This document shows positions 1 through 64,000 of a DNA stretch of 64,000 bases, piece by piece; within the stretch, counting starts at the first letter, position 1, and each line of letters starts with the position of its first letter. A program made the translations under genes and the position numbers. Under the pieces are notes generated by a model, which did no database searches, was not told where the DNA came from, and was given only the letters and a program-made list of their open reading frames with translations. The DNA is from an uncultured Candidatus Saccharibacteria bacterium. Lineage in GTDB: Bacteria > Patescibacteriota > Minisyncoccia > Minisyncoccales > JANBVM01. Location: contig CAZEQH010000002.1 in NCBI GenBank assembly GCA_964514375.1, positions 3,742-67,741 on the forward strand, written 5' to 3'.

Positions 1-416
1 TTATTACTGTTACCCAAAAAGGGCAGTTGAGAGGATGTATAGGGACATATCTTCCTACTAAGGACAATATTGCTCTGGAGATTATAGAAAACGCCTTAGC
101 TTCAGCTTCCCGGGACCCGAGATTCGAGAAAATTAGCGAAGAGGAGCTGCCTTATCTTGATTACTCGGTGTCTATTTTGAGCAAACCGGAGCAGGTAAAA
201 AATATTGAGGAACTGGATCCTGAGAAATACGGTATACTGGTCAGAAATTTTCCTGAAGATAAGAGATTAGGAATTAAGTCCGGACTTCTTTTACCTGACC
301 TGGAAGGGATAGAAACCAAACAAAAACAGGTCATTTTGGCCTGTTATAAAGCTGGTATTGATCCTGAAAAAGAAAAAATAGTTATTTTCAGATTTACTAC
401 TAAGGTCCATTCTTGA
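1..416 (+). CDS. AMMECR1 domain protein, 5' partial (gene starts before the window)
   Basis: In-frame LRGCIG motif at the window edge; DPRF and the rest of the AMMECR1-like fold follow. The listed ORF begins at an internal TTG. Confidence 0.6.
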   Translation, partial: ITVTQKGQLRGCIGTYLPTKDNIALEIIENALASASRDPRFEKISEEELPYLDYSVSILSKPEQVKNIEELDPEKYGILVRNFPEDKRLGIKSGLLLPDLEGIETKQKQVILACYKAGIDPEKEKIVIFRFTTKVHS

Positions 417-442
417 TTCTCGCCTATCCTCTTCCTCTTCTT

Positions 443-742
443 TTATATCTTCTCCATCAGTTCACGGACGAACGCCTTCATCTTCTTTAATTCCTCCCTT
501 CCTTTTTTAGTGGTGGAAAATGCTCTCTTTCCCCTGAACTTTTCTTTCTTTATATGTCCCTGGCTTCTTAACCTATAAAGGACGCGGGAGGTTAAGAGTC
601 TGCCTGGTAGGAACCCGAATTTCTCAAAAATCAATTTTCTGACTTCCTCTATAGGAATCTCCCTTTCGGTTCCCAAAAACAGGATATATACCCAAACATT
701 ATTTTCCGTATTTGATTTTTTAAACCTTTCAAAGGGTTCCAT
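443..742 (-). CDS. PadR-family winged-helix transcriptional regulator (paralog A)
   Basis: Aligns with the second PadR-like gene at 1928..2230 (MEPFERFKKSNTENNVWVYILFLG vs MLPLERLKKINTRENLWIYILSLL). Start moved to the internal Met to match the paralog. Confidence 0.55.
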   Translation of the reverse strand: MEPFERFKKSNTENNVWVYILFLGTEREIPIEEVRKLIFEKFGFLPGRLLTSRVLYRLRSQGHIKKEKFRGKRAFSTTKKGREELKKMKAFVRELMEKI

Positions 743-758
743 GGTTTTGATATAGAAA

Positions 759-1862
759 TTATCTTTCCCGTTTTCCCAGTATAAATTCTTCAACCATTTC
801 TCTGGCTTTTTCGTCACTGAACTGCTGGGGCGGATGCTTCATGAAGTAGGCTGAGCTGGAAATAAGGGGTCCTCCTATTTTTCTGTCCAGGGCAATCTTG
901 GCCAGCCTTACGGCATCTATAACACATCCCGCAGAATTGGGAGAGTCCTCTACCTTAAGGCGCATTTCCAGTTCCATGGGTATGTCGCCAAACTGGCGGC
1001 CTTCCAGGCGTATGAAGGCAATTTTCCTGTCCTTCAGCCAGGGCACGTAGTCTGAGGGGCCGATGTGGAGGTTGTCATAACTGAGTCTTTTAGACAGCTG
1101 AGACTCTACGCTTTCCGTTTTGGAAAGTTTTTTTGACTTCAATCGCTTTCGGGAAAGCATGTTCAGGAAATCCGTATTGCCTCCTACGTTAAGCTGATAA
1201 GAATAGTCGACGTTCACTCCTCTTTCTGAGAAAAGATGACCCAGCACCCTATGTACAATGGTGGCTCCCACTTGGCTCTTAATATCGTCTCCTATGACGG
1301 GCAGGTTTTTCTTCTCAAACTTTTCTGCCCAGATAGGGTCTGAAGCCACGAAAACGGGAATGCAGTTAACCAGGGCGCAGTTGGCTTTCAGAGCTTCTGC
1401 GGCATAGAACTTAATGGCTTTTTCTGAGCCTACCGGCAGGAAATTAACCAGGATCTGGACTCCGGATTTTTTAAGCTCTGCGGATACATTGACCGGTTTC
1501 TGTTTTGCCGCTACAAACACTCTGTCTTGGGGATAGTTTTTCATATGTTCCGCTACTCCATCCATAACCGGTCCCATTTTTACTTTTACTCCCAAATTTG
1601 GTATCTTGGAATAGAAGACTTTGGTACAATTGGGCTTGGAAAATATGGCCTGGGAAACATCCTTCCCTACTTTCCTCTTGTCTACCTCAAAGGCTGCTGC
1701 TATCTTAATGTCAAAGGGCTTATATCCGCCTACCAGATTATGCATCAAACCCGGTATGAGGGAATCATCGTCCTTTACTTCCTTGTAATAGAATATCCCC
1801 TGTATGAGAGCTGAGGCGCAGTTACCCAATCCGGCAATAGCGATTTTGATAGGTTTAGACAT
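759..1862 (-). CDS. myo-inositol-1-phosphate synthase family protein (archaeal/bacterial short type)
   Basis: N-term MSKPIKIAIAGLGNCAS (Rossmann fold). VIGDDIKSQVGAT matches the MIPS GDDxKSGQTK region, and YQLNVGGNTDF matches SYNHLGNNDG. Start trimmed to the internal Met. A TTGACA-16-TAAAAT promoter lies upstream on the minus strand (plus coordinates about 1883-1909). Confidence 0.55.
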   Translation of the reverse strand: MSKPIKIAIAGLGNCASALIQGIFYYKEVKDDDSLIPGLMHNLVGGYKPFDIKIAAAFEVDKRKVGKDVSQAIFSKPNCTKVFYSKIPNLGVKVKMGPVMDGVAEHMKNYPQDRVFVAAKQKPVNVSAELKKSGVQILVNFLPVGSEKAIKFYAAEALKANCALVNCIPVFVASDPIWAEKFEKKNLPVIGDDIKSQVGATIVHRVLGHLFSERGVNVDYSYQLNVGGNTDFLNMLSRKRLKSKKLSKTESVESQLSKRLSYDNLHIGPSDYVPWLKDRKIAFIRLEGRQFGDIPMELEMRLKVEDSPNSAGCVIDAVRLAKIALDRKIGGPLISSSAYFMKHPPQQFSDEKAREMVEEFILGKRER

Positions 1863-1927
1863 TGTTTTATTATTATAAAATATTTTACGCTTGTAAAATA
1901 ACTTGTCAAGGAACAGGTTGTGCAAAA

Positions 1928-2230
1928 ATGCTTCCCTTAGAGCGTCTTAAAAAAATTAATACCAGAGAAAATCTATGGATTTATATACTTTCTCTGCTGA
2001 CGGAGAGAGAGGTTTACGGTTGGGAAATTCCCAAAATGATAGAGGAAAGATTTAACTTCAAGCCTGGCAAGATTACTCCCTACCGCGTCCTATACGACCT
2101 GGAAAAAGAAGGGTTTGTTACGAGCAATATGAAGAAAAGAAGAAAATTTTACAAGATTACCGCCAAAGGCCGGGAAGAGTTAGTGAGAGCGAAGGGTTTC
2201 TACAAAAATATTCTGGAAGTGCTAAAATAG
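1928..2230 (+). CDS. PadR-family transcriptional regulator (paralog B)
   Basis: Winged-helix PadR-like sequence (WIYILSLLTEREVYGWEI ... YRVLYDLEKEGFV). Transcribed divergently from the MIPS gene. Confidence 0.6.
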   Translation: MLPLERLKKINTRENLWIYILSLLTEREVYGWEIPKMIEERFNFKPGKITPYRVLYDLEKEGFVTSNMKKRRKFYKITAKGREELVRAKGFYKNILEVLK

Positions 2231-2235
2231 CTCCT

Positions 2236-2751
2236 ATGGCTAAAGACCCTATGGTTAAAAGAAAAAAAACATCACCAGATAAGAAGAAAGAATCTAAGAA
2301 AAGTAAGACTCGGAGGAAAACCGCTTCAAAGAAACAAGAAGAAACCAAAATCCAGAAAATCGTCAATCATTATTTTCACACCAAAGGATTAAGTTTAGAG
2401 GAAATCAAGGATGATGCCAGGAAGAAGAAAATCATTTATTCCAGATTTACCAGGCCGGCCAAGCAGCTTTTGGAGCTGGCGGGCTCTGTGAATAAAGCTG
2501 AGGCCGCCATCGATAAAGTGGCAGAATGGGCTAATTCCCGCCATCTGGATTATGCCATAGAAACCGTTTTTAAAAAGTGGCTGGAGCTGGACAGACTTAA
2601 ACCCAAGGAGATAGTTAAAAAGCCCTACTACAGAGGCAACGCCATGGTCTGGTCGGAAACTGAGAAGAAATGGTATGTTATCAGTGAGGACGGCGATTGG
2701 CTTGAATTTGCCGGTGAAGAATCAGACATCGAATGGCGCATCATTAAATAA
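2236..2751 (+). CDS. hypothetical protein with Lys-rich N-terminus
   Basis: 171-aa ORF with a basic, low-complexity N-terminal 40 aa. No motif recognised. Confidence 0.4.
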   Translation: MAKDPMVKRKKTSPDKKKESKKSKTRRKTASKKQEETKIQKIVNHYFHTKGLSLEEIKDDARKKKIIYSRFTRPAKQLLELAGSVNKAEAAIDKVAEWANSRHLDYAIETVFKKWLELDRLKPKEIVKKPYYRGNAMVWSETEKKWYVISEDGDWLEFAGEESDIEWRIIK

Positions 2752-2773
2752 AATAATAAATTAGATTACCACA

Positions 2774-3337
2774 ATGCTTTCATACTCAGAATTATCAAAA
2801 GGAGACCAGATTATCATGAACGGTGACCCCTACGAGATAGTAGAGGCTTCTTCAACGGTCAAAGCCAGGGGTAGTTCGGTGCTGCAGGTAAGGATTAGAA
2901 ACCTTAAGACCGGAAGCGTTATTTCCGACACCTTCCATCCTTCAGACTCTTTCGAGGAAGCCCAGATCAGCAAGATAGCAGCCAAGTTCCTCTACTCTCA
3001 CAGAGGGGAATATGTCTTCTGCGAGCAGGATAACCCTTCCAAAAGATTTTCTCTGTCAGAAGATAAAATCGGAGACAAAAAGAGCTTTTTTAAAGCCAAT
3101 CAGGAAGTGGAAGCCTTTGTATTCGAGAACGAGGTTATTAACGTTTCTCTGCCCATTAAGATTAATCTCAAAGTAACCCAAGCTCCCCCGGGCATCAAGG
3201 GAGACAGGTCGCAGTCCGGAACTAAAATCGTTACTTTGGAGAGCGGAGCTAAAGTAAATGCCCCTCTCTTTGTGGAGAGCGGAGACATAATTGAAGTAAA
3301 TACTGAAAGCGGAGAATACGTGAGAAGGATTGAGTGA
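2774..3337 (+). CDS. efp: elongation factor P
   Basis: 187 aa with three-domain EF-P architecture. KOW-like N-terminus (GDPYEIVE) and a C-terminal KGDRSQSGTK...GEYVRR match. Confidence 0.85.
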   Translation: MLSYSELSKGDQIIMNGDPYEIVEASSTVKARGSSVLQVRIRNLKTGSVISDTFHPSDSFEEAQISKIAAKFLYSHRGEYVFCEQDNPSKRFSLSEDKIGDKKSFFKANQEVEAFVFENEVINVSLPIKINLKVTQAPPGIKGDRSQSGTKIVTLESGAKVNAPLFVESGDIIEVNTESGEYVRRIE

Positions 3338-3351
3338 TTGCAATCCTATCC

Positions 3352-3966
3352 CTACTTCCTCCTTTTCGGAGTCCACAATTCACCCCACCAGCGGCTGGGG
3401 TTTTGTTTTTTAACTTCTTCAGCTATTTTTTTAGCTAATTCCGTAAACATGCGCTGATGCTCCTGGTCTTTCCTTTTGGATTTGCCGTTCCCATTATCTT
3501 TAAGCCAGCTGGCGGCTTCTTTATTTCCCTGCAGTTCGTATTCTTTCAGCAGGAAGATTTCATCCAATCTGTCTGCGTCCTTGGCGATACGCGCTTCTAA
3601 GCTTTCCCTTCCCTGGTATTCCTCAGACAATTCCAGCAGCTCTGCAGAATGCGGCAGACCTTTGAGCTGTCCTTGTCTTATTTCTTCTTCAAATATCTTG
3701 ACGTACCTCTTATGCACCCAGTTTTGGTCGCCGCACCTGGTTTCTTCAATGTCGTGGAGCAGGCACATTTTTACCACCTTATCTGCGTCGGCTTCAAGCT
3801 CTTTAGCCAGGAAATAACCGATAACGGCCGTCCTGAAGGAATGAGATGCAATGTTGTCGCTGGGGTCCGAACTTAAGAAGGCCTGCTGGTGCATCCTCAT
3901 TATTTTTCTCAGTGTTCCCATTTCATATAAGAAGGAAACTAATTCTTTGATTTTGTTATTTTTCAT
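3352..3966 (-). CDS. HD-domain phosphohydrolase (YfbR-like 5'-deoxynucleotidase family)
   Basis: HSFRTA ... LLHDIEETRCGD: H..HD....D metal-binding motifs. Confidence 0.65.
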   Translation of the reverse strand: MKNNKIKELVSFLYEMGTLRKIMRMHQQAFLSSDPSDNIASHSFRTAVIGYFLAKELEADADKVVKMCLLHDIEETRCGDQNWVHKRYVKIFEEEIRQGQLKGLPHSAELLELSEEYQGRESLEARIAKDADRLDEIFLLKEYELQGNKEAASWLKDNGNGKSKRKDQEHQRMFTELAKKIAEEVKKQNPSRWWGELWTPKRRK

Positions 3967-3969
3967 AGT

Positions 3970-4779
3970 TTATAATATAGCTTTTTCTGCTTTTAATCTG
4001 CAGTCGCAGGTTTTTCTTTCAGGGATGTCTTTAATTATTTCCGAAATTAAAATTTTTAACTTCTCGGTGTTTTCCTGAAACGTGTTTATAATTTGTTCTA
4101 TGGAAACAGGTTCCATTTTTTTCCGAGAATAAATACCCACGTCGTAATCTGTGACCAGGGAGATGTTAAGATAGCAGATGCCCAGTTCAGCAGCCAGCAC
4201 CGCTTCCGGATACTGAGTCATATTTACTAGGTCCCATCCCATTCCCGAAAACCAGAGGCTTTCAGCCAAAGTAGAAAATCTCGGTCCTTCAATAACCACC
4301 ACGGTGCCTTTGGGATGAAATTTCAATTTCAATCTCTCGGCCTGCTTTGCGGCATTTCTTCGCATCTGCGGACAATAAGGATTGGCCGTGGAAATGTGGG
4401 CCACCTTGGGGCCGTCAAAAAAAGTGTCCTTTCTTGATTTGGTGCGGTCTACAAACTGGTCGCAGAAAACAAAGTCACCGGGCTTGATACCCGTTTTCAG
4501 AGAGCCCACGGCGGAAGGAGCAATAATCCGGCTGACGCCTAATTTATCCAAGGCCGCGATATTGGCCCTGTAAGGTACTTTATGAGGAGGTAGCTGATGC
4601 TTTGCTCCATGGCGAGGGAGGAAGGCAACGTTAGTATTCCCCACTCTTCCTATGGTAACGGCGCAGCTTGGGAGGCCGAATCTGGTTTTTACTTCTAATT
4701 TCGAAGTTTTTCCCTTGAAAAAACTGTAAAAACCCGTCCCACCTATGATTCCTATGGATGAGGCACGTTTCTGCTCCAT
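3970..4779 (-). CDS. mtnP: S-methyl-5'-thioadenosine / purine nucleoside phosphorylase
   Basis: IGIIGGTGFY N-terminus; C-terminal VNMTQYPEAVLAAELGICYLNISLVTDYD signature of the MTAP/PNP family. Confidence 0.8.
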   Translation of the reverse strand: MEQKRASSIGIIGGTGFYSFFKGKTSKLEVKTRFGLPSCAVTIGRVGNTNVAFLPRHGAKHQLPPHKVPYRANIAALDKLGVSRIIAPSAVGSLKTGIKPGDFVFCDQFVDRTKSRKDTFFDGPKVAHISTANPYCPQMRRNAAKQAERLKLKFHPKGTVVVIEGPRFSTLAESLWFSGMGWDLVNMTQYPEAVLAAELGICYLNISLVTDYDVGIYSRKKMEPVSIEQIINTFQENTEKLKILISEIIKDIPERKTCDCRLKAEKAIL

Positions 4780-4782
4780 TGT

Positions 4783-5319
4783 TTAATAACTGGCCAAACA
4801 CCTTATCTTATAACCTTTGAGTTTCTTTCTTCCCTTGAGAGCCTTCAATTCTATTAGAAAATCTATTCCGGCTATTTTGCCTTTCAGTCTTTTAACCAGG
4901 TTAACGGCGGCCTTCATAGTGCCTCCAGTGGCCAAAACGTCATCTACGATAACAATCCTTTCCGCAGGCATTATGGAATCCTTATGTATTTCAACGGTAT
5001 TGCTGGCATACTCCAGGGAATACTTCTGGGAAATCTTTTCAGCGGGCAGTTTTCCCTGTTTTCTTATTATGGCAATCCCTGTTTTTAACTTATACGCTAA
5101 ACCTGCAGCCATGATAAATCCCCTGGCATCTATACCCACAATTTTGTCTATTTTTTGCGAAACGTAGGGTTCAGCCAATGCATTGATAACTTTCCTGAAT
5201 GTAAACCCATCCTGCAGAAGAGGCGTGATATCCTTAAAGTCCACTCCCCTTTTAGGCCAGTCTGGTATTTCTCTTATCCTCTCCTTTATCAGTTTTTCCA
5301 TTTTTTTATTTTTTGCCAT
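4783..5319 (-). CDS. apt: adenine phosphoribosyltransferase
   Basis: PRPP-binding motif VIVDDVLATGGTM; length 178 aa. Confidence 0.85.
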   Translation of the reverse strand: MAKNKKMEKLIKERIREIPDWPKRGVDFKDITPLLQDGFTFRKVINALAEPYVSQKIDKIVGIDARGFIMAAGLAYKLKTGIAIIRKQGKLPAEKISQKYSLEYASNTVEIHKDSIMPAERIVIVDDVLATGGTMKAAVNLVKRLKGKIAGIDFLIELKALKGRKKLKGYKIRCLASY

Positions 5320-5328
5320 AATCTCTTG

Positions 5329-5931
5329 TCACCATTTTAATAAAAACTCATGGCAGTTGTCTCCCCTGAAAACGCATTTCGTTTCTTCGCAGGTTGCCTC
5401 TTTACCTACTATCATCTGGATGGCCTTGGAAAAATATCCGGAAAAAATTTGGCAGTACAGAGGATGGGCGCTGAAATCTTCCACTCTCAGCACAATAATG
5501 TTTTTCTCTTTATCGCGCATTACTATCTTTAAATGCCCCAGATCTCCTCCTTTTTCCCAGAGATTATCAGCTTCCTTGGTGAGTTTTTCCAGGGAAATAA
5601 AATATTTCATAAAGAGTTTGATAAGGAGAGAGAATTTTACTCCGAATTTCCCTATCTCCCTGAATTTTTCATCAGGATAGCGAAACAGTTTTTTTATTGT
5701 TATCAGGGTTGCCAACTCCATTCTCAGCGGATAAAAATCCATGGCTTTTATTTCTTTGTATTGTACGGGATAACCGGCTTCGGCCATGGCCCTTTCCAGC
5801 CTTTCTAATCCTTCCGGGCCCTCTTTTTCATAAATAAAATCGGCGTGAGCCTTCATCCCCATGCCTCTAACCTGGCCTTTGGCTTCTTCTAATTTTTTTG
5901 TTTCTTCTTCTGAAAATTTTTCCTGAGACAT
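5329..5931 (-). CDS. uncharacterized ~200-aa paralog family, member 1 of 9 (C-terminal CxETKCxxxGDxxHEFxxxW motif)
   Basis: Shares the family motifs: VRG near residue 20, EGxEGLExLE, MDFYP, KLFMKYF, and C-terminal TCEETKCVFRGDNCHEFLLKW. Confidence 0.7.
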   Translation of the reverse strand: MSQEKFSEEETKKLEEAKGQVRGMGMKAHADFIYEKEGPEGLERLERAMAEAGYPVQYKEIKAMDFYPLRMELATLITIKKLFRYPDEKFREIGKFGVKFSLLIKLFMKYFISLEKLTKEADNLWEKGGDLGHLKIVMRDKEKNIIVLRVEDFSAHPLYCQIFSGYFSKAIQMIVGKEATCEETKCVFRGDNCHEFLLKW

Positions 5932-6040
5932 AATGCTTTTATAATTTTAGCAGAAATAATCATTCCCATACAGGCTTTGAGTTTGTAAAATGATACAATC
6001 TCTTATAAAATACTAATAATAAATACTGTTTGAAAATCTT

Positions 6041-6262
6041 GTGTTTAATTTCTTTCCTTTACTCTTTGCTATAATTCTTATTGCCTACGCTTGGTATTCT
6101 TTTTCCATAATCTACCATCTCATTAGATTTGGAATTGGTAAACATCCAAAGGTCCTTGCATTAGTCTTCTTTTTCGGCTCTTTTTTGTTATTTGCCCTTT
6201 TCTTGTTTTCTTACAACAGGGTTGATTGGAAACAAATGCTCGAATTTCTATTCCATAGTTAA
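6041..6262 (+). CDS. small hydrophobic membrane protein (2 TM), hypothetical
   Basis: 73-aa ORF with two hydrophobic helices. No homology recognised; could be spurious. Confidence 0.3.
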   Translation: MFNFFPLLFAIILIAYAWYSFSIIYHLIRFGIGKHPKVLALVFFFGSFLLFALFLFSYNRVDWKQMLEFLFHS

Positions 6263-6272
6263 TTTTTCATCT

Positions 6273-6797
6273 ATGTCTATTTTTTCAGCATCAACCAACA
6301 GTTTCCGCAGAGAGGCGCCGGAAGAAAAAACAATCCTGGTTACCAGGAAACACGAGATAAATTTACTTATGCCTCTCTATACTGCTTTGGGGATAGCCTT
6401 AATACCATTTTTAATTTATCTTTCCATCAAATCTCAATCCTGGTACTACGTTTTTTCCGCCCTTTACTGGTCGCTGTACTTCCTTTATCTGCTCGTGCTC
6501 TGGAGCTTGGCTTTTTATAACGTCATGATTTATTTCCTCAATAACGTTGTCGTGACCGACAGGAGGGTGATAGAAAATCACCAGCGAGGATTTTTCAATC
6601 ACGAATCAAACGAACTGGAGCTGGATAAAATCCAGGATATCTCTGTTAAGATTGCGGGTTCTGTGGCTCATTTCCTGGATTTTGGAGATATAGAAATCCA
6701 GAGCGCAGGGACTGATAGAAAGTTTATTTTTACCAGGCTTCCTAATCCCGAGAAGATAAAAGAAACCATAATGCAGCTGAAAATGAAATCCGGATGA
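6273..6797 (+). CDS. bacterial PH-domain (YdbS/YdbT-like, DUF304) membrane protein
   Basis: Two N-terminal TM helices followed by VVTDRRVIENHQRGFFNHESNELELDKIQDISV ... DFGDIEIQSAG. Start chosen at an internal Met to avoid overlapping the upstream small ORF; the true start is uncertain. Confidence 0.5.
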   Translation: MSIFSASTNSFRREAPEEKTILVTRKHEINLLMPLYTALGIALIPFLIYLSIKSQSWYYVFSALYWSLYFLYLLVLWSLAFYNVMIYFLNNVVVTDRRVIENHQRGFFNHESNELELDKIQDISVKIAGSVAHFLDFGDIEIQSAGTDRKFIFTRLPNPEKIKETIMQLKMKSG

Positions 6798-6817
6798 TTT
6801 TTAATTTACCGCAGAAG

Positions 6818-6846
6818 AAAAACGGAGCCTGGAGCTCCGCTTTTAA
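6818..6846. terminator. bidirectional intrinsic terminator between convergent genes
   Basis: AAAAA-CGGAGC-ctgga-GCTCCG-C-TTTT hairpin with an A-tract upstream and a T-tract downstream. Confidence 0.55.
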
Positions 6847-6861
6847 TTTGTGAAAAGATTT

Positions 6862-7413
6862 CTATCGGCCTTCTGCAGCGAAACATGCCGCGCACACCGG
6901 TTTGTAGACATATGTTCCATCATCCGGCACCACGGAGGGAAGACCTCTTAATATGGGATTGGAATCCTTGAATATCTGGGTATATACAGCTTTCCTGCTG
7001 CCGCATTTTTCGCACAAAGATTTTCTATATTCCACTTTTTCGGGATTTAACGTTAAAAGATTTTTGATAATAAGAAAGGTTTGCCCGCGGTAATCTTTAT
7101 CCAGGCCGGAAGCCACTATCGTCATATTGTCCTCCATCATATCCTTGACGGCCTTATAATCATCAGGTTCAAACATATGTATTTCGTCCAATCCTATTAT
7201 AGCTCCTTTCATTTTTGGTATTTCAAAAAGACTCTTGATTTTTTTAGCTTTCATGTAGACTCCTTCTCGGGATACTATGAGGTCGTCTCTTACGTTCCTG
7301 AGGGGCTGGAACAGTGAAAAGGGAATGTTATTTTTCTGGAGTGCTCTAAAACAGGAAATCAATCTCAGGGATTTGCCGCTTTTCATCGGTCCCAGGATTA
7401 AATGCAGTTTCAT
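6862..7413 (-). CDS. tdk: thymidine kinase
   Basis: P-loop ILGPMKSGKS, IGLDEIHMF (Walker B), C-terminal zinc-ribbon cysteines (CEKCG ... CAAC). Confidence 0.8.
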   Translation of the reverse strand: MKLHLILGPMKSGKSLRLISCFRALQKNNIPFSLFQPLRNVRDDLIVSREGVYMKAKKIKSLFEIPKMKGAIIGLDEIHMFEPDDYKAVKDMMEDNMTIVASGLDKDYRGQTFLIIKNLLTLNPEKVEYRKSLCEKCGSRKAVYTQIFKDSNPILRGLPSVVPDDGTYVYKPVCAACFAAEGR

Positions 7414-7419
7414 AAAAAT

Positions 7420-8508
7420 TTAATTGATTAAACCGATTATTTTTTCCTCGATTTCAGAAAGCGGATTATAAATAATCTTTTTGGCAGAATAATTCAAGGA
7501 AGAGTGTATTAATCCGTGTACCGTCGCACACCCTTCCTGGTCTGTGACATTAACGGCTCCCGTAGGCCTTCTGAATATAGGTTTTGCCCCATTCCTTGCG
7601 CTTTTTCTGTCTTCTTCTCCAAGAAAGCTTTCTGAGACGTCTTTATCCTCCATTCCCCCGAAGTCCGGAAGGAAAATAAAATTAATTTCTTCAAAGAGTA
7701 AATTGCTGCAGGCAGTGTCCTTGACGGCATTCCTTAATCTTTTATTTTCCTTCAGGAAAGAACTTACGATGTCAAATCTGCTTGTAAACGAAGCAGTGCT
7801 GCTGTATTCCTTTTTGTCAATTTCCAGGAGTCGGTTTTTTTTGTCGGGAAAAAAATATTTTCCTTCCCTCTCCTTTTCCAGCCGGCTTATGAACTCTGCT
7901 GCTCTGGTTATGTCTTTTCCTGTAAAATACTTGCCTAAAAGTCCTTTTTGCGATTCAGGAAGGGAAATAATATAAAGATATTTTGTTTCATCTCTCGATA
8001 GGTTCTTTTCCAATAATGCCTGCAGCTTGTCCATCAGCTGAAATCTTTTATCATGGGAAAGCCCTTCTTCTTTGATTACTTCAATGCGGATGGTGTCTTT
8101 ATCGGCGCCTATAATGGAGATTCCGCTCCTTTTTTCTCCCGAAGGGAACTTTCTTTCCCACTCAACCATCGTTTCTTTACTATCCTTGAATTTCTTGAAA
8201 TAAAAGGCAGCAATAATTATCTCAAAAATTACCAATTGCTGCTCCCACCATCCGGAACTGCTTAACAGTTTACTCAATATTTTAGGAAGATACTTTTCTT
8301 TGTCTCTTTCCTTGATAATATTGATTGCCGCAGTAAGTCTAGGATAGATGAGAGGGTGGCAGAGAGAATTGAAGAGAGGATGCCTCATCCCGCTATCTCC
8401 TTCTCCCATTATCAAATCAAGATACTTTTTTGGCAGCCTGTTCTCAAACAATTCTATATTGGTTCTCACCTTTTCTTCGTCGGTTTTTTGTTTTCCATCC
8501 ATTGGCAT
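7420..8508 (-). CDS. hypothetical protein (362 aa)
   Basis: Long ORF with good coding appearance and no recognisable motif. Confidence 0.45.
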   Translation of the reverse strand: MPMDGKQKTDEEKVRTNIELFENRLPKKYLDLIMGEGDSGMRHPLFNSLCHPLIYPRLTAAINIIKERDKEKYLPKILSKLLSSSGWWEQQLVIFEIIIAAFYFKKFKDSKETMVEWERKFPSGEKRSGISIIGADKDTIRIEVIKEEGLSHDKRFQLMDKLQALLEKNLSRDETKYLYIISLPESQKGLLGKYFTGKDITRAAEFISRLEKEREGKYFFPDKKNRLLEIDKKEYSSTASFTSRFDIVSSFLKENKRLRNAVKDTACSNLLFEEINFIFLPDFGGMEDKDVSESFLGEEDRKSARNGAKPIFRRPTGAVNVTDQEGCATVHGLIHSSLNYSAKKIIYNPLSEIEEKIIGLIN

Positions 8509-8510
8509 AT

Positions 8511-8545
8511 TATAACAATTAGAAAAGGCGATTTGAAATCGCCTT
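8511..8545 (-). terminator. intrinsic terminator after greA
   Basis: AAGGCGATT-tga-AATCGCCTT hairpin followed on the minus strand by TTTTCTAATTGTT. Confidence 0.5.
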
Positions 8546-8575
8546 GACGTTAATGAGGAACTTTCAAACGCTTTC

Positions 8576-9028
8576 TTATTCCACTTTAATAATCTTATAA
8601 ATCTTGTCTCCTTCCGGCGTTTTCACCTTAATTTTGTCGCTTTTCTCTTTATTCAGGAGAGCGCTGCCCAAAGGAGACTGGTACGATATTTTTCCCGCCA
8701 TAATATCTACCTCTTCCGGAGCTACTATCTTAAACTTGTTTTCTTCTCCGTTTGACCCGACTAAAACAGTAGAGCCGACTTGGACCCTGCCATTTTCTTT
8801 CTTGCTGACGACCTTGGCCTGGGAAATTATTTCTTTCAGCTCTATAATCCTTCCTTCCACAAAGCCTTGGGCATCTTTGGCTTCGTCATAGGCTGCGTTC
8901 TCGCTGAGGTCCCCGAAAGCAGCCGCATATTTTATCCTTTCGGATATTTCCTTTCTCTTTACTGTTTCCAGATATTCCAACTCCTCCTTCAGTTTTTTTA
9001 GTCCTTCTGCTGTAAAATATTTTATCAT
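8576..9028 (-). CDS. greA: transcription elongation factor GreA
   Basis: N-terminal coiled coil with LSENAAYDEAKDAQGFVEGRI and a C-terminal FKBP-like domain; 150 aa. Confidence 0.85.
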   Translation of the reverse strand: MIKYFTAEGLKKLKEELEYLETVKRKEISERIKYAAAFGDLSENAAYDEAKDAQGFVEGRIIELKEIISQAKVVSKKENGRVQVGSTVLVGSNGEENKFKIVAPEEVDIMAGKISYQSPLGSALLNKEKSDKIKVKTPEGDKIYKIIKVE

Positions 9029-9135
9029 GTTTGATTTTTGGATAAAATTTGTATCGTATATATTAACAGATTATTTTAAAAAATAAAATGTCCGGCCTTC
9101 ATGCGCCGGAAGATTATTTCTTATTTTCGAAACTT

Positions 9136-9732
9136 TTACCACTTTATACTGAACTCGTAATAATTATCCCCTCTATCTATTGATTTTGTCAAATCGCATT
9201 TAGCAGGTTTTCCCGTTACCATCTTTACTATGCTGGAAAAATATCCCGTAAGGTCCTCAAAAAAGATGGAGTGAAGTCTGAAATTCTCCAATCTCACCAC
9301 AGCACGATTTTCCTCCGGTTTATAATCATGTATTTTTAATTCCCCTACCGTGTAGTATTTGCTCCATATCCTCGGCACTTCTTTAAGAAGTCTCTCTACG
9401 GAAAAAAAGTATTTCATAAAAAGCTTGATGATAAGGGATACCTTGGCGTTATTGGCTCCCAGTTCTCCCATTTTTTCTTTGGAATAGTTAAAGAGTTTTT
9501 TGATAATTACTAGATAGAGACCCCATAATTGCAGAGGGTAAAAATCCATAGCCCTTATCTCTTCGCGCTTTATGGGATGTCCTAACTCGGCCATAGTTTT
9601 TTCTAGTTTCTCAAGACCTTCCTTCCCCTCTTCCTTCAATATGAAATCCGATGTAGTTTTGAGGGCCACTCCCCTTACTTCTCCCGTAGCTTTATTCAGC
9701 TCCTCTATTTCTTTTTCTGTTATTAATTTCAT
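9136..9732 (-). CDS. uncharacterized paralog family, member 2 of 9
   Basis: VRGVALK, EGKEGLEKLE, MDFYPL, KLFMKYF, C-terminal KCDLTKSIDRGDNYYEFSIKW. Confidence 0.7.
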   Translation of the reverse strand: MKLITEKEIEELNKATGEVRGVALKTTSDFILKEEGKEGLEKLEKTMAELGHPIKREEIRAMDFYPLQLWGLYLVIIKKLFNYSKEKMGELGANNAKVSLIIKLFMKYFFSVERLLKEVPRIWSKYYTVGELKIHDYKPEENRAVVRLENFRLHSIFFEDLTGYFSSIVKMVTGKPAKCDLTKSIDRGDNYYEFSIKW

Positions 9733-9781
9733 AAAGGTTATTGTATTTTAAAGTCTTTCAGAGCAAAAGACAAACTAATCC

Positions 9782-10381
9782 TTACCATTTGAATAAAAAT
9801 TCATGATAGTCGTCTCCGTTAAAAACGCATTTTGTTTCCTCGCAGTTTACCCTTGATTTCACTACCATCTGCAGAACGCTGGTAAAATATCCTACCAAAT
9901 CCTGACAGTGAACTTTATGGATTTTGAAATTACTAAGCCTTAAAACTGCTCGCCTCTTTTGCTTGTCCGATTCCGTCACCTCTAAATCTCCTACGGTATA
10001 ATACTTCCTCCACATTTCAGGCACCACTTTCTCTACCCTGTCTAATGATACAAAGTGGCTTATAAAGAGCCGCATGATAAAAGATACCTTGGACTCAAAT
10101 TCCCCCATCTTTTCCATCATTTTTTCGTCGTACCCGAACATTCTTTTGGCGATGAGCTGGACGATTCCCACCAGGCCGATGGGATAGAATTCCATGGATT
10201 TCGCCTCCCTGAGCTTAAAGGGATAATCCAATCTTCTTAACTCCTCTTCTAATCTTTCCAGTCCCTTTTCTCCCTCCTGTTTAATTAGAAATTCAGCCTG
10301 GGTCTTGAAAGCGACCCCTCTGACTTTCCCCTTTATACGTATGAGTTCGTCAAATTCTTCTTTTGAAATTGGGCGGTCCAT
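9782..10381 (-). CDS. uncharacterized paralog family, member 3 of 9
   Basis: VRGVAFK, EGEKGLERLE, MEFYP, C-terminal NCEETKCVFNGDDYHEFLFKW. Confidence 0.7.
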   Translation of the reverse strand: MDRPISKEEFDELIRIKGKVRGVAFKTQAEFLIKQEGEKGLERLEEELRRLDYPFKLREAKSMEFYPIGLVGIVQLIAKRMFGYDEKMMEKMGEFESKVSFIMRLFISHFVSLDRVEKVVPEMWRKYYTVGDLEVTESDKQKRRAVLRLSNFKIHKVHCQDLVGYFTSVLQMVVKSRVNCEETKCVFNGDDYHEFLFKW

Positions 10382-10389
10382 AAGATTGC

Positions 10390-10653
10390 TTAATCTTCCG
10401 CAGAATCCTCCTCGTCTGTATCTTCATAATCTTGGCCGAAGTCAGAATCTATTTCCTTCTTTACCTCTTCGAATTCGTTTTCTATCTCTTTTAACCTTTC
10501 CTTGCTTTCCTTTATCAGGGCGGAGGCCTCCTTGACCTTTTTCAGCCCTTCTTCAATATCTATATCTTCCTGCGCCTCGAACCATTCAGCAATTTGGGAA
10601 AGTTTTTCCAAATTACGGCTCAGGCCCTGTTTCTCTCCTTTTTTATTAGGCAT
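10390..10653 (-). CDS. xseB: exodeoxyribonuclease VII small subunit
   Basis: 87 aa, LSRNLEKLSQIAEWFE ... EEGLKKVKEA helical core, acidic C-terminus. Lies immediately downstream of xseA. Confidence 0.75.
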   Translation of the reverse strand: MPNKKGEKQGLSRNLEKLSQIAEWFEAQEDIDIEEGLKKVKEASALIKESKERLKEIENEFEEVKKEIDSDFGQDYEDTDEEDSAED

Positions 10654-10654
10654 G

Positions 10655-11911
10655 TTATTTCGTTTTTTTAATTTTTCTTATATTTGACTCCAAGGTTCCG
10701 TCTGAAACTTGAACCTCAACATCTTCTCCCATTTTAACATTCTTTACGCTTTTGATAATCTTTCCGTTCATTCTTGCTATACTGTAGCCGATTTTGAGCT
10801 GTCGGGCCGGGTCATTTGATAGTATCATCCTCGAAAGATTATCGATTTTTTCCCGGCCCTCTTCCAAATTGCGGGAGAAAAACTTGGTCAGGGAGACATG
10901 AAAGGAGGCAAATTTCTCTCTCTTAATCTTCAATTCCCTCTTTATCCTTGAAATAAATACCGGCAGCAGACTCTCTGTTTTGCGATAAACCATCAGTATG
11001 GAAAGAAAAGCATTTTTTATGCCGTAGACAGATTTGAGCAGCTGATTTTTAGCCTTAGAAAGAACGCCTGAATAAAGCTCTATAATGTTCCCTTTGTAAT
11101 TCTCTATTTCAAATTTCGCTCTTTTCCAAGGTTCTGCTATAAGATTAGCTGCCGCCGTGGGGGTGGAAACTGCCTCGTCGGCCGCCAATGCTATCAGAGG
11201 AACGTCCTTGTCGTGGCCGATAGCAGCGATGACGGGTGTAGGAAAGGCAACCACCTCCCTGACTAGTCTTTCATTATTAAAGGCCATCAGAGATTCCAAG
11301 GAACCCCCTCCCCTCATAATTACCAAAACATCGATGTCGTATTTCTTAAAAGAAGAGATGCAGGCAAGCAAATCCCTGACTGCCTGCTGACCTTCCACTC
11401 TGGCATCCATCAGCATTATCTTGAATCCAAACTGTCCCAGATTATTTGTGAAGTCGTGGATAACAGCCCCTGTCTTCGAAGTAATTACCCCTATCCTCTG
11501 GATGTACTCGGGGAGAGATCTTTTCCTCTCTTTTTTAAAGACTCCCTCTTCTTCCAGCTTTTTCTTGAGTTCCTCGTACGCTTTTTTCAGTGCGCCTTCG
11601 CCCACCAGCTCCACGGAAGCAGTCTGGAAACTTAATCTTCCGCTTTTGGCATAGATGGAAGGGTATCCTGAAATAATTACCTCCAGACCTTCCTTTAACT
11701 CGATACCGAAGAGATTATAAGTGGAGCGCCACATGAAGCAGTTGAGCACACCATCGTCTTTATTGTCTTTCAGGGTAAAGAAAAGGTAACCTGACCTTAG
11801 GTTGAATTCGGTTACTTCTCCGACGATTCTGGCCTGAAATTTCTGCAGGCCTGAATTAACCAAATCGATATATTCGGCTACTGAAAGGGGCTCCCGGGAA
11901 TTATCATTCAT
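10655..11911 (-). CDS. xseA: exodeoxyribonuclease VII large subunit
   Basis: N-terminal OB fold (GEVTEFNLRSGYLFFTLKD), central catalytic region GHDKDVPLIALAADEAVSTPTAAA, C-terminal coiled coil. Confidence 0.85.
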   Translation of the reverse strand: MNDNSREPLSVAEYIDLVNSGLQKFQARIVGEVTEFNLRSGYLFFTLKDNKDDGVLNCFMWRSTYNLFGIELKEGLEVIISGYPSIYAKSGRLSFQTASVELVGEGALKKAYEELKKKLEEEGVFKKERKRSLPEYIQRIGVITSKTGAVIHDFTNNLGQFGFKIMLMDARVEGQQAVRDLLACISSFKKYDIDVLVIMRGGGSLESLMAFNNERLVREVVAFPTPVIAAIGHDKDVPLIALAADEAVSTPTAAANLIAEPWKRAKFEIENYKGNIIELYSGVLSKAKNQLLKSVYGIKNAFLSILMVYRKTESLLPVFISRIKRELKIKREKFASFHVSLTKFFSRNLEEGREKIDNLSRMILSNDPARQLKIGYSIARMNGKIIKSVKNVKMGEDVEVQVSDGTLESNIRKIKKTK

Positions 11912-11912
11912 T

Positions 11913-13064
11913 TTAATTTTTGTCTAGTTTAATCATTATTTTTTCTTTTTCCGGTATTGATATCTTCATCCGGTTGACCATTCTTTTTAGGAAATTGATG
12001 GTTTTATCATAGGTTTCCCTGTCTACCGGATAAGGGGTTTCATCTTTTCCTCCGAGGGCAAAAGAATATCTGGCAGGGTCTTCATAGGAAGGTTCGGCTC
12101 CGTATATCACTTCCGATACCAAACTTAAAGCCCTGATGGTTTTGGGGCCGATGCCCCTCATGGCAAGAAGTTTTTCGTAGCTTTCAGGATTCTGCTGGCA
12201 GGCCTTCCATAGTATTCTCTGCAGATACTTACTCTTCGAGAAGTCTTCCAGCAGTACGGGATGCCAGAAAAATTCCTTTTTCTCCAAATTCAGCATGGTA
12301 AGCTGTCTGTTCTTGTGTTTTAGGCTCAGCATCTGGGATAAATCAGAAGAGTGTTTCCTCAAAAGACGAATGTCTTTCATAAGTGAGTTATAGTTTCCCT
12401 GAACCAGTTCCGTGCTTATCTTCTGATTTTCTTTACTCTGCCTGGCCGTAAGGTTTAATGTTGGTGCCGCTCCTTGTGAGGTAATTCCGGTGTGGGGTTC
12501 ACAGACCAGGTCACTTACTTTTTTAGAGTACCAGTGGTAGCGCCGGGCTGTCTGGTTGGCGGCATTCATTCCCTGTTGGATAACAGACCAGCTTCCGTTT
12601 CTTGAAAAGAAGAAGCTATGGTGATAAATTTGAAACCCATCCTGGACCAGGGCGCTGTCAACCTTAGCCGCCATTTTAGAATTGTAAACAAGATTATCAA
12701 CCTTTCCTTCGGGCAGGCTTAAAACTTGACCCCACTGTTCTATCTCTCCGGGGGTTTTTCGGGAAGTCTTACCCTTGCCTCCGCATATAAAGATACCTAA
12801 ATTCTTCTCTTTCCCTCTCACGGCTTCCTTTAAGGCTGCCGTAAGGATAGTAGTGAGCCCAGAAGCATTCCAGTCAAAAGCCAGCACGGTTCCCAGAGAT
12901 TGAAACCAAACCGGGTCGGCTATCCGGGCTACGAATTCATCTGCGCCGTACTCTTCCACTATCACCCTTATCATCTCTTGTCCCAGCCTTTTCATCCTGT
13001 TGAAAAGCCAGGCAGGGCACTTTCCGTAATCAAGGCCGAAGGTGGCTATCCCCCTGTGTATCAT
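11913..13064 (-). CDS. DUF763-family protein
   Basis: N-terminus GIATFGLDYGKCPAWLFNRMKRLGQEMIRVIVEEYG ... DPVWFQSLGTVLAFDWNASGLTT is characteristic of DUF763. Confidence 0.55.
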   Translation of the reverse strand: MIHRGIATFGLDYGKCPAWLFNRMKRLGQEMIRVIVEEYGADEFVARIADPVWFQSLGTVLAFDWNASGLTTILTAALKEAVRGKEKNLGIFICGGKGKTSRKTPGEIEQWGQVLSLPEGKVDNLVYNSKMAAKVDSALVQDGFQIYHHSFFFSRNGSWSVIQQGMNAANQTARRYHWYSKKVSDLVCEPHTGITSQGAAPTLNLTARQSKENQKISTELVQGNYNSLMKDIRLLRKHSSDLSQMLSLKHKNRQLTMLNLEKKEFFWHPVLLEDFSKSKYLQRILWKACQQNPESYEKLLAMRGIGPKTIRALSLVSEVIYGAEPSYEDPARYSFALGGKDETPYPVDRETYDKTINFLKRMVNRMKISIPEKEKIMIKLDKN

Positions 13065-13083
13065 ATACTTGAATTATAGCAGA

Positions 13084-13110
13084 TAAAAAACTGAGAAAAA
13101 ATCTCAGTTT
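13084..13110 (-). terminator. intrinsic terminator after the FKBP gene
   Basis: ACTGAG-aaaaaat-CTCAGT hairpin with a T-tract on the minus strand. Confidence 0.5.
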
Positions 13111-13136
13111 CAGGGAGGATTTTATAAAAAATCAAA

Positions 13137-13577
13137 TTATTTCTGGACGTCCAGCAGCTCCACTTCAAAAATAAGGGTGGCATTGGGAGGAATGGGTCCT
13201 CCGGGCGTTCCCTGTTCTCCGTAAGCTAGTTGGGGCGGTATGGTGATCCTTCTCGTTTCCCCTACCTTCATACCCAGCAGTCCCTTATCCCATCCCTCTA
13301 TTACTTTGCCCTCGCCCAAGGTGAAGACAAAAGGAGTGCCTCTGTCCAGGCTGGAATCGAACTTGGTGCCGTCTTCAAGCCATCCGGTATAATCTACCGT
13401 TACCTGGTCTCCTGCGGCTGCAGCAGTTCCGGTTCCTTCGTTTATAATTTCGTTCTGTAAACTCTGCATATTTTCGTCAGCTCTCTTTTCTGGCCGGAGA
13501 CCCTGGAAGATAAGGTTCCCCACCAAGAAGAGAAGCAGTATAAAAATTAATATTATGAAGATATTTTTGGAACCCAT
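13137..13577 (-). CDS. FKBP-type peptidyl-prolyl cis-trans isomerase (N-terminal TM anchor)
   Basis: [21 protein letters not shown] ... [30 protein letters not shown]: canonical FKBP domain. Confidence 0.9.
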
Positions 13578-13652
13578 AATATTCTTGAAATTATCTTTCT
13601 TTTACTTTACCAGGAAAATTTTTTTTGACAATTCGATTCGTTGAATTCCACA

Positions 13653-14252
13653 TTACTTATTCCCTTTCTCAAGATACAGCTGGTGGTATTCTTCGGCTCG
13701 ATAAAAGTCTGGGGCGGGTACTATCTCCGTTACTATGGGGTCCCTGAACCGGCCCGATTTCTCCAGTTCCTTTTTGGATTCTTCGGCCAGTCTCTTCTGT
13801 CCCTCGTTGTAGTAGAAAATGACCGAGCGGTACTGGCTGCCTACATCCGGACCCTGGCGGTTGGGCGTAGTGGGAATGTGGTTATTCCAGAAGACATCCA
13901 GTAGTTCACGGTAGGAAATGACCGTCGGGTCGAACCTGATGTGCACGGTTTCTGCATGCCCGGTATCACCGCCGCAAACCTGCTCGTAGCTGGGATTTTC
14001 CGGTCTGCCTCCCATATATCCCACCTCAGTAAATTCCACCCCCTTAACCTGTCTGAATGTTTCTTCCGCTCCCCAAAAACATCCCATGGCGAAGGCGGCC
14101 TCAGATAAATTCTTAGTATCTCTTTTTTGATTGTTCATATAATAAATGAAAGACAATCCTGCGATCAGAATTAAAAATATTAAGAGGATTATCTTTCTAT
14201 AATTGACTTTATGTTTTTCAGTCCCAGCTGATGACGAATTCATGACGATCAT
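13653..14252 (-). CDS. msrA: peptide methionine sulfoxide reductase MsrA (membrane-anchored form)
   Basis: Active-site GCFWG motif, EVGYMGG, C-terminal EYHQ. The N-terminal TM helix overlaps the upstream paralog by 35 nt; an alternative start at about 14138 removes the overlap. Confidence 0.85.
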   Translation of the reverse strand: MIVMNSSSAGTEKHKVNYRKIILLIFLILIAGLSFIYYMNNQKRDTKNLSEAAFAMGCFWGAEETFRQVKGVEFTEVGYMGGRPENPSYEQVCGGDTGHAETVHIRFDPTVISYRELLDVFWNNHIPTTPNRQGPDVGSQYRSVIFYYNEGQKRLAEESKKELEKSGRFRDPIVTEIVPAPDFYRAEEYHQLYLEKGNK

Positions 14253-14829
14253 CCCCTTTGAAGGTACATTTTATTTCTTTACATTCAACTTTCCTGGCTC
14301 CCATGGCAATCTTCACGAATCCGGAAAAAATACCTTCTATATAGGGACAGAAGACAGGGTCAACATCAAAACCTGTAAGGGTGGCGGTCAGGGTTTTCTT
14401 TTTTTCGTCTATCTTTTCAATATTCACCTTTCCTACGGTGACGAATTTATCCCAGAAGCTGGGCGCTTTATCAAAAAAAGTTTTCCTATCTATCAAGAAA
14501 GAACCTATAAAAAGCCTAAGTATGGCGGAAAACTTTGCCACGTTTCTACCCATATCTCTCATTTTATCATCAGACATATTCAGAGCCTTTTTGGCAGACA
14601 ACAGAAAGATAGCTCTAAGGCCGTTGGGATAAAACTCCATAGAGCTTATCTTTTCCAATTTCAAAGGGAAACCTAAGTCTTTCATTTCTTTTTCCATTTT
14701 TTCGATTCCTTCCCTTCCACTTTCTCTCATGATGAATTTGACGTCGGATTTCATTACTATTCCCCTTACCTTTCCCGGAGAATTTTCATATAATTTTTTG
14801 GCTTTTTCTTTTAAAATTATTTTTTCCAT
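14218..14829 (-). CDS. uncharacterized paralog family, member 4 of 9
   Basis: VRGIVMK, SGREGIEKME, MEFYP, C-terminal VECKEIKCTFKGDDRHEFVISWD. Confidence 0.7.
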   Translation of the reverse strand: MEKIILKEKAKKLYENSPGKVRGIVMKSDVKFIMRESGREGIEKMEKEMKDLGFPLKLEKISSMEFYPNGLRAIFLLSAKKALNMSDDKMRDMGRNVAKFSAILRLFIGSFLIDRKTFFDKAPSFWDKFVTVGKVNIEKIDEKKKTLTATLTGFDVDPVFCPYIEGIFSGFVKIAMGARKVECKEIKCTFKGDDRHEFVISWD

Positions 14830-14836
14830 AATTTTG

Positions 14837-15436
14837 TTACCATTTAATTAAAAATCTGTGGCAGTCCCCTCCTTTATGGATGCAGGTTATTTCCTCACAC
14901 GTCCCCTCGGATTTGATTATCATCTGGAGAGAGCTGAGGAGATAGCCCTTTAATATTTCGCAGTGGAGAGGATAAAAATAATAGTCGTCCAGCCTGAGTA
15001 TTATTTTGTGCTCTTCCGGAAGATATTGTTCAACGTTCAGGTTTCCAATAGAAAGATGTTTTCTCCAGAGTTTGGGAAGCTCTTTGAGAACCCTGTCTAT
15101 AGAGAAGAAATACTTAATGGCTATTCTTATGATCAGCGAAACCTTGGTGTGAAATTTGCCCATTTCTTGAAATTTTTCATTATCATAATGAAAAAGTCTT
15201 TGAATGGCCACCATCATAACTGCCAAGGTACCCAGGGGATAGAATTCCATAGGCCTCATTTTCGAAAACTTAAGAGGACAGCCCGCCTCGGCCATTGTTT
15301 TTTCCAGGAGCTTCAATCCCTCCTCCCCTTCTTCTTTTACAATAAAATCTGCATAACTCTTCATTCCTACCGCGCGTATTTCTCCCTTAAAATTCATTAG
15401 TCCAGCGGCTTCTTCCTTTGAAATTACCGTATTCAT
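14837..15436 (-). CDS. uncharacterized paralog family, member 5 of 9
   Basis: IRAVGMK, EGEEGLKLLE, MEFYPLG, C-terminal TCEEITCIHKGGDCHRFLIKW. Confidence 0.7.
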   Translation of the reverse strand: MNTVISKEEAAGLMNFKGEIRAVGMKSYADFIVKEEGEEGLKLLEKTMAEAGCPLKFSKMRPMEFYPLGTLAVMMVAIQRLFHYDNEKFQEMGKFHTKVSLIIRIAIKYFFSIDRVLKELPKLWRKHLSIGNLNVEQYLPEEHKIILRLDDYYFYPLHCEILKGYLLSSLQMIIKSEGTCEEITCIHKGGDCHRFLIKW

Positions 15437-15502
15437 AGATTTATATGGTTCACATTAGCAAAATCGTCCTGCTATGTTATTTTATCATAATGAATTTTAT
15501 TG

Positions 15503-15530
15503 AAAAAGGCGCCTCGAAGGCGCCTTTTGG
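15503..15530. terminator. bidirectional intrinsic terminator
   Basis: AAAAA-GGCGCC-tcgaa-GGCGCC-TTTT: perfect 6-bp GC stem flanked by A- and T-tracts between two minus-strand genes. Confidence 0.6.
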
Positions 15531-15550
15531 TTTATGTTAAGACAAATAGT

Positions 15551-16060
15551 TTAGGGTTGAAAAAGAGAATCCGGCCGAAGCACTACCTGATCTACCTGAG
15601 AAAATTGTCCTGCGGTCTTTGTAATCTCGCTGGAGAGAATACCTACCCGGCAGGAGCCTCCGGTAGTAAACCCCGGTACTTCCGTGAAAGTGAGCGTGAG
15701 AATTCCATTTTCCAGATTAGATGACAGCAGGGTGAAGCCTTCATGAGGAAATTCGGTTGAAAATCCTTCCCCCTTTTCCTCTTCTGTTAGATTGCCCGAA
15801 ATCAGCAACCTGATAGTATCATCAACGAGTTTATCGGATTCTATCGTTCTGAATACTGGTAATACTGCGTCGGAACTGCATCCTATTTCTCCTCCGTTCA
15901 ATTCCTTGTCTTCGTCTTCATTATAATAATAAAGCATTACCTTCTGGGTTTCTGAGGTAAAATTTAAAGGAATAAGTTGTGACCGATGACATTGGCAAAA
16001 AACAACCCCTGCTGCTGCGACCATAATGGCTGCGATTATTACGATATCTCGTTTTGGCAT
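15551..16060 (-). CDS. GerMN-domain lipoprotein/membrane protein
   Basis: N-terminal TM/lipobox-like IAAIMVAAAGVVFC, then a GerMN-like LLISGNLTEEEKGEGFSTEFP ... LTLTF block. Confidence 0.5.
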   Translation of the reverse strand: MPKRDIVIIAAIMVAAAGVVFCQCHRSQLIPLNFTSETQKVMLYYYNEDEDKELNGGEIGCSSDAVLPVFRTIESDKLVDDTIRLLISGNLTEEEKGEGFSTEFPHEGFTLLSSNLENGILTLTFTEVPGFTTGGSCRVGILSSEITKTAGQFSQVDQVVLRPDSLFQP

Positions 16061-16171
16061 AATATTTGGAAATTTTGTATTCCTCCGGATGACCTTTGTC
16101 TATTAATTCTAAACAAAAGACATTGATAAAATCAAGAAGACTTGAAAAGGAAAGTTAAAAAAGAAAATTTC

Positions 16172-16588
16172 TTATCCTTTGGTTTCCCTGGAAATTATTC
16201 CCCAATGGTAAAGATATAAGGGAAGGCCGACGGCCATTAAAGCCAGGTTGAGCGAGGCATCTCTTTGTCTTCTGCTTTCTAAATAATTTACCTTAGAGAC
16301 GCTGTCCTGCCAGGCTTGATAATCTGCCAGCCAATTTTGTATAAGCTGTTTTTCTTCGGAAGACAGCCCTTCTTCGTTCTGGAGCCCCTCAACCTTTTCG
16401 ATGGAATAAGGCATGGGAGGCTGTCCATAGGCAAGCCGCTGTTCTTCCTCCGCCTTCGTGAAAACAAAGGCCTTAAGTCCCATATTAATGAATCCCACTC
16501 CCCCGATGATAAGAAGCACCAGGCCCAGCAGGGCGAATATGTAGAGATAAATCGTACGCACTAGCGAGTGCTGTTTTTCTGTTGCCAT
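16172..16588 (-). CDS. hypothetical membrane protein (2 TM)
   Basis: One hydrophobic helix at each end; no motif recognised. Confidence 0.45.
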   Translation of the reverse strand: MATEKQHSLVRTIYLYIFALLGLVLLIIGGVGFINMGLKAFVFTKAEEEQRLAYGQPPMPYSIEKVEGLQNEEGLSSEEKQLIQNWLADYQAWQDSVSKVNYLESRRQRDASLNLALMAVGLPLYLYHWGIISRETKG

Positions 16589-16936
16589 AAGTTTGAATGG
16601 TTTATTTATTTGAAGTTAAGACCTTGGAAAGTATGTGTTTTGCATTATAACCTTTTCATTCATAAAAAGACAGCTTATTTAAAAAAATAGGGCGAGATTA
16701 TTCTCTACCCTTTGAGTTATTATGGAAATTATTTTTTCTTATGGTTATTAAGAATTTTTCCAATTTCCTCAATCCCCTTTTTCATTTCTTCTTCTATTAT
16801 TTCATTCTTTTTCTTCGATTCTTTATCAATATCGAAATTTGAGAATAACTCCATAATAATCATAATTATAAATTACTTACCGATATTTGTCAATTAAAAC
16901 AACGGTAAGATTGCACCGATAACATAGGAATCTGAC

Positions 16937-18163
16937 TTATTCATATCTTAAGGCCTCTATAGGATTGAGAGCGGCAGCTCTTCTGGCTGGATAATATCCG
17001 AAGCCAATTCCCACCGCCGCCGAAACTCCAAAAGCCAGCACTATTGATAGGAAAGAAACATTGGTTTCTATTTGGGTGAATTTTGCTATCACGGAGGCGA
17101 TAGTCATTCCCAAGACTATGCCTATAATGCCTCCTATGACGGTAAGCATTACAGATTCTGCTAAAAACTGACGGCTGATATCTTCCTTTTTGGCGCCGAT
17201 AGCTTTGCGCAGCCCTATTTCACGCGTACGCTCGGTAACTGTAGTCAGCATCATGTTCATTATGCCTATGCCGCCGACTATGAGAGATATTCCGCCAACC
17301 GCTCCCAGAAAAACCGTAAAAGTATTAGTGACGGATGTTAAGGTGGCTAGGATGTCGGCCTGGTTCAATATTTGAAAGTCGGCCATCTCGGGGTCGGAGA
17401 TATTGTGGCTGGCCAGCAAGATTGCGGTAGTCTGTTCCTGAGCTGATGCCATGAGCTTCTCACTGCTTATTTGGATGTTGATTGAGCTCAGGTAATCGTC
17501 ACCTGACAAGAAGAGCTGGGCAGTGGAAATAGGAATAAATACGATATCGTCTTGGCTCATGAATCCCGTGGTTCCTTTGGACTTCGTAACACCTATAACG
17601 GTAAAGTCTATCTTATTTATTCTGATTTTTTGACCTACGGGGTTAATATTTTCACCGAATAAGTCGTCGCGGGCAGTGGGGCCCAGAACAGCCACCTTTG
17701 ACGAGGTTCTGACGTTCTGTTCTGAAAGGAAGGTACCTGTTTCCATTTCAAAATTCTTAATTTGGGCGTAGGAAAGAGTGGTGCCGACAACCGAAGTATT
17801 GGTATTGGTTCCTTTGGCGGTAATCTGGTATCTCCGGGAGATTTCAGGTGCAATTAATTCTGCCGAAGGAACGCTTTGGGCAATTTTGTCCGCATCGCCA
17901 AGAGTGAGGGTCTGGGCGGTGCCGAAGCCGCTGCTTACCTGTCTTCCCGTCCCGCTCATCTGAGCCCCGGGGTAAACGACCAGCAGGTTCGAGCCGATTG
18001 ATTGAATGCTTTGCTCAATCGAGAGTTGTGCTCCCTGGCCTATGGAAATCATGGCAATTACAGAGCCAATGCCAATTACAATGCCGAGGATGGTTAATCC
18101 AGACCTGGCCTTGTTCATGGTGAGCGCAAAGAATGTTTCCTGTAATAAATCGGAGATTTTCAT
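16937..18163 (-). CDS. ABC transporter permease, FtsX/MacB-type
   Basis: N-terminal TM, large periplasmic loop, three C-terminal TM helices (FtsX-like); C-terminal ALRYE. Confidence 0.8.
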
Positions 18164-18873
18164 GCTTTTTCGTGGTTTGATAGGCGCTGATTATGGTTTA
18201 GGCCGTCTTCCACTATAGTGCCGTCAAGTATATTAATTATCCTATGGGCATGCTCTGCAATATAACGCTCATGGGTGATGAGTATAATGGTACGCCCTTG
18301 TTCTTCGTTAAGTTTCTGGAATGTTTTCAGAACGATTCTTCCCGTCTTGGAGTCTAAATTTCCGGTAGGTTCATCTGCCAGGATAAGAGAGGGATTGTTA
18401 ACCAGGGCTCGGGCTATGGCAACTCTCTGTCTCTCACCTCCCGAAAGCTGGTTGGATAAATGTTTAAACCTTTCTTCGTTGAGACCGGAACTTTTCAAGG
18501 CTTCCCTTACTCTCTTTTCTCTCTCTTCCTGTGGAATATCGGAATAGACGAGGGGTAGAGCGACGTTCCTCAAAACCGTAGTACGCGGAAGTAGATTAAA
18601 TGATTGGAAAACAAACCCGATTTTATGTTTTCTTGTCTCCGCTAATTCTTCATCCGATAATTCGGAAACGTCTTTTTTTTCCAGAAAATAATGGCCGGAA
18701 GTAGGCGTATCTAGGCACCCCAGTATATGCATGAGGGTTGATTTTCCCGAACCGGAAGGCCCCATGATGGCTACAAATTCCCCTCTTTCAATGTTAAAGG
18801 ACACGCCGCGAAGCGCCGTGGTCTCCATATCTCCGGTTTTATATGTTTTGGTTATCTCCTTAACTCTTATCAT
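18160..18873 (-). CDS. ABC transporter ATP-binding protein (MacB/LolD-like)
   Basis: Walker [10 protein letters not shown], signature [15 protein letters not shown], Walker [12 protein letters not shown]. Start trimmed to [12 protein letters not shown]. Confidence 0.85.
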
Positions 18874-18880
18874 AGTTAAC

Positions 18881-20716
18881 TTATCTGGAAATCTGTCTGA
18901 TCGCTCGAAAGGAGTCTGTGCCGCCTGTGGGTACACTGCCGCCCACCCCGGCTCTAAATGTAGGGGTATTGCCTAAAGTGTTCGTGGAGCTATTGCCTGA
19001 GGAATTTATTGTTTGTGTAACAACCTTCTCCCCTTCTTGGAGGCCGCCGGTCACTTCAGTCATGGTGTCATTGGAAAGGCCGAGTTCAACGGGTTGAGGA
19101 GTGATAGTTCCGTCATTATTTATAACCTCCACGTAATTTAAGTTCCCCTGATATTTGATGGAGGAATTGGGCAGCGTCAGAACGTCTTGTTTCTGGTTTG
19201 TGATTATGGAGGCTGAAACGCTCATGCCGGGTTTTACCCGTTCATCCTGCGTATCAAACGAAATTTTCGCGTTATATGTTACTACTCCCTGGCTCTCCGT
19301 GCCTAATATATCAACTTCCGCTACCTCTCCCCTAATCATCAGGTTTTCAATAGCGTCAAAGGTTAAAGTGGCTTTTTGGCCCGTTTTAACATCTACTGCA
19401 TCTATTTCGTTGAGCGTTATTTCGGCTACTTTCTGCTGGGAAAGCAGGGTGGCTACCGCTGAATTTACGGATACGCTTTCACCTTTTTCGACGCTTAAGT
19501 CCGTAATTACGCCTTCAAAAGGAGCGCGCAGGTAATGGTCGGCCAGCGCTTGCTGGGCATCGGCTAAGGCATCTTCCTTTTGCTGGATACTGATATTCTG
19601 GGCCCTTATCGTAAGGCTGTCCGCGCCTTCTTTAAGCTTTTTAAGAGATAACTTCAGTTCTTCTATTGAGCGTTGGGCGCTGAGCAGACTGTCTTTACTG
19701 TTCTTTATGGAATCCTGAGAAGACATAATGGAAGAAAGGTCTCCGTTAACGGTTGAGGTATAGGATTTAAGGTTTGACTGGTAAGCGGTTACCTGGGGAT
19801 ATATGCGCAGGTCTTTTTGGGAACGGTAGTCTGTCCAATAATCCATTACATTAATTTCACTCTTTATAGTTTCTGAGATGGATTTGGCGGTTTCCAGAGT
19901 TTCATCCAGCAAATCATCAATGGTTTCCTGGCTGGAGTACCGACTGGAATTTTTGTAATCGGAAAAATTTTTATCGTATTTCTCCTTGGCATCAGCGTAA
20001 TTATCTTCGGCATTTTTGGTAAGCTTATCCAAACCGTGGCGCTCGTCAAAATCAGAAGGAGAAATAGAATTTTTGAGGGCTGCCGTATTCCAACTTTGGG
20101 AGAGAGCGGGCTCGGAATCCGATATTTCGGTGCCGTAAAGAATATCTCTGACTTCTGAGATTATATTGGGAAAGTCCAGAAAGGAATTTGCTATAGCAGT
20201 GAAGGCGTTTTCGTAAGCGCTGCCAATGTTATCTTCGGCTTTACGTTCCGTTTCCTGAGCCTGAGCCAGATTATTTTCCGCTTTCAGCAGGTCGAGCTCG
20301 TCAGGCGGCGCTATCAGTTCTTCCAATTCTAGTTTGGCGGTTTCGAGAGCGGTCTGGGCGTCGCGCACGGATTTTACAGCATCGGCAGTATCAATGGTTG
20401 CAATGACCGCATCTTTCTTGATTTCCTGTCCGTCTTCTGCACTGACAGAAGTTATATCTCCGGAAACCTTAGATTTAATATCTATTTGATTGGAAGCTGA
20501 TACCTGTCCGTTTCCGGAGATAGAGGTAATTAGAGCCCCCTTTCTTACCTCAGCGGTAAGGTAACTTACCGCTTCTCCATCCTTATTTACGGCTTTATAT
20601 ACGGAATATCCTCCCCCCACTACTACAAAAATCAGTAAGCCGATGCCTACTTTATTTTTCCTCACCCTCTCCCAAATTTTTATTTTCATGAAATTATTTA
20701 TTTTTAGGGTTGGCAA
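18881..20716 (-). CDS. efflux periplasmic adaptor (HlyD/MacA-like membrane fusion protein), long form
   Basis: N-terminal TM, long coiled coils, beta-barrel/lipoyl-like segments (VKPGMSVSA ... ). Forms an operon with the ABC ATPase and permease. Confidence 0.65.
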
Positions 20717-20886
20717 GGAGGGCCGGAGACAGAGCTTTGGTTAATTATTTATGTTGCTGGTCCAACCCGTTATTTACCGGCCCTCTGTTATTAATACAAA
20801 AGATTACCAGGTTTATTTCAATAATTCAAATGAAAAAGCCATCAGCATGATGGTTGAATTATACCGCGCTATAGTGTTTCCTCTTT

Positions 20887-21543
20887 TTAAACTTTACCTT
20901 CCCATTCCCGGAAAAATCTGTTTAGATATTTTTCCATGAATTCATGTCTTTCTCTAGCCAACTTTTTACCGGTTTCAGTGTGCATCCTATTTTTCAAAAG
21001 AAGCAATTTTTCATAAAAGTGGTTGATGCTGGGACTGTTGTTCTTTTTGTATTCTGCGAAAGATTTATGTTTTTTGGGTTTTATATTCGGATTGTAAATT
21101 TGTCTTCCCACGTTTCCTCCGTAGGCGAAACACCTGGATATGCCTATGGCTCCTATGGCGTCAAGCCGGTCTGCATCCTGGACCGTTTTGCCTTCCGGAG
21201 AATCAAGCTTATCCTTGACGCCGGCCCCTTTGAAAGATACGTCCTTGATAATACTGCAGACGTGAGAAACAATCTTATCTTCTACGCCCAAGCTTTCCAG
21301 CCACTCTTTGGCTATTATGGCTCCGACGGAGTCATCTCCTTTGTCCTGGAATTTCCAATCAGCTATATCATGAAGGAGAGCAGCCAATTCTACCACGAAT
21401 AGATCAGCCCCTTCTTCTTTGCCGATCCTTTTTGCCATTTTATTTACTCTCAAAGTATGCCACCAGTCGTGGCCTGTTCCTTCTCCGCGAAGTTTGTTTT
21501 TCGCAAACCTTTCGGTTTTTTCAATGATTTCTTCTTTATTCAA
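20887..21543 (-). CDS. HD-domain phosphohydrolase
   Basis: HTLRVNKMAKRI ... LAALLHDIADWKF: H..HD motifs. Confidence 0.65.
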   Translation of the reverse strand: MNKEEIIEKTERFAKNKLRGEGTGHDWWHTLRVNKMAKRIGKEEGADLFVVELAALLHDIADWKFQDKGDDSVGAIIAKEWLESLGVEDKIVSHVCSIIKDVSFKGAGVKDKLDSPEGKTVQDADRLDAIGAIGISRCFAYGGNVGRQIYNPNIKPKKHKSFAEYKKNNSPSINHFYEKLLLLKNRMHTETGKKLARERHEFMEKYLNRFFREWEGKV

Positions 21544-21569
21544 ATTTTCTCTTCCAGGATTTCCTGAAT

Positions 21570-22046
21570 TTATCTCTTGATAATGAACCAGCCGCTGCTT
21601 TCAGCGGATTGACTCGTTCCTTCCGGGAAGGGGCTTTCATGTATTAATAATTCAAGAGTGGCCCCTTGATATTCTGGTCCTGGAAAAATTTCATCGGTCG
21701 TTGTCCAGGAATAACTGTCCTGGGAAGCAGTAACGTCCTTGGCTATCCATCCGTCAATCTCAGCTCCCGAACCCTCCCTTTTATAGCCGATATCGATAGT
21801 ATCTACTCCTGAAGATTCCCAGGACACATCAACCGTATCTCCCACCGTAAAGGTTTCCCCTCCCGCAGGAGAGGTTACCTTAATATAGGGGCTGCTATTT
21901 TCCGTCATCTCTACCATGGTAAAGGGTCCTTCCTCCTCAATGTTCTGTGATTGCTTTATGGTGAATAATCCTGCGAGTATGGCTAAAATCAGTACTATGC
22001 CCAGAGCCAGCGTTGTTGATACACCTCTATTTAAAAGTTTGAACAT
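21570..22046 (-). CDS. secreted/membrane-anchored hypothetical protein
   Basis: N-terminal TM/signal sequence, Ser/Thr/Gly-rich ectodomain. Confidence 0.4.
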   Translation of the reverse strand: MFKLLNRGVSTTLALGIVLILAILAGLFTIKQSQNIEEEGPFTMVEMTENSSPYIKVTSPAGGETFTVGDTVDVSWESSGVDTIDIGYKREGSGAEIDGWIAKDVTASQDSYSWTTTDEIFPGPEYQGATLELLIHESPFPEGTSQSAESSGWFIIKR

Positions 22047-22093
22047 AGTGTTTGTTTTTTCTTAATCCTTGGCCTTCCTAATTTATTATACGT

Positions 22094-23035
22094 CTATTTC
22101 AGGTATTTTTCGATGTTCTCCAAGTGTTCCTCATAGGTTTTGGCAGGATGTATCTGGCCTTCACTGTCGTGGAGATAAAAGAAATACTCCGTGTCTCCTG
22201 AGTCAACCACGGCGTTTAAAGCCGCCAAGCCGGGATTGCAGATGGGAGCAGGAGGCCTCCCTTTATGCAGATAAGTATTATAAGGTGAATCTATTTTGTA
22301 ATCTTCCGGTTTTACAGAAGACCACCAATTGCCTGGTTTTCCCAGAGCATACTGGACAGTGGCGTCTATTTCAAACTTCATGTCATTCAACCATCTGTTC
22401 CAGATTATGGCGGCAATCAGAGGCATTTCTTTTTCACTGCCAGCCTCTCTCTGGATAATGGAGGCCAGGATAACCAAAGTATTGTTCAGGATACGGCTTT
22501 CTGCAGCACGTTTAAATATTTCGATGGTTTGTTCGTTAAAGTTGCTTTCCATCCTGGTCGCTGTTTCCTGGCCTGTATAATCCAAATTAAATAGATAGGT
22601 ATCAGGGAACAAATATCCTTCTTCAGCAGTTGAGATGAATTCTTGCTTTTTACTATCTGCCCATCCCAGCTGCTCAGCTATTCTATCGGCCACTTCCTCT
22701 TTCCTTAAGCCTTCCGGTATGACTACCCACTTTTGATAAGGATGATTGACTAAAATGTCTGCCAGCTCCCAGGCATTCATGCCTCTGGAGATTAGATACC
22801 CTCCCGGCTTAATCTGTCCCAGGAATCCCCTCACCTGCATCACTAATTTGAATGCCCACTCGGTTCTTATATAACCTTCCTCTTTTAGTTTGGTAATTAT
22901 TTCCGTTTGCCCTGCATTAAGGTTGATTACAAAGCGTTCTTCTGCAGCTTTTCCTTCCGGAGCTGAAAACTGGTATAGAAAAAACAGAACCGCTATGACA
23001 GGCAGTATGGCTATTATAATTTTTTTCTTGTCCAT
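22094..23035 (-). CDS. mltG: endolytic murein transglycosylase MltG (YceG-like)
   Basis: N-terminal TM; YceG motifs GGYLISRGMNAWELADIL and SPYNTYLHKGRPPAPICNPG. Confidence 0.85.
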   Translation of the reverse strand: MDKKKIIIAILPVIAVLFFLYQFSAPEGKAAEERFVINLNAGQTEIITKLKEEGYIRTEWAFKLVMQVRGFLGQIKPGGYLISRGMNAWELADILVNHPYQKWVVIPEGLRKEEVADRIAEQLGWADSKKQEFISTAEEGYLFPDTYLFNLDYTGQETATRMESNFNEQTIEIFKRAAESRILNNTLVILASIIQREAGSEKEMPLIAAIIWNRWLNDMKFEIDATVQYALGKPGNWWSSVKPEDYKIDSPYNTYLHKGRPPAPICNPGLAALNAVVDSGDTEYFFYLHDSEGQIHPAKTYEEHLENIEKYLK

Positions 23036-23074
23036 ACTTTTATCTTACTTTTTACCTTACGGACTATCAAGAGA

Positions 23075-23105
23075 CAAAATAAAAAATGCCCCAAAGGGAG
23101 GCATT
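23075..23105 (-). terminator. intrinsic terminator after the dut-fusion gene
   Basis: AATGCC-(ccaaagggag)-GGCATT hairpin followed on the minus strand by TTTTATTTT. Confidence 0.45.
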
Positions 23106-23115
23106 AAGTAGTTTT

Positions 23116-23976
23116 TTATATTATCACATGACGTATACTGACTCCGGATTCTTTCAGGATAATCGCGCCTTTTGAAGTATCAATGCCTTTCAACAAAACA
23201 ACATTCTCTGTACCGCTTTCAACTATTAATCTGGCGCATACCTCACACGGGCTCGCGTTGAGATACATGTCACTGCCCTTAGTTGAAGCGCCGCCGCTGA
23301 CCACCAAATTGCTCAAGGCCTGCATCACGGCACAGATTTCAGTTTGTTTGCCTATGGAGACAATCTTGCCATCTTTGACTATTACGCAAGCTGCTTTTCT
23401 GAAAGAATATTCAGAGGTTAAGACGGCAATATTCATATAATACTTATCCTGTTCGGCAATCTTCTCGTGATATTCTTTGGTGCCTTCCTGAATTTCAAAC
23501 AGACCGGTGGAACCGAATCCCCCGGCTCCCCTGAGGGTTTTTGGAAGCTCTTCAACTTCTTCCAATACGGGAACTTTGACATCCGAAAAAATCAACTGGG
23601 CCACTCTCATGCCCTCCGTTATCGTGAAAGGCTCTTTGCCCCGGTTCCTGAGAAGCACTCCTGCTTCTCCCCTGAAATCAGGGTCTATGGTGCCCGGTGA
23701 ATTCGATAGTTCAATGTCATATTTGCTTGCCAAACCGCTTCTTGGCCTTACTTCGCACTGCCACGGCCAGGGAATGGCAAATTGAACTCCTATTCCTATC
23801 AAGACGCTCTCTCCCGGATTAATCGTTACGGGGAAGCTGCCGATTACCTCTCTGGTCATCTTGTCTAAAATGACTGAAGCATATACGTCGTATCCTATGG
23901 CTCCGTTTGAAGCTCTTTTCGGAATTTCAGAATCTTCTCTAATCCTTCTTACCTTAACATTCATTATTTTCATCAC
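23116..23976 (-). CDS. dut: dUTPase fused to a C-terminal dCMP-deaminase-like domain with a degenerate active site
   Basis: dUTPase motifs IGYDVYA, GTIDPDFRGE, RGAGGFGSTG in the N-terminal 160 aa. The C-terminal 120 aa align to the deoxycytidylate deaminase fold (SPCEVCARLIVESG = PCxxCA), but the HAE zinc/catalytic motif reads CAV (ICAVMQAL). Confidence 0.75.
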   Translation of the reverse strand: MMKIMNVKVRRIREDSEIPKRASNGAIGYDVYASVILDKMTREVIGSFPVTINPGESVLIGIGVQFAIPWPWQCEVRPRSGLASKYDIELSNSPGTIDPDFRGEAGVLLRNRGKEPFTITEGMRVAQLIFSDVKVPVLEEVEELPKTLRGAGGFGSTGLFEIQEGTKEYHEKIAEQDKYYMNIAVLTSEYSFRKAACVIVKDGKIVSIGKQTEICAVMQALSNLVVSGGASTKGSDMYLNASPCEVCARLIVESGTENVVLLKGIDTSKGAIILKESGVSIRHVII

Positions 23977-24052
23977 TTCTGATTTTTAAAGAGAACTGGA
24001 TTCAACTTACTAAAAAGAACAGAAAAATCAAGATAATGCCGTTACTTAATCA

Positions 24053-24088
24053 AAAACTGCCCCTATACCTTGCGGTCGGGGCAGTTTC
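24053..24088 (-). terminator. intrinsic terminator after the B-repeat protein gene
   Basis: CTGCCCC ... GGGGCAG stem with an inner ACC/GGT; the minus strand continues TTTTTGATT. Confidence 0.45.
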
Positions 24089-24184
24089 TGAATTAATCTT
24101 TTTCTCCTTTCAAATTTACAAATCATTATAAACTTGAAAGAAAAAAAAGAAAAAAAAGATTATTTCTTCTTATTATTAAGTTTT

Positions 24185-24736
24185 CTATACCTCTCTGAAG
24201 TAAGCCTGTAAGGTCCTGTTTGAATTCATAACAATGGGGATTGGGTTGTCGTCTCCCGTGACGTTGCTGATGAACCAGTGTTCAAATACCCAAAAAGCAT
24301 TGGATATAGCCGTTACATACACGATGGTTCTGCTTCGGTATATGTGTACTCCTTCGCCAGGATCAGTACCGCCGCCGCCGAAAATCTCTATGGTAAGTGA
24401 GTAATTGAAGAATGGACCTTCTTCTACAAAGTTGGCTATGATATCTTTATCTCCGTCGATGATTATCGTTATCTTAGTTTCATTACCGCTAGCGTCTCCA
24501 TGCCATCCTTCCAACATAGAGCCTGGGTATGAATAAGCATTTATCTCCAGTTTGGTTCCTTCCGGATAGTAATGGCTGCCCGGGTCCGGGTCCGTTGTTC
24601 CCTCCCCCGTAATGCTTATGCTTAAACAGTAATTTACAGGAGATTTTGAATTTAGAATCAGCACAGGTATTAACACGCTTAAGGTTGCTATGGTTGCTAT
24701 AACTGTTATCAGGATAATTTTATTGAATCTTTTCAT
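24185..24736 (-). CDS. secreted protein with two divergent InlB B-repeat (Listeria-Bacteroides repeat) domains
   Basis: N-terminal TM/signal; two copies of Y.L.I.G.GTTDP.PG.H.Y.EGT.L...A.P..G..F..W.G (YCLSISITGEGTTDPDPGSHYY... and YSLTIEIFGGGGTDPGEGVHIY...). Confidence 0.6.
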   Translation of the reverse strand: MKRFNKIILITVIATIATLSVLIPVLILNSKSPVNYCLSISITGEGTTDPDPGSHYYPEGTKLEINAYSYPGSMLEGWHGDASGNETKITIIIDGDKDIIANFVEEGPFFNYSLTIEIFGGGGTDPGEGVHIYRSRTIVYVTAISNAFWVFEHWFISNVTGDDNPIPIVMNSNRTLQAYFREV

Positions 24737-24912
24737 CCTTTTTTACCTCTTTTAAATTATTAAGTTTCTGCCTGTATTTAAAAATAATTATGACATTTTG
24801 TCAATAGCTTATCGCGGCAGAGCAAAAAATAAAAAGATAAGAATTACTTCTTATCTAATTAAGAAAAAAATATTTAGGATTATTTTTATCACATTTTCCA
24901 ATTCCTTCCTCT

Positions 24913-26493
24913 TCATAGGTCGCGGTCGTAATCATCGTCATAAGGCCTTCTTGTCACTGGTTCATTACTTATTGGTCTTCTGTATTGTGTCCCACCTTCT
25001 TGCCTTCTTTTCCTCGGGTAGGGACCGCGGTCGTAAATCTCCTCGTGATAGTTTCTCGTTGCACTTTCATGTTGCCTTTCTCTTTCCTCTTCCCGTTCCA
25101 TCTCTCGCTTTTTCTTTTTTCTCTTTTTTACACTCTTTTTGATTCTCTTAGGAATCACTTTTACAAAGGATATATAGGCCGCTATTATAATTACTATAAT
25201 GATTACAATAAGAATCAATAAGGGAGCAAAAACGACCAACAAAGACAAAAGGTCATTCATAAAGTCTTCAAAGGTGTAAGGATCTAATGGCGGCTCAACA
25301 TCATAATCTCCTACTATGCTGCCGTCCCACACCCAGTCCCCCATAATTAGATAGGGGTCGTTGAGTATGGTGCGGCTCAATTCAGCTGTAGTCGGTATAC
25401 TTGCCACGAATTCTACGTCTACGTCAAACGTCCACCTTAGCGCAAAATTACATACATGAGCTCCGACAACTCTTTTTGGAGCGACGCTGGATGCGGGACC
25501 GTAGACGGCATCCAAATTGCCGGCCCAGAACCCCCACTCCCAGAACACCACGCCTGCTTTTCTGATGTGATTATACTGGACATACTCATAGGTTTCAGGC
25601 GCCAGTAAAGTGTATAAGTCAAAGGTGAACATCCTGTTATTCGCTGGGTTGGGATTATTAAATCCCGTTCCTATTTGACTGCCTCCGACTTTCGATTGAG
25701 TTATGGTTGCTCCTCTTTGAATGGGACCCGCCTGCCATCCGAGGCCGTAATCATTGTAATAATTGATAATCTTTTGTTGGTCAGAATCAAAGTCGTCCAT
25801 TTCTACCAGGCTTACCTTTCCCTCATCTATATTGGAAAGATTTTCGAAAGTATCATTGTAAACTCCTATTGGCGAGGAAGTTAAATTTGCCACAGTAACT
25901 TTTAATACATCTCCCTTGATATAAGGAGTATGATAAGTTGCATTTCCAAGAGTCACCGAACCATTCATGCCTGTAAGTTCCTTTATCCCTACCGTTACAG
26001 GTAAGAAAACCGAATATTCGAACAGGTTTACGTTGCCTCCGTAATCAAGCTGATTCCATTCCGCAGAATAAGTTTCCATAAAGTTTCCATACATCTTCGC
26101 CCTTATTATTGCTAAAAAAAGTTCCTTCACGTGCTTATCTAAATTTAAATTCGGGAATTCATTCCTGATGCCCACAATTGTATGGGCAGTTATAGAAAAT
26201 TCATATTTTGCTCTGGCTTTATAAAGAATAGCATCGTCGGTCACACTGAATACCCCCAGATTCTCGAACTCCGTGAAACTTTCGCCTCCCGAAGAAAAAA
26301 CAATCTTATTCCTCGGCAATTCTCCTGTGTCGACATCACCCAGACCAACATACAGCCAATTCGCTTTAATTATGGATGTATTGTCATCGAATGAAGCCTT
26401 CGGTTTTTGACTCTTTGATGTGGACTTCGCGCTGTCAATAGGTACGCCTACGCCTGGCAGTAGAAAAGCGATAAAAACAATTCCGATAATCAA
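24913..26493 (-). CDS. large type-I membrane/surface protein with a highly charged cytoplasmic tail (TTG start)
   Basis: Signal-like N-terminus, a ~430-aa ectodomain with no known motif, one C-terminal TM (LLILIVIIIVIIIAAYISFV), then a KKRKKKKREMEREEERERQ... tail. The first codon is TTG with AGGAAAAG upstream. Confidence 0.5.
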   Translation of the reverse strand: MIIGIVFIAFLLPGVGVPIDSAKSTSKSQKPKASFDDNTSIIKANWLYVGLGDVDTGELPRNKIVFSSGGESFTEFENLGVFSVTDDAILYKARAKYEFSITAHTIVGIRNEFPNLNLDKHVKELFLAIIRAKMYGNFMETYSAEWNQLDYGGNVNLFEYSVFLPVTVGIKELTGMNGSVTLGNATYHTPYIKGDVLKVTVANLTSSPIGVYNDTFENLSNIDEGKVSLVEMDDFDSDQQKIINYYNDYGLGWQAGPIQRGATITQSKVGGSQIGTGFNNPNPANNRMFTFDLYTLLAPETYEYVQYNHIRKAGVVFWEWGFWAGNLDAVYGPASSVAPKRVVGAHVCNFALRWTFDVDVEFVASIPTTAELSRTILNDPYLIMGDWVWDGSIVGDYDVEPPLDPYTFEDFMNDLLSLLVVFAPLLILIVIIIVIIIAAYISFVKVIPKRIKKSVKKRKKKKREMEREEERERQHESATRNYHEEIYDRGPYPRKRRQEGGTQYRRPISNEPVTRRPYDDDYDRDL

Positions 26494-26667
26494 GACTAAC
26501 GATCTTTTCCTGTGAATTTTTTATCACCTCTTTTTTTTGAAAGATCTAGTGTGCATTTCTACACGCTGCAAGCCCTGTTTAACACTTCATAAGTGTTTTT
26601 GTCAAGAGTTCTCAAATAAAAACTCACTTTTGAAAAAGTGAGAAAAAAAATTTTTAAAAAAATCAGA

Positions 26668-27714
26668 TTAAACCATAGAGAAAAAAGCTTCTGCTTTAGT
26701 GTTCGAATCAATAGTAATGGTAATCGTCCTGTCGAAGTACGCTCTGCCGTTCACGCCCCAATATTGGAATTTTGCACCCATAAAGTCTATCGCGCTGAGA
26801 GTCATCGTAGTACCCTTAAGTATATCGTAGTACGTGCCCGCCGGAGGGGCAGTTATTCCTCCGCCGTATGTCTTAATGGTCAGAGTATACTTTGGGATAG
26901 GAACAAAGTGAACGGTTACAGTTTTGTCGCCGTCTATTACGGTAGTTACCGGGTTAGCAGACGAAGAGATGTCTCCGCTGAAATGATCAAATCTGTAGCC
27001 ATACAATGGAATGGCTGCCAGTGTAATTTCCGTGCTGTAGATGAACTCATAAGTACCGCTTCCTCCTAAATTAGTAATTCCCTCTCCATCTATTATAATC
27101 GTGAGTGAGCATCTATTCGTAAAGTGTGCCGTAAAATTCATGTCTTCAAACACGAACGTGCTTACTGTTTTTTCGGTGCTGTTAATAGGCCCTGTCCAGC
27201 ATTGGAATTTCCATCCTGGAACCGATTCTACCGCAGTCAGATTGAGCAGAGTGCCGGCTGCATACAAATGATCTCCTACACCAGGTATCACTGTCCCCTG
27301 ACCATCAACGTTTATACTCAACGTATAATTTGTAATGGGTATCGTTCTGAAGTAAGCAGTAACGTCAGCGTCATAGCTCATATTTAAGAAAAGTATCCTT
27401 TCCTTAGCTGTGCCTCCTTTGATGTTACCGGCCCAGTGGTCGAACATCGAACCGGGATAGGGCTGGGCTATTAGAACGGTGGTCTCGTCTTTCTTGCGCT
27501 GATATTCGCCTGGAACGGGGCTGGTGGTTCCGTTCCCCACAGCGTTTATGGTTAACTTAACATTAACGGGAATAGGATTGTACGGGTTGTTACCGCCGTT
27601 TCCAAGGTTGGGATTTAACTTAATAGCGGCAAATATCCCCACAGACAGAGAAGCACCCACAATTAGAATTATTACTAAGGCAGTAATAATCACTTTCTTT
27701 TTCTTCTTTTCCAT
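26668..27714 (-). CDS. secreted protein with four divergent InlB B-repeat domains
   Basis: N-terminal MEKKKKKVIITALVIILIVGA signal/TM; four copies of the Y.L.I...G.G......G.Y.....T..L.A.P..G..F..W.G repeat. Confidence 0.6.
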   Translation of the reverse strand: MEKKKKKVIITALVIILIVGASLSVGIFAAIKLNPNLGNGGNNPYNPIPVNVKLTINAVGNGTTSPVPGEYQRKKDETTVLIAQPYPGSMFDHWAGNIKGGTAKERILFLNMSYDADVTAYFRTIPITNYTLSINVDGQGTVIPGVGDHLYAAGTLLNLTAVESVPGWKFQCWTGPINSTEKTVSTFVFEDMNFTAHFTNRCSLTIIIDGEGITNLGGSGTYEFIYSTEITLAAIPLYGYRFDHFSGDISSSANPVTTVIDGDKTVTVHFVPIPKYTLTIKTYGGGITAPPAGTYYDILKGTTMTLSAIDFMGAKFQYWGVNGRAYFDRTITITIDSNTKAEAFFSMV

Positions 27715-27805
27715 TCATTATCACTCTCTTTTTATTCTAATCATTATTTATTTGTAGAGTTGCTGTGTTTATTCAACATTAACCAAGTGGTTTTGTCAAT
27801 AGTAC

Positions 27806-27839
27806 ATTAAATAAAAGAACCACCCTTGAGAATGGTTCT
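27806..27839 (-). terminator. intrinsic terminator
   Basis: AGAACCA-(cccttgagaa)-TGGTTCT hairpin plus TTTATTT on the minus strand. Confidence 0.45.
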
Positions 27840-27870
27840 GAATTTCTATATGAAAGAAAAGAGCTTAGCC

Positions 27871-28131
27871 TTAAAGAAACGCTAATCCTACATAGGTAAA
27901 GAAAGCGGCTACGGCTGTGGCTAATGGTGTAACAACGAAAATTAAAAGAAACTTGGTATGTCTTTTAAATTCTTTTATCTCTTCATCCTTTAAATCCCAT
28001 GATGCTTTCATTATTATCTCTTTCGCATCCAATTCGCTTTGGCGTTTCATTTCTTCGTATTTAGACTTTATTTTATCTTTATACGCTCCTCTTACTGGAA
28101 AAAATTCTTTTTGCTGTTTTGCTTCTACCAT
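27871..28131 (-). CDS. small tail-anchored membrane protein, hypothetical
   Basis: 86 aa, charged N-terminal 60 aa, then a single C-terminal TM helix. Confidence 0.4.
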   Translation of the reverse strand: MVEAKQQKEFFPVRGAYKDKIKSKYEEMKRQSELDAKEIIMKASWDLKDEEIKEFKRHTKFLLIFVVTPLATAVAAFFTYVGLAFL

Positions 28132-28341
28132 TTAGTTCTCACCTTTTTCCAATCTGTTTTTAAATTTCTATGCTTTTCTAAATCTTTTTGATTAATTTGT
28201 CAACACCAAACCCAAGCTGAACGCTTGGGTTAATAATCTCCAATAACTTAAAGCCGATAACTCATAACTGGAAATTACGGAGTAATTTCTGCTGGGGGTC
28301 TATTTCATTTGACAAAAAGTTCTTTCTAGGACTTTCGGAAG

Positions 28342-28602
28342 TTAAGTATTAAAGGTGTCTTTCAGCATTGCCCTTAAGGTGGTTTTCCCTTTGGTTGTCT
28401 TTAAATACCGTTCCCTTCTCCTTGTATCTTCTTTCGAGATATAAGCTTCATAGAAGATAAGATTAAATGGAGCGTAATGTTTAGTTGATAATTCTTCCTT
28501 ATTGTTATGTTCTTTGAAACGTCTTTTTAAATCGCGGGTTACACCAACATAAACGAAATCTTTATTCAAACTTTTTAAAACATAAACGTAATGAAATTTC
28601 AT
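28342..28602 (-). CDS. GIY-YIG nuclease family protein (small, UPF0213/YhbQ-like)
   Basis: YVYVLKS ... FVYVGVTRDLKRRFKEHN: GIY-YIG motif with the conserved Arg and Glu/Asn. Start trimmed to MKFHYVYVL. Confidence 0.75.
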   Translation of the reverse strand: MKFHYVYVLKSLNKDFVYVGVTRDLKRRFKEHNNKEELSTKHYAPFNLIFYEAYISKEDTRRRERYLKTTKGKTTLRAMLKDTFNT

Positions 28603-28692
28603 AAAAATAGAGAGGGGACGCACCATTCGGTGCATCCCTCCCTCTCATACGATTCGGTCTTGCTTTGCGCAAGCCCTGTACCGTATGGTATG

Positions 28693-28766
28693 GGGTTGCC
28701 GGGCTAGGGCTCGAACCTAGATTGAGGGCTTCAAAGGCCCCTGTCCTACCATTAGACGACCCGGCA
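28693..28766 (-). tRNA. tRNA-Gln (anticodon TTG)
   Basis: Reverse complement folds as a cloverleaf: acceptor TGCCGGG/CCCGGCA, D-arm GTCT-AATGGTA-GGAC, anticodon stem GGGGC/GCCCT with loop CTTTGAA (U33, TTG, A37), T-arm CTAGG-TTCGAGC-CCTAG, discriminator A. No encoded CCA. Confidence 0.7.
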
Positions 28767-28966
28767 AGATATATAACTACCATTAGACCCGCCTCGCCGA
28801 TGACTCGGCGAGTCGAGGCGGGCGACCCGGCATTTTTTATGGATTCCTTCTATCCATCCCTGAATCTTTCTATTAAGGTTTACACTCTTTTTCACGATTA
28901 TCCTTAATAGTCCATAATAATCATTCTCCGGTATTTTTTCTATAAGGCTATATCTTTATAAATAAA

Positions 28967-30088
28967 TTAATCTTGCTCGCAGATTTCCACTATCGCCAGT
29001 TCCAGGGGTAGTTGGGGAATGGGAGAGCGCCGCATTTTATTATGGGCTTCCAGGAAAGTATTAACTATATCTTTGAGCTCTTCCTCTTTGAAACAGGAAG
29101 CCTGCTTGATGAGCGTCTGGACTTCTTCCTTAGTAAGGCCTGAAAGATATCTCTGGAGTTCCTGCTCTTTGCTCTTCTCTCCTATTATTTTGACAATAAG
29201 GGTTTTTCTCAGGTAGCTGATAAGTGTTTTGGAAAACTCTTCCATGTCCATCCCTTTCTGTCCGATATTATTGAGATAATCAATAGCTTTAAGAGTCTCC
29301 TTATCGCACAAAAACCCCGTTAATTTACTCACCATTTCCACCTCTACCAGACCTAGCAGGTCTTTGATATCTTCTGCCTTTATTTCTTTTTTGGAATCCT
29401 TATAAAAAGTGGATATCTGGTTGAGCAGGCTTTCCGCATCCCTGATGGCTCCTCCCGCATTGATGGCGATGAGTTCCTCGGCAGCCTTTTCAATCTTTAT
29501 CTTTTCCTTTTTGACCACGGCTTCTATCTTCTCCATAATCTCGGGCACCGTGAGCTTTCGAAAGTCAAATCTCTGACAGCGCGAAATAATAGTGGGAATC
29601 ATCTTGTGTATCTCCGTGGTGGCCAGAATAAAAATAGCATGCTCAGGAGGTTCTTCCAAGGTTTTTAATAAGGCATTAGATGCCTCCTTGGTCAATTGAT
29701 GGGATTCGTCGATGATAAACACCTTATATTTGGATTTGGTGGGAGAAAACATAATTCCATCTTTCAGTTCTCTGATGTCGTCGATTCCCCGGTGGGAAGC
29801 TGCATCTATCTCCAGGAGGTCTATGGCGTTGCCTTCGGTTATTTCCAGACAGGAAGAGCATTTGTTGCACGGCTCATAATCACCTTCTTTCCTGTTTTTA
29901 CAATTGACGGATTTAGCCAGGAGTCTGGCCAGAGTGGTTTTGCCCGTGCCTCTGGGTCCGGAAAACAAATAGGCGTGGGAGACCATTCCCCTGGCAATAG
30001 CGTTGGTGAGTGTTTTAACGATGTGCTCCTGACCGATAAATTCTGAAAAACTCTGCGGCCGGTATTTCCGGTACAATACCAATGACAT
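28967..30088 (-). CDS. dnaX: DNA polymerase III subunit gamma/tau (short form)
   Basis: YLFSGPRGTGKTT (Walker A), zinc module CNKCSSC, IIDESHQL (Walker B), sensor ATTE. Confidence 0.9.
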   Translation of the reverse strand: MSLVLYRKYRPQSFSEFIGQEHIVKTLTNAIARGMVSHAYLFSGPRGTGKTTLARLLAKSVNCKNRKEGDYEPCNKCSSCLEITEGNAIDLLEIDAASHRGIDDIRELKDGIMFSPTKSKYKVFIIDESHQLTKEASNALLKTLEEPPEHAIFILATTEIHKMIPTIISRCQRFDFRKLTVPEIMEKIEAVVKKEKIKIEKAAEELIAINAGGAIRDAESLLNQISTFYKDSKKEIKAEDIKDLLGLVEVEMVSKLTGFLCDKETLKAIDYLNNIGQKGMDMEEFSKTLISYLRKTLIVKIIGEKSKEQELQRYLSGLTKEEVQTLIKQASCFKEEELKDIVNTFLEAHNKMRRSPIPQLPLELAIVEICEQD

Positions 30089-30702
30089 TACTTTTTGAAT
30101 ACAATGAATTTATAGCCCAGGAAATTCCAGGCAAAACCCGCAAAAGCTGCCGCTATTCCCCCCACGCTGGCCCAAACCTGAGGAGGCAATCCGAATTGGG
30201 GGCCGACAACGTTAACTACCAGAGAGGCCACTCCCACATTCACTCCCAGACCTATAAAGGTAACAATAAAAAATTGGGCGAATTCTTTTTCTACGCCTGC
30301 CATCTCTTTCTGTTCAAAAGCCAGGAATTTGTTGGCCCAGTATTTGGCAAAGGTGGCCACTAAAAAAGAGATACCCTTGGAGACGCTGAATACAAGCCCC
30401 TCTGCTTTCTGGAAGATAGTTATTAATAAATTGAGGACTCCCAAATCCAGAAGCGTAGCTAGAGCTCCTATTAGCAGAAACTTGGCCAACTGGAATACAA
30501 AGGGGAATTTCTTCCCTATTAATTCCGCTATCCATAGGCAGAAAACCGCCAGTACCGGTAGTGTCAGGAATAAAATCCAGGTTAAAAGCCCTAGGCTTAC
30601 ACCCATTACCTGATTGACGCCGGCACTTTTGATGAGGCTCATCATAAACCAGGCTAGTACCAGGCCCGTTACGATGGCCAAAATAGTGTCTTCTTTCTTC
30701 AT
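30088..30702 (-). CDS. GtrA-family membrane protein (extended N-terminus)
   Basis: 6 TM; the C-terminal 130 aa carry GtrA hallmarks (KFLLIGALATLLDLGVLNLL ... AWNFLGYKFIVFKK). Confidence 0.5.
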   Translation of the reverse strand: MKKEDTILAIVTGLVLAWFMMSLIKSAGVNQVMGVSLGLLTWILFLTLPVLAVFCLWIAELIGKKFPFVFQLAKFLLIGALATLLDLGVLNLLITIFQKAEGLVFSVSKGISFLVATFAKYWANKFLAFEQKEMAGVEKEFAQFFIVTFIGLGVNVGVASLVVNVVGPQFGLPPQVWASVGGIAAAFAGFAWNFLGYKFIVFKK

Positions 30703-30739
30703 ATTGAACTATTTTAACACGGACATTTTAGAAATCAAC

Positions 30740-30766
30740 TTGACAGGGAAAAACGCTTGTTATAAT
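30740..30766 (+). promoter_or_regulatory. sigma70-like promoter for the cysteine-synthase-like gene
   Basis: TTGACA (30740-30745), 15-nt spacer, extended -10 TGtTATAAT (30758-30766). Confidence 0.5.
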
Positions 30767-30853
30767 TTGGAAAGTAGATTTATGAAAAACAGAAACACCT
30801 TTCCCTTAACGATTTGTTGCTGCTGTTGTCAGCGCAACTGCTTCTTAAGCAGG

Positions 30854-30932
30854 AAGGGGTTTTGGTTTAATTAAATAAGAAAGTCGAAATAAACTTAAAC
30901 TCGATACCGCCCCTTCCAAAGAAGGGTTTTTT
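30854..30932 (+). promoter_or_regulatory. leader with an SD-sequestering hairpin and an upstream decoy
   Basis: CCCTTC-caaa-GAAGGG hairpin (30911-30926) occludes the only SD-like sequence (GAAGGG, 12 nt before the ATG) and is followed by TTTTTTATTTTT. An upstream GAAGGGG (30854-30860) can pair instead with CCCCTTC (30910-30916). Confidence 0.45.
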
Positions 30933-30938
30933 ATTTTT

Positions 30939-31772
30939 ATGGATATTCTTAACACTATAGGGCATACCCCATTAATAGAAGTGAAAGGCATTTACGCGAA
31001 ATTGGAAACCGTTAACCCCTCGGGTTCCATTAAAGACAGGATGGCCAAGTTTATGGTAGAAAAGGCGGAAAAAGAAGGAAAACTGAAACCGGGTTTTTCC
31101 ATCATTGAAGCCACTTCGGGAAATACGGGAGTAAGTTTCTCACTCGTTTCTGCTGTTAAGGGATATGGGTTTACGGCCGTCATACATGAAAACACAAGCT
31201 TCGGGAAAAAGAAATTGATGAAGCTTTTGGGAGCAGAATTAGTATTGGTGCCCGATAAGTGGGGATTTCCGGAACTCATAAGGAAAACGGAAGAGTTATC
31301 AAAACAGCGCAGCAAAATCTGGCTGCCCAGGCAATTTGTCAACCCGGATAACGTAGAAGCGCACAGATTGGGTTTGGGACGTGAGATAGCAGGACAAATA
31401 CAGAGAATAGATGCATTTGTGGCAGGTATAGGCACGGGAGGCACCTTAATGGGTGTAGCCAAGGCATTGAAGGGGAAATTTCCGAAAATAAAAATTTTCG
31501 GTGTGGAGCCTGCGGAATCCCATCATCAGATAGAGGGGATTTCAGACGGCATCGTGCCCGGGATACTGGAGAGAGATTTGATTGATGGAATGATAAAAAT
31601 TAGAAGTATTGACGCCTTGAAAACTGCGAGAGAACTGGCTCAAAAGTACGGTCTCTTGGTGGGCATTTCCTCTGCCGCAAACTTCCTTGCTGCCCAGAAA
31701 CTTAAAACTAAATACAGGAACGTGGTAACTGTCTTTCCTGACAGGGCAGAACGTTACATGGATAAAATTTAA
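30939..31772 (+). CDS. cysteine synthase / O-acetylserine sulfhydrylase family PLP enzyme (short, 277 aa)
   Basis: PLP-lysine motif GSIKDR; SGNTGVS glycine loop; fold-type II PLP family. Confidence 0.8.
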   Translation: MDILNTIGHTPLIEVKGIYAKLETVNPSGSIKDRMAKFMVEKAEKEGKLKPGFSIIEATSGNTGVSFSLVSAVKGYGFTAVIHENTSFGKKKLMKLLGAELVLVPDKWGFPELIRKTEELSKQRSKIWLPRQFVNPDNVEAHRLGLGREIAGQIQRIDAFVAGIGTGGTLMGVAKALKGKFPKIKIFGVEPAESHHQIEGISDGIVPGILERDLIDGMIKIRSIDALKTARELAQKYGLLVGISSAANFLAAQKLKTKYRNVVTVFPDRAERYMDKI

Positions 31773-31795
31773 GCTCTAAAAAAAAGAGAGCAATA

Positions 31796-32731
31796 TTAAT
31801 TGCTCATGGTGATATAAGGAATAAGTTTTTCTATTTCTTTTTTCCGTGTCCTCAGGGTTACTTCCGTAATATTGGTAAGTTTGGCTATTTCTGCCTGAGT
31901 CCTCTTATGGTGATTACTCTCGCATATCAGATAGACGAGCCCTGCCAGGACTCCTCTCCTGTCTTTTCCGACAAAATTGCCGTTTGCCATTACTTTTTCA
32001 TAGGCACCAAAAATAAGTATTTCAAGGCTTATTGGAAGCTTAAGGGCTGTTGTAACTTCATCAATGTATCTCCTGATTTTTCTGTCTTCTCTGGCTTTGA
32101 AAAATTTCTGAATTTCTTTTGACGCAGTTAATCTAGTATAATCCTTAAAGAATCTTCTTGGATTGATTTTAGTAACTTCCGCCAATCTTTTGATGGGATT
32201 TGGATTTCCCCATCTAGTGTACACAAAGCAGAAAGCAGCAGCTGCCAGGTATAGGTAATTACTCCAAGCAATGCCGATCCTGATAGCCCTTTTGACGAGC
32301 CATAACATCTCTTTTTCCATAGCCTTCGTCACTACAAATTGTAAACGGGTTCTTGTTAATAACTGCTTTAAGCGTATTGTTACTATAGCTTTACGCCTTC
32401 GATCCTTCGGGTCAAACCATTTTTCCGCTTTCCTTAATCTATACATATTTGAGGAAGCTTCAGGTTTTATTTGTCTGCCTGAGTCATCTTTGTTGTTACT
32501 TCTTATTCTGGTGCCCCTTCCGAATGAAAACTTTCCGGTCACAACCCGTGGGTACAGAGGGTCGTCGTCGGGAAAATAATTCACGCCTCCCCCTGTATCC
32601 ATGCAGTGGTGTTCTATAACGATGCCGCATTTTCTGTAAATAACCTCTCCTTTGTCATAAATAATATCTTTGCTGAAACATTCCGGACAAGAATATTCAT
32701 TATTATAATATTCAGTCATTGTCTGATTCAC
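31796..32731 (-). CDS. TFIIB/TFB-family transcription initiation factor-like protein
   Basis: N-terminal zinc ribbon CPECFSKDIIYDKGEVIYRKCGIVIE (third Cys replaced by Tyr; HHC follows). B-reader/linker with MYRLRK. Two cyclin-like repeats, the second reading GKDRRGVLAGLVYLICESNHHKRTQAEIAKLTNITEVTLRTRKKEIEKL, near-diagnostic for the TFIIB C-terminal repeat. Confidence 0.8.
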   Translation of the reverse strand: MNQTMTEYYNNEYSCPECFSKDIIYDKGEVIYRKCGIVIEHHCMDTGGGVNYFPDDDPLYPRVVTGKFSFGRGTRIRSNNKDDSGRQIKPEASSNMYRLRKAEKWFDPKDRRRKAIVTIRLKQLLTRTRLQFVVTKAMEKEMLWLVKRAIRIGIAWSNYLYLAAAAFCFVYTRWGNPNPIKRLAEVTKINPRRFFKDYTRLTASKEIQKFFKAREDRKIRRYIDEVTTALKLPISLEILIFGAYEKVMANGNFVGKDRRGVLAGLVYLICESNHHKRTQAEIAKLTNITEVTLRTRKKEIEKLIPYITMSN

Positions 32732-32818
32732 CCCTTTTTAAACGAGCTTTATATATTCAAAATCTTATCAGAATATCACCTTTTGTCAAAATAGCTTTAA
32801 AAAATAAAATTTATTATA

Positions 32819-34231
32819 ATGAATAAAACCATGCTCAAACTGTACAATACTTTGACCAGGAAAAAAGAGGTTTTCAAACCTAAAAGAAAAGAGAAGGTTA
32901 ATATTTTTGTTTGCGGGCCGACCGTTTATGATTTTTCCCATATCGGTCATGCGAGGACCTATGTTTCTTTTGATGTAATCGTCAAATACCTACGGGAAAA
33001 AGGGTATGATGTTTTTTATTTACAGAACATAACAGATATTGATGATAAAGTTATAAAAAGAGCAAACGAAAAGAAGATTTCCTGGAAAAAGCTCGCCAGA
33101 AATTTTGAAAAAGAATATCTTAAAGACATGAAAACCCTTAAGATTAATAGCGTTACCAAATATGCCAGAGCCACGGACCATATTAAAGAAATTATTTCCC
33201 AGGTGAAGAGGTTAAAAAAGAAAGGTTTCGGCTATGAGACAAATAATGGCATTTATTATGATATAGGCCGCTTTAAAGGTTACGGAAAGCTCTCCAGGAG
33301 AACGGTGGTAATGGCAGAAGACGCTCTCTCAAGAATAGATGAAGGAGGAGAGAAAAGAAATGCCGGTGACTTTTGCTTGTGGAAGTTTTCTAAGAAAGAT
33401 GAAGCTAAATGGGAAAGCCCCTGGGGACCGGGAAGACCGGGCTGGCATATCGAGGACACGGCAATTACCGAGAAATACTTCGGACCTCAATACGATATTC
33501 ACGGCGGGGCCAGGGATTTGATTTTTCCTCACCATGAAGCTGAAATCAGCCAAATGGAAGCTGTTTCAGGAAAATCCCCTCTGGTCAGATACTGGCTTCA
33601 TACCGGTTTCCTGACAATAGAAGGCCAGAAGATGTCAAAATCTTTGGGTAATTTCATTACGATAAGAAAACTTCTTGAAAAGGTATCTCCCAGGGTATTG
33701 AGGCTTCTGCTGATAAAAACACATTACCGTTCTCCCATCGATTTCAGCGACAAGCTGCTCTTACAAAGCAAAAGAGAGATTGAAAGAATGGATGAATTCT
33801 TAAGGAAACTGAAGAAGCTAAACAAAAAGGGCCTGGAGAGAAAATCAAAGCTGAAATTAGCCGAGAGAGTGGAAAAGGAATTTGAGCAGTCCATGGAGGA
33901 TGATTTTAACACTCCTTCGGCTGTTTCCGTAATTTTCAAGCTGATAGCAGAAGGAAATAAACTTTTGAACAAGAGGAGATTAACCTCAAAGGAGGCCAGG
34001 GAGATTTTAGTTTTTTTCAAGAAGATAGATCGAGTTTTCAGTCTGGATTTAACAAAAGTTGAAAAAGTAAAAATTCCTCAGAAAATAAGGAATTTGGTTA
34101 GACAAAGAGAGCAATTTAGAAAATATTCTCGATGGGAGAAAGCCGACGATATTAGAAAAGAAATTGAGAAATCCGGTTTCTTTGTTGAGGATACACAGGA
34201 AGGACCCAAAGTTATCAGAAAGGAAAAATAA
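32819..34231 (+). CDS. cysS: cysteine--tRNA ligase
   Basis: HIGH motif (FSHIGHARTY), KMSKS motif (KMSKSLGN), anticodon-binding C-terminus. Confidence 0.9.
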   Translation: MNKTMLKLYNTLTRKKEVFKPKRKEKVNIFVCGPTVYDFSHIGHARTYVSFDVIVKYLREKGYDVFYLQNITDIDDKVIKRANEKKISWKKLARNFEKEYLKDMKTLKINSVTKYARATDHIKEIISQVKRLKKKGFGYETNNGIYYDIGRFKGYGKLSRRTVVMAEDALSRIDEGGEKRNAGDFCLWKFSKKDEAKWESPWGPGRPGWHIEDTAITEKYFGPQYDIHGGARDLIFPHHEAEISQMEAVSGKSPLVRYWLHTGFLTIEGQKMSKSLGNFITIRKLLEKVSPRVLRLLLIKTHYRSPIDFSDKLLLQSKREIERMDEFLRKLKKLNKKGLERKSKLKLAERVEKEFEQSMEDDFNTPSAVSVIFKLIAEGNKLLNKRRLTSKEAREILVFFKKIDRVFSLDLTKVEKVKIPQKIRNLVRQREQFRKYSRWEKADDIRKEIEKSGFFVEDTQEGPKVIRKEK

Positions 34232-34233
34232 AA

Positions 34234-35361
34234 TTATCCTTTACCTTTTTTACAGGTTTCGTAAAAAGATAATACACTATCTGATATTTTCTCCCAGGAA
34301 TATTCCTTTACTTCCTCCAGCCCCTTTCGGGCTGTTTTTAGTCGCAGGGGTTTGTCCTTAATCAACAGAGAAATTTTTTCTGCTAATTGGCGGAAATTTT
34401 TAGGTCTGGCCAGAAACTTTTCGCTGGCCTTTCCTTTCAAAAGCTGGGCGTATCCTTTGTTGGCAAAGGCAACTACCGGAATTCCGCAGGCCATAGCCTC
34501 CAGAAGGACCAATCCAAAGCTTTCCCCGAAAATGGCAGGACTGACGAAGATATCAGCTGTTCTGTAATACGAGGCCACCCTCCCTTCCAGCTGACCCTCA
34601 AAAGCAACATTCTGCAATTTATTCTTTTTAACATATTGGCGGCACTCCTCTTCCAGGGGGCCCGAACCTACTATTATCAGGCGCAGATTGGAAAATTCTT
34701 TCTGTAGGATTTTTAAGGCCTTCAGGAGGTATATCAAACCTTTTCTTTCCTCCATTCTTCCCACGAACAAAATATTAGTTTTCCCATCGCAGAATTTTTT
34801 AATTTTAGAAACTCGGATATTGAAATTATCCAAATCTATTCCATTGGGAATAACGGCTTTGGGGCCATTGTATTCCTTGAAGAATTCCAGTATCAGGGGA
34901 GCTACCCCGATAACGCCGTCTATCTTCCATTGGCATATTTTGTCGAGTGTATAAAGGAAGGTAGGAAAGCTTTGTATAAACTTGCTTCCCTCTACGTTGG
35001 AATGGAATGTCAGGATTTTAAGGGCATTGTCAGCAGATGGACTCAGGAGTATCTGCAGGGCCGAGGGGAACCCAAAGTTATGGAAATGCAGGACGTCGAA
35101 CTTTTCTTTTTTAAGAACGTCTTCCAGGGCCAGAGGATTGAAGTTAATATTGAAATCTGCCTGGCTGCCTCCGAAATTAATGGGAAATGAGGTACCCAGT
35201 AGTATTATATCTCTGCCGTAGTTTTCTGAAATTTTTCTCCTGGGGACTATAATTTTAGCGTCAACGCCCTTCTTTTTAAACTGACGAAAAAGGCCCATGA
35301 TGTGCCTTTTTACGCCCCCCGGGTTGGCAAAGGAGTGGAATGAAACGAGCCCTACTTTCAT
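34234..35361 (-). CDS. glycosyltransferase family 4 (GT1-fold, RfaG-like)
   Basis: N-terminus MKVGLVSFHSFANPGGVKRH; EX7E-like ESFGLVLLEAMACGIPVVA. Start trimmed to the internal Met. Confidence 0.8.
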   Translation of the reverse strand: MKVGLVSFHSFANPGGVKRHIMGLFRQFKKKGVDAKIIVPRRKISENYGRDIILLGTSFPINFGGSQADFNINFNPLALEDVLKKEKFDVLHFHNFGFPSALQILLSPSADNALKILTFHSNVEGSKFIQSFPTFLYTLDKICQWKIDGVIGVAPLILEFFKEYNGPKAVIPNGIDLDNFNIRVSKIKKFCDGKTNILFVGRMEERKGLIYLLKALKILQKEFSNLRLIIVGSGPLEEECRQYVKKNKLQNVAFEGQLEGRVASYYRTADIFVSPAIFGESFGLVLLEAMACGIPVVAFANKGYAQLLKGKASEKFLARPKNFRQLAEKISLLIKDKPLRLKTARKGLEEVKEYSWEKISDSVLSFYETCKKGKG

Positions 35362-35464
35362 AATAAAATAGCAGAATCTGATTTCATTTCTATAGACGTT
35401 TTTTATTCTATCAAAAACCTTCAATCTTGCCAATCATTTTTCCGTGTGATAAATTGGATTTAGC

Positions 35465-36820
35465 ATGACTAAAGAAGTTTTAGAAAAGCTCCCTCCCCAA
35501 TCCGTTAAAGCAGAACAAGGAGTGCTTGGGTGTTTGATGCTTGATAGGTCAGCTATCGTTAAAGTAGCTGACTTTTTAGTGGCGGAAGATTTTTACCGAA
35601 AGATACACCAGGAGATATACGCAGCCTGTCTTGAACTGTTCGAAAGAGGAGAACCCATTGACCTCCTATCCGTTGCCAACAGGTTGAAGGAGAGAAGTCT
35701 CCTGGAGGAAGTAGGAGGCAACGGATATTTAACGGAATTGATGAACTCCGTGCCCACTCCGCGCCATGTCTTGAATTACGGGAAGATAGTCCATAACAAG
35801 AGGCTTTTGAGAGACATAATAGCTGCCTCCCAGGAGATAGCCGAACTGGGTTATAACGAAACAGAAGATATAGACAAATTGCTCGACCAAGCCGAAAGGA
35901 AAATTTTCAGCGTCGCCCAGAAAGGCCTTTCCCAGGAGTTCATACTGGTCAAGGACACCTTGGAGGAGGCATTTGAAAGGATAGACAAGCTTTCCAAACA
36001 CCAAACGGGGTTAAGGGGTGTTCCCACGGGATTCAGCGAGCTTGATAACATGCTGGCAGGTTTCCAGAAATCCGATTTGATAATATTGGCAGCCCGCCCT
36101 TCTTTGGGAAAAAGCGCCTTAGCTCTTAATTTTGCTTCCAACATCGCCGTTAACCATAAGATACCGGTTGGTATATTCTCGTTGGAGATGTCCAAGGACC
36201 AGATAGTAGATAGGCTGATAGCGAGTTATTCTGGCGTTGACCTCTGGAGGCTGAGAACGGGCCGGCTTTCCGAAGAAGGAAAAAAGGACGACTTTAGCAG
36301 GATACAGCACGCTCTGGGGATTCTTTCAGAAGCTCCTATCTACATTGACGACGCTTTTTCTTCAACTGTACTCCAGATGAAAGCCATGTCCAGAAGACTT
36401 CAGGCGGAAAACGACCTGGGTCTTATCATTGTTGATTATCTCCAGTTGATGGAACCTCTTAACCCTAATGCCGGTCCCGTACAACAGGTATCGGAGAACT
36501 CCCGTGCCCTAAAGGGTTTGGCCAGGGAACTCAATGTTCCTGTTCTGGTAGTATCTCAACTTTCCAGGGCCGTGGAACAACGTTCTCCTCAGATACCCAG
36601 GCTCTCTGACTTGAGACAGAGCGGTACTATTGAACAAGACGCCGACGTAGTCATGTTCATCTATCGGGAAGACCGCTACCGACGGGAGACAGCTAAGAAA
36701 AACATAGCCGATATTATTGTTGCTAAACACCGCAACGGTCCGGTAGGAGGTGTGGAAGTTTATTTTGACGAAAGGAGGGTATCATTCCGTAATCTCGATA
36801 AGCACTTTGAAGAATACTAA
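35465..36820 (+). CDS. dnaB: replicative DNA helicase DnaB
   Basis: DnaB N-domain (AEQGVLGCLM), Walker A ARPSLGKSALALN, Walker B IIVDYLQLM, RecA-like C-terminal core. Confidence 0.9.
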   Translation: MTKEVLEKLPPQSVKAEQGVLGCLMLDRSAIVKVADFLVAEDFYRKIHQEIYAACLELFERGEPIDLLSVANRLKERSLLEEVGGNGYLTELMNSVPTPRHVLNYGKIVHNKRLLRDIIAASQEIAELGYNETEDIDKLLDQAERKIFSVAQKGLSQEFILVKDTLEEAFERIDKLSKHQTGLRGVPTGFSELDNMLAGFQKSDLIILAARPSLGKSALALNFASNIAVNHKIPVGIFSLEMSKDQIVDRLIASYSGVDLWRLRTGRLSEEGKKDDFSRIQHALGILSEAPIYIDDAFSSTVLQMKAMSRRLQAENDLGLIIVDYLQLMEPLNPNAGPVQQVSENSRALKGLARELNVPVLVVSQLSRAVEQRSPQIPRLSDLRQSGTIEQDADVVMFIYREDRYRRETAKKNIADIIVAKHRNGPVGGVEVYFDERRVSFRNLDKHFEEY

Positions 36821-36823
36821 AAG

Positions 36824-37429
36824 ATGAAACATTCACCTGCCATCCAGAAATTGATTGATGTTTTTGCCAGGTTCCCAACAGTCGGTCCCAAAACGGCCGC
36901 TCGTTTTGTTTTCTACTTGCTTGATTCCGGAAAGGAAAACATAAAGGCTTTAGAATCCGCACTCAAGGATTTGGGGAATAATGTGAAGATATGCAGGATG
37001 TGTTTTAAATCATTTGAAGATTCTTCTGCGGGAAGATTGTGTGAAATTTGTTCTGACTCGACTCGCAACAAAAGTTTACTGTGCGTGTTGGAGAACGAGA
37101 TAGACCTGTTGGCGATAGAAAACACTGGAAAGTACCGGGGATTGTATTTCATTTTGGGCGGTCTCATTTCTAATCTTAAAAAAGAAGATTTCCAAAGGAT
37201 AAGAAACGAGGAATTAAAAATCATGATAAAAAACCACCCGGAAGTGAAGGAAGTTATTATCGCCGCAGACTCCACTGCTGAAGGAAGAGCAACATCACTC
37301 TATTTAAAAAGAATGCTGTCTGATTTTAAAGTCAAAGTTACCCAGCTGGGGCAGGGCCTTCCTGTGGGAGGAGAACTTGAATACGCAGATGAAGAAACTT
37401 TGTCTAGTGCATTGGAGAGCAGGAAATAG
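36824..37429 (+). CDS. recR: recombination protein RecR
   Basis: HhH N-terminus, C4 zinc finger CRMC ... CEIC, Toprim domain. Confidence 0.85.
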   Translation: MKHSPAIQKLIDVFARFPTVGPKTAARFVFYLLDSGKENIKALESALKDLGNNVKICRMCFKSFEDSSAGRLCEICSDSTRNKSLLCVLENEIDLLAIENTGKYRGLYFILGGLISNLKKEDFQRIRNEELKIMIKNHPEVKEVIIAADSTAEGRATSLYLKRMLSDFKVKVTQLGQGLPVGGELEYADEETLSSALESRK

Positions 37430-37602
37430 AAACACGTATAAGCGGATCTACGCAGAAAGAGCAGAAGCTGATTTACGCAGATATTGTCCGCAGAACTACG
37501 CGGAAACATAAACACCCCTTGATTATAAGGAGTGCTTTTTTATTCGCGCTTATCCGCTTCTACGAAGTTAATCTGCGTGTATCAGCGCCCGTCAATCCGC
37601 TT

Positions 37603-37920
37603 CTATACACTCTTTATCTCTTCAATCTGAACTTCTGTAAATTGCTGCCGGTGGCCTTTCTTTACCTTATACCTTTTACTGGCCCGGTATTTGAAGGCGA
37701 TAACCTTTTTGCCTTTCCCGTGGCGGATTACTTTTCCAGTTACCTTGGCTTCCTTAACTATGGGAGTGCCGATTTCCAGCTTCTTTCCCTTCTCCAAAAG
37801 CAGGATCTGATCGAAAGCCACCCTCTCTCCCTCTTTCTTGTCCAGTTTTTCTACTTTCAATTTATCTCCTTCCTTGACAAGATACTGTTTTCCTCCCGTT
37901 TTTATTGCTGCTAGGCTCAT
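37603..37920 (-). CDS. rplU: 50S ribosomal protein L21 (bL21)
   Basis: AIIKTGGKQYLVKEGDKLKVEKL ... KVIAFKYRASKRYKVKKGHRQ. Confidence 0.9.
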   Translation of the reverse strand: MSLAAIKTGGKQYLVKEGDKLKVEKLDKKEGERVAFDQILLLEKGKKLEIGTPIVKEAKVTGKVIRHGKGKKVIAFKYRASKRYKVKKGHRQQFTEVQIEEIKSV

Positions 37921-37937
37921 ATTATGTTAGTTTTATG

Positions 37938-38939
37938 TTATTTGGGGCTTTTTAGCTTTTTATTTTCCTTTATTTCTAATAGTTTGCCTACCCTCTCTGA
38001 GAACAGGCTGAGCCTCTTCTCGGAATTATCATAAGCGGAAACGGCATTATTCAGATGACTGCCCAGTTTTTGGAAGTTAACACTTAATTTTTCGGCGTCC
38101 TGGCTTATTCCACTCAATTTTTTCAATATCTCCTGGGTTCGTTTAGAGATCTGCGTATCCTGAAACCAGTGGGCGATGGTTCTTAGGGTAAGATAAATGG
38201 TATTGGGTGAAGTGAGTACTACCTTGTTGTTCCAGGCATAACTGGCTATATCCTTTTCCCTCATTCCGAATACGACTTCATAATAGATGGCTTCCGCAGG
38301 AATATACATTAAGGCAAACTCAATGGTCCCTTCAGAGGGCTTGATGTATTTGGAGCTTATCTCGTCTATTCTATTTTTTAAATCCCTCAAAAAGTCATCG
38401 CGGAAACGTTTCTTTTCTTCCGCAGAATCTGCATTTATCATTCGCTCAAAGTTTTCCGAAGAGAACTTTGAATCGATAGGCAGAATCTTTTCGTTGGGGA
38501 GCTTAAGAACGGCGTCTACTTTTTCCCCTGAAGAAAACGAATACTGTCTTTTCCACAGCTCCTGAGGAAAGTGCTGCGAGAGAATATATTCTAATGAGGC
38601 TTCTCCCCACTGCCCTCTTAATTTCGGCGATTTGAATATCCTTTGGAAAGACGAGACATCTTTCACTTTTTCCTGAATCTGTTTTAGGTTTTCTCTCATC
38701 TCGGTGGTTTCCTTGGTAAAGGACCTCATTTGTTCATTAAGCACCTTAGAGGTGCCGTTCTGATTATCTCTTATCTCTTTCATTTGCTCTCTCATCAGGT
38801 CGGTCAGGCGTCTTTCTAAATCCTTAATAGATTCATTCTGCATCAGGTCGGTCTTTGATTTGCTATAAATATAAAAAATAATAAGGGCTGCTACTGCACC
38901 CACTAAAAAGGCGATTATGATGTACAGCGTTTCAAGCAC
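37938..38939 (-). CDS. rmuC: DNA recombination protein RmuC
   Basis: N-terminal TM, long coiled coil, C-terminal LMYIPAEAIYYE RmuC motif. Confidence 0.7.
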   Translation of the reverse strand: MLETLYIIIAFLVGAVAALIIFYIYSKSKTDLMQNESIKDLERRLTDLMREQMKEIRDNQNGTSKVLNEQMRSFTKETTEMRENLKQIQEKVKDVSSFQRIFKSPKLRGQWGEASLEYILSQHFPQELWKRQYSFSSGEKVDAVLKLPNEKILPIDSKFSSENFERMINADSAEEKKRFRDDFLRDLKNRIDEISSKYIKPSEGTIEFALMYIPAEAIYYEVVFGMREKDIASYAWNNKVVLTSPNTIYLTLRTIAHWFQDTQISKRTQEILKKLSGISQDAEKLSVNFQKLGSHLNNAVSAYDNSEKRLSLFSERVGKLLEIKENKKLKSPK

Positions 38940-38990
38940 GGATTTATTTTAGCCGATTACATCCTTAAAGTCAATTAATAGAATGGATGT

Positions 38991-39947
38991 TTAAATCGTC
39001 TCTACTACCAAGAAAACAATATAAACAAATATAAGGAAGGCCGCTTCCTTTTTAGTGATTTTTCTATCGGTGGCAGAGAAAATCACGAAAAATAGGCAGG
39101 TGGCTACCGTAAATATGTATCCTTTAAAGTAAACAAAGAATTGGGAAACGTCAAAGGGAGAGATAAGAGCGGCCAACCCCAATACCCAGGCAGAATTTAC
39201 TACCACAGACCCCATAACGTCTCCCAGTATCATGCTTTCATGCCCCATAGTAATGGACCTGATACCGAAAGTCAGTTCCGGCAGAGACGTACCCAAAGCC
39301 ACTAATACGGCCCCCATAATAATAAGGGAAAAATTGAAATAAGCTGCTAGCTGGGCGGAAGAATACACTATTCCTTCTGCGCTTACTAGCAGGCAGGCTA
39401 TTCCTAGAAAAAATATCCCCAGATTCTTCAGAAAAAGCTTAAAATGCATCCAGTCCCTCTGGAAATGCCCGCTTAGAACCTTGGTAAATTTTTCTTCCCC
39501 TGACAGCAATTGACCAAAATAAAAGACCAAGGCCAGCATAAGAATAATTCCATCTCCCCGGGAAACATATCCGTCCGACATCAGCAGAATAGGCAGGAGA
39601 CCGTATATTCCGGCATAACTACTGGCTCTCTGCAGTGTAGCACTTTCAAACTTCAGGCTTCCTTTTTTTGAAAGGAATGTGGCAATGCCCACTACCAAGG
39701 TAAGTACTACTATATTGGAACCCATAACCACTCCGAAGGAAAGCTGGGGCTTCCCCTGCAAGGAAGAAGTGATGCTGACAAAGGTTTCAGGCAGGGAAGT
39801 TGAAAAGGCCATCAAAACAGAGGACACTATAAACCTTCTCCATTTTAAAAACTGGGCTATTCTTACCAAGGATCTGACGACCCAAACTCCGGAACGCACC
39901 AGAAGAAAAGAAGAAGCAATAAATATGAGAACGTTAATCCAAACCAT
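38991..39947 (-). CDS. Ca2+/cation antiporter (CaCA / YrbG-type Na+/Ca2+ exchanger family)
   Basis: Two alpha repeats with GTSLPE (FSTSLPETF and LGTSLPELTF); about 10 TM. Confidence 0.8.
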   Translation of the reverse strand: MVWINVLIFIASSFLLVRSGVWVVRSLVRIAQFLKWRRFIVSSVLMAFSTSLPETFVSITSSLQGKPQLSFGVVMGSNIVVLTLVVGIATFLSKKGSLKFESATLQRASSYAGIYGLLPILLMSDGYVSRGDGIILMLALVFYFGQLLSGEEKFTKVLSGHFQRDWMHFKLFLKNLGIFFLGIACLLVSAEGIVYSSAQLAAYFNFSLIIMGAVLVALGTSLPELTFGIRSITMGHESMILGDVMGSVVVNSAWVLGLAALISPFDVSQFFVYFKGYIFTVATCLFFVIFSATDRKITKKEAAFLIFVYIVFLVVETI

Positions 39948-41102
39948 TTATTTTAAGAATGATATTATTTGCAGGGTGAAACCGATGACGAAGACAGAAA
40001 TCAAAAGAAAGGACAGAATTTGGGCGGGCACATCATTTTTCTTTTTGGCCATACTGCGATACATCAGCAGAATCAATATGCCGTCTACACCCAGCATTGC
40101 TCCTCCTCCCAGACTGATTACTGTGATGAAACTCTTTAGTCCTAACAGGAAAATGAAGATGGGAGGCAGGCAAGTAAGCGCCCAGGCCTTGTTTTTACTT
40201 ATATTTAAATCATACCAAAAAACTCTTTTTAATGTCAGCCCCAAGGTAATGAAGGAAGTGAAAGTGGTAAGAATTCCCAGTAATAATACCAGAGTGAACA
40301 TGCCTTCTCCTAAAAAACTTTTAAGACCGGTTAGGGCAGATTCTGTGGTAGCGGGTCCTGTCATGCCGAGTATCAAGTATACGAAGAAAGCGTATATTAA
40401 TATGGGTATCAGGGTAGCTATGGGTATCACCTTCTTTAAAAGATTTTTATCTTTGCCGAGCATTTCCTCTACTTCTGGTATCAAAGCAGCCCCCCAGAGA
40501 GAAAAGAGAACGGCTCCGTAAGGAAGGAAAAAATTATACGCGTTCAATGGCTCTGCGGGAAAAATCAGGTATTCCGTCTTGATTATCGGATAAACCTGCA
40601 TGAAAATCATAATCATGACCGCAAAGAAAAAGATTAAAGACCAGGTTTCCACCTGGGCTATTATTTTAATGCCGAAGAAAATCATAAGGGCACCGGCGGC
40701 AAAATAAAGGAAAGCATAGAAATCATTATTCTGTATCTTCAGCAAAGGATAAAGCACGCTTTTAAGGAAATCCCCTCCCACTATGATATAAGCCAGAATG
40801 GCCCCGTACGTTCCCAGTAAAGAAGAAACCAGGGAAGCTTTCTCTCCCCACTTGCCGAGATGGACTCTGGCAAAACCGGGCAGTCTTTTGAAATCGGGAG
40901 TAGCCACCGCCAGCCGTCCGAAGATAATATGTATTATTCCCACCAGAATTCCTAAAACCGCAAAATAGGCCAGCATAATCGGAAAGCCAACCCTGGAAGC
41001 CAGGTAGGGTAAAGAAAAAATACCAACCCCTATGGTGGTTCCCGAAATGGTGGCTATGGAATAGATGAATTTTTTTGCTTTAGACAAATTCTTTTTTGGC
41101 AA
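39948..41102 (-). CDS. amino-acid transporter, HAAAP (Trp/Tyr permease-like) family
   Basis: About 11 TM; N-terminal SGTTIGVGIFSLPY resembles the IGAGMLALP motif of aromatic amino-acid permeases. Confidence 0.5.
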   Translation of the reverse strand: MPKKNLSKAKKFIYSIATISGTTIGVGIFSLPYLASRVGFPIMLAYFAVLGILVGIIHIIFGRLAVATPDFKRLPGFARVHLGKWGEKASLVSSLLGTYGAILAYIIVGGDFLKSVLYPLLKIQNNDFYAFLYFAAGALMIFFGIKIIAQVETWSLIFFFAVMIMIFMQVYPIIKTEYLIFPAEPLNAYNFFLPYGAVLFSLWGAALIPEVEEMLGKDKNLLKKVIPIATLIPILIYAFFVYLILGMTGPATTESALTGLKSFLGEGMFTLVLLLGILTTFTSFITLGLTLKRVFWYDLNISKNKAWALTCLPPIFIFLLGLKSFITVISLGGGAMLGVDGILILLMYRSMAKKKNDVPAQILSFLLISVFVIGFTLQIISFLK

Positions 41103-43713
41103 TGAAATGCCATTTTGTTATTTCAATAAGTATTACCTCTACGACGCCCAGTCCTAATATCAGCCCCCAATCCTTTAATGTCAGAGGCACAGTTTTTAAA
41201 AGCGTTTGCAGGATCGGCACGTATATAGCCAACCCCAGGGTTAGCATTCCCATCATTAATGCTATTATCAGAAATCTGTTGGAAAAAGGATTAATATGCC
41301 AGAGATTCTGTCGCAGGCTTTTGCAGGAGAAGGCATAGAATAGAGAATCCACGGACAGGGCGGCGAAAATCATGGTCCTGATGTGTGCGATATTCCGGTC
41401 ATTATGCAGCAGCCAGAAAAATATGCCCAGTAATATGAAATCCGTCAGTATTCCAATAATAAAGATTATTACTTTCATTTCACGGCTTAAAAGAGGGACT
41501 TTATGGCCGGTCGGCTTGCAGGACATAAGGTCTTTTTCTTTCGGTTCAAAGGCGAGGGCAATACCGGGAAGGCCGTCTTCAATCATATTTACCCAAAGAA
41601 TCTGTACTGCCAAAATGGGGAGAGGTACTCCTGCCAGTATGCTGAAACCCACCAGTATGACTTCTGTGAAGCTGTCCGAAAGCAGGTAGGTAATAACCTT
41701 CCTGATATTATCCAGTATGGCCCTTCCTTCCTCTACAGCTTTGATGATTATGGAAAAACTGTCGTTTAAAAGGATGAGGTCAGAAGTTTCTTTGGCCACT
41801 TCCGTGCCGGACCCCAGCGCTACTCCGATATCAGCTTTTTTAAGGGCCGGGGCATCATTGATGCCGTCTCCGGTCATAGCCACCACTTCTCCCCTGTCCT
41901 GCCAGGCCTGTATAATCCTGGTTTTATGCTTGGGCTCTACTCTGGCATAAATCTGTACCTTTTCTAGAATCTGATCGAAATCACGGGCAGACATTGTTTC
42001 CAATTTTCTCCCTTCCAGAATATTCTCCTCCTGCACATCGAATCCCAACTCTTTTCCCACTGCTCTGGCCGTCAGTTTATGATCTCCGGTGGCTATAATA
42101 GGCCTCATGCCAGCCTTTTTACATACCTCAATAGCTTCCTTTACCTCTTCCCTGACAGGGTCATTGATGGTTATAAATCCTGCAAAAATCAAATCCTGGA
42201 TTTCCGATTGAAGACCTTCCTCGGCAGAAGAAATCTTAACTTTTTTGAAAGCCGAAGCCACTACCCTCAATCCTTGATCGGTTAAACCTTCCAGTTTTTC
42301 TTCTATCTTACGGAGAATACTTTCTGAAATCTTTATTTTCCTTTTTCCTCTTTTAATATAAGCGCACTTGTTTATAATTCTCTCGGGAGCTCCGCAGAGA
42401 TAAAAAATATAATTAGTTTTTTCTTTAACCACTGCTCCCACAAATTTATTGACGGTGGTGAACGGCAGCTCCACCACCTTTTCCGCTTTATTATAAAGCT
42501 CATACATGCCCCTTCTTAGTCCTTCTTCCAGCAGGGCTTTGTCTGTAGATCTGCCCCTCACTACCCAATCACCCTCTTTATTCTTTTGATTTTCCACGAA
42601 AGCTTCAGAGGTTAAAACAGACACCTTCAAGGTAAAATCATCATATTTTTTCATGGGTTTTCCGCTCATTTCTTCCGAAGAAATTATTTCGCTTACCTTC
42701 ATCCGGCCCTCGGTAAGGGTACCTGTTTTATCCGTACATATTACAGAAGTACTGCCCAGGGTTTCTGCTGACGATAGTTTCCTTACCAATCCCCCCTCTT
42801 TTAGGATTCTCTGCATTCCCAGGGCCAGTATGACCGTCATGGCTACCGACAATCCTTCCGGTATGGCTGCTACCGCCACCGCTACAGCCGTAATAAACAT
42901 TTCTTTAAAATCGCCTCCAGTAGCCACCCCTTCCAGGAAAACAATAAAAGATATGACGGCAACAACGACACCTATAAGAGAAGAAAGATTGGAAAGTTTT
43001 TTCTGATAAGGCGTCTTTTCTTCCTTGGATTCCTTTATCATCTTGGATATTTTGCCTATTTCGGTATTTTCTCCGGTAGCAGTTACTATTATTCTTCCCT
43101 TTCCGTCTTCCACAACGGTTCCCATATAGACCATGTCATCTCTGTCCGCCAGCGGAGTGGCAGGAGTCAGCAGTTCAATTTTCTTATTTGAAGGCAGCCA
43201 TTCTCCCGTTAACGCCATTTCATTAATTTTCAGGCTGCTGTTCTCAAAAATCCTGCCGTCTGCAGGCACTTTATCTCCGGGATTTAACACTGCAACGTCT
43301 CCAGGCACTAATTCTTCAGAAGCCACTATTTTCAGATTGCCGTCCCTCATCACTTCTGCTTCGTATCTCACTGTTTCTCTGAGGCGCTTTAAGGTTTCGG
43401 ATGCCTTGTTTTCCTGAACAAAACCAACCAATGCATTCAAAAGAACCGCTCCAAAAACCACTATGGAGTCTGTAAATTCTTTCAAGATTAAGGACAAGAT
43501 ACCTGCTATTAAAAGGATATAAATAAGAGGACTCTTAAACTGTTCCAGAAAAATGGTAAAACTGGATAATGGCTGTCCTGCGGCCAGTTCATTTCTGCCG
43601 AAGCTTATAAGGCGCTTTTGTGCCTCTTTCTGGCTTAACCCCTTGGTCTTATCGACCTTACAAGCCTTTTCCACTTCTTTAACTTTTAAACTGTGCCAGA
43701 TAAATTTAGACAT
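41080..43713 (-). CDS. P-type Ca2+-transporting ATPase (P2A-like)
   Basis: ICTDKTGTLT phosphorylation motif, PEGL in TM4, TGDHKLTA, MTGDGINDAPALKKADIGVALG; 877 aa. Confidence 0.9.
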   Translation of the reverse strand: MSKFIWHSLKVKEVEKACKVDKTKGLSQKEAQKRLISFGRNELAAGQPLSSFTIFLEQFKSPLIYILLIAGILSLILKEFTDSIVVFGAVLLNALVGFVQENKASETLKRLRETVRYEAEVMRDGNLKIVASEELVPGDVAVLNPGDKVPADGRIFENSSLKINEMALTGEWLPSNKKIELLTPATPLADRDDMVYMGTVVEDGKGRIIVTATGENTEIGKISKMIKESKEEKTPYQKKLSNLSSLIGVVVAVISFIVFLEGVATGGDFKEMFITAVAVAVAAIPEGLSVAMTVILALGMQRILKEGGLVRKLSSAETLGSTSVICTDKTGTLTEGRMKVSEIISSEEMSGKPMKKYDDFTLKVSVLTSEAFVENQKNKEGDWVVRGRSTDKALLEEGLRRGMYELYNKAEKVVELPFTTVNKFVGAVVKEKTNYIFYLCGAPERIINKCAYIKRGKRKIKISESILRKIEEKLEGLTDQGLRVVASAFKKVKISSAEEGLQSEIQDLIFAGFITINDPVREEVKEAIEVCKKAGMRPIIATGDHKLTARAVGKELGFDVQEENILEGRKLETMSARDFDQILEKVQIYARVEPKHKTRIIQAWQDRGEVVAMTGDGINDAPALKKADIGVALGSGTEVAKETSDLILLNDSFSIIIKAVEEGRAILDNIRKVITYLLSDSFTEVILVGFSILAGVPLPILAVQILWVNMIEDGLPGIALAFEPKEKDLMSCKPTGHKVPLLSREMKVIIFIIGILTDFILLGIFFWLLHNDRNIAHIRTMIFAALSVDSLFYAFSCKSLRQNLWHINPFSNRFLIIALMMGMLTLGLAIYVPILQTLLKTVPLTLKDWGLILGLGVVEVILIEITKWHFIAKKEFV

Positions 43714-43870
43714 GTTTATACTTATATTTTAGCGGAAAAACCCTTTTCTTTAAATGGGTACAAGTCCCTACCTATACATGAAACTGCCTAAGCTTCTCCT
43801 CTGTCAAAACAAAAACCTAATTTCATATTTTAAAACAATAAGAAAGCTAAAAATCATACTGATTACTGAA

Positions 43871-43896
43871 AATCACTCCCTGCAGGAGTGATTTTT
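43871..43896. terminator. hairpin/terminator flanking the tRNA-Glu 3' end
   Basis: AATCACTCC-ctgca-GGAGTGATT perfect 9-bp stem followed by TTTTT, 4 nt beyond the tRNA 3' end. Confidence 0.5.
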
Positions 43897-43899
43897 CTG

Positions 43900-43972
43900 T
43901 GGCCCCACCGGGAATCGAACCCGGGTTTTGAGGTTGAGAACCTCATGTCCTAGGCCACTAGACGATGGGGCC
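43900..43972 (-). tRNA. tRNA-Glu (anticodon CTC)
   Basis: Reverse complement GGCCCCATCGTCTAGTGGCCTAGGACATGAGGTTCTCAACCTCAAAACCCGGGTTCGATTCCCGGTGGGGCCA. All four stems pair; the anticodon loop is TTCTCAA; the T-loop is TTCGATT. Confidence 0.8.
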
Positions 43973-44005
43973 CGATATAGTAATTTACCACAAAAGGTGC
44001 TTTTT

Positions 44006-44575
44006 TCAAGAATAAGACTGCAAAGATTGAGATATTTGCAAAGGATTGATACCCACTATTAAGACCGCAGACACAGCAGCCAGCACGGCATAGAGGCTTT
44101 TTTTATCGGGTGCGGAATTTATCCAAAAGGGTATCACATTACCCTTATAATGAATCTTGAAATTAGTCTTTCCGTTCTGATTCAAGTCGCTGGCCCTTAG
44201 ATTGGCGCCTTCCTGGAAACCGAAAGTTAAAGTATCGGCTCCCGATAAGTCAAATATCTTTTTTAAAGCTTCCTGGTCGTAACAGAAAACCAGTTTCACG
44301 TTTTGAGGGAGAGCTTTAATGAAGTCTAGAACTTTTGACACGTCCTCGTCTCTTACGCTACTGATGATCAGCAGACTACCTTGATTCTCCTTAAAAAGGC
44401 TTTCCTTTGAAGGCATTCTGTCATAATTTGCTTCAAAAACAGAAACCCCCTCTTTTCTACCGTTTTTTTTAAGAAGGTAAGAGAATACTTTTGAAGCCAG
44501 TTCTCTTTTTTCTCCCGTAATTATGACGACAGTATGTTTGTTCCTCCGGCTGTATATTTCTGACGTATTATCCAT
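44006..44575 (-). CDS. Mur-ligase central-domain remnant (MurF-like); likely a non-functional relic
   Basis: Aligns to the Mur ligase ATPase domain from the P-loop position to its end (NSAPDKKSLYAVLAAVSAVLIVGINPLQI, cf. HNIANALAAAA.S..GV). The P-loop ITGTNGKTT is replaced by ITGEKRELAS and the C-terminal domain is missing. Sits at the murE/murF position of the dcw cluster. Confidence 0.45.
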   Translation of the reverse strand: MDNTSEIYSRRNKHTVVIITGEKRELASKVFSYLLKKNGRKEGVSVFEANYDRMPSKESLFKENQGSLLIISSVRDEDVSKVLDFIKALPQNVKLVFCYDQEALKKIFDLSGADTLTFGFQEGANLRASDLNQNGKTNFKIHYKGNVIPFWINSAPDKKSLYAVLAAVSAVLIVGINPLQISQSLQSYS

Positions 44576-44581
44576 TTGATT

Positions 44582-46225
44582 TTATTCCTGATAGTCAGGA
44601 GGTATTTCGTAAAGATGAATGATAAAGTCCGCCAGTTCTTTGAAAATCGGAATCGCCGAGTATTCGGCCGTATTGGTATTGGGATTATTCAGTTTGACCA
44701 TAATCAGGAATTTAGGATTAAAAGCCGGAGCAAAACCTACGAAGCTTTGGACAGTTTTTTCAGAATATCCTTTCTTGTCAATCCCTAAAGCTCCAAAGGA
44801 AACCTGGGCAGTACCTGTTTTGCCGGCTACAAAGTATCCGGGTATGCCGGCCGCCTTGGCATATCCGTTTTCTACAACGCTGATGAGCATAGCCGTCAGC
44901 TGGGACGCAGTTTTAGAGGAAATAATATGTTCTTCCGGCTTAATGGAATTGTTGTCTACTGCCTTTCCTCCGGATACCACTTTTTGTACGAGGTGAGGAA
45001 TAATAAGTTTCCCCCCGTTGGCGATGGCAGAATAAGCCCTTATCAGTTGAACAGGAGTCATTTCAATTCCCTGGCCGAAGGAGGCTGTAGCAAAATTTAT
45101 TTCCCTTCCCTTCTCCAGTTCCTTGTTAAGAGAATAGGTTTCCTGCATGTCTATTCCGCTGGGCTCCATAAAACCGAATTTCTCAATATATTTAAGAAAA
45201 GAAGTGGGCCCCAGTTTCCTTTCTACGAATACGGCTCCCGTGTTTATTGATTTTTCCAGTACGTTAGTCATGGTCAGGGGTCCCCCGTAAGTCCTCTGTC
45301 CGTAGTTGTAGACGGTAAATCCTGAAATGGTTACAGAACCCTCATCCGTATAAGTGGTGTCGGGAGATATCCTGTTTTCTTCCAGGGCAGCTGCCATAGT
45401 TATAGGTTTGAATACAGACCCCGGTTCAAACAAACCCTGGGTGGAGGGATTTTGAAATATCTCCATATTCCCCTCTTCTGCGTATTTTTCGTAGTTATTG
45501 GGATTAAAATTTTCGAGATTGGCCATAGCCAGAATCTCTCCGGAAACTGGATCTGCGACAATTATCTGGCCGCCTTCTATTTCCAGGTCAATTTTTGCTT
45601 TCTTTAAAAGCTGTTCCGCCTTGAACTGTACTTCATAATCCAATGTTAATACCAAATCACTTCCCTTGGTCTGCTCCATTAATCCGGGTTCCCCCTCCAG
45701 TAAGGGGTCATAAAACTCCTCCAGTCCGTATTGACCTTTCTGTTCCGCTCCAAGAAAGCCCACTACCTGAGACGCCAGCTCTTCTTGCGGATAATATCGA
45801 CCCCTTTCTTCAGCCAGATAGATGCCTTCAATGTCATCAAGCTCCTTAATTTTCGCCACCTCTTCCTCCGTAAGTTTCCTTTTTAGGACGGTATAGAAAT
45901 TATTTTGGCTCATCCTTTCCAGAAGAAATTCTTTATCTAACTGTAAAATCGGGGCCAGTTTATCAGCAGTTCCTTCCAAATCAGTAATCTCTTTGGGCTG
46001 AGCGAATACCAAAAACCAGTTTATGTTGATAGCCAGGGATTTGCCGTCCCTGAGGAATATTTCTCCTCTCTCTGGTCCTTCTTCTGCAAAATTTATATGC
46101 AGTCCTTGGGAAAGGGCCCTATAGAAGTCCCCGTGACGTATTTGAATAAAAACCAAGCGACCGATAACAGCCGCTGAAATAAGAATAAAAAGAATAAAAA
46201 TTAAATTAATTCGCCAGTTTCTCAT
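44582..46225 (-). CDS. ftsI: peptidoglycan D,D-transpeptidase FtsI / PBP2-like
   Basis: N-terminal TM, PBP dimerisation domain, transpeptidase motifs (SVFKPIT = SxxK, SIN = SxN, KTGTA). Confidence 0.85.
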   Translation of the reverse strand: MRNWRINLIFILFILISAAVIGRLVFIQIRHGDFYRALSQGLHINFAEEGPERGEIFLRDGKSLAININWFLVFAQPKEITDLEGTADKLAPILQLDKEFLLERMSQNNFYTVLKRKLTEEEVAKIKELDDIEGIYLAEERGRYYPQEELASQVVGFLGAEQKGQYGLEEFYDPLLEGEPGLMEQTKGSDLVLTLDYEVQFKAEQLLKKAKIDLEIEGGQIIVADPVSGEILAMANLENFNPNNYEKYAEEGNMEIFQNPSTQGLFEPGSVFKPITMAAALEENRISPDTTYTDEGSVTISGFTVYNYGQRTYGGPLTMTNVLEKSINTGAVFVERKLGPTSFLKYIEKFGFMEPSGIDMQETYSLNKELEKGREINFATASFGQGIEMTPVQLIRAYSAIANGGKLIIPHLVQKVVSGGKAVDNNSIKPEEHIISSKTASQLTAMLISVVENGYAKAAGIPGYFVAGKTGTAQVSFGALGIDKKGYSEKTVQSFVGFAPAFNPKFLIMVKLNNPNTNTAEYSAIPIFKELADFIIHLYEIPPDYQE

Positions 46226-46315
46226 TACACTTTTCTTTATCAGAATCTCATTGCTTTTCTTTAATGGATTTTACCATATTTTAGACCGGGGGTTTATCTT
46301 TGCCTTCGGATAGTT

Positions 46316-46612
46316 TTACTTGCTGGCCACGGATCCTGCCAATATCTGTATGTACTTTATCTGGTTTGATTTTACGAATTCTCCGCTGGCCAGGTATTTA
46401 TCCACCTGGGAGAGAGAGTCCATTTTGGAGAGATTAATGTCCAGCAGGTCCTTTTTTTCTGCCAGACTGGAAAGTTTTTTTTCGCATTCGGTGAGCAGAT
46501 ATTCCTGTTGGGCTAAATTCCCAATCTGGAAGATATAAAAAGCTGCCAGTAAGAAAAATAAAATAACAGTGGGTATCCAGACCAGACTTACGGTTAAAGA
46601 TTTGGTTCTCAT
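46316..46612 (-). CDS. ftsL: cell-division protein FtsL-like
   Basis: 98 aa with a single TM and a coiled coil; lies between rsmH and ftsI. Confidence 0.55.
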   Translation of the reverse strand: MRTKSLTVSLVWIPTVILFFLLAAFYIFQIGNLAQQEYLLTECEKKLSSLAEKKDLLDINLSKMDSLSQVDKYLASGEFVKSNQIKYIQILAGSVASK

Positions 46613-47484
46613 AATTTTATTGCCGCCCTCAGCTTGGCGCTTCGGGAACGGGGATTATTAATAATTTCCTCCCTAGATGGGACCATTGGTTTCTTAATTA
46701 AAAGTTTTATATTACCCTCCTGTGACTGTTTTTTGAAATAGTTTTTTACAATCTTGTCTTCTAAGGAATGAAAGGAAATAATTACCATCTTTCCTCCCTT
46801 TTCCAGGATATCCTGGGCTTGAGGAAGAGCTTTTTCCAATGATTCCAATTCTTCGTTCACAGTTATTCTTAAGGCCTGGAAGGTCTTGGTGGCAAAGTGT
46901 CTTTTCCGATAGCGATACCAGGGGGGTACTGCCCTTCTAATGATTTCCACCAATTGTAAAGTAGTCGTTATGCCGGTGCGTTTTCTTTCTTCAACTATCC
47001 TGCGGGCTATTCTTTTGGCAAACCTTTCCTGACCGTAATCTCTGAGTACCTTGGCAATCTCTGCAGCTGGACTTTTGTTTACTATGGCTGAGGCGGTCCT
47101 GTCAGTGAATTCTTCGCTGTACCGCATGTCCAAAGGTTCTTCTTTCTGGAAAGAGAACCCTCTTCCGCTTTCCTTCAAATGCCAGCTGCAGAGGCCTAGG
47201 TCGAATAAGATGCCTTGTGCTGGTGCGAAATTCCTCCCTCTTACTATCTTTTTCAGATTAACGTAAGAGTCATTCACCAGTACCAGTCTTTCCTTATTCA
47301 GTTTTTTTAACCTCCTATATATTTCAGGGGTCAACTCGATTCCCAATACCTTTCCTTGAGGCTTGTTCTTCTCAAGGATGGAGAAGCTGTGTCCCGCCTC
47401 TCCAATTGTAGCGTCGACAAAATTTTGATTGGATTCAGGATTTAAAAATTCTATGACCTCTTTTTTAAAAACGCTCGTGTGCAT
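46609..47484 (-). CDS. rsmH: 16S rRNA (cytosine1402-N4)-methyltransferase RsmH (MraW)
   Basis: DATIGEAGHS, ILFDLGLCSWH, SFHSLEDKIVK motifs. Confidence 0.9.
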   Translation of the reverse strand: MHTSVFKKEVIEFLNPESNQNFVDATIGEAGHSFSILEKNKPQGKVLGIELTPEIYRRLKKLNKERLVLVNDSYVNLKKIVRGRNFAPAQGILFDLGLCSWHLKESGRGFSFQKEEPLDMRYSEEFTDRTASAIVNKSPAAEIAKVLRDYGQERFAKRIARRIVEERKRTGITTTLQLVEIIRRAVPPWYRYRKRHFATKTFQALRITVNEELESLEKALPQAQDILEKGGKMVIISFHSLEDKIVKNYFKKQSQEGNIKLLIKKPMVPSREEIINNPRSRSAKLRAAIKL

Positions 47485-47915
47485 TAGATTCCCAGCTCTT
47501 CCAGTTTGCCGGGCATGTCTTCTATTTCCTTTTCTTTATTCTGCCTGTACTGTTTCCACTTGGTTTCATCCCATACTTCAATCTTATTGGAGAGGCCTAT
47601 TACCACCACGTTTTTTTTCAAAGAAGCGTATTCTTTTAAATAATCAGGTATTAAAATTCTTCCCAGTTTATCCAAGGTGACGTCTACTGCCCCCGAAAGA
47701 ATCAATCTGACGAAGCCTCTGGCGTCTATCTTGGTGCTGGGAAGGTTTTCCAGTTTTTTGGCTAGTGTTTTCCATTCCCCCATTGGATAAAGGGTCAGAC
47801 AACTGTCTATACCGCGGGTTACTACTGCCTTTTTACCTAAATCCCCTCTGAACTTAGAAGGTATGGCTAATCTTTTTTTGCTGTCTATAGTATGTGAGTA
47901 TTCTCCTATGAACAT
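47484..47915 (-). CDS. mraZ: transcriptional regulator MraZ
   Basis: MFIGEYSHTIDSKKRLAIPSKFR, with a duplicated SpoVT/AbrB-like DxxxR motif. Confidence 0.9.
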   Translation of the reverse strand: MFIGEYSHTIDSKKRLAIPSKFRGDLGKKAVVTRGIDSCLTLYPMGEWKTLAKKLENLPSTKIDARGFVRLILSGAVDVTLDKLGRILIPDYLKEYASLKKNVVVIGLSNKIEVWDETKWKQYRQNKEKEIEDMPGKLEELGI

Positions 47916-47921
47916 GCTGGG

Positions 47922-48074
47922 TTATCCACAGTTGGAGAGGGTTATTAACATAGTTATCCACTATCCCCCACCTCTAATCACATTATCTCCACTTTTGAGG
48001 TTATAGTCAACCGGTTATACCACTTATCAGGAAAATAAATATAAAATAAGGTACTTGTCCACAGGAAATCCACA
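47922..48074 (+). promoter_or_regulatory. cluster of six DnaA-box-like 9-mers upstream of mraZ (same orientation)
   Basis: TTATCCACA (47922-47930, perfect), TTATCCACT (47954), TTATCTCCA (47983), TTATACCAC (48015), TTGTCCACA (48055), AAATCCACA (48066). An AT-rich stretch aaaataaatataaaataa lies at 48033-48050. Confidence 0.5.
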
Positions 48075-48172
48075 GCCCGGCATAGGAAAATAACCCCATA
48101 ATCAGACCGAAAACAAAAAAGCCTCCTTATTTACAGGAAACTGTATTATAAAACCTTATTAGTGTATTTGTC

Positions 48173-50764
48173 TTAAGGGTTTATTGTTAATTCAAAGGTT
48201 TCCGGGTTGATTTTAATGGTATCTCCCTTTTTTACCTTATTGGAAAGCAAAGCTTTGGCTAAGGCATTGCCCACCTTATCCTGGATAACCCTGCTCATCT
48301 CCCTGGCTCCGAATTTAGGATTATAGCTTAGGTCCACTATTTTTCCTTTAAGCTCCGGAGTGACAAGCAGATTGATTTCTTTCCGTATAAGATTTTTTCT
48401 TACCTTTCTTAAAAGCAGTTCTGAAATATCAAGAAGATTTTCGCGGGTTAAAGCTTTAAATAATACTACGGCATCGAAACGATTGATAAACTCAGGCCTG
48501 AAAATCCCTTCCTTGAATAAGTAATCAAAAAGTTTTTCCTTTACCTCGTCCATATTCCTCTTATGTTTCAAGGCTTCGAGAATAATCAAATATCCCGCAT
48601 TGGAAGTGGCTATGATAATGGTGTTCTTAAAATCTACTTTTCTACCCAAACCATCGGTAATGTGGCCTTCGTCCAGCACCTGAAGGAAAAGATTCAGGAT
48701 ATTGGGATGGGCCTTTTCTATTTCATCGAGCAGTATAAGGGAAAAGGGATTTTCTCTGACTTTGGTTGTAAGCAGGCCTTCCTCACCGGTAGAACCTATT
48801 AGTCTGGGAATATCGGCGACGTCCTGGAATTCTGACATGTCCAATCTTATCGTCCTTTCTTCCGAGCCGAAGTAAATGGCAGCCAGAGATTTTGAAGTTT
48901 CGGTCTTCCCTACTCCAGTAGGACCTAAAAAGAGAAAAGACCCCATCGGCGCCTTTCTGATATTTATTTCAGATCTCGCCCTTCTCAGCGCATTGGAAAC
49001 TTCTTTTATGGCTTCCTCCTGGTTGACAATTCTTCTATGAAAGAGCTCTTCCAGGTTAAGCAGAATTTCTTTCTCCTTCTTTTCAACTTCCCCTACGGGA
49101 ATATCTGTTTTATCGGAGAATACTTTGGCTACCTGTTTGGGAAGGACCATCTTCTCTTTTTTCTGAGTTACATAAACCATTATTTCGTCTAAAAGTTCAA
49201 TGGCTTTTTCTGGAAAGGGAGTATCCTGCAGATATTTTTCACAGTAGGAAATTATGTCTCTCAGTGCCTGGTAAGAAACAAACTTTCCATATTTTAATTC
49301 CAGGCGCACCGCCATATTTTCCAGAACGGTAAGTATATCCCGCCGTGAAATTTCCGACACCTCAACCTTTTCAAAAAGATTAAGCAGGGCCGGGTTCTCT
49401 TCAATATATTTATGCAGGCCCTGATAAGTAGTAACCGCTATTATCTGAAACTGGGGCATATTGAGATATGAAGCTATTACTCCGGAGAGGTCCATTACTC
49501 CGGGTCGGCTGGGACCTCCTACAAAGTTATGGAATTCATCTATCATCAAAATTACGTTCCCCGCCGAAACAGCTTCGCTGAAGATTATCTCCAGCAGATC
49601 CCCGGAGCTTTTTACCGTATCGGCACGACTGATTAGTCCTGCTACATCCAGCCGCAGTATTCTCTTGTAATTCAAACCTGGAAGACTCTGTCCCAGGGCT
49701 CCTTTTTCCACAAATGCCTGGACTATGCTCTTTCTCCCGCTTCCCGGCTCCCCTATCAGCAGCACATTATTATCTTCCTCGCGCGACAAAATCCTTTCCA
49801 TCTCTTCAATGGAATCCTGATGCCCGATAATTTCAGGAAAGCCCTGTATCTGACACTGCAGGGTCAGATCAGTAGAAAATTTATCTAAGGTCACTGTATA
49901 TCCTGAAGACCATTCTCTGCCCAGGGATCCGAATTTCAGTAGATTATTCATTTCCCAGAACTTGCTTAATCGTCTTCTTTTCTCCTGAATCTGTTCCAAC
50001 CAGTCTGAGATGTTTTCTATGTCTTCTGCTTTTAAATCTGCATTTAACATTATTTTTTTAAAGACAGGGTCAGTGAAGGCTAATCCCGTAAGGATGTCTC
50101 CACAGCTTATTCTGCAGTGGCCCTTGCGATGGGCCACTTTAAGCGCTTCCAATATCACCTGTTCCAGTTCTGGATCCAGTTCCGCAGTCGTTCCATGATT
50201 GACGGCTTTATCAATCAGAGAATTATTACTTATTTGATTTAAGGTTTTCAGATTATTTTTCAGTATTTTCCTAACCTGGTCTGCATCAACAAGCCCGCGA
50301 TAAAAGACAAAGTTAAGCTCCGGATTGTTCCTTAACAGGAAATAAAACAGTAAAGAAGAATCAATATAGGGAAGCTTCTTGGAACGGCTGTATTTTTGAG
50401 ATTCGAAAAAAGCGTAAGCTGCCTCAAAACTCATAAATTCTGCCAGATTGAATCCGTAAGGATTTTCAACTACTTTCTCTAGGCTTGCAGAAAGAGAGGG
50501 ATGTTTAAGCATGGCAAGAAAAAATAATTCTTTGAGCCAGGCTAGGATGGTCAATACTAAAAATATCAAAGTGCTTCCCAGTATTTTCCGATTAAGGGAT
50601 TCTGTAAAATTAGACGGTACAAATCCGTACAGGAAAATAAAAAGGCTTATAAGATAAAGCAGCAGAAATATCTTTTTAAGGAATCCGGCGTAACCGAAAA
50701 AAGGATTTCTCTTCCAGAGAACTGCTTGGAAGATAGGGGTCTTTCCCAGTTTGAAATTAAGCAT
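48173..50764 (-). CDS. Clp/Hsp100-family AAA+ ATPase (ClpC/ClpA-like, two AAA modules) with an N-terminal TM region
   Basis: N-terminal ~100 aa with 2-3 TM helices. Clp_N-like repeat (ELDPELEQVILEALKVAHRKGH). D1 Walker A is atypical (LIGEPGSGRKS), with Walker B ILMIDEFH. D2 is canonical (LFLGPTGVGKTE, ILLDEIEKAH). No long ClpB middle domain. Confidence 0.75.
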   Translation of the reverse strand: MLNFKLGKTPIFQAVLWKRNPFFGYAGFLKKIFLLLYLISLFIFLYGFVPSNFTESLNRKILGSTLIFLVLTILAWLKELFFLAMLKHPSLSASLEKVVENPYGFNLAEFMSFEAAYAFFESQKYSRSKKLPYIDSSLLFYFLLRNNPELNFVFYRGLVDADQVRKILKNNLKTLNQISNNSLIDKAVNHGTTAELDPELEQVILEALKVAHRKGHCRISCGDILTGLAFTDPVFKKIMLNADLKAEDIENISDWLEQIQEKRRRLSKFWEMNNLLKFGSLGREWSSGYTVTLDKFSTDLTLQCQIQGFPEIIGHQDSIEEMERILSREEDNNVLLIGEPGSGRKSIVQAFVEKGALGQSLPGLNYKRILRLDVAGLISRADTVKSSGDLLEIIFSEAVSAGNVILMIDEFHNFVGGPSRPGVMDLSGVIASYLNMPQFQIIAVTTYQGLHKYIEENPALLNLFEKVEVSEISRRDILTVLENMAVRLELKYGKFVSYQALRDIISYCEKYLQDTPFPEKAIELLDEIMVYVTQKKEKMVLPKQVAKVFSDKTDIPVGEVEKKEKEILLNLEELFHRRIVNQEEAIKEVSNALRRARSEINIRKAPMGSFLFLGPTGVGKTETSKSLAAIYFGSEERTIRLDMSEFQDVADIPRLIGSTGEEGLLTTKVRENPFSLILLDEIEKAHPNILNLFLQVLDEGHITDGLGRKVDFKNTIIIATSNAGYLIILEALKHKRNMDEVKEKLFDYLFKEGIFRPEFINRFDAVVLFKALTRENLLDISELLLRKVRKNLIRKEINLLVTPELKGKIVDLSYNPKFGAREMSRVIQDKVGNALAKALLSNKVKKGDTIKINPETFELTINP

Positions 50765-50772
50765 AATAACTT

Positions 50773-51192
50773 TTAATAGAAAAATAGTCTCATTCCGTGG
50801 AAGAAAGCCCAGATTAAAAACACAGGCAGGGCAAACCAGGCCAGAAACACGAGAAGTCCTCCCGCCAATATGAGGATTTCCACAGCTGTTCCTACGACTA
50901 TCATGACGCTGCGGAAGATAGCTCCCAGTATTCTAAAAATGAGATTGGAAAAAAAGGATTCAAAATAAGCCCACGGGTCAAATCCTCTCGGGTATCCCCA
51001 GTAATACCGCCTCCAAGGAGAAAAGAAAGTCTTAATTAAGAGTGGAACGGAAAAATAGTTCAGTCCGAATTTAAGGAAATTATTCCAGGCTTTAAGGATA
51101 AAAAGCGGTGCCTCCCAAAGCTGCCATTTCAGCCATTTTATGCCGATGTTTTCTTTTTCCGATGATGCCTCCATGATTTTATTATAACACAA
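50773..51192 (-). CDS. hypothetical membrane protein
   Basis: Several hydrophobic helices; no motif recognised. Confidence 0.4.
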   Translation of the reverse strand: MCYNKIMEASSEKENIGIKWLKWQLWEAPLFILKAWNNFLKFGLNYFSVPLLIKTFFSPWRRYYWGYPRGFDPWAYFESFFSNLIFRILGAIFRSVMIVVGTAVEILILAGGLLVFLAWFALPVFLIWAFFHGMRLFFY

Positions 51193-51217
51193 ATTCCCCT
51201 TTTACTTTCTCTTATGG

Positions 51218-51574
51218 CTACTTTTTGATGAGTTTAATACCTAATTCCGCCATCTTTGACCCTCCAAATATAAGAACGCTAGCTCCGATAGCCCAGGTTG
51301 CCAGGTTGAATGTTTTATAAAGAGATTCCTGTGATATCATATCATTCAACTGATTTTTAAGCTGCTGGGATATCATTTCCTGTATCCCTTCAATTGTTGT
51401 GGGAGAGCCGGAGGCAGGAATGGAAGGGGAAGCAGTTTTGGCTGCCTTCATTTCAAAAACTTGGGGAACTTCGAGTTCTCCCGTAAATACGTTGTAAGAA
51501 TAGTAAAGGGTGAAAAGTATGACGGCTACGCCTGCTGCGAAGGTAATCCATCCTATGATGTTTGAAGATTCCAT
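51218..51574 (-). CDS. hypothetical membrane protein
   Basis: One hydrophobic helix at each end; no motif recognised. Confidence 0.4.
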   Translation of the reverse strand: MESSNIIGWITFAAGVAVILFTLYYSYNVFTGELEVPQVFEMKAAKTASPSIPASGSPTTIEGIQEMISQQLKNQLNDMISQESLYKTFNLATWAIGASVLIFGGSKMAELGIKLIKK

Positions 51575-51607
51575 ATTTTTTGAATTATTTTTTGACCTTT
51601 GAGGTTA

Positions 51608-52276
51608 TTATTTTATAATTTTAGCCCATCGATATTTTCCGAACTGGTCTTTGTAAAATTTAAACGAAGAATACTTTTTCCGTATAATATTTTCGATGTA
51701 TCTTTTCTGAAGAGGGTCGAACTCCAAGAAAATAAGGCCGTTTCCGTTTAAAAATTTTCTCGCCTCCTCAAGGAATCTTGTTATGTGCTTTATCCCCTTT
51801 TTACCCGAGAAAAGAGCTTCCCTGGGTTCATATTTTAAGGCGGATTTCTCTACCTCCTTTATCCTTTCTTCTGCCACATAAGGCGGATTGGCCAGTATCA
51901 ATTCGTATCTTTCCGTTACCTTGATGTCTTCGAATAAATTTGAACTTATTACCCTGTACTTTTTCTCTGGTATTTCGTTGATTTTCAAATTGATTCTTAT
52001 CTGGCTTAGGGCTTTCTTGCTGCTGTCTGCAAAATCGATTCTTTCACATAATCTAGGAAAAGATTTCGCGATCGCAATCCCTATACAGCCGCTCCCCGCA
52101 AACATATCCAGGGCATGAAAAGGTTTCTTGAATTTCTTTTGAATTTCCTTTATGGCTTTTGCCGTCCAGTACTCTGTTTCCATGCGGGGAATAAAAGCTT
52201 TTTTGGATAAATCTATTCTGCAATTAAGAAATTGTGAAAACCCTGAAATATATTCTTGGGGAAGAGGAACCTTCAT
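51608..52276 (-). CDS. prmC: release-factor glutamine N5-methyltransferase PrmC/HemK-like (short)
   Basis: IPRMETE, DMFAGSGCIGIA (SAM-binding), NPPY, YEPREAL. Confidence 0.75.
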   Translation of the reverse strand: MKVPLPQEYISGFSQFLNCRIDLSKKAFIPRMETEYWTAKAIKEIQKKFKKPFHALDMFAGSGCIGIAIAKSFPRLCERIDFADSSKKALSQIRINLKINEIPEKKYRVISSNLFEDIKVTERYELILANPPYVAEERIKEVEKSALKYEPREALFSGKKGIKHITRFLEEARKFLNGNGLIFLEFDPLQKRYIENIIRKKYSSFKFYKDQFGKYRWAKIIK

Positions 52277-52614
52277 TTTTTAAAAAGTTTTTGCAGCTCC
52301 CACAGCGTGTCTTCCGGTATGGGAGGAGCTTCTCCCTCGGGACTGATACCGGGATAGCGCCAGGCGCTTATTATCTTAATATTTTCTTTGCCGCCAGTTA
52401 GAACCTTTTGGTACATCATCCATATTTCGGTCGTATGTTTTTTGGTTCCTGCTTTTTGCATGGCAGCTACTGTTTGGGGAGCTATACCCAACTGCTTTCT
52501 GTCCGGGTCTTTCATAACCCTTTTGACTCTGGATTTCGACAAACCGTAATACCTCATCTTACTTTCAGAGTGCCTGGTCCAGACTATTTTATCTGCAGGT
52601 TTTATCAGCTTCAT
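52273..52614 (-). CDS. hypothetical protein (113 aa), translationally coupled between the nuclease gene and prmC
   Basis: 4-nt overlaps on both sides; no confident motif (weak resemblance to DUF4258-type small proteins). Confidence 0.4.
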   Translation of the reverse strand: MKLIKPADKIVWTRHSESKMRYYGLSKSRVKRVMKDPDRKQLGIAPQTVAAMQKAGTKKHTTEIWMMYQKVLTGGKENIKIISAWRYPGISPEGEAPPIPEDTLWELQKLFKK

Positions 52615-53450
52615 TTTTCCAGTAGAAGCTCGGCTTCCTCCCGCAGTTTTTCTACCTCTCGAATAGGTATCTTTAACCTGCTGGCAAGGTTTTTGGTTGA
52701 AAAATCCAGGAGGTCGCGCGCCAGCATTATTCTTTCTCTGGCGAAAATTTCCTTAAAGTATCTCTTAAATGAGGGAAGGATGGTAATGGGATAAAGATTT
52801 TTACGCTCTATCATCTTTTCCAGCCCCTTCCTGGGAGGAAATTTCCAGCCTAGCAAATCTATGCCGTTACAGCTGGCATATTTCTTTACCTCTGATGTAA
52901 ATTTGGCATTTGTTATTATCAAAGGTTTTACCCTGGCTTTCCTGAAATAAGCCCCTTTCTTAATATCCAGGAATCTGGCATAGCTGGTTAGGCCGACCTT
53001 TAAGTCCACCCTGTTGCCGGCCTGATGATGATACTTACACTCAGCCAAATAAACAATCTTGTCTTTTCTGGCTATAAAATCTATTTCATAAGAATTTATA
53101 CAAAATCCCGGTATAAACTGATTCATTTCTACTTCAAACTCATTCATGATAAAAACTTCTCCTACATATTTCTCAAAATCAAACCCGCTTGGACCCAATT
53201 TTCTCATGGCGTCCTTGAGGGAAAATTTGATACCGGAACGGAAAGAGGTGCCTATAAGCTTCTGTTTTACAGAATTGAATATTTCCGATGTTTCTATGCC
53301 GGGATAGGCCTCAGATGCTATCTGTTCGGCTATATCATTGGCTAATTTCTTGGAGGCCCCTATCCTTCTGCAAGAATTATAAACCTTGCGGAAAGAAAAA
53401 GGTTCTCTTTCTCCCCTGTTATTTATGACGTAAACATCTTCTTCAGTCAT
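52611..53450 (-). CDS. ATP-cone domain fused to an Mrr-like PD-(D/E)xK restriction-endonuclease domain
   Basis: N-terminal VYVINNRGEREPFSFRKV (ATP-cone); central EIDFIARKDKIVYLAECKYH (D-x-EC-K nuclease core, Mrr_cat-like). Confidence 0.5.
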   Translation of the reverse strand: MTEEDVYVINNRGEREPFSFRKVYNSCRRIGASKKLANDIAEQIASEAYPGIETSEIFNSVKQKLIGTSFRSGIKFSLKDAMRKLGPSGFDFEKYVGEVFIMNEFEVEMNQFIPGFCINSYEIDFIARKDKIVYLAECKYHHQAGNRVDLKVGLTSYARFLDIKKGAYFRKARVKPLIITNAKFTSEVKKYASCNGIDLLGWKFPPRKGLEKMIERKNLYPITILPSFKRYFKEIFARERIMLARDLLDFSTKNLASRLKIPIREVEKLREEAELLLEK

Positions 53451-53528
53451 TATAAGTATTATAATCCAAATCTTTTACGTTTTAAACTAAAAAGATTTGT
53501 CTTGAAACTTCGTTTTAAATGTAAAAGA

Positions 53529-53560
53529 GATAAAAAAAAGAAGGGCAGAAAGCACCCTTC
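53529..53560 (-). terminator. intrinsic terminator after the zinc-ribbon minigenes
   Basis: AGAAGGG-(cagaaagca)-CCCTTCT hairpin followed on the minus strand by TTTTTTTTAT. Confidence 0.5.
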
Positions 53561-53576
53561 TAAAAAGTTTTTCTCC

Positions 53577-53726
53577 TTAAAAAAGCAGGAAATGACAATT
53601 ATTACATCGATTGCTTTTATAATCATTTATACATCCGCATTCAGGACATCTGCATTCAGGAAATCTTCCTTGAATGAATCGTACGTCCTGATAACTATTT
53701 ACAATCATTTTTTCGTCAATGTTCAT
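53577..53726 (-). CDS. small zinc-ribbon protein (about 50 aa)
   Basis: CRCPEC ... CNNC four-cysteine ribbon. Start trimmed to MNIDEK to remove overlap. Confidence 0.45.
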   Translation of the reverse strand: MNIDEKMIVNSYQDVRFIQGRFPECRCPECGCINDYKSNRCNNCHFLLF

Positions 53727-53749
53727 AACAATATCACCCCCTCTCAGTT

Positions 53750-53923
53750 TTAAGAAGCATATAATGGGGACCAAGGCCGCTCAACAGGCTTTTCTTCTCC
53801 AACGGGAGGAGGAGCAAAAAACATTCTTCCGCAATTCCTGCAGAATCTCATTCTGCCTCCTTTGGCTACTACCTTCGGGTTCCCGCCTGCTTTACAATTC
53901 GGACAAAAGTTTTCTTTTTCCAT
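53750..53923 (-). CDS. small zinc-ribbon protein (about 58 aa)
   Basis: CPNC ... CRNC ribbon. Start at MEKENF is supported by AAGGGG 8 nt upstream. Confidence 0.5.
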   Translation of the reverse strand: MEKENFCPNCKAGGNPKVVAKGGRMRFCRNCGRMFFAPPPVGEEKPVERPWSPLYAS

Positions 53924-54251
53924 ATTTAACCCCTTTTTAAGGTGCAATTTGCGAGGCTTTCTGCCCCACCTTCTCTCCCTGTGGAGAAAGAGAGAGAAGG
54001 CCGGGCAAAAAGAAAAACCCAGGTTTTGCCTGGGAGGTGAATGCGTCTTGCTTGTCTTATCTCTATTTGTATCTTACTCGCGCATACTTCAAACCTCCCA
54101 GGAAACCTAGGATAATAAATAGGACGGAAATAATCTGGGAAGTTGTGAAGTTGAAAGTCTTCATAAATATTTAAATCTTCTTTTAAGATAACTTAATCAT
54201 CCTCCTTGTCAAGTGTAAAACCCTTATAAAGTTAAACTCAATCGAAAACTC

Positions 54252-54500
54252 TTAAAAGGCACCCTCCTTCTTTAATAGGGCTTTCTTTTTTGCCTTACCT
54301 CCCCTGAATTCTCCGATACTGCCGTCTGAGCGTATCACGCGGTGGCAGGGCACTTTTGGATTTCTATTTTCATGCATGATGTTCCCTACTGCCCGCCAGG
54401 CGCGAGGATAACCTGCTTTCTCTGCTACCCGCTTGTAGCTTAAAGTTTTTCCCTTCGGGATTTTAGCCACTACCCTATTAACCTTTTCCCTGAAAGTCAT
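54252..54500 (-). CDS. MGMT-family protein (methylated-DNA-protein-cysteine methyltransferase DNA-binding domain only)
   Basis: PCHRVI active-site motif; 82 aa, with no N-terminal domain. Confidence 0.8.
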   Translation of the reverse strand: MTFREKVNRVVAKIPKGKTLSYKRVAEKAGYPRAWRAVGNIMHENRNPKVPCHRVIRSDGSIGEFRGGKAKKKALLKKEGAF

Positions 54501-54752
54501 AGAAGGTTCGGGGCCTGCCCCGCACCCTACGTGGTGCGTGGTTCGAGGTTCGATGTTTATAATTAGGATTCAGGCAGTTCCCGAGGGGGACACTTCGCAG
54601 CCGAGCCTGGTAACAAATAACGTTTTACTGCCAATAGTCTGAGGGTCGGCGAGAAATAGAAGCAGCGGTGAGAGAATAATTATAGCTGTTTTAAGTTGAC
54701 TTCGTGTCGCCCGAAGGGACTGGCTGAAGATACGAGATACAATATACAACAT

Positions 54753-55958
54753 TTATTTCATTTTATACTTTTCCAGGGCTTGGCCTAAGAGTTTGACGGC
54801 TGTCCGCATTTTCTGAGCGGAAAGCACGAAAGCTATTCTTATCGCCCTTTTTCCCAATCCCCTGGTAGCATAAAAACCTTCGGCCGGAGATACCATGACT
54901 GTTTCCTTATTGACCGAAAATTTTGTCAGCATCCATTCCGTGAAAGCCTCAGCGTTCTTTACTGGAAGATCAGCTATCAGATAAAATGCTCCTCTGGGTT
55001 TTGAAAATTTTACACTTTCTATTTTACCCAATTCCTCGCACACGGCGTCCTTTCTTTTCTGATATTCCAGCGCTATTTTATGTGTGTATTTCCTGGATTT
55101 TTTAAGAACCGGTATGACTGCCTCCTGTTCTACCATAGGCAGCGAGAGTCGGCTTTGAGAAAATTTTACGGCAGCTTTAATGATATACTGATTTTTAGAA
55201 GCCAGGCATCCTATCCTGGCACCGCAGGCGTTTAAATTCTTGGAAATACTGCTGAGCAGAACAGCTCTTTCATGCGCCCTAACAAAATTCATGACAGAAT
55301 AATGCTTTTCTCCATCGTAAACAAATTCTCTGTAGGTTTCGTCGGAAATAATAAAAAGGTTACGGCGCTCTGCAATATCTATCAGCATTTCAATCTCGCT
55401 TCTCGTATAAACGGTTCCTGTAGGATTGTTGGGATTGCACAGCAGGACAGCTTTCGTTTTCTTGGTAATTTTCCCTTCTATTTCTTTGCGGGGAGGTAAA
55501 TGGAAATCTTTTTTAGGAAAACAGGTAACAGGCCTTAATTTCACTGCCGCCATGGCGGCGTAACCGTTATAAGTCGTGTAGAAAGGTTCGAAAACGATTA
55601 TTTCTTCTCCGGGATCGCACACGGAAAGAAAGGAGAATAAAATGGCCTCGCTTCCTCCTATGGTGGCTACGATATCAGATGTCTGGAAAGAAATATTAAA
55701 TGCCCGAAAATAGTCTCTCCAGGCCGACCTCAAATCATCAATGCCGGGAGAGGCGGTATAGATAAGTCTTTTCCCTTTGAAACCGGTTATTCTCTTTAAA
55801 ATCTCCTCAGGAGTTTTCAGGTCTGTCTGCCCAATATGTATCTCATATACTTTAATGCCTCTTTTTTTTACTTTCTCCAAAAGCGGAACAAATTTTCTGA
55901 TGGGAGAAGAGGGCATATTGGAGGCCCTCAGAGAAATTCGAAGAAGTTTTTTGCTCAT
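54753..55958 (-). CDS. class I/II PLP-dependent aminotransferase
   Basis: About 400 aa; SISKNLNACGARIG region consistent with the PLP-lysine segment of fold-type I aminotransferases. Confidence 0.7.
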   Translation of the reverse strand: MSKKLLRISLRASNMPSSPIRKFVPLLEKVKKRGIKVYEIHIGQTDLKTPEEILKRITGFKGKRLIYTASPGIDDLRSAWRDYFRAFNISFQTSDIVATIGGSEAILFSFLSVCDPGEEIIVFEPFYTTYNGYAAMAAVKLRPVTCFPKKDFHLPPRKEIEGKITKKTKAVLLCNPNNPTGTVYTRSEIEMLIDIAERRNLFIISDETYREFVYDGEKHYSVMNFVRAHERAVLLSSISKNLNACGARIGCLASKNQYIIKAAVKFSQSRLSLPMVEQEAVIPVLKKSRKYTHKIALEYQKRKDAVCEELGKIESVKFSKPRGAFYLIADLPVKNAEAFTEWMLTKFSVNKETVMVSPAEGFYATRGLGKRAIRIAFVLSAQKMRTAVKLLGQALEKYKMK

Positions 55959-56497
55959 ATCTCAGGTACCGTAAAGGTCTCTCCGTGTCCCGGGAAAACC
56001 TTAAAACCAGGTTTTAATATGTTATTTAATTTTTCCAGAGAAGAATTAAGCTGTTCCTCGGATCCCCCTGCCAAATCTGTCCTTCCCACCCCTTCATAGA
56101 ATAGAGTGTCTCCCGTCAGGATAAAATCTTTACCCAGCAGACAGATGCTGCCTTCCGTGTGTCCCGGGGTATGGATGACCTTTAATTCTTCATCGCCCAA
56201 TTTTACCACATCTCCTTCCTTAAGAAATCTGTCAACCTCAAACTCAATGAATTTTTTCTCTTTTTCGTGGATTAGAATCGGAGCTCCGGTCTCCTCCTTT
56301 ATCTTTAAGACGGCGGCGGTGTGGTCGCCGTGATAATGGGTGCAGATTATGGCTTTAAGATTTTTCCCGGAGTTTTTTACCAATTCCGAAATTTCTTTCG
56401 CGTTTCCGCCCGGGTCAACTAAAACCGCTTCTTTCCCTGAGCTTAGAAAATAGCAGTTGGTCCCCAAAAGACCAACTGCCAAATGAATAACTTCCAT
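55955..56497 (-). CDS. MBL-fold metallo-hydrolase (glyoxalase II-like)
   Basis: THYHGDH zinc motif, HTPGHT, GDTLF. Confidence 0.8.
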   Translation of the reverse strand: MEVIHLAVGLLGTNCYFLSSGKEAVLVDPGGNAKEISELVKNSGKNLKAIICTHYHGDHTAAVLKIKEETGAPILIHEKEKKFIEFEVDRFLKEGDVVKLGDEELKVIHTPGHTEGSICLLGKDFILTGDTLFYEGVGRTDLAGGSEEQLNSSLEKLNNILKPGFKVFPGHGETFTVPEI

Positions 56498-56500
56498 AGA

Positions 56501-57304
56501 TCAGTCAATTTCGTACACGATATTCACGCTGATGGTTATCATATTCTCTCCGCTTTGCACTTGGGGAGCTGCTTCAACCCCTGCACCTCCCATGCCGTAG
56601 GCTGCCTGATCCATCTTGTATAAGGCGGGATAAACTCCGCTCTCACTGAAACTGCTGATTCTTACCAGTTTGACTCCTAATTGAGATGCCAGGACGCTGG
56701 CTTTTGCCTTGGCCTGATCTATCGCTTCCTTGCGAGCTTCATCTTTTGCCTTCTCTTCTTCTTCAGGGTCAAGTGTAAACTGCAGGGCTCCCACCTGATT
56801 GGCTCCCTGGTCGGTAGCGCCTTGAATGATATCCCCTATCTTGGTTAAATCCCTGATTTTTACTTGTAGGGACTGGTCAACCTCGTATCCCACCAGAATC
56901 CTTTGGCCTCCGGGAGGATAACGGCCGTAAATATCCGGCTGGCGATATTCGTACTGCGGGTAAATATTGAAGGCGGTAGTTTTCAAGTCTTTTTCTTCTA
57001 CTCCCTGTCCCTTAATGAAGCTTATAACACCGTTCATCTTGGCGGTGTTATCGGCTAAGGCCTCTGCTACCGTCTTTTTTTCGGTAGTGACCGAAACCGT
57101 AGTGACAGCCAGGTTAGGTTTTACGAAAACTTCCCCGGAAGCCGAAACATTAATGGTGTTTCTGCTTTCTATGTCCTGGCCTATATACCTGCCCTGCCTG
57201 AACTCATTGGCTGTTTTTACCCCGAAGAAAACTATGAGTACCAATAAAAACAGGGTAAAAACTTGAGAAACGGATGATATAAGCTTTTCTTTTTGTTCGT
57301 CCAT
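56501..57304 (-). CDS. SIMPL-domain (DUF541, YggE-like) membrane-anchored protein
   Basis: N-terminal TM, then the two-lobed SIMPL pattern (VSASGEVFVKPNLAVTTVSV ... YEYRQP ... ). Confidence 0.6.
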   Translation of the reverse strand: MDEQKEKLISSVSQVFTLFLLVLIVFFGVKTANEFRQGRYIGQDIESRNTINVSASGEVFVKPNLAVTTVSVTTEKKTVAEALADNTAKMNGVISFIKGQGVEEKDLKTTAFNIYPQYEYRQPDIYGRYPPGGQRILVGYEVDQSLQVKIRDLTKIGDIIQGATDQGANQVGALQFTLDPEEEEKAKDEARKEAIDQAKAKASVLASQLGVKLVRISSFSESGVYPALYKMDQAAYGMGGAGVEAAPQVQSGENMITISVNIVYEID

Positions 57305-57338
57305 ATTTTTTAGAAATTAAATATTGCGGCGACCTTTT

Positions 57339-57947
57339 TTACCACGTAATAAGGAATTCGTGATATTCGTCTTTTTTATGGCTGCATTTGACTTCCTTGC
57401 ATTTCAGATTTTCCACTTTCAGTACCATCTTAGCTATGGAGGCAAAATATCCTTCCATACATCTGCAAAAGATTGGGTGAAGATTGAAATTTTTTATCTT
57501 CATGATTATGTATTTTTTCTCTTCGTTGTATTCTGAGAACTCCAATTCTCCCTCGGTCCAATATGTCCTCCACATTTGCTGAGCTTTTTTCATCACCTCA
57601 GGCAGAGAATATATGTACTTCGAAAAAAGTCTCACTACCAAGGATATCCTAGGATGAAAGTAGCAAACGTTCCTGATTTCTTCGTCGCCGGAATTCAGAA
57701 CTTTCTTGATGGCCAATAATGATACCGCTCTCATACCGCCCGGTATGAAACCCATTTCTTTTATGTTTTTGTATTTCATTGGATACCCCAACCTTTCCCA
57801 CTCCTGTTCGATTTGTTCTAAAACTTCCTTACCCTTAGTTCTTATGATATATTCCCCGTCATGTTTGACATTAAAACCCCTTGTTTCAAAAGAGGAATTT
57901 TCTATTAATGCTTTCGCGATTTTTGGGTTAATTGTTTCTTCTCCCAT
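57339..57947 (-). CDS. uncharacterized paralog family, member 6 of 9 (divergent)
   Basis: Start trimmed to MGEETIN; the longer ORF overlaps member 7. C-terminal LKCKEVKCSHKKDEYHEFLITW; MGFIPG in place of MDFYP. Confidence 0.6.
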   Translation of the reverse strand: MGEETINPKIAKALIENSSFETRGFNVKHDGEYIIRTKGKEVLEQIEQEWERLGYPMKYKNIKEMGFIPGGMRAVSLLAIKKVLNSGDEEIRNVCYFHPRISLVVRLFSKYIYSLPEVMKKAQQMWRTYWTEGELEFSEYNEEKKYIIMKIKNFNLHPIFCRCMEGYFASIAKMVLKVENLKCKEVKCSHKKDEYHEFLITW

Positions 57948-57955
57948 AATTTTAT

Positions 57956-58573
57956 TTACCAGGTTAACACGAATTCGTGGTATTCGTCCCCCTTGAATAC
58001 GCATTTTGTTTCCCGGCAAACTACCGGCTCGCCGGTAATCATTTGGAGTACGCTGGCAAAATATCCTATCAGGTTCTGACACTGTAAAGGATGGAGTTTG
58101 AAGTTTTTAAGATGGACAATTGCTTCCTTTTTTCCCGGTTCAAACTTGGCAATTTCTAAATCTCCTATGGTATAACTTTCTCTCCAGATTTTTGGGGCTT
58201 CCTTGGCTACTCTCTCTGGGGAGAAAAAATATTTCATGAACATTCTTATCAGGAAAGATACCTTGGGTTCGAATCTTCCCATCTCCTGGAATTTTTTATC
58301 ATCATAATGGAACAGTCTTTTTGAACCCGACAGCACCAGAGCCTCCAGCCATACGGGATAAAAATCCATGGTCTTTATTTCTTTTAATTTTACAGGATAG
58401 CCGATATCGTTTATCTGTCTCTCAAGTTCTTTGATTCCTTCCTCTCCTTCTTCCTTAAGGATAAAATCAACCTCTCCCTTGATGGCGATTCCTCTGGCTT
58501 CACCGGAAATATTCTTTAGTCTTTCAAATTCTTCTTTGGAAAAGATTTGCTCTTCCATATTTTTATTCATCAT
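57956..58573 (-). CDS. uncharacterized paralog family, member 7 of 9
   Basis: ARGIAIK, EGEEGIKELE, MDFYPV, C-terminal VCRETKCVFKGDEYHEFVLTW. Confidence 0.7.
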   Translation of the reverse strand: MMNKNMEEQIFSKEEFERLKNISGEARGIAIKGEVDFILKEEGEEGIKELERQINDIGYPVKLKEIKTMDFYPVWLEALVLSGSKRLFHYDDKKFQEMGRFEPKVSFLIRMFMKYFFSPERVAKEAPKIWRESYTIGDLEIAKFEPGKKEAIVHLKNFKLHPLQCQNLIGYFASVLQMITGEPVVCRETKCVFKGDEYHEFVLTW

Positions 58574-59178
58574 TTTTTCCAGTTTACCACGAATTCATGA
58601 TATGAGTCTCCTCGCGACATGCATTTCCTCTCTTCCGAAACAACATCTTTATTGAGAACCATCTTAATAATGCTTATCAGATAGCCTTCTACAGTCAGGC
58701 AGTGGATAGGGTGTAGTTCGAAATCTTCTATCCTGACAACTATGTAGCGTTCCTGCTTATTGATTTCCGTGACACTCAAATGCCCTCTGGTATAATACTT
58801 TCCCCAGAATTTAGGCGCCTCTTTGGCAATAGTCTCCATGGAAACGAAATATTTCATAAACAATCTGACTATCAGTGAAACCTTGGAATTGAACTCTCCC
58901 ATCTTAATGAAATCATCCCTTTTAAAGTGAAACAATTCTTCCATTAAAAGAAAGGTGATGGCCTCCAGCCCCACCGGATAAAAATCCATTTCCTTAAACT
59001 CCTCGTATTTTATGGGAAATCCCAATTCCGAAGCTCTCTCTTCTAATTTTAACAAACCTTCCTTTCCCTCTCTATGGATTATATATTCCAAATCTCCCTT
59101 AATGGAAATTCCTCGTGTTTCACCAGGAATATTCATGAACTCTTCTGCTTTTTCCTTTGTAATTTTTTCAGGTTCCAT
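58570..59178 (-). CDS. uncharacterized paralog family, member 8 of 9
   Basis: TRGISIK, EGKEGLLKLE, MDFYPVG, C-terminal VVSEERKCMSRGDSYHEFVVNWKK. The first Cys of the motif is replaced by Ser. Confidence 0.7.
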   Translation of the reverse strand: MEPEKITKEKAEEFMNIPGETRGISIKGDLEYIIHREGKEGLLKLEERASELGFPIKYEEFKEMDFYPVGLEAITFLLMEELFHFKRDDFIKMGEFNSKVSLIVRLFMKYFVSMETIAKEAPKFWGKYYTRGHLSVTEINKQERYIVVRIEDFELHPIHCLTVEGYLISIIKMVLNKDVVSEERKCMSRGDSYHEFVVNWKK

Positions 59179-59227
59179 CTTTTAACGTATTAAAAAAGAT
59201 TTTGTAACAAAAAAGTTGCCGTAAAGT

Positions 59228-60025
59228 CTAAGAATTAAGGAATTCTAATTGGAATTGCTTCGTTTCTATTCCGGAAAATTTATCCTTTTGAGGATAGTTA
59301 CTGATTTGAGAAAGCCAGTGGCGGTTGGAGAATTCCCACAGCTTTTTAGCCGTCAGGAAAGCTTCAACATACAGTTCCCTTTTCCCTGTCTCATAAAGTT
59401 CACATACTCCTTGGGGCTTTTCCCACTTGTGTCGGCAGCTTTTTTTGTTTTTGCTTATTTTCATTTCTCCGGATTTCACTCTTTTCTCGGCTCCGCATAA
59501 TTTGCAGGATTGAAATTGATCTATCTTCAGTATCCAATAGGTTTTGGCTTTCTTTTTGGCACTTTCATTATAGGCGTTGAAATAAGCTGCTGTCTGTATA
59601 AAATAATCGTCCCATATTTGTCTGCTGGTTTTTAGGTCTAATATCCCCATCTTCCCGTCTACCTCAGCCAAAACATCAAGGGTTCCGCTGTAAGAATGGT
59701 CTTTGCTGAACACTCTTTTTTCTATGCCGTGCAACCTTATCCTGTGAGCCCTGAACCAATTCAGGAAAGCATCGACGGATGGCTTTACATCCGCGGAAGT
59801 TTTCGGAATCCTTCCCATTAATATTGTCTCAATGATATCGTGAACGTCTTTGCCCCACTCCGTAAGTCTTTTTCTTTTCCTCTGCATGGAAGCGAAACTT
59901 TCCTGGTTAGCCAGCCATCTTTCCAGGCCTGGTTTTGCGATTACTTTGCAAATCGAAGTAACCCTGGGATACCATAAACCTTCTACTTCGTAACCGTTTC
60001 TCTTCTTAAAATAATTGGCCGACAT
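59228..60025 (-). CDS. Cas4/RecB-like PD-(D/E)xK nuclease family protein with Cys cluster (no CRISPR array nearby)
   Basis: GTLDVLAEVDGKMGILDLKTS (D..E.K core), QTAAYFNAY (QxxxY), N-terminal Cys plus C-terminal CKLCG ... C ... C. Confidence 0.5.
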   Translation of the reverse strand: MSANYFKKRNGYEVEGLWYPRVTSICKVIAKPGLERWLANQESFASMQRKRKRLTEWGKDVHDIIETILMGRIPKTSADVKPSVDAFLNWFRAHRIRLHGIEKRVFSKDHSYSGTLDVLAEVDGKMGILDLKTSRQIWDDYFIQTAAYFNAYNESAKKKAKTYWILKIDQFQSCKLCGAEKRVKSGEMKISKNKKSCRHKWEKPQGVCELYETGKRELYVEAFLTAKKLWEFSNRHWLSQISNYPQKDKFSGIETKQFQLEFLNS

Positions 60026-60063
60026 ACTGTTATTTTAGCAGAAAATTACCTCTTTGGCGACCC

Positions 60064-61074
60064 TTAATTCTCCACTTTTCCCTTAGCCGCCAGCTGGCCG
60101 CAGGCAGCATCAATGTCCTGGCCGAATCGGAACCTTTCAGTTACCGCTACTCCCTTGTGTTTTAGTATTTCTTTGAACTTCCTTATCTTGGAGGCCGGAG
60201 AGGCTTTAATATCGGGCACAACCGGGTTATATGAAATGAGATTTACAAAATAAAGGGGTTTCTTCATCAGCAAGGTTAATTTCTCAGCACAGTCTTCAGA
60301 ATCATTGAAATCTTTTATCATAATATATTCAAACATAACCCGCCTCTTCGTTTTCTCTATATAAAAATTCACCGCCTCCAATACATTGGAAATGGAGTAT
60401 TTTTTATTAACGGGCACGAGTTGAGTGCGCAGTTCATCTGTGGGGGCATGGAATGATATGGCAAGATTCACCTCCAAAGGGTCTGAGGCCAGTTTCCTGA
60501 TGCCTTCCGTGATGCCGACCGTGGAAATGGAAAATCTTCTCGCTCCCATATTCAAGCCTTCTTCCTCGTGCATAGTCTTCACGGCTTCCATGACGTTTTC
60601 ATAGTTTAGGAAGGGTTCTCCCATTCCCATAAAGACTACGTTGGTTACACTCTGATTGAATTCTTTCAGATATCGTGAAAAAAGCACTACCTGTTCTACT
60701 ATTTCATAAGATGCAAGATTTCTTTTGAAATTCATGCGTCCCGTGGCACAGAACAGGCATCCCAAAGGGCATCCTACCTGAGAGGAAACACAGACCGTAT
60801 TCCGGCCGTCTTTATGTCTCATTAAAACCGATTCTATTTTGAGGCCGTCTTCCAGAGTGATAAGCGCCTTGGCAGTATCCTCTTTCTTAGATTTAAAAAG
60901 GCGATATTTAATATCAAGCGGGCATTGTTCATTTAGTTTTTCCCTCAAAGAAAAAGGGAGGGTGGTGGCATCCTTCCAGTCGCTTATCAAATCATGGAAT
61001 ATCGCTTTTTTTATCTGTTTTAGGCGATATTCAGGTTCTTTTTTTAATATTTTCTCAAGGTTGGCTAAGTTCAC
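60064..61074 (-). CDS. rlmN: 23S rRNA/tRNA adenine-C2 methyltransferase RlmN (radical SAM)
   Basis: CPLGCLFCATG radical-SAM CxxxCxxC motif, C-terminal GQDIDAACGQL. Confidence 0.9.
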   Translation of the reverse strand: MNLANLEKILKKEPEYRLKQIKKAIFHDLISDWKDATTLPFSLREKLNEQCPLDIKYRLFKSKKEDTAKALITLEDGLKIESVLMRHKDGRNTVCVSSQVGCPLGCLFCATGRMNFKRNLASYEIVEQVVLFSRYLKEFNQSVTNVVFMGMGEPFLNYENVMEAVKTMHEEEGLNMGARRFSISTVGITEGIRKLASDPLEVNLAISFHAPTDELRTQLVPVNKKYSISNVLEAVNFYIEKTKRRVMFEYIMIKDFNDSEDCAEKLTLLMKKPLYFVNLISYNPVVPDIKASPASKIRKFKEILKHKGVAVTERFRFGQDIDAACGQLAAKGKVEN

Positions 61075-61086
61075 GTATCTTTCTTT

Positions 61087-61308
61087 CTATTTGATAATTT
61101 CAAAGATTTTATTTGGTTTCTTCGAACCGCGCACCAGGCGTACCTTTGAAGGCAGAATCCCCAGATAAGAAGCAAGAAGTTTTACAACTGCCCTGTTCGC
61201 TTCGCCCCGCACTGCCTTTTCCCTAACTTCTATCCTGTAGCTTTCTTCCGTTTTCCTCGTTACGCTTTCTTTATTTGAATCGGGGAAAACCTTAACCTTT
61301 ATAAGCAT
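61087..61308 (-). CDS. DUF167 (YggU-like) protein
   Basis: MLIKVKVFPDSNKESV ... RGEANRAVVKLLASYLGI: DUF167 pattern. Start trimmed to the internal Met. Confidence 0.6.
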   Translation of the reverse strand: MLIKVKVFPDSNKESVTRKTEESYRIEVREKAVRGEANRAVVKLLASYLGILPSKVRLVRGSKKPNKIFEIIK

Positions 61309-61309
61309 A

Positions 61310-61630
61310 TCAGCGGATAGGAGTGCCTGCGGCCACTTCTTTGTCCGGCTGCAGCAGTACGGGTTTACCGTCTGCATTGGCAGCCAAAAGCATGCCGCGG
61401 CTTTCCAAACCAAAAATGGTTCTCGGCTCCAGATTAGCCGCTACCACAATACTTTTACCTATCAGGTTCTCCGGCTCATAGTACTGAGCTATGCCTGCCA
61501 CAAGCTGCCTTTTCTCATCCCCCACATCTATATCCAATTTCAGCAGCTTATCGGAGCCATCTATTCTTTCTGCTTTAATAACCTTGGCTGTTCTCAGCTC
61601 TAATTTTTGGAAATCTTCAAACTTTATCAT
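61310..61630 (-). CDS. tRNA-binding protein (CsaA/Trbp111-like EMAP domain)
   Basis: LELRTAKVIKAERIDGSDKLLKLDIDVGDEKRQLVAGIAQYYEPENLIGKSIVVAANLEPRTIFGLESRGMLLAA. Confidence 0.8.
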   Translation of the reverse strand: MIKFEDFQKLELRTAKVIKAERIDGSDKLLKLDIDVGDEKRQLVAGIAQYYEPENLIGKSIVVAANLEPRTIFGLESRGMLLAANADGKPVLLQPDKEVAAGTPIR

Positions 61631-61634
61631 GTCT

Positions 61635-62141
61635 CTACAAAGATTTTAATTTTTTAATTATTAATTTAAACCAATAAGCATATTTATCGGGATTATCCTC
61701 CACATCCTTTTCCAGTTCCTGCAGATCCACCCATTTCCACGACTCTACTTCCTCGGGATTGGGAGAAGGCGTGCCGTCGAATTTTCCGACAAATACATGG
61801 TCAAATTCGTTTTCAATCATATTTCCCACCTGCGTCTTATAGATAAAAGTAAATGCTTCTTTCAATTCACAGGCAATTCCCATTTCTTCCTTAAGCCTCC
61901 GCTTGGCTTCTGCAACAATATCGCAGTTGGGTCTGGGATGGGAACAGCAGGTATTAGACCATAGGCCGGGAGAATGATACTTTTCCTTTGCTCTTTTCTG
62001 CAGCAGTACCTGGCCCTTGTGATTGGAAATCAGAACGGAAAAGGAGCGGTGCAGCTTACCTTCCTTATGCACCTGCATCTTTCCTCCCACCCCTATTTGA
62101 TGATTCTGCTCGTCAACAATGATTATTTCCTTTTTTTCCAT
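61635..62141 (-). CDS. idi: isopentenyl-diphosphate delta-isomerase, type 1 (Nudix)
   Basis: LHRSFSVLISNHKGQVLLQKRA ... WSNTCCSHP, with the Nudix glutamates EEMGI. Confidence 0.85.
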   Translation of the reverse strand: MEKKEIIIVDEQNHQIGVGGKMQVHKEGKLHRSFSVLISNHKGQVLLQKRAKEKYHSPGLWSNTCCSHPRPNCDIVAEAKRRLKEEMGIACELKEAFTFIYKTQVGNMIENEFDHVFVGKFDGTPSPNPEEVESWKWVDLQELEKDVEDNPDKYAYWFKLIIKKLKSL

Positions 62142-62152
62142 AATCCGCTCTT

Positions 62153-62761
62153 CTACCAGCTTATTATAAATTCATGACGGCTGTCTCCTTTGTGTATGCA
62201 TTTGGTTTCCCGGCATGAGGTTTCAGTGCCTACCACCATCCTCACCACGCTGGCAAAATAACCTTCCAGGCTGATGCAGTGATCCGGATGTGCTTTGAAG
62301 TCTTCCAATACCATAACGCCTTTTCTGGCTTCCTGATTAATTTCCTGTACTTTGAGATTACCTGCTGTATAATTCTTCTTCCACATAGCGGAAACCTGCT
62401 TGGCGGCTGTTTCCAGGGAAATAAAGTACTGCATAAACACGCGCACCAGCAGGGAAGTTTTGGCCTCAAAAGCCCCCATTTCCCTTATCTTATCGTCATC
62501 GAAATCAAATATCCTGCGAGCCGCTACAATGGTAGCTGTTTCCAGGCCTAAGGGATAAAAGTCCATTTCCCTGATGTCTTTATAGCTGATGGGATGGCCT
62601 GCCTCGGCCATAACTCTTTCCAGTTTTTCCACTCCTTCTACGCCTTTTTCCTTGATGATGAAATTAGCATGGCTTTTAATCGCAATACCCCTGCTCTCCC
62701 CCGGAATCTTCATTATTTCAGTGATTTCATTTTTTAGTTCATCTAAAGTGTTTTGCTGCAT
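62153..62761 (-). CDS. uncharacterized paralog family, member 9 of 9
   Basis: SRGIAIK, KGVEGVEKLE, MDFYPLG, C-terminal SCRETKCIHKGDSRHEFIISW. Confidence 0.7.
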   Translation of the reverse strand: MQQNTLDELKNEITEIMKIPGESRGIAIKSHANFIIKEKGVEGVEKLERVMAEAGHPISYKDIREMDFYPLGLETATIVAARRIFDFDDDKIREMGAFEAKTSLLVRVFMQYFISLETAAKQVSAMWKKNYTAGNLKVQEINQEARKGVMVLEDFKAHPDHCISLEGYFASVVRMVVGTETSCRETKCIHKGDSRHEFIISW

Positions 62762-62765
62762 GCTT

Positions 62766-63371
62766 TTAAGATATTTTTGCTTTGATTAAACAAATAATAC
62801 CATTTAGGTTCTCCGACAACTCTATACTTAATCTATGTTTTTCCATGATAGTTGGCAACCCTCCTCCCTTCAGGTACTGTTTAAAACATTCGTAATTTTG
62901 TCTGCCGGCCAAATACTCTACGGTAGTAAGTATAACCGATAACAGATTTTTAGGCAGAGGAGATATAAAATCAATGAAAATCAATATCCCTTCTTTTTTT
63001 GTTACCCTTTTCATCTCGGCTACCGCCTTGTATCTTTCCTCCCGTTCCATTTCGTGAAGCCCCAGAGAAACGGAAGCAATGTCAAAGAAATTATCAGGAA
63101 AAGGAATATTGGCGGCGTCTGCCTTCACGAAAGAAACGTTTTTAATACTTTCTTTTTCGCCTCTAGTTTCGGCGGTTTCAATCATCTCCATTCTCTTGTC
63201 TATACCCACTGCCTCAGCTCCTGTTTTTCCGTAATAGAAAACTTGGTCTCCCGTTCCGCAGCATACGTCCAGTACTTTTTTCCCCGGACCTGCCCCGGAA
63301 ACCTGAATTACTTCTCTTCTGACGTTCTTCAATAGCGGGTCTACGATGTTCGAATAGATGAGGAAGGGCAT
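62766..63371 (-). CDS. class I SAM-dependent methyltransferase (UbiE/Methyltransf_11-like)
   Basis: VLDVCCGTGDQ glycine-rich SAM motif, DIASVSLGLHE. Confidence 0.75.
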   Translation of the reverse strand: MPFLIYSNIVDPLLKNVRREVIQVSGAGPGKKVLDVCCGTGDQVFYYGKTGAEAVGIDKRMEMIETAETRGEKESIKNVSFVKADAANIPFPDNFFDIASVSLGLHEMEREERYKAVAEMKRVTKKEGILIFIDFISPLPKNLLSVILTTVEYLAGRQNYECFKQYLKGGGLPTIMEKHRLSIELSENLNGIICLIKAKIS

Positions 63372-63376
63372 ATTGC

Positions 63377-63991
63377 TTATCTGCCTTGCTTTTCGTTAAT
63401 CACTATCAGGGCGTGAAAATCCTGATACAGCTTATAACTTCTCGGCAGGTTAGATTCAAATAGGTTTTGTAAAGACAAGTAGGAAAGATTATCAGTAAGA
63501 TTAAGTTTCTTTGCCAATCTTCGCGTGTAAGCGTCTATCACGAAAACAGGTTTGTCCAGGGCATAAAGTATAATACTGTCTGCTGTTTCCCTTCCCAACC
63601 CTTTCAAAGCAGTCAATTCCTTTTTAAGTTCAACCAGCGGTTTTTTCCCAAGTTTTCTTAAACCGCCGCATTCTTCATCGATGAATTTCGCCGTCCTTTT
63701 CAGGTAATCCGTTTTCTGATTATAAAACCCTGATGGCTTTACTAAACGCGACAGTCTGAGTTTATTAATGCCGTTTATCTTAGACAAGGAGCACAGCTTT
63801 TCCTTTTTCAGATTGGCCAAGGCATATTCTACGTTCTTCCAGTTCGTATTCTGCGTGAGTATAGCCCCTACCACCACTTCTTCCCTTTCTGTGAGGGTTT
63901 TGGGCCTTTTACACCACAACTTCCACTGCCCTTCGGGCCTGCCGTATTTTTTTCTCAAATCTTTATAGAGAGCAGATATGCTGTTATCCAT
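63377..63991 (-). CDS. HhH-GPD superfamily DNA glycosylase (EndoIII/MagIII-like, no Fe-S cysteine cluster)
   Basis: LKGLGRETADSIILYAL (HhH, Gly-rich) followed by VFVIDAYTRR (catalytic Asp); no C-terminal CxxC cluster. Confidence 0.65.
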   Translation of the reverse strand: MDNSISALYKDLRKKYGRPEGQWKLWCKRPKTLTEREEVVVGAILTQNTNWKNVEYALANLKKEKLCSLSKINGINKLRLSRLVKPSGFYNQKTDYLKRTAKFIDEECGGLRKLGKKPLVELKKELTALKGLGRETADSIILYALDKPVFVIDAYTRRLAKKLNLTDNLSYLSLQNLFESNLPRSYKLYQDFHALIVINEKQGR

Positions 63992-64000
63992 CTTTATTCC

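Follow-up and report, generated by a model that had tools for sequence, protein, structure and literature searches.

The nine proteins of about 200 aa encoded in the 64,000-nt stretch of patescibacterial DNA analysed here (the window) belong to the V4R/H-NOX-like (Bet3-like) superfamily, and their family has expanded specifically within the lineage of Candidatus Nealsonbacteria-type Patescibacteria. The interpretation that we favour, with a probability of roughly 60%, is that these are stand-alone, single-domain cytoplasmic proteins operating as zinc-stabilised binders (sensors or carriers) of small hydrophobic ligands, possibly as dimers.

A family HMM built from the nine copies and run on the six-frame translation of the window returned exactly these nine ORFs (E-values of 1e-83 to 1e-96), with the next best ORF at E = 0.017. 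Their coordinates, and their arrangement in five loci on the minus strand, are as given in the preliminary description, and their summed length of 5,457 nt makes up 8.5% of the window, in line with the earlier estimate of about 8%. That description had presented the family as a same-strand expansion. All nine copies do lie on the minus strand, but this strand carries 65 of the approximately 78 genes in the window, so that the shared orientation says little (p ~0.4 for five independent loci by chance). Pairwise identity among the copies is 29-48%, and no long high-identity DNA tracts were found between them, which upholds the proposal that these are old duplications.

The only Pfam family matched by these proteins is V4R (PF02830), detected in eight of the nine copies with E-values between 1e-7 and 0.07, and in 52 of 73 relatives. 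A single copy, paralog 7, exceeds the gathering score (32.1 bits versus a cutoff of 31). NCBIfam searches yielded weak matches alone, to the V4R half of MsvR (NF053755; 13-20 bits versus a cutoff of 220). One JGI annotation places the family in the V4R/COG1719 "predicted hydrocarbon-binding protein" superfamily. The family, which had been left unnamed with V4R offered as a tentative guess that proves correct, can hence be assigned to this superfamily, and its mapping to a known domain, V4R, speaks in part against its earlier description as uncharacterized. The other candidates put forward at the time, DUF2378/TIGR02265 and heme-sensor families, gave no Pfam or NCBIfam match (at E <= 1 for DUF2378/TIGR02265). 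Like the window family, DUF2378/TIGR02265 is a lineage-specific paralogous family (in Myxococcus) of stand-alone proteins of about 180-200 aa, and we take it to belong to this superfamily as well.

The predicted structure agrees with this assignment. The high-confidence AF2 model of paralog 7, the reference for modelling and residue numbering, was obtained with a pLDDT of 94.3 and a pTM of 0.90, and fold searches identified it as being of the H-NOX/V4R/Bet3 type. Each protein is predicted to consist of two lobes, a helical one at the N-terminus and an alpha/beta one at the C-terminus. Over the full length the closest fold is that of H-NOX, with some 170-190 aligned residues covering both lobes; with its longer N-terminal helical lobe, the complete protein resembles H-NOX more than known V4R proteins do. 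The latter include XylR, DmpR, MopR and PoxR, through their sensor domains, and MJ1460 (PDB 2oso/2osd), a stand-alone protein; stand-alone forms of about 150-200 aa are known. Most members of the window family differ from them in falling under the Pfam gathering threshold, and the window proteins lack an AAA+ or HTH output domain.

The V4R assignment also points to a metal site. An hhalign comparison with a single XylR sequence (a modest probability of 20.8%, with only 35 columns covered) aligned family residues 164-198 with XylR 148-182 (P = 0.0011), placing C165, E188 and C191 on the published XylR zinc ligands C149, E172 and C175; H199 would meet XylR C183 one column beyond the alignment, provided that the register continues unchanged. 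The resulting 23/3/8 spacing is identical in the family and in XylR, and it also fits MopR C155/C181/C189 and MaMsvR C206/C232/C240. The family and the V4R proteins share, in addition, a local E-T-x-C-x3-G-D-x2-[C/H] motif and a G-Y motif five residues past the helix Cys, and they differ in the fourth ligand, which is His in the window family and Cys in the V4R proteins. On this homology, the family probably carries a structural zinc site. The metal- or ligand-binding site suggested in the preliminary description is therefore retained, with a different set of ligands. The Cys/Cys/Asp/His cluster had been placed within the C-terminal 20 residues; C191 and H199 are ligands by homology, C186 and D196 are not, and neither E188 nor C165, which opens helix H7 within an HPxxC motif absent from that description, had been named as a ligand.

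The predicted tetrad is intact in eight of the nine copies. Paralog 1 (5329..5931; 200 aa; family HMM E = 1.2e-92; V4R E = 1.9e-4; C160/E183/C186/H194) is located 9 nt upstream of an apt-like phosphoribosyltransferase gene, followed by a PNP-family phosphorylase gene. Paralog 3 (9782..10381; 199 aa; V4R E = 1.3e-4; C159/E182/C185/H193) lies downstream of xseA and in tandem with paralog 2 (9136..9732; 198 aa), 49 nt upstream of it. Paralog 2 is a degenerate copy, recovered by the family HMM (E = 9e-93) with no Pfam V4R match, in which all four predicted ligands are replaced (F158/L181/S184/Y192) and the remaining fold signature (R, G, MDFYP, W, G) is kept. Paralog 5 (14837..15436; 199 aa; V4R E = 0.067; C159/E182/C185/H193) precedes paralog 4 (14218..14829; 203 aa; V4R E = 7e-5; C161/E185/C188/H196) by 7 nt; the latter has diverged furthest, sharing 32-37% identity with the other copies, and its 3' end overlaps the predicted start of msrA. 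The fourth locus encodes paralog 8 (58570..59178; 202 aa; V4R E = 7e-5; C160/E183/C186/H194), paralog 7 (57956..58573; 205 aa; C165/E188/C191/H199) and paralog 6 (57339..57947; 202 aa; C161/E185/C188/H196). Paralogs 8 and 7 overlap in the sequence ATGA, which holds the stop codon of the former and the start codon of the latter and implies translational coupling. Paralog 6, for which the ATG at 57947 was taken as the start (a longer GTG ORF to 58082 overlaps paralog 7), falls in the "ETRGFNVKHDGEY" subfamily; its ortholog P0027 is 87% identical to it. Paralog 9 (62153..62761; 202 aa; V4R E = 1.2e-5; C162/E185/C188/H196) is tightly flanked by genes for a class I SAM methyltransferase, 4 nt upstream, and for a NUDIX-domain protein, 11 nt downstream, and shares this context with a 79%-identical ortholog in L010. 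No neighbour gene is conserved across the family loci, so that gene context provides no hint of a substrate or pathway.

The C-terminus had been described as strictly conserved around an invariant Cys/Cys/Asp/His cluster, a claim that does not hold: across the nine copies, just the F and W of the motif are invariant. Paralog 2 reads C..L.TKS...GDNYYEF, with the second Cys replaced by Ser and the His by Tyr; the hairpin motif is altered to GGDCHRF in paralog 5; the corresponding stretch of paralog 6 is KKDEYHEF; and in paralog 8 the first Cys of the motif, a non-ligand position, is replaced by Ser181. In the family, C186 is 64% conserved (often I, V, S or A) and D196 74%. The N-terminal and middle motifs do contain residues that are invariant among the nine copies (R, K, G, E, P, M, F, P, S, W and G), within what are otherwise loose consensus patterns. 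Of 268 relatives, by comparison, 234 keep the complete tetrad; two or more ligands are lost in 24 of 291 sequences and all four in seven. Loss of the four ligands is strongly correlated (pairwise Fisher p of 1e-9 to 1e-18, a test weakened by the sequences not being phylogenetically independent), and distant conserved columns showed no association of loss. Zinc is not essential for every member, given that the tetrad is missing from one copy in the window and from about 8% of the relatives.

A site of this kind could alternatively operate as a thiol/zinc redox switch, in which Cys oxidation would free the zinc or generate disulfides, shift the conformation and signal oxidative stress to partners. 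The V4R domain of MsvR, a regulator of methanogens, has been suggested to work in this way. MsvR is the best NCBIfam match, over the C-terminal alpha/beta lobe, and its functionally important, redox-sensitive Cys residues in MaMsvR occupy the positions of C165, C191 and H199 (spacing 26/8). The location of paralog 4 immediately upstream of msrA, encoding methionine sulfoxide reductase, fits this scenario, but the adjacency is limited to one copy. Unlike MsvR, the window proteins have no HTH or other output domain, their fourth ligand is His rather than Cys, leaving only two thiols in the site, and the homologous site in XylR, DmpR, MopR and PoxR is regarded as purely structural. A single redox signal would, moreover, hardly explain nine diverged paralogs, and we regard a redox switch as unlikely.

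Each window copy has a relative in another genome (51-87% identity) that is closer to it than its best window paralog, indicating old, retained subfamilies. Complete Nealsonbacteria genomes of 648-689 kb harbour several family loci, and the MAG CAZBMQ01 encodes at least 13 copies. Natural tandem fusions occur (P0121, P0122 and the L018 ORF), and in P0246, a distant relative, a receiver domain is fused on. The latter recalls MetOD1, an output domain found in response regulators of methanogens (Galperin et al. 2018, PMC5847659), which by its published description combines an HNOB-like predicted secondary structure with the V4R Cys cluster, a hybrid character that the window family shares; the attachment of Nealsonbacteria to methanogens makes for a suggestive host link. 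MetOD1 is archaeal, REC-fused and has three Cys, whereas the window proteins are bacterial, stand-alone and have two Cys, a Glu and a His.

Tandem pairs and triplets, the ATGA overlap and the two-domain fusions suggest physical pairing, and would also be compatible with a hetero-oligomeric scaffold or lipid-handling complex akin to Bet3/Trs31/Trs33, forming heterodimers or larger assemblies at the membrane and serving, for instance, the uptake or trafficking of host-derived lipids in an episymbiont unable to make its own. TRAPPC3/Bet3 has the same fold, paralogous subunits that pair and a hydrophobic ligand cavity, the homologous cavity of Bet3 binding palmitate; Nealsonbacteria have no lipid biosynthesis of their own and live attached to methanogens; and Ignicoccus hospitalis, the host of Nanoarchaeum, offers a precedent for lineage-specific V4R expansion in one partner of a host-symbiont pair, with an "unusually large" set of seven V4R proteins, one of them membrane-localised. 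These systems are eukaryotic or archaeal, however, whereas the window family is bacterial and has a higher copy number relative to genome size. The sequences display no Pfam TRAPP_Bet3 match and no visible membrane anchor or signal peptide, and fusions are rare (about three among the 150 best cluster representatives). A TRAPP-like complex is accordingly an improbable account of the family.

An enzymatic role, for example as a C-S bond hydrolase of the ATC hydrolase kind, is very unlikely. Galperin et al. grouped ATC hydrolases with V4R, HNOB and MetOD1 and considered such a role for MetOD1, a related domain, and catalysis would be conceivable at a Cys-Glu-Cys-His metal site if one position were open or exchangeable, but there is no Pfam ATC_hydrolase match, the homologous site is fully coordinated and structural in solved V4R structures, and members that have lost the entire tetrad, one of them in the window, have been retained. 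Heme-based sensing of NO or O2, despite the H-NOX fold match, is less credible still, given that no sequence relationship to H-NOX is detectable (no Pfam HNOB (PF07700) match at E <= 1; hhalign probability of 0.2% with verified Tt H-NOX), that residues 90-135, equivalent to the proximal-His helix, contain no conserved His (H199, at 89%, and H161, at 73%, are the only ones in the family), that the YxSxR heme-propionate motif is absent (F-x-L-H-P in the inferred register), and that the predicted V4R-type zinc site is not among the H-NOX-defining features.

In the zinc-stabilised ligand binder that we favour, a structural zinc would be bound by three residues of the C-terminal beta-hairpin, Glu188, Cys191 and His199, together with C165, the Cys that opens helix H7. 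The metal would staple hairpin and helix together, as it does in XylR, DmpR, MopR, PoxR and Thor-TRAPPC3. Zinc is known to tie sheet to helix in this fold, forming a cavity that binds palmitate in TRAPPC3 and phenols in PoxR (PMC10933270). The stapled fold may likewise shape an internal cavity for a small, probably hydrophobic or amphipathic, molecule. Since they lack an output domain, the proteins would either carry or buffer a metabolite bound to them or serve as sensors signalling in trans via protein-protein contacts. V4R, Bet3 and MsvR proteins are dimers, and the tandem fusions and the overlap of paralogs 8 and 7 hint that the paralogs probably act as homo- or heterodimers. Subfamily-specific positions map to the H2 N-terminus, to H4 and to H7, and could define a protein interface rather than a pocket. 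Given the age of the subfamilies and their retention across genomes, each paralog has probably come to serve a ligand or partner of its own. The V4R domain itself is known; what distinguishes this family is its expansion, to at least nine copies, in so reduced a genome.

The nine open reading frames claimed in the preliminary description were all recovered at their exact coordinates on the minus strand, and are numbered here by rising coordinate as paralogs 1 (5329-5931), 2 (9136-9732), 3 (9782-10381), 4 (14218-14829), 5 (14837-15436), 6 (57339-57947), 7 (57956-58573), 8 (58570-59178) and 9 (62153-62761). A profile hidden Markov model built from the alignment of the nine proteins was searched, with filters off, against all stop-to-stop ORFs of at least 40 aa in the six frames of the window. 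It returned these nine only, with E-values of 1e-83 to 1e-96, and the next ORF reached E = 0.017. The window hence contains nine copies and no cryptic tenth copy or fragment. Together they span 5,457 nt, or 8.5% of the window, in keeping with the initial estimate of about 8%. Pairwise protein identity between copies ranges from 29 to 48%, likeness at the DNA level is confined to short stretches of 65-82% identity, and the GC content of the copies (37-44%) lies close to that of the window (41.8%). The restriction of DNA matches to short stretches and this similarity in GC content indicate that the copies are compositionally native and have not undergone recent gene conversion.

Two features first ascribed to the family did not withstand analysis. 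The same-strand layout is uninformative, because gene orientation across positions 1-64000 is strongly skewed, with about 65 of 78 ORFs on the minus strand, and the chance that five independent loci would all fall on that strand is p ~0.4. The C-terminus had been described as strictly conserved, with an invariant residue cluster, but only its Phe and Trp are invariant among the nine copies. The second motif Cys is replaced by Ser and the motif His by Tyr in paralog 2 (9136-9732), Ser replaces the first motif Cys in paralog 8 (58570-59178), and the motif reads GGDCHRF in the hairpin of paralog 5 (14837-15436) and KKDEYHEF in paralog 6 (57339-57947). An obvious Shine-Dalgarno sequence is absent before most initiation codons of the family genes, several of which are preceded by AAAATT or AAAAGC. 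An exact-sequence look-up of paralog 7 returned no record, the public gene call probably using another start.

The initial guess of a 4-vinyl-reductase (V4R) domain was borne out by Pfam, in which PF02830 matches eight of the nine copies with E-values from 1.2e-7 to 0.067, the match falling each time on the same stretch of about 40 C-terminal residues. Only paralog 7 (57956-58573) reaches the V4R gathering score (32.1 versus 31 bits), and paralog 2 (9136-9732) presents no Pfam V4R match. V4R was also the only Pfam family identified among 73 members, 52 of which match it at E <= 0.01. The match is weak for each copy yet consistent over the whole family. The only NCBIfam matches were weak ones to MsvR, in the C-terminal V4R half and scoring 12.9-20 bits against a cutoff of 220. 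None of the nine copies matched the suggested DUF2378/TIGR02265 at E <= 1 in Pfam or NCBIfam, and no match to Pfam HNOB or TRAPP_Bet3 was detected in the nine copies (HNOB, E <= 1) or in the 73 relatives (E <= 0.01). A search of PDB sequences with the nine-copy profile yielded nothing meaningful.

An AlphaFold2 model of paralog 7, built with a 73-sequence alignment and used for residue numbering throughout, was obtained with very high confidence (pLDDT of 94.3 and pTM of 0.90). It is composed of a helical lobe at the N-terminus and, after it, two beta-hairpins on either side of a long helix (residues 162-180). Two independent fold searches with this model were concordant, and identified in it both the two-layer alpha/beta, Bet3-like fold of V4R proteins and the H-NOX fold. 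The V4R, H-NOX and Bet3-like folds have already been described as one superfamily (Podar 2008; PMC10933270), and the family belongs to this V4R/H-NOX-like superfamily. V4R proteins also conserve GxxxG glycine pairs in helices alpha2 and alpha5 (Podar 2008). In the family the leading Gly of both pairs hardly varies (G99 in H4 and G170 in H7), and a small residue of variable identity occupies position +4 (P/A/S/T at 103 and S/G/A/K/T at 174), with helix equivalence assigned by inspection. Its sequence and predicted zinc site mark the family as a V4R protein (COG1719), and its full-length architecture looks most H-NOX-like. The Pfam V4R model under-detects this clade, which constitutes a distinct, under-annotated V4R subfamily with His in place of the fourth Cys.

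The position of this His emerged from comparison with V4R sensor domains. Zinc is coordinated in XylR by C149, at the start of helix alpha6, and by E172, C175 and C183 in the following hairpin, and in MopR the ligands are C155, C181 and C189, with DmpR likewise. The XylR A-domain sequence was taken from plasmid pWW0, and the search probe matched it at 100%. In an hhalign comparison, residues 164-198 of the family align with XylR 148-182 (P = 0.0011) in a register that places C165 on C149, E188 on E172 and C191 on C175, and H199 falls on C183, one column past the aligned block. The 23/3/8 spacing of the ligands is identical in the family and XylR, their secondary-structure placement is the same, and both share the local motif E-T-x-C-x3-G-D-x2-[C/H]. 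The ligand positions are thus homologous, and the predicted metal site is Cys-Glu-Cys-His (C165/E188/C191/H199), with His substituting for the last Cys. The cluster of two Cys, Asp and His first put forward as a metal- or small-ligand-binding site holds as regards the predicted zinc site, but not in the residues named, since its first Cys (C186) reaches only 64% conservation, with I, V, S or A the usual replacements, and its Asp (D196) reaches 74%. Conservation of the predicted ligands amounts to 93% for C165, 94% for E188 and C191, and about 89-90% for H199.

The tetrad is complete in eight of the nine copies in the window, and 234 of 268 relatives also have it intact. Among 291 sequences made non-redundant at 90% identity, 255 keep the complete tetrad, and one, two, three and four ligands are lost in 12, 9, 8 and 7 sequences, respectively. 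These losses are correlated (pairwise Fisher p 1e-9 to 1e-18, values that overstate independence because the sequences are akin), and loss at the distant conserved columns W130, P73, R27, S118 and E51 showed no association with tetrad loss. The correlated loss of ligands provides independent support for the predicted tetrad. Paralog 2 (9136-9732) has all four ligands replaced (F158, L181, S184 and Y192) in an intact ORF that retains the other family-wide conserved residues and lies in tandem with a canonical copy. Judging from its residues, it is a natural, putatively zinc-less member, and several ligands have likewise been lost in about 8% of relatives. H161, four residues before the helix Cys in an HPxxC motif, is 73% conserved and has no equivalent His in XylR; it may serve as a fifth or an alternative ligand of the metal, or else belong to the pocket. 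The tetrad constitutes a concrete, testable predicted zinc site, for which the same genome supplies a zinc-less control copy.

A word-indexed search identified 128 relatives, nearly all of 197-205 aa. The few with organism names map to Candidatus Nealsonbacteria or Paceibacterales, and one bears the JGI annotation 'predicted hydrocarbon binding protein'. An exhaustive profile search returned 1,142 clusters (50% identity) at E <= 1e-3, and 323 at E <= 1e-30. A genome scan with a 12-sequence alignment and two peptide patterns retrieved 20 loci, holding same-strand clusters of two to five copies, and the copy numbers derived from it are lower bounds because only loci matching the two patterns were sampled. 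On this basis, Ca. Nealsonbacteria CK12Hparc1 carries at least four family loci in its complete genome of 689 kb, isolate ER8H12parc2 at least one in 648 kb, and the metagenome-assembled genome CAZBMQ01 at least five, with at least 13 copies detected by HMM scan of the loci. One copy in CAZBMQ01 (L022 9995-10626) is broken into two ORFs that overlap, the first matching HMM positions 1-94 and the second 93-199, which reflects either a pseudogene with a frameshift or an error of assembly.

Housekeeping proteins of the window share 43-82% identity with their CK12Hparc1 counterparts and lie in synteny with them, indicating that the window derives from a Nealsonbacteria-related bacterium. Each window copy has a relative in another genome with 51-87% identity, exceeding the 37-48% that it shares with its best window paralog. 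The duplications are therefore old, as proposed, predating the divergence of these genomes, with the resulting subfamilies retained in what is a lineage-specific expansion. Subfamily-specific positions (30-42, 95-103 and 164-181) cluster in H4, H7 and the N-terminal portion of H2, where they may line a pocket or an interface. No paper linking V4R proteins to Nealsonbacteria or other CPR bacteria was found in the literature.

The genes flanking the nine copies encode unrelated housekeeping functions. They include an apt-like phosphoribosyltransferase, a PNP-family phosphorylase, thymidine kinase, greA, xseA, DUF763, FKBP, msrA, a Germane-domain gene, a PD-(D/E)XK nuclease, SIMPL, an MBL-fold hydrolase, a radical-SAM enzyme, a NUDIX-domain protein, a SAM methyltransferase and an HhH-GPD glycosylase. 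Clustering of neighbors over all loci revealed only synteny between close relatives and no universal partner gene. Between the thymidine kinase gene and greA lies a conserved ORF of 362 aa (7420-8508, minus strand) that lacks a confident Pfam assignment. A conserved 265-aa ORF (59228-60025, minus strand) has only a sub-threshold PD-(D/E)XK match, and recurs beside family clusters in three other loci (L005, L015 and L024). Scans for promoters and terminators gave little above background, and no operons could be delimited from them. Palindromic, GC-rich hairpins that carry T-runs on both strands and resemble bidirectional terminators occur immediately upstream of the pair formed by paralogs 5 and 4 (15504-15528) and immediately downstream of that formed by paralogs 3 and 2 (9091-9110); the two pairs might form separate transcription units, with the terminator scan overall at background. 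At its 3' end, paralog 4 runs about 35 nt into the longest msrA ORF (14218-14252). The true msrA start may lie downstream, or translation of the two genes may be linked.

Within clusters the copies are tightly packed. Paralogs 8 and 7 overlap by an ATGA (58570-58573, minus strand), the stop of the former falling on the start of the latter and a second ATG following directly, an arrangement that suggests translational coupling. The gaps between paralogs 7 and 6 and between paralogs 5 and 4 are 8 and 7 nt, respectively. Two-domain fusions of 405-440 aa were also identified, including P0121 (405 aa, L024 4062-5279), P0122 (410 aa) and an ORF at L018 1077-2399, which sit on related CPR-like contigs. 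These natural fusions are a Rosetta-stone hint of physical pairing between paralogs, and together with the gene overlap they suggest such pairing. With either P0121 or the C-terminal domain of the distant relative P0246 as query, essentially self-matches only were returned.

P0246 (L023 8113-9177) combines an N-terminal receiver domain (PF00072, 30.9 bits) with a family domain in which the tetrad is degenerate, an architecture resembling that of the REC-MetOD1 regulators of methanogens. Its contig (GC 47.6%) also encodes a sulfatase, a GH109 enzyme and a GlcNAc 2-epimerase, and is not CPR-like in appearance. MetOD1 has been described as a REC-fused C-terminal output domain in methanogens, with HNOB-like secondary structure and three conserved Cys (Galperin et al. 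2018, PMC5847659). Compared by description only, the hybrid V4R/H-NOX character of the family is as reported for MetOD1, with the difference that the window copies are stand-alone proteins, whereas MetOD1 is fused to a receiver domain.

In V4R-fold proteins the internal cavity is shaped by zinc (PMC10933270) and binds hydrophobic ligands such as phenols (PoxR, DmpR and MopR) or palmitate (TRAPPC3), and dimerization occurs via N-terminal elements. Extrapolating from solved relatives, zinc would tether the C-terminal hairpin to helix H7 and thereby shape an internal cavity capable of accommodating a hydrophobic small molecule, and the window proteins would dimerize through their N-terminal elements. 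Because they carry no output domain, they most plausibly bind small molecules of hydrophobic or amphipathic nature, either as carriers or buffers or as sensors that act in trans, with different paralogs possibly specialized for different ligands or partners.

Other roles were weighed against this binder or sensor function. The functional Cys residues of MaMsvR occupy the same three positions as in the family, and would fit an MsvR-like thiol/zinc redox switch. MsvR (NF053755), however, combines an HTH with V4R, and the window proteins match only model positions 150-236 and have no N-terminal HTH; we regard this role as unlikely. The natural fusions and gene overlap are also in line with a Bet3-like hetero-oligomeric scaffold or lipid-handling complex, for which Ignicoccus, with seven V4R proteins of which one is membrane-associated, offers a precedent. 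Nealsonbacteria lack lipid synthesis and attach to methanogens. The family resembles TRAPPC3/Bet3 (PF04051) in fold only, with no Pfam match, and such a complex seems improbable. At similarly long odds, the proteins could be Bet3/TRAPP-like homo- or heterodimeric carriers by which the symbiont captures, sorts or traffics lipids, isoprenoids or other hydrophobic metabolites of its host, probably a methanogen. An ATC-hydrolase-like enzyme is unlikely.

A heme sensor of the H-NOX type was rejected. The sequence of Tt H-NOX was checked against PDB 1u4h, and its hhalign comparison with the family gave a probability of 0.2%, a lack of signal that argues against H-NOX membership. H-NOX proteins carry the proximal heme His on helix alphaF (Tt H102) and a YxSxR motif (Tt Y131/S133/R135). 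In the family, no column in the region matching the proximal-His helix (residues 90-135) has His above 35%, H161 and H199 being the only conserved His residues, and YxSxR is absent, the stretch before helix H7 reading N-F-x-L-H-P in a register set by secondary-structure order. The likeness to H-NOX is at the fold level only. A role in defence or phage biology was likewise dismissed, since PADLOC and PHROGs gave no credible match.

The Patescibacteria (CPR) are host-attached bacteria with genomes of about 0.6-1 Mb that lack the biosynthesis of lipids and of most cofactors. For such a genome, 8.5% of 64 kb, at least 13 copies in a relative and retained subfamilies represent a large investment, and it is this expansion in a very small genome, rather than the already known domain, that is notable. 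The family proteins are candidates for metabolite handling or sensing, and the paralog set offers candidate pairs for interaction tests. Should the link to the V4R domains of MetOD1 or MsvR of methanogens hold, the family might have been acquired from the host. If the proteins were lipid carriers, they would constitute a major part of the handling of scavenged membrane components by a lipid-auxotrophic, ultra-small bacterium, and a bacterial parallel to the Ignicoccus V4R expansion and eukaryotic TRAPP. Its copy number, retained subfamilies, zinc-less copy and the symbiotic lifestyle of its bearers make the family a reasonable experimental target.

What the first reader, a model, noticed from the sequence alone, without database searches (positions are those of the whole stretch)
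31796..32731. TFIIB/TFB-family transcription factor homolog in a bacterial gene context, between a cysK-like gene and cysS
The 311-aa product has the full TFIIB architecture. It starts with an N-terminal zinc ribbon (CPECFSKDIIYDKGEVIYRKCGIVIE; cf. archaeal TFB CPxCxSxxxIYDxxxGExVCxxCGxVIEE). The B-reader/linker carries the near-invariant MYRLRK. Two cyclin-like repeats follow, and the second contains GKDRRGVLAGLVYLICESNHHKRTQAEIAKLTNITEVTLRTRKKEIEKL, which matches the TFIIB C-terminal repeat signature (G[RK]sP..vAAAaiY.As....ekRTQkEIa.v.gVteVTiRnrYKEL). Every neighbour is bacterial-type: cysS and dnaB on one side, dnaX on the other, and greA, efp, bL21 and mraZ elsewhere. No TBP or archaeal-type RNAP is visible in the window, so this is an orphan basal-factor homolog in a bacterium. 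The third zinc-ribbon cysteine is a Tyr (YRKC) with a downstream HHC, so the ribbon is remodelled. It is bracketed by cysteine metabolism genes (cysK-like and cysS), which hints at local co-regulation. Candidate explanations are archaeal-to-bacterial transfer, a repurposed DNA-binding or anti-sigma-like regulator, or assembly chimerism.
Basis: partly seen in the sequence, partly recalled or inferred. Interest (0 to 1): 0.9.

Follow-up and report, generated by a model that had tools for sequence, protein, structure and literature searches.

The report
Archaeal-type TFB gene fixed in CPR bacteria
A small clade of ultra-small (Patescibacteria/CPR, Nealsonbacteria-like) bacteria stably carries a full-length but very fast-evolving copy of TFB, the archaeal/eukaryotic transcription start factor that bacteria are not supposed to have; what it does there is unknown.

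Summary
Window 31796-32719 (- strand, 307 aa from the ATG) encodes a real TFB/TFIIB homolog. It has a zinc ribbon, a linker with RLRK, two cyclin folds and an intact BRE-type helix-turn-helix (Pfam, NCBIfam, PDB, AlphaFold2 and Foldseek agree).

It is not a chimera or contaminant. At least 14 further orthologs, down to about 24% identity, occupy the same slot in other assemblies: divergent from cysS and upstream of gtrA-dnaX. Two are complete ~0.65-0.69 Mb genomes, and one of these is labelled Candidatus Nealsonbacteria. GC content matches each host genome. Every locus examined keeps a sigma70-type promoter (TTTGACAAAA -35) and a Shine-Dalgarno leader.

The protein evolves far faster than its neighbours: 43% identity where DnaB is 93%, and dN/dS of 0.4-0.6 against 0.1-0.2. 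The ribbon cysteines and the HTH DNA-contact residues are nevertheless retained. The EWRxF reader motif and first-repeat residues have decayed. No TBP, TFE or archaeal RNAP is present in the window.

My best reading is a domesticated, neofunctionalised TFB-derived DNA- and possibly RNAP-binding regulator (inferred, about 0.5). The main rival is a TFB mimic aimed at archaeal hosts (about 0.2). I found no published description.

The parts
31796..32719 (-). CDS of the TFB-like protein (307 aa from ATG 32719; the mechanical ORF extends to GTG 32731)
32606..32698 (-). N-terminal zinc ribbon (residues ~8-38; C11, C14, Y28 in place of the third Cys, C31; H38-H39-C40 follow)
   Evidence: 1pft E 2.5e-5 for the single protein, 4.7e-9 for the clade profile
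32348..32605 (-). Reader/linker region (residues ~39-124). Residues 40-69 are predicted disordered and lack the EWRxF reader motif. The conserved D78/G81/P86 and the RLRK (B-linker-type) motif are retained.
32120..32347 (-). First cyclin-fold repeat (residues ~125-200). It is the least conserved domain; the RGR and ACR..PR motifs of archaeal TFBs are replaced (AWSN; TRWGNPNPIK).
31820..32119 (-). Second cyclin-fold repeat (residues ~201-300), which matches Pfam TFIIB
31820..31909 (-). Helix-turn-helix of repeat 2 (RTQAEIAKLTNITEVTLRTRKKEI). T288, R290, R292 and K294 are fixed or nearly fixed in both the bacterial clade and archaeal TFBs.
   Evidence: residue correspondence to human TFIIB V283/R286/R290 is from my own knowledge of 1C9B
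32762..32789 (-). Sigma70-type promoter of the TFB-like gene: TTGACA (32789-32784), 16 nt, TG-extended TAAGAT (32767-32762)
   Evidence: TTTGACAAAA followed by a -10-like hexamer is conserved in all 12 orthologous loci read
32781..32791 (.). 11-nt palindrome TTTTGaCAAAA, which supplies a -35-like hexamer on both strands (TTGACA for the TFB-like gene, TTGTCA for divergent cysS)
32728..32742 (-). Conserved leader element TTTAAAAA (32742-32735) followed by the Shine-Dalgarno GGGGTGA (32734-32728)
   Evidence: not enriched elsewhere in the window
31778..31805 (-). Intrinsic-terminator-like hairpin GAGCAATTAATATTGCTC plus a T run, overlapping the stop codon
32819..34231 (+). cysS, divergently transcribed (likely true start ATG 32831, MLKLYNTL...). 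It is the one universally conserved neighbour on this side.
30939..31772 (+). PALP (cysK-like) gene, convergent with the TFB-like gene; present only in some lineages
28967..30702 (-). gtrA-family membrane protein gene (30088-30702) and dnaX (28967-30088), the conserved neighbours on the downstream side

Best explanation
What it is (shown): a full-length homolog of archaeal transcription factor B. It entered an ancestor of a small Patescibacteria/CPR clade from an archaeon and has since been inherited vertically at one chromosomal slot. The clade has genomes of about 0.65-0.69 Mb, and one complete genome and one homolog carry the NCBI label Candidatus Nealsonbacteria. The slot is cysS <-> TFB-like -> (PALP) -> gtrA -> dnaX. 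The gene has its own sigma70-type promoter, Shine-Dalgarno leader and terminator.

How it most likely works (inferred): it acts inside the bacterium as a neofunctionalised DNA-binding transcription regulator. It binds DNA through the conserved helix-turn-helix of the second cyclin repeat, the element that reads the BRE in archaea. It probably still uses its zinc ribbon and RLRK linker to touch RNA polymerase. It has dropped the TBP-dependent and start-site-reading parts of the ancestral job: the first-repeat contact residues and the EWRxF reader motif have decayed. In this window's lineage the ribbon itself is degenerating (third Cys is Tyr). Its target sites and its partner are unknown.
For: Identity:
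- Pfam, NCBIfam and PDB sequence matches.
- AlphaFold2 model at pLDDT 84, with exclusively TFIIB/TFB/Brf top fold hits.

Vertical inheritance in bacteria:
- The same gene order occurs around orthologs of 24-43% identity in L002/L009, L003/L011, L004, L005, L006-8, L010, L012, L014, L015, L018, L019 and L021.
- These include the complete genomes CP179889.1 (labelled Ca. Nealsonbacteria) and CP179891.1 (unlabelled).
- The GC content of the gene tracks each genome, 31-41%.
- The 13 syntenic orthologs form one clade in the best NJ tree. Bootstrap support is 34% for all 13, 85% for the derived eight, and 99.5% for the window with P0002 and P0152.

Expression signals:
- TTGACA-16-TG-TAAGAT promoter and a terminator.
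- TTTGACAAAA, a -10-like hexamer and the TTTAAAAA-GGTGA leader are conserved in every locus read.

Selection:
- The ORF is intact at 279-313 aa in all lineages.
- NG86 dN/dS is 0.39-0.60, below 1 but 3-5 times that of the neighbours.
- The positions kept in at least 77% of the bacterial orthologs are almost all positions that are also fixed in archaeal TFBs: the four ribbon Cys, G32, D41, D78, A161, G251/K252, Y263, Q275, T288, R290, R292 and K294.
- The ribbon and the HTH are the two best-conserved segments (0.39 and 0.44 mean pairwise identity, against 0.24-0.30 elsewhere).
- The derived subclade has gained motifs absent from archaeal TFBs (FCFxYK..GNPNPIK, GxGSYIDxxNxDSSG), which argues for new constraints rather than decay.

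Loss of ancestral partners:
- No TBP, TFE or archaeal RNAP in the 64-kb window.
- None among the Pfam hits listed for genes called in the fetched loci.
- None in the unannotated ORFs of L006.

The domain roles of TFB are taken from PMC7289017.
Against: - No experiment or expression data exist; the mechanism is inference from conservation.
- A regulator that contacts conserved bacterial RNAP and fixed DNA sites would not be expected to diverge to 24-43% identity while CysS, DnaB and DnaX stay at 77-93%. That pattern is more typical of conflict or host-interaction proteins.
- TFB on its own binds DNA poorly without TBP (my own knowledge), and no TBP substitute is identified.
- No candidate operator motif is enriched in the window.
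- Whole genomes could not be searched, so the absence of TBP is shown only for the window and flanking loci.
- The window protein and P0002 have each lost a different ribbon cysteine, so the RNAP-contact idea is weakest for this particular lineage.
Confidence: 0.5

Rival explanations
1. Cross-domain effector or mimic. The bacterium lives attached to an archaeon and delivers the TFB-like protein into the host. There the ribbon binds host RNAP and the cyclin/HTH core binds host promoters. Because the reader motif is missing, the protein competes with host TFB and blocks or redirects host transcription. An arms race with host factors drives the extreme divergence.
For: - Ca. Nealsonbacteria and related Paceibacteria are reported as episymbionts or parasites of Methanothrix and Methanospirillum (PMC13293708; bioRxiv 10.1101/2022.04.20.488981; PMC9763046).
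- One complete genome carrying the gene, and the homolog P0151, are labelled Ca. Nealsonbacteria.
- The whole TFB architecture is retained in a genome region with no TBP or archaeal RNAP.
- The residues kept are the universal TFB core, ribbon plus HTH.
- Hyper-divergence and elevated dN/dS, highest in the ribbon and linker (0.65-0.83) in the closest pair.
- A tandem second copy exists in one lineage.
- There is precedent for parasites carrying TFB homologs: Sulfolobales virus YNP2 and SSRV1.
Against: - No signal peptide or other secretion signal is evident by inspection of the N-terminus; the protein starts directly with the ribbon (no predictor was run).
- No known route carries a cytoplasmic CPR protein into an archaeal cytoplasm.
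- The gene sits among housekeeping genes at a fixed locus.
- First-repeat positions that pair with the TBP stirrup in TFIIB (KK, R of ACR; my own knowledge of 1VOL/1AIS) are not conserved across the clade.
- An archaeal host for this particular clade is not shown. It rests on a taxonomic label only.
- No segment shows dN/dS clearly above 1.
Confidence: 0.2
2. Slowly decaying relic. This is an old horizontally acquired gene under weak residual constraint, with no specific function, kept by chance or for a generic property.
For: - Very fast protein evolution and dN/dS up to 0.6 for the whole gene and about 1.0 in some segments.
- Different ribbon cysteines are lost in the window protein and in P0002.
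- First-repeat and reader motifs have decayed.
Against: - CPR genomes of ~0.65 Mb are highly streamlined, yet every lineage keeps an intact 279-313 aa ORF with promoter, SD and terminator.
- dN/dS is below 1 in every pair.
- Specific residues are fixed across the clade, and new clade-specific motifs have been gained.
- No frameshifted or truncated copy was seen, apart from a harmless 7-nt C-terminal indel in L001.
Confidence: 0.1
3. Canonical TFB. The clade also carries TBP, and possibly other archaeal-type factors, elsewhere in the genome, and the protein works as in archaea.
For: - Whole genomes could not be searched.
- One lineage (L006/L008) carries an extra, much more archaeal-like copy, P0107. 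It is about 40% identical to archaeal TFBs, has the EWQAF reader motif, and both repeats pass Pfam.
Against: - Neither TBP, TFE nor archaeal RNAP was found in the window.
- None appears among the Pfam hits listed for genes called in the flanking loci or in the unannotated ORFs of L006.
- The context is plainly bacterial (greA, mraZ, dnaB, dnaX and so on).
- TFB needs an archaeal-type RNAP dock and clamp.
- The protein scores 96.7 bits against the 384-bit TFIIB subfamily cut-off.
Confidence: 0.04
4. Assembly chimera or archaeal contaminant contig.
For: None beyond the oddity of the gene itself.
Against: - The same junctions are found in about 15 independent assemblies from NCBI, JGI, ENA and Logan, at 24-100% protein identity.
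- GC content matches the flanks.
- The promoter is bacterial in type.
Confidence: 0.01

Closest known systems
Archaeal transcription factor B (TFB), e.g. Pyrococcus TFB (PDB 1AIS, 1D3U, 1PFT); eukaryotic TFIIB/Brf
   Same: - Same domain order and length (~300 aa): zinc ribbon, linker with RLRK(W), two cyclin folds and a C-terminal HTH with the same fixed T/R/R/K positions.
- Same fold.
   Different: - It is encoded in a bacterium with no TBP or archaeal RNAP in view.
- It lacks the EWRxF reader motif, and the first-repeat motifs have decayed.
- The third ribbon Cys is lost in this lineage.
- It scores far below the NCBIfam TFIIB cut-off (96.7 against 384 bits).
- It is driven by a sigma70-type promoter.
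- It evolves several-fold faster than archaeal TFBs spanning several phyla.
Non-canonical archaeal TFB paralogs (Sulfolobus TFB3; Pyrococcus furiosus TFB2, which lacks the conserved B-finger/reader sequence)
   Same: TFB3 is mentioned in PMC7289017. TFB2 is from my own knowledge (Micorescu et al. 2008).
   Different: Those paralogs still work with archaeal TBP, TFB and RNAP in an archaeal cell. Here no such partners are seen and the cell is bacterial.
TFB/TFIIB homologs of viruses (Sulfolobales virus YNP2, Saccharolobus solfataricus rod-shaped virus 1; giant-virus TFIIB)
   Same: A TFB-family gene carried by a genome other than a free-living archaeon or eukaryote. The window protein is 25% identical over 91% of its length to the YNP2 protein, and there are fold matches.
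   Different: The viral copies act in, or bring along, an archaeal or eukaryote-type transcription system. No bacteriophage carries one. The gene here is chromosomal and inherited vertically.
Bacterial sigma70-family factors (functional analogue only)
   Same: Sigma region 4 is an HTH that reads an upstream promoter element, and the sigma finger occupies the RNAP cleft much as the TFIIB reader/linker does (my own knowledge). The HTH gives weak Sigma70_r4 hits at E 0.11.
   Different: There is no significant sequence match to any sigma family. The fold is cyclin-like rather than sigma-like.

Membership tests
TFB/TFIIB family | N-terminal Cys4 zinc ribbon (PF08271) | tested here: inconclusive
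   - Window protein: 15.4 bits against a cut-off of 29, and the third Cys is Tyr.
- However, 1pft matches at E 2.5e-5, and at 4.7e-9 with the clade profile. Ribbon strands are modelled.
- Orthologs P0010, P0095, P0060 and P0005 pass the cut-off.
TFB/TFIIB family | B-linker motif (RLRKW-type) between ribbon and core | tested here: met
   MYRLRK in the window protein. L95 is kept in 11 of 13 orthologs, and the alignment with archaeal TFBs gives the consensus RLRKW.
TFB/TFIIB family | B-reader (EWRxF-type helix and loop) | tested here: not met
   The motif is absent from all 12 syntenic orthologs aligned. It is present in the archaeal TFBs aligned with them and in paralog P0107. The region has pLDDT below 50. 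Caveat: many archaeal TFBs in the hit set also lack a literal EW motif.
TFB/TFIIB family | Two cyclin-fold (TFIIB) repeats | tested here: met
   - Repeat 2 passes Pfam (38.2 bits against 23.6).
- Repeat 1 is covered by the NCBIfam end-to-end alignment and the 1ais/1d3u alignment of residues 125-303.
- The helices are modelled at pLDDT above 90.
- Fold hits are TFIIB/TFB/Brf.
TFB/TFIIB family | BRE-reading helix-turn-helix in repeat 2 with conserved DNA-contact residues | tested here: met
   TEVTLRTRKKE in the window protein. T288 and R292 are fixed in 13 of 13 bacterial and 13 of 13 archaeal sequences. R290 is kept in 12 of 13 and K294 in 13 of 13 bacterial orthologs. The mapping to TFIIB V283/R286/R290 is from my own knowledge.
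TFB/TFIIB family | Score above the curated subfamily threshold (NCBIfam NF001658, transcription initiation factor IIB) | tested here: not met
   96.7 bits against a cut-off of 384.
TFB/TFIIB family (functional membership: basal initiation factor) | Co-occurrence with TBP and an archaeal/eukaryote-type RNAP in the same genome | tested here: not met
   Neither was found in the 64-kb window, in the unannotated ORFs of L006, or among the Pfam hits listed for genes called in the other fetched loci. The complete genomes could not be searched with these tools, so this is shown only for the sequence in hand.
TFB/TFIIB family (functional membership: basal initiation factor) | Supports TBP-dependent promoter-specific initiation | not testable with these tools
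   Needs in-vitro transcription assays.
Sigma-70 family | Significant match to sigma regions 2 and 4 | tested here: not met
   Only Sigma70_r4 at E 0.11 and sigma70-ECF at E 1.1.

The most novel reading that the evidence does not exclude
The TFB-like protein is a cross-domain weapon or tool. An episymbiotic CPR bacterium makes a reader-less mimic of its archaeal host's basal transcription factor and delivers it into the host to jam or reprogram host transcription. Co-evolution with host TBP, RNAP and promoters drives the extreme sequence turnover, and occasionally fresh TFB genes are captured at the same locus (P0107).
Probability: 0.2. Interest if true: 0.95.

Novelty: new variant of a known kind. 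Interest (0 to 1): 0.8.

Why it matters
TFB/TFIIB with TBP on one side, and sigma factors on the other, form one of the sharpest molecular divides between Archaea/Eukarya and Bacteria. A full-length TFB gene that has been kept for a long evolutionary time inside streamlined ~0.65 Mb bacterial genomes means one of two things. Either a TFB scaffold can be rewired to work with bacterial DNA and RNAP without TBP, or a bacterium uses a copy of its archaeal host's initiation factor against that host. Either result would be new biology.

The question is directly testable with recombinant protein, with in-vitro archaeal and bacterial transcription systems, and with the existing CPR-methanogen co-cultures. 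The gene is also a rare, clean marker of archaeon-to-CPR gene flow and of a hyper-variable locus in otherwise conserved genomes. Databases already auto-label some copies as 'TFIIB', but ten full-text searches found no paper that describes them.

Tried and rejected
- The word-indexed protein search with the single protein found only itself. The exhaustive HMMER search was needed.
With A2 it used a pattern specific to the derived subclade, so it found only 3 GTDB genomes and 1 metagenome contig. These numbers underestimate the distribution.
- The afdb50 fold library was unavailable.
- The listing of cluster members gave no taxonomy for the nearest non-clade hits, so the donor lineage is unresolved. 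The NJ trees are star-like.
- A literal EW-motif regex did not separate bacterial from archaeal sequences.
- The motif searches for the conserved TTTAAAAA leader and the TTTTGACAAAA palindrome showed no enrichment in the window, so no regulon could be proposed. My first impression that TTGACA is unique to this gene (1 of 78 sixty-nt upstream regions) is softened, which finds similar -35 boxes farther upstream of other genes.
- Segment-wise dN/dS was noisy (0.2-1.0) and never clearly above 1, so positive selection is not shown.
- In some pairs (L015-L019) dS is also raised for the TFB-like gene and cysS relative to the flanks. Part of the divergence there may reflect recombination with a diverged relative rather than rate alone. 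The L003-L010 pair does not have this problem.
- A compositional anomaly was rejected.
- Phage or plasmid carriage was rejected for phages; plasmids were not searched.
- The idea of CysK partner binding through a C-terminal Ile was considered and dropped, because the C-termini do not end in Ile.
- The papers on Nealsonbacteria and Patescibacteria-archaea symbiosis do not mention TFB. PMC10231131 is not held.
Full report
**1. The observation**

The ORF exists as described, at 31796..32731 on the minus strand, 311 aa from a GTG. An ATG at 32719 is preceded by GGGGTGA 8 nt upstream, and it is the start used in the JGI call of the identical protein P0001. The product is therefore most likely 307 aa.

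Sequence evidence for TFB/TFIIB:
- Pfam TFIIB repeat: residues 220-301, E 1.5e-9, above the gathering score.
- Pfam Zn_Ribbon_TF: sub-threshold at 15.4 against 29 bits.
- NCBIfam NF001658 'transcription initiation factor IIB': aligns over the entire protein (4-302 against 5-304 of 312) at E 1.3e-27, but far below the curated cut-off (96.7 against 384 bits).
- Best solved structures: the Pyrococcus TFB core (1ais/1d3u, residues 125-303, E 1.4e-10) and the TFB zinc ribbon (1pft, E 2.5e-5). A four-sequence profile of the clade gives 1.9e-24 and 4.7e-9.

Structural evidence: an AlphaFold2 model built on 50 homologs has mean pLDDT 84.4. It shows three ribbon strands, a disordered stretch at 40-69, and helices through residues 86-304 with block-mean pLDDT above 90 from about residue 110. 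Every Foldseek hit in the PDB down to E about 1e-3 is TFIIB, TFB or Brf, often aligned over about 310 columns. The low global TM-scores (about 0.3) go with rmsd of 9-20 Å and probably reflect a different relative placement of the domains in the free model.

**2. The context is bacterial and the contig is sound**

The immediate neighbours are dnaX, a GtrA-family gene, a PALP (cysK-like) gene, cysS, a GT4 glycosyltransferase, dnaB, recR and rmuC. I surveyed the remaining ORFs of the window against Pfam. Groups 11-14 were already covered; the ORFs at 27871-28907 and 37519-37914 were not scanned. The survey found efp, greA, xseA, mltG/yceG, MacB-type ABC transporter genes, mraZ, rsmH, a PBP transpeptidase, a ClpB-like ATPase and others. 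It found no TBP, TFE or archaeal RNAP subunit. GC content is even across the region.

A JGI contig, L001, reproduces both junctions at 99.6% identity. It may come from the same population as the window.

The decisive evidence is conserved gene order. Every relative whose contig I could read sits in the same slot, divergent from cysS and upstream of gtrA-dnaX:
- P0002, 43% identity (L002/L009).
- P0003 (L003/L011 and L004).
- P0004 (L005).
- P0005 (L006-8).
- P0007 (L012).
- P0008 (L014).
- P0010 (L015).
- P0095 (L018, complete genome CP179891.1, 694,748 bp).
- P0082 (L019).
- P0060 (L021).
- The copy in L010 (complete genome CP179889.1, 647,540 bp, labelled Candidatus Nealsonbacteria).

A control hit, P0079, lies in an archaeal-looking neighbourhood with a NiFe hydrogenase, AGOG and archaemetzincin. 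NCBI places Nealsonbacteria in the Parcubacteria/Patescibacteria group. Chimerism and contamination are therefore excluded.

**3. Evolutionary behaviour**

The gene's GC content follows that of each genome (31-41%), so it is an old resident. The protein diverges out of all proportion to its neighbours:
- Window against L002: TFB-like 43%, against DnaB 93%, DnaX 91%, RmuC 89%, GtrA 89%, GT4 87%, RecR 82% and CysS 77%.
- L003 against L019: 34%, against 84-90%.
- Window against L021: about 24%, while the CysS N-terminus is 82% identical.

In the least saturated pair (L003-L010, dS about 0.5), Nei-Gojobori dN/dS is 0.39 for the TFB-like gene and 0.09-0.19 for seven neighbours. Other pairs give 0.48-0.60. 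By segment the values range from 0.2 to 1.0. In the closest pair they are highest in the ribbon and linker, and they never clearly exceed 1. The gene is therefore under purifying selection that is much weaker, or more patchy, than on its neighbours.

Mean pairwise identity among 13 orthologs from this one narrow bacterial clade is 0.24-0.44 by domain. That is lower than among 13 archaeal TFBs, the named ones of which come from several phyla (0.35-0.54).

In an NJ tree the 13 syntenic orthologs form one clade with 34% bootstrap support. A derived group of eight gets 85%, and the window with P0002 and P0152 gets 99.5%. The donor lineage is unresolved. The nearest named outsiders are Asgard (Promethearchaeota, Helarchaeota), Bathyarchaeota and Nitrosopolaris TFBs at 22-30% identity.

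One lineage (L006/L008) has two tandem copies. The cysS-proximal copy, P0107, is about 40% identical to archaeal TFBs. It retains an EWQAF reader motif, both of its repeats pass Pfam, and it never groups with the others. It is either a second capture at the same site or a slowly evolving ancient paralog.

**4. What is kept and what is lost**

Almost all positions kept in at least 77% of the bacterial orthologs are positions also fixed in archaeal TFBs. These are the four ribbon cysteines, G32, D41, D78, A161, G251-K252, Y263, Q275, and T288/R290/R292/K294 in the recognition helix.

According to the archaeal literature, the ribbon recruits RNAP through its dock domain. The linker (B-reader plus B-linker) enters the RNAP cleft. 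The second cyclin fold reads the BRE (PMC7289017). By my own alignment to human TFIIB, T288, R290 and K294 correspond to T284, R286 and R290 of the BRE-contacting helix.

Several ancestral features are not kept across the clade:
- The EWRxF reader motif is absent from all 12 syntenic orthologs aligned, and that region is predicted disordered.
- The first-repeat RGR motif is not conserved.
- The ACR..PR motif is not conserved.
- The KK positions are not conserved. In TFIIB these contact DNA downstream of TATA and the TBP stirrup (my own knowledge).
- In most orthologs tested, only repeat 2 reaches Pfam significance.

The derived subgroup has gained its own conserved motifs (GxGSYIDxxNxDSSG, FCFxYK..GNPNPIK). 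In the window's subgroup the ribbon is eroding: the window protein has Tyr for the third Cys, P0002 has Tyr for the first Cys, and P0152 keeps all four.

**5. Expression signals**

Upstream of the window gene lies TTGACA-16 nt-TG-TAAGAT (10 of 12 matches to consensus). A hairpin plus T-run overlaps the stop codon.

All twelve orthologous intergenic regions I read keep the following elements:
- TTTGACAAAA.
- A -10-like hexamer about 16-18 nt downstream.
- A TTTAAAAA element.
- A GGTGA/GGAGG Shine-Dalgarno sequence.

The -35 box is the centre of an 11-nt palindrome, TTTTGaCAAAA, which also offers TTGTCA to the divergent cysS promoter. Many other genes in the window appear leaderless, with a -10 box directly before the start codon. 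The TFB-like gene is thus a monocistronic unit read by the bacterial sigma70 machinery. Neither motif is enriched elsewhere in the window.

**6. Mechanism**

Shown:
- Identity as a TFB homolog.
- Bacterial residence and vertical inheritance.
- Bacterial expression signals.
- Selective retention of ribbon and HTH, with decay of reader and first-repeat motifs.
- An exceptional evolutionary rate.
- No TBP or archaeal RNAP in the sequence at hand.

Inferred, and my preferred reading (about 0.5): the protein works inside the bacterium as a neofunctionalised DNA-binding regulator. It uses the repeat-2 HTH, and possibly the ribbon and linker to contact RNAP, and it is independent of TBP.

The main rival (about 0.2) is a host-directed TFB mimic. 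Nealsonbacteria and related Paceibacteria have been seen attached to Methanothrix and Methanospirillum. Archaeal viruses also carry TFB homologs. The divergence pattern looks like that of a conflict protein. Against this rival:
- There is no secretion signal evident by inspection, and no known delivery route.
- The TBP-contact positions are not conserved.
- An archaeal host for this clade rests only on a taxonomic label.

A functionless relic (about 0.1) fits poorly with intact ORFs, fixed residues and conserved expression signals in 0.65-Mb genomes. A canonical TFB with an unseen TBP (about 0.04) cannot be excluded without whole-genome searches.

**7. Comparison and novelty**

By sequence and fold this is a member of the TFB/TFIIB superfamily. 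By context, partners and the NCBIfam threshold it is not a canonical basal factor. The closest functional parallels are non-canonical archaeal paralogs (TFB3, Pfu TFB2) and viral TFB homologs.

Databases auto-annotate some copies ('TFIIB-type zinc ribbon-containing protein [Candidatus Nealsonbacteria bacterium]', 'transcription initiation factor TFIIB'). Ten full-text searches found no paper that describes a TFB in Patescibacteria/CPR or any other bacterium. I rate it a new variant of a known kind, with interest 0.8.

Noticed in passing
window 5329-5931, 9136-9732, 9782-10381, 14218-14829, 14837-15436, 57339-58082, 57956-58573, 58570-59178, 62153-62761 (all - strand): An expanded family of roughly nine paralogous ~200-aa proteins, often in tandem. 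They share an N-terminal '...KG.VRG...K...F(I)..EG.EG...LE..M...G.P......I..M.FYP' region. Most also give a C-terminal match to the V4R small-molecule-binding domain; E-values run from 2.7e-16 to 7.6e-4 across the concatenated ORF groups, and individual paralogs were not all resolved. That is a very high density for a 64-kb stretch of a tiny genome.
   Followed up: partly
window 11913-13064 (DUF763, E 2e-124), 759-1925 (myo-inositol-1-phosphate synthase), 27-416 (AMMECR1), 52611-53450 (ATP-cone + AF1548-like C-terminal domain): Several other genes of families that, from my own knowledge, are mostly or often archaeal lie in the same window. This hints that the TFB-like gene is not the only archaeal-type acquisition in this lineage.
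   Followed up: no
window 32819-34231 versus loci L002-L021: CysS falls into two deep types among these otherwise close genomes: 62-82% identity to the window's CysS in one group and 38-46% in the other, while DnaB and DnaX stay at 70-93%. In the L015-L019 pair both cysS and the TFB-like gene have higher dS than their flanks. This suggests xenologous replacement or recombination at this locus.
   Followed up: partly
L006 5181-7311 and L008 1590-3720: Two tandem TFB-like genes, each with the TTTGACAAAA promoter, separated by a 53-aa PALP fragment. The fragment is about 50% identical to the C-terminus of the intact PALP gene downstream. The cysS-proximal copy (P0107) is far more archaeal-like than the other (P0005).
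   Followed up: partly
L018 3456-5866 (CP179891.1): cysS is split into two ORFs by an inserted 301-aa ORF with a faint Phage_endo_I hit. This may be a homing-endonuclease or intein-type insertion, or a disrupted gene.
   Followed up: no
L019 1437-3215: dnaB carries an intein (Intein_splicing domain; 592 aa against about 451 aa elsewhere).
   Followed up: no
window 24185-27714 (- strand): Three consecutive genes. Two have repeated 'divergent InlB B-repeat' (Flg_new_2) domains (24185-24736 and 26668-27714). The 526-aa protein between them (24913-26493) has only a weak DUF4834 match. TTGACAAAA-type -35 boxes lie about 60-115 nt upstream of their starts. These are candidate cell-surface or host-attachment proteins.
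   Followed up: no
whole window: Many genes have a TATAAT/TAAAAT-like box only 5-12 nt before the start codon and no Shine-Dalgarno sequence, which suggests widespread leaderless mRNAs. The TFB-like gene is one of the few with a clear -35 box, a ~36-nt leader and a strong SD.
   Followed up: partly
L001 versus window 31031-32888: The JGI contig is identical to the window except for a 7-nt indel near the 3' end of the TFB-like gene. The indel changes the C-terminal tail from ...KLIPYITMSN to ...KLISP.
   Followed up: yes
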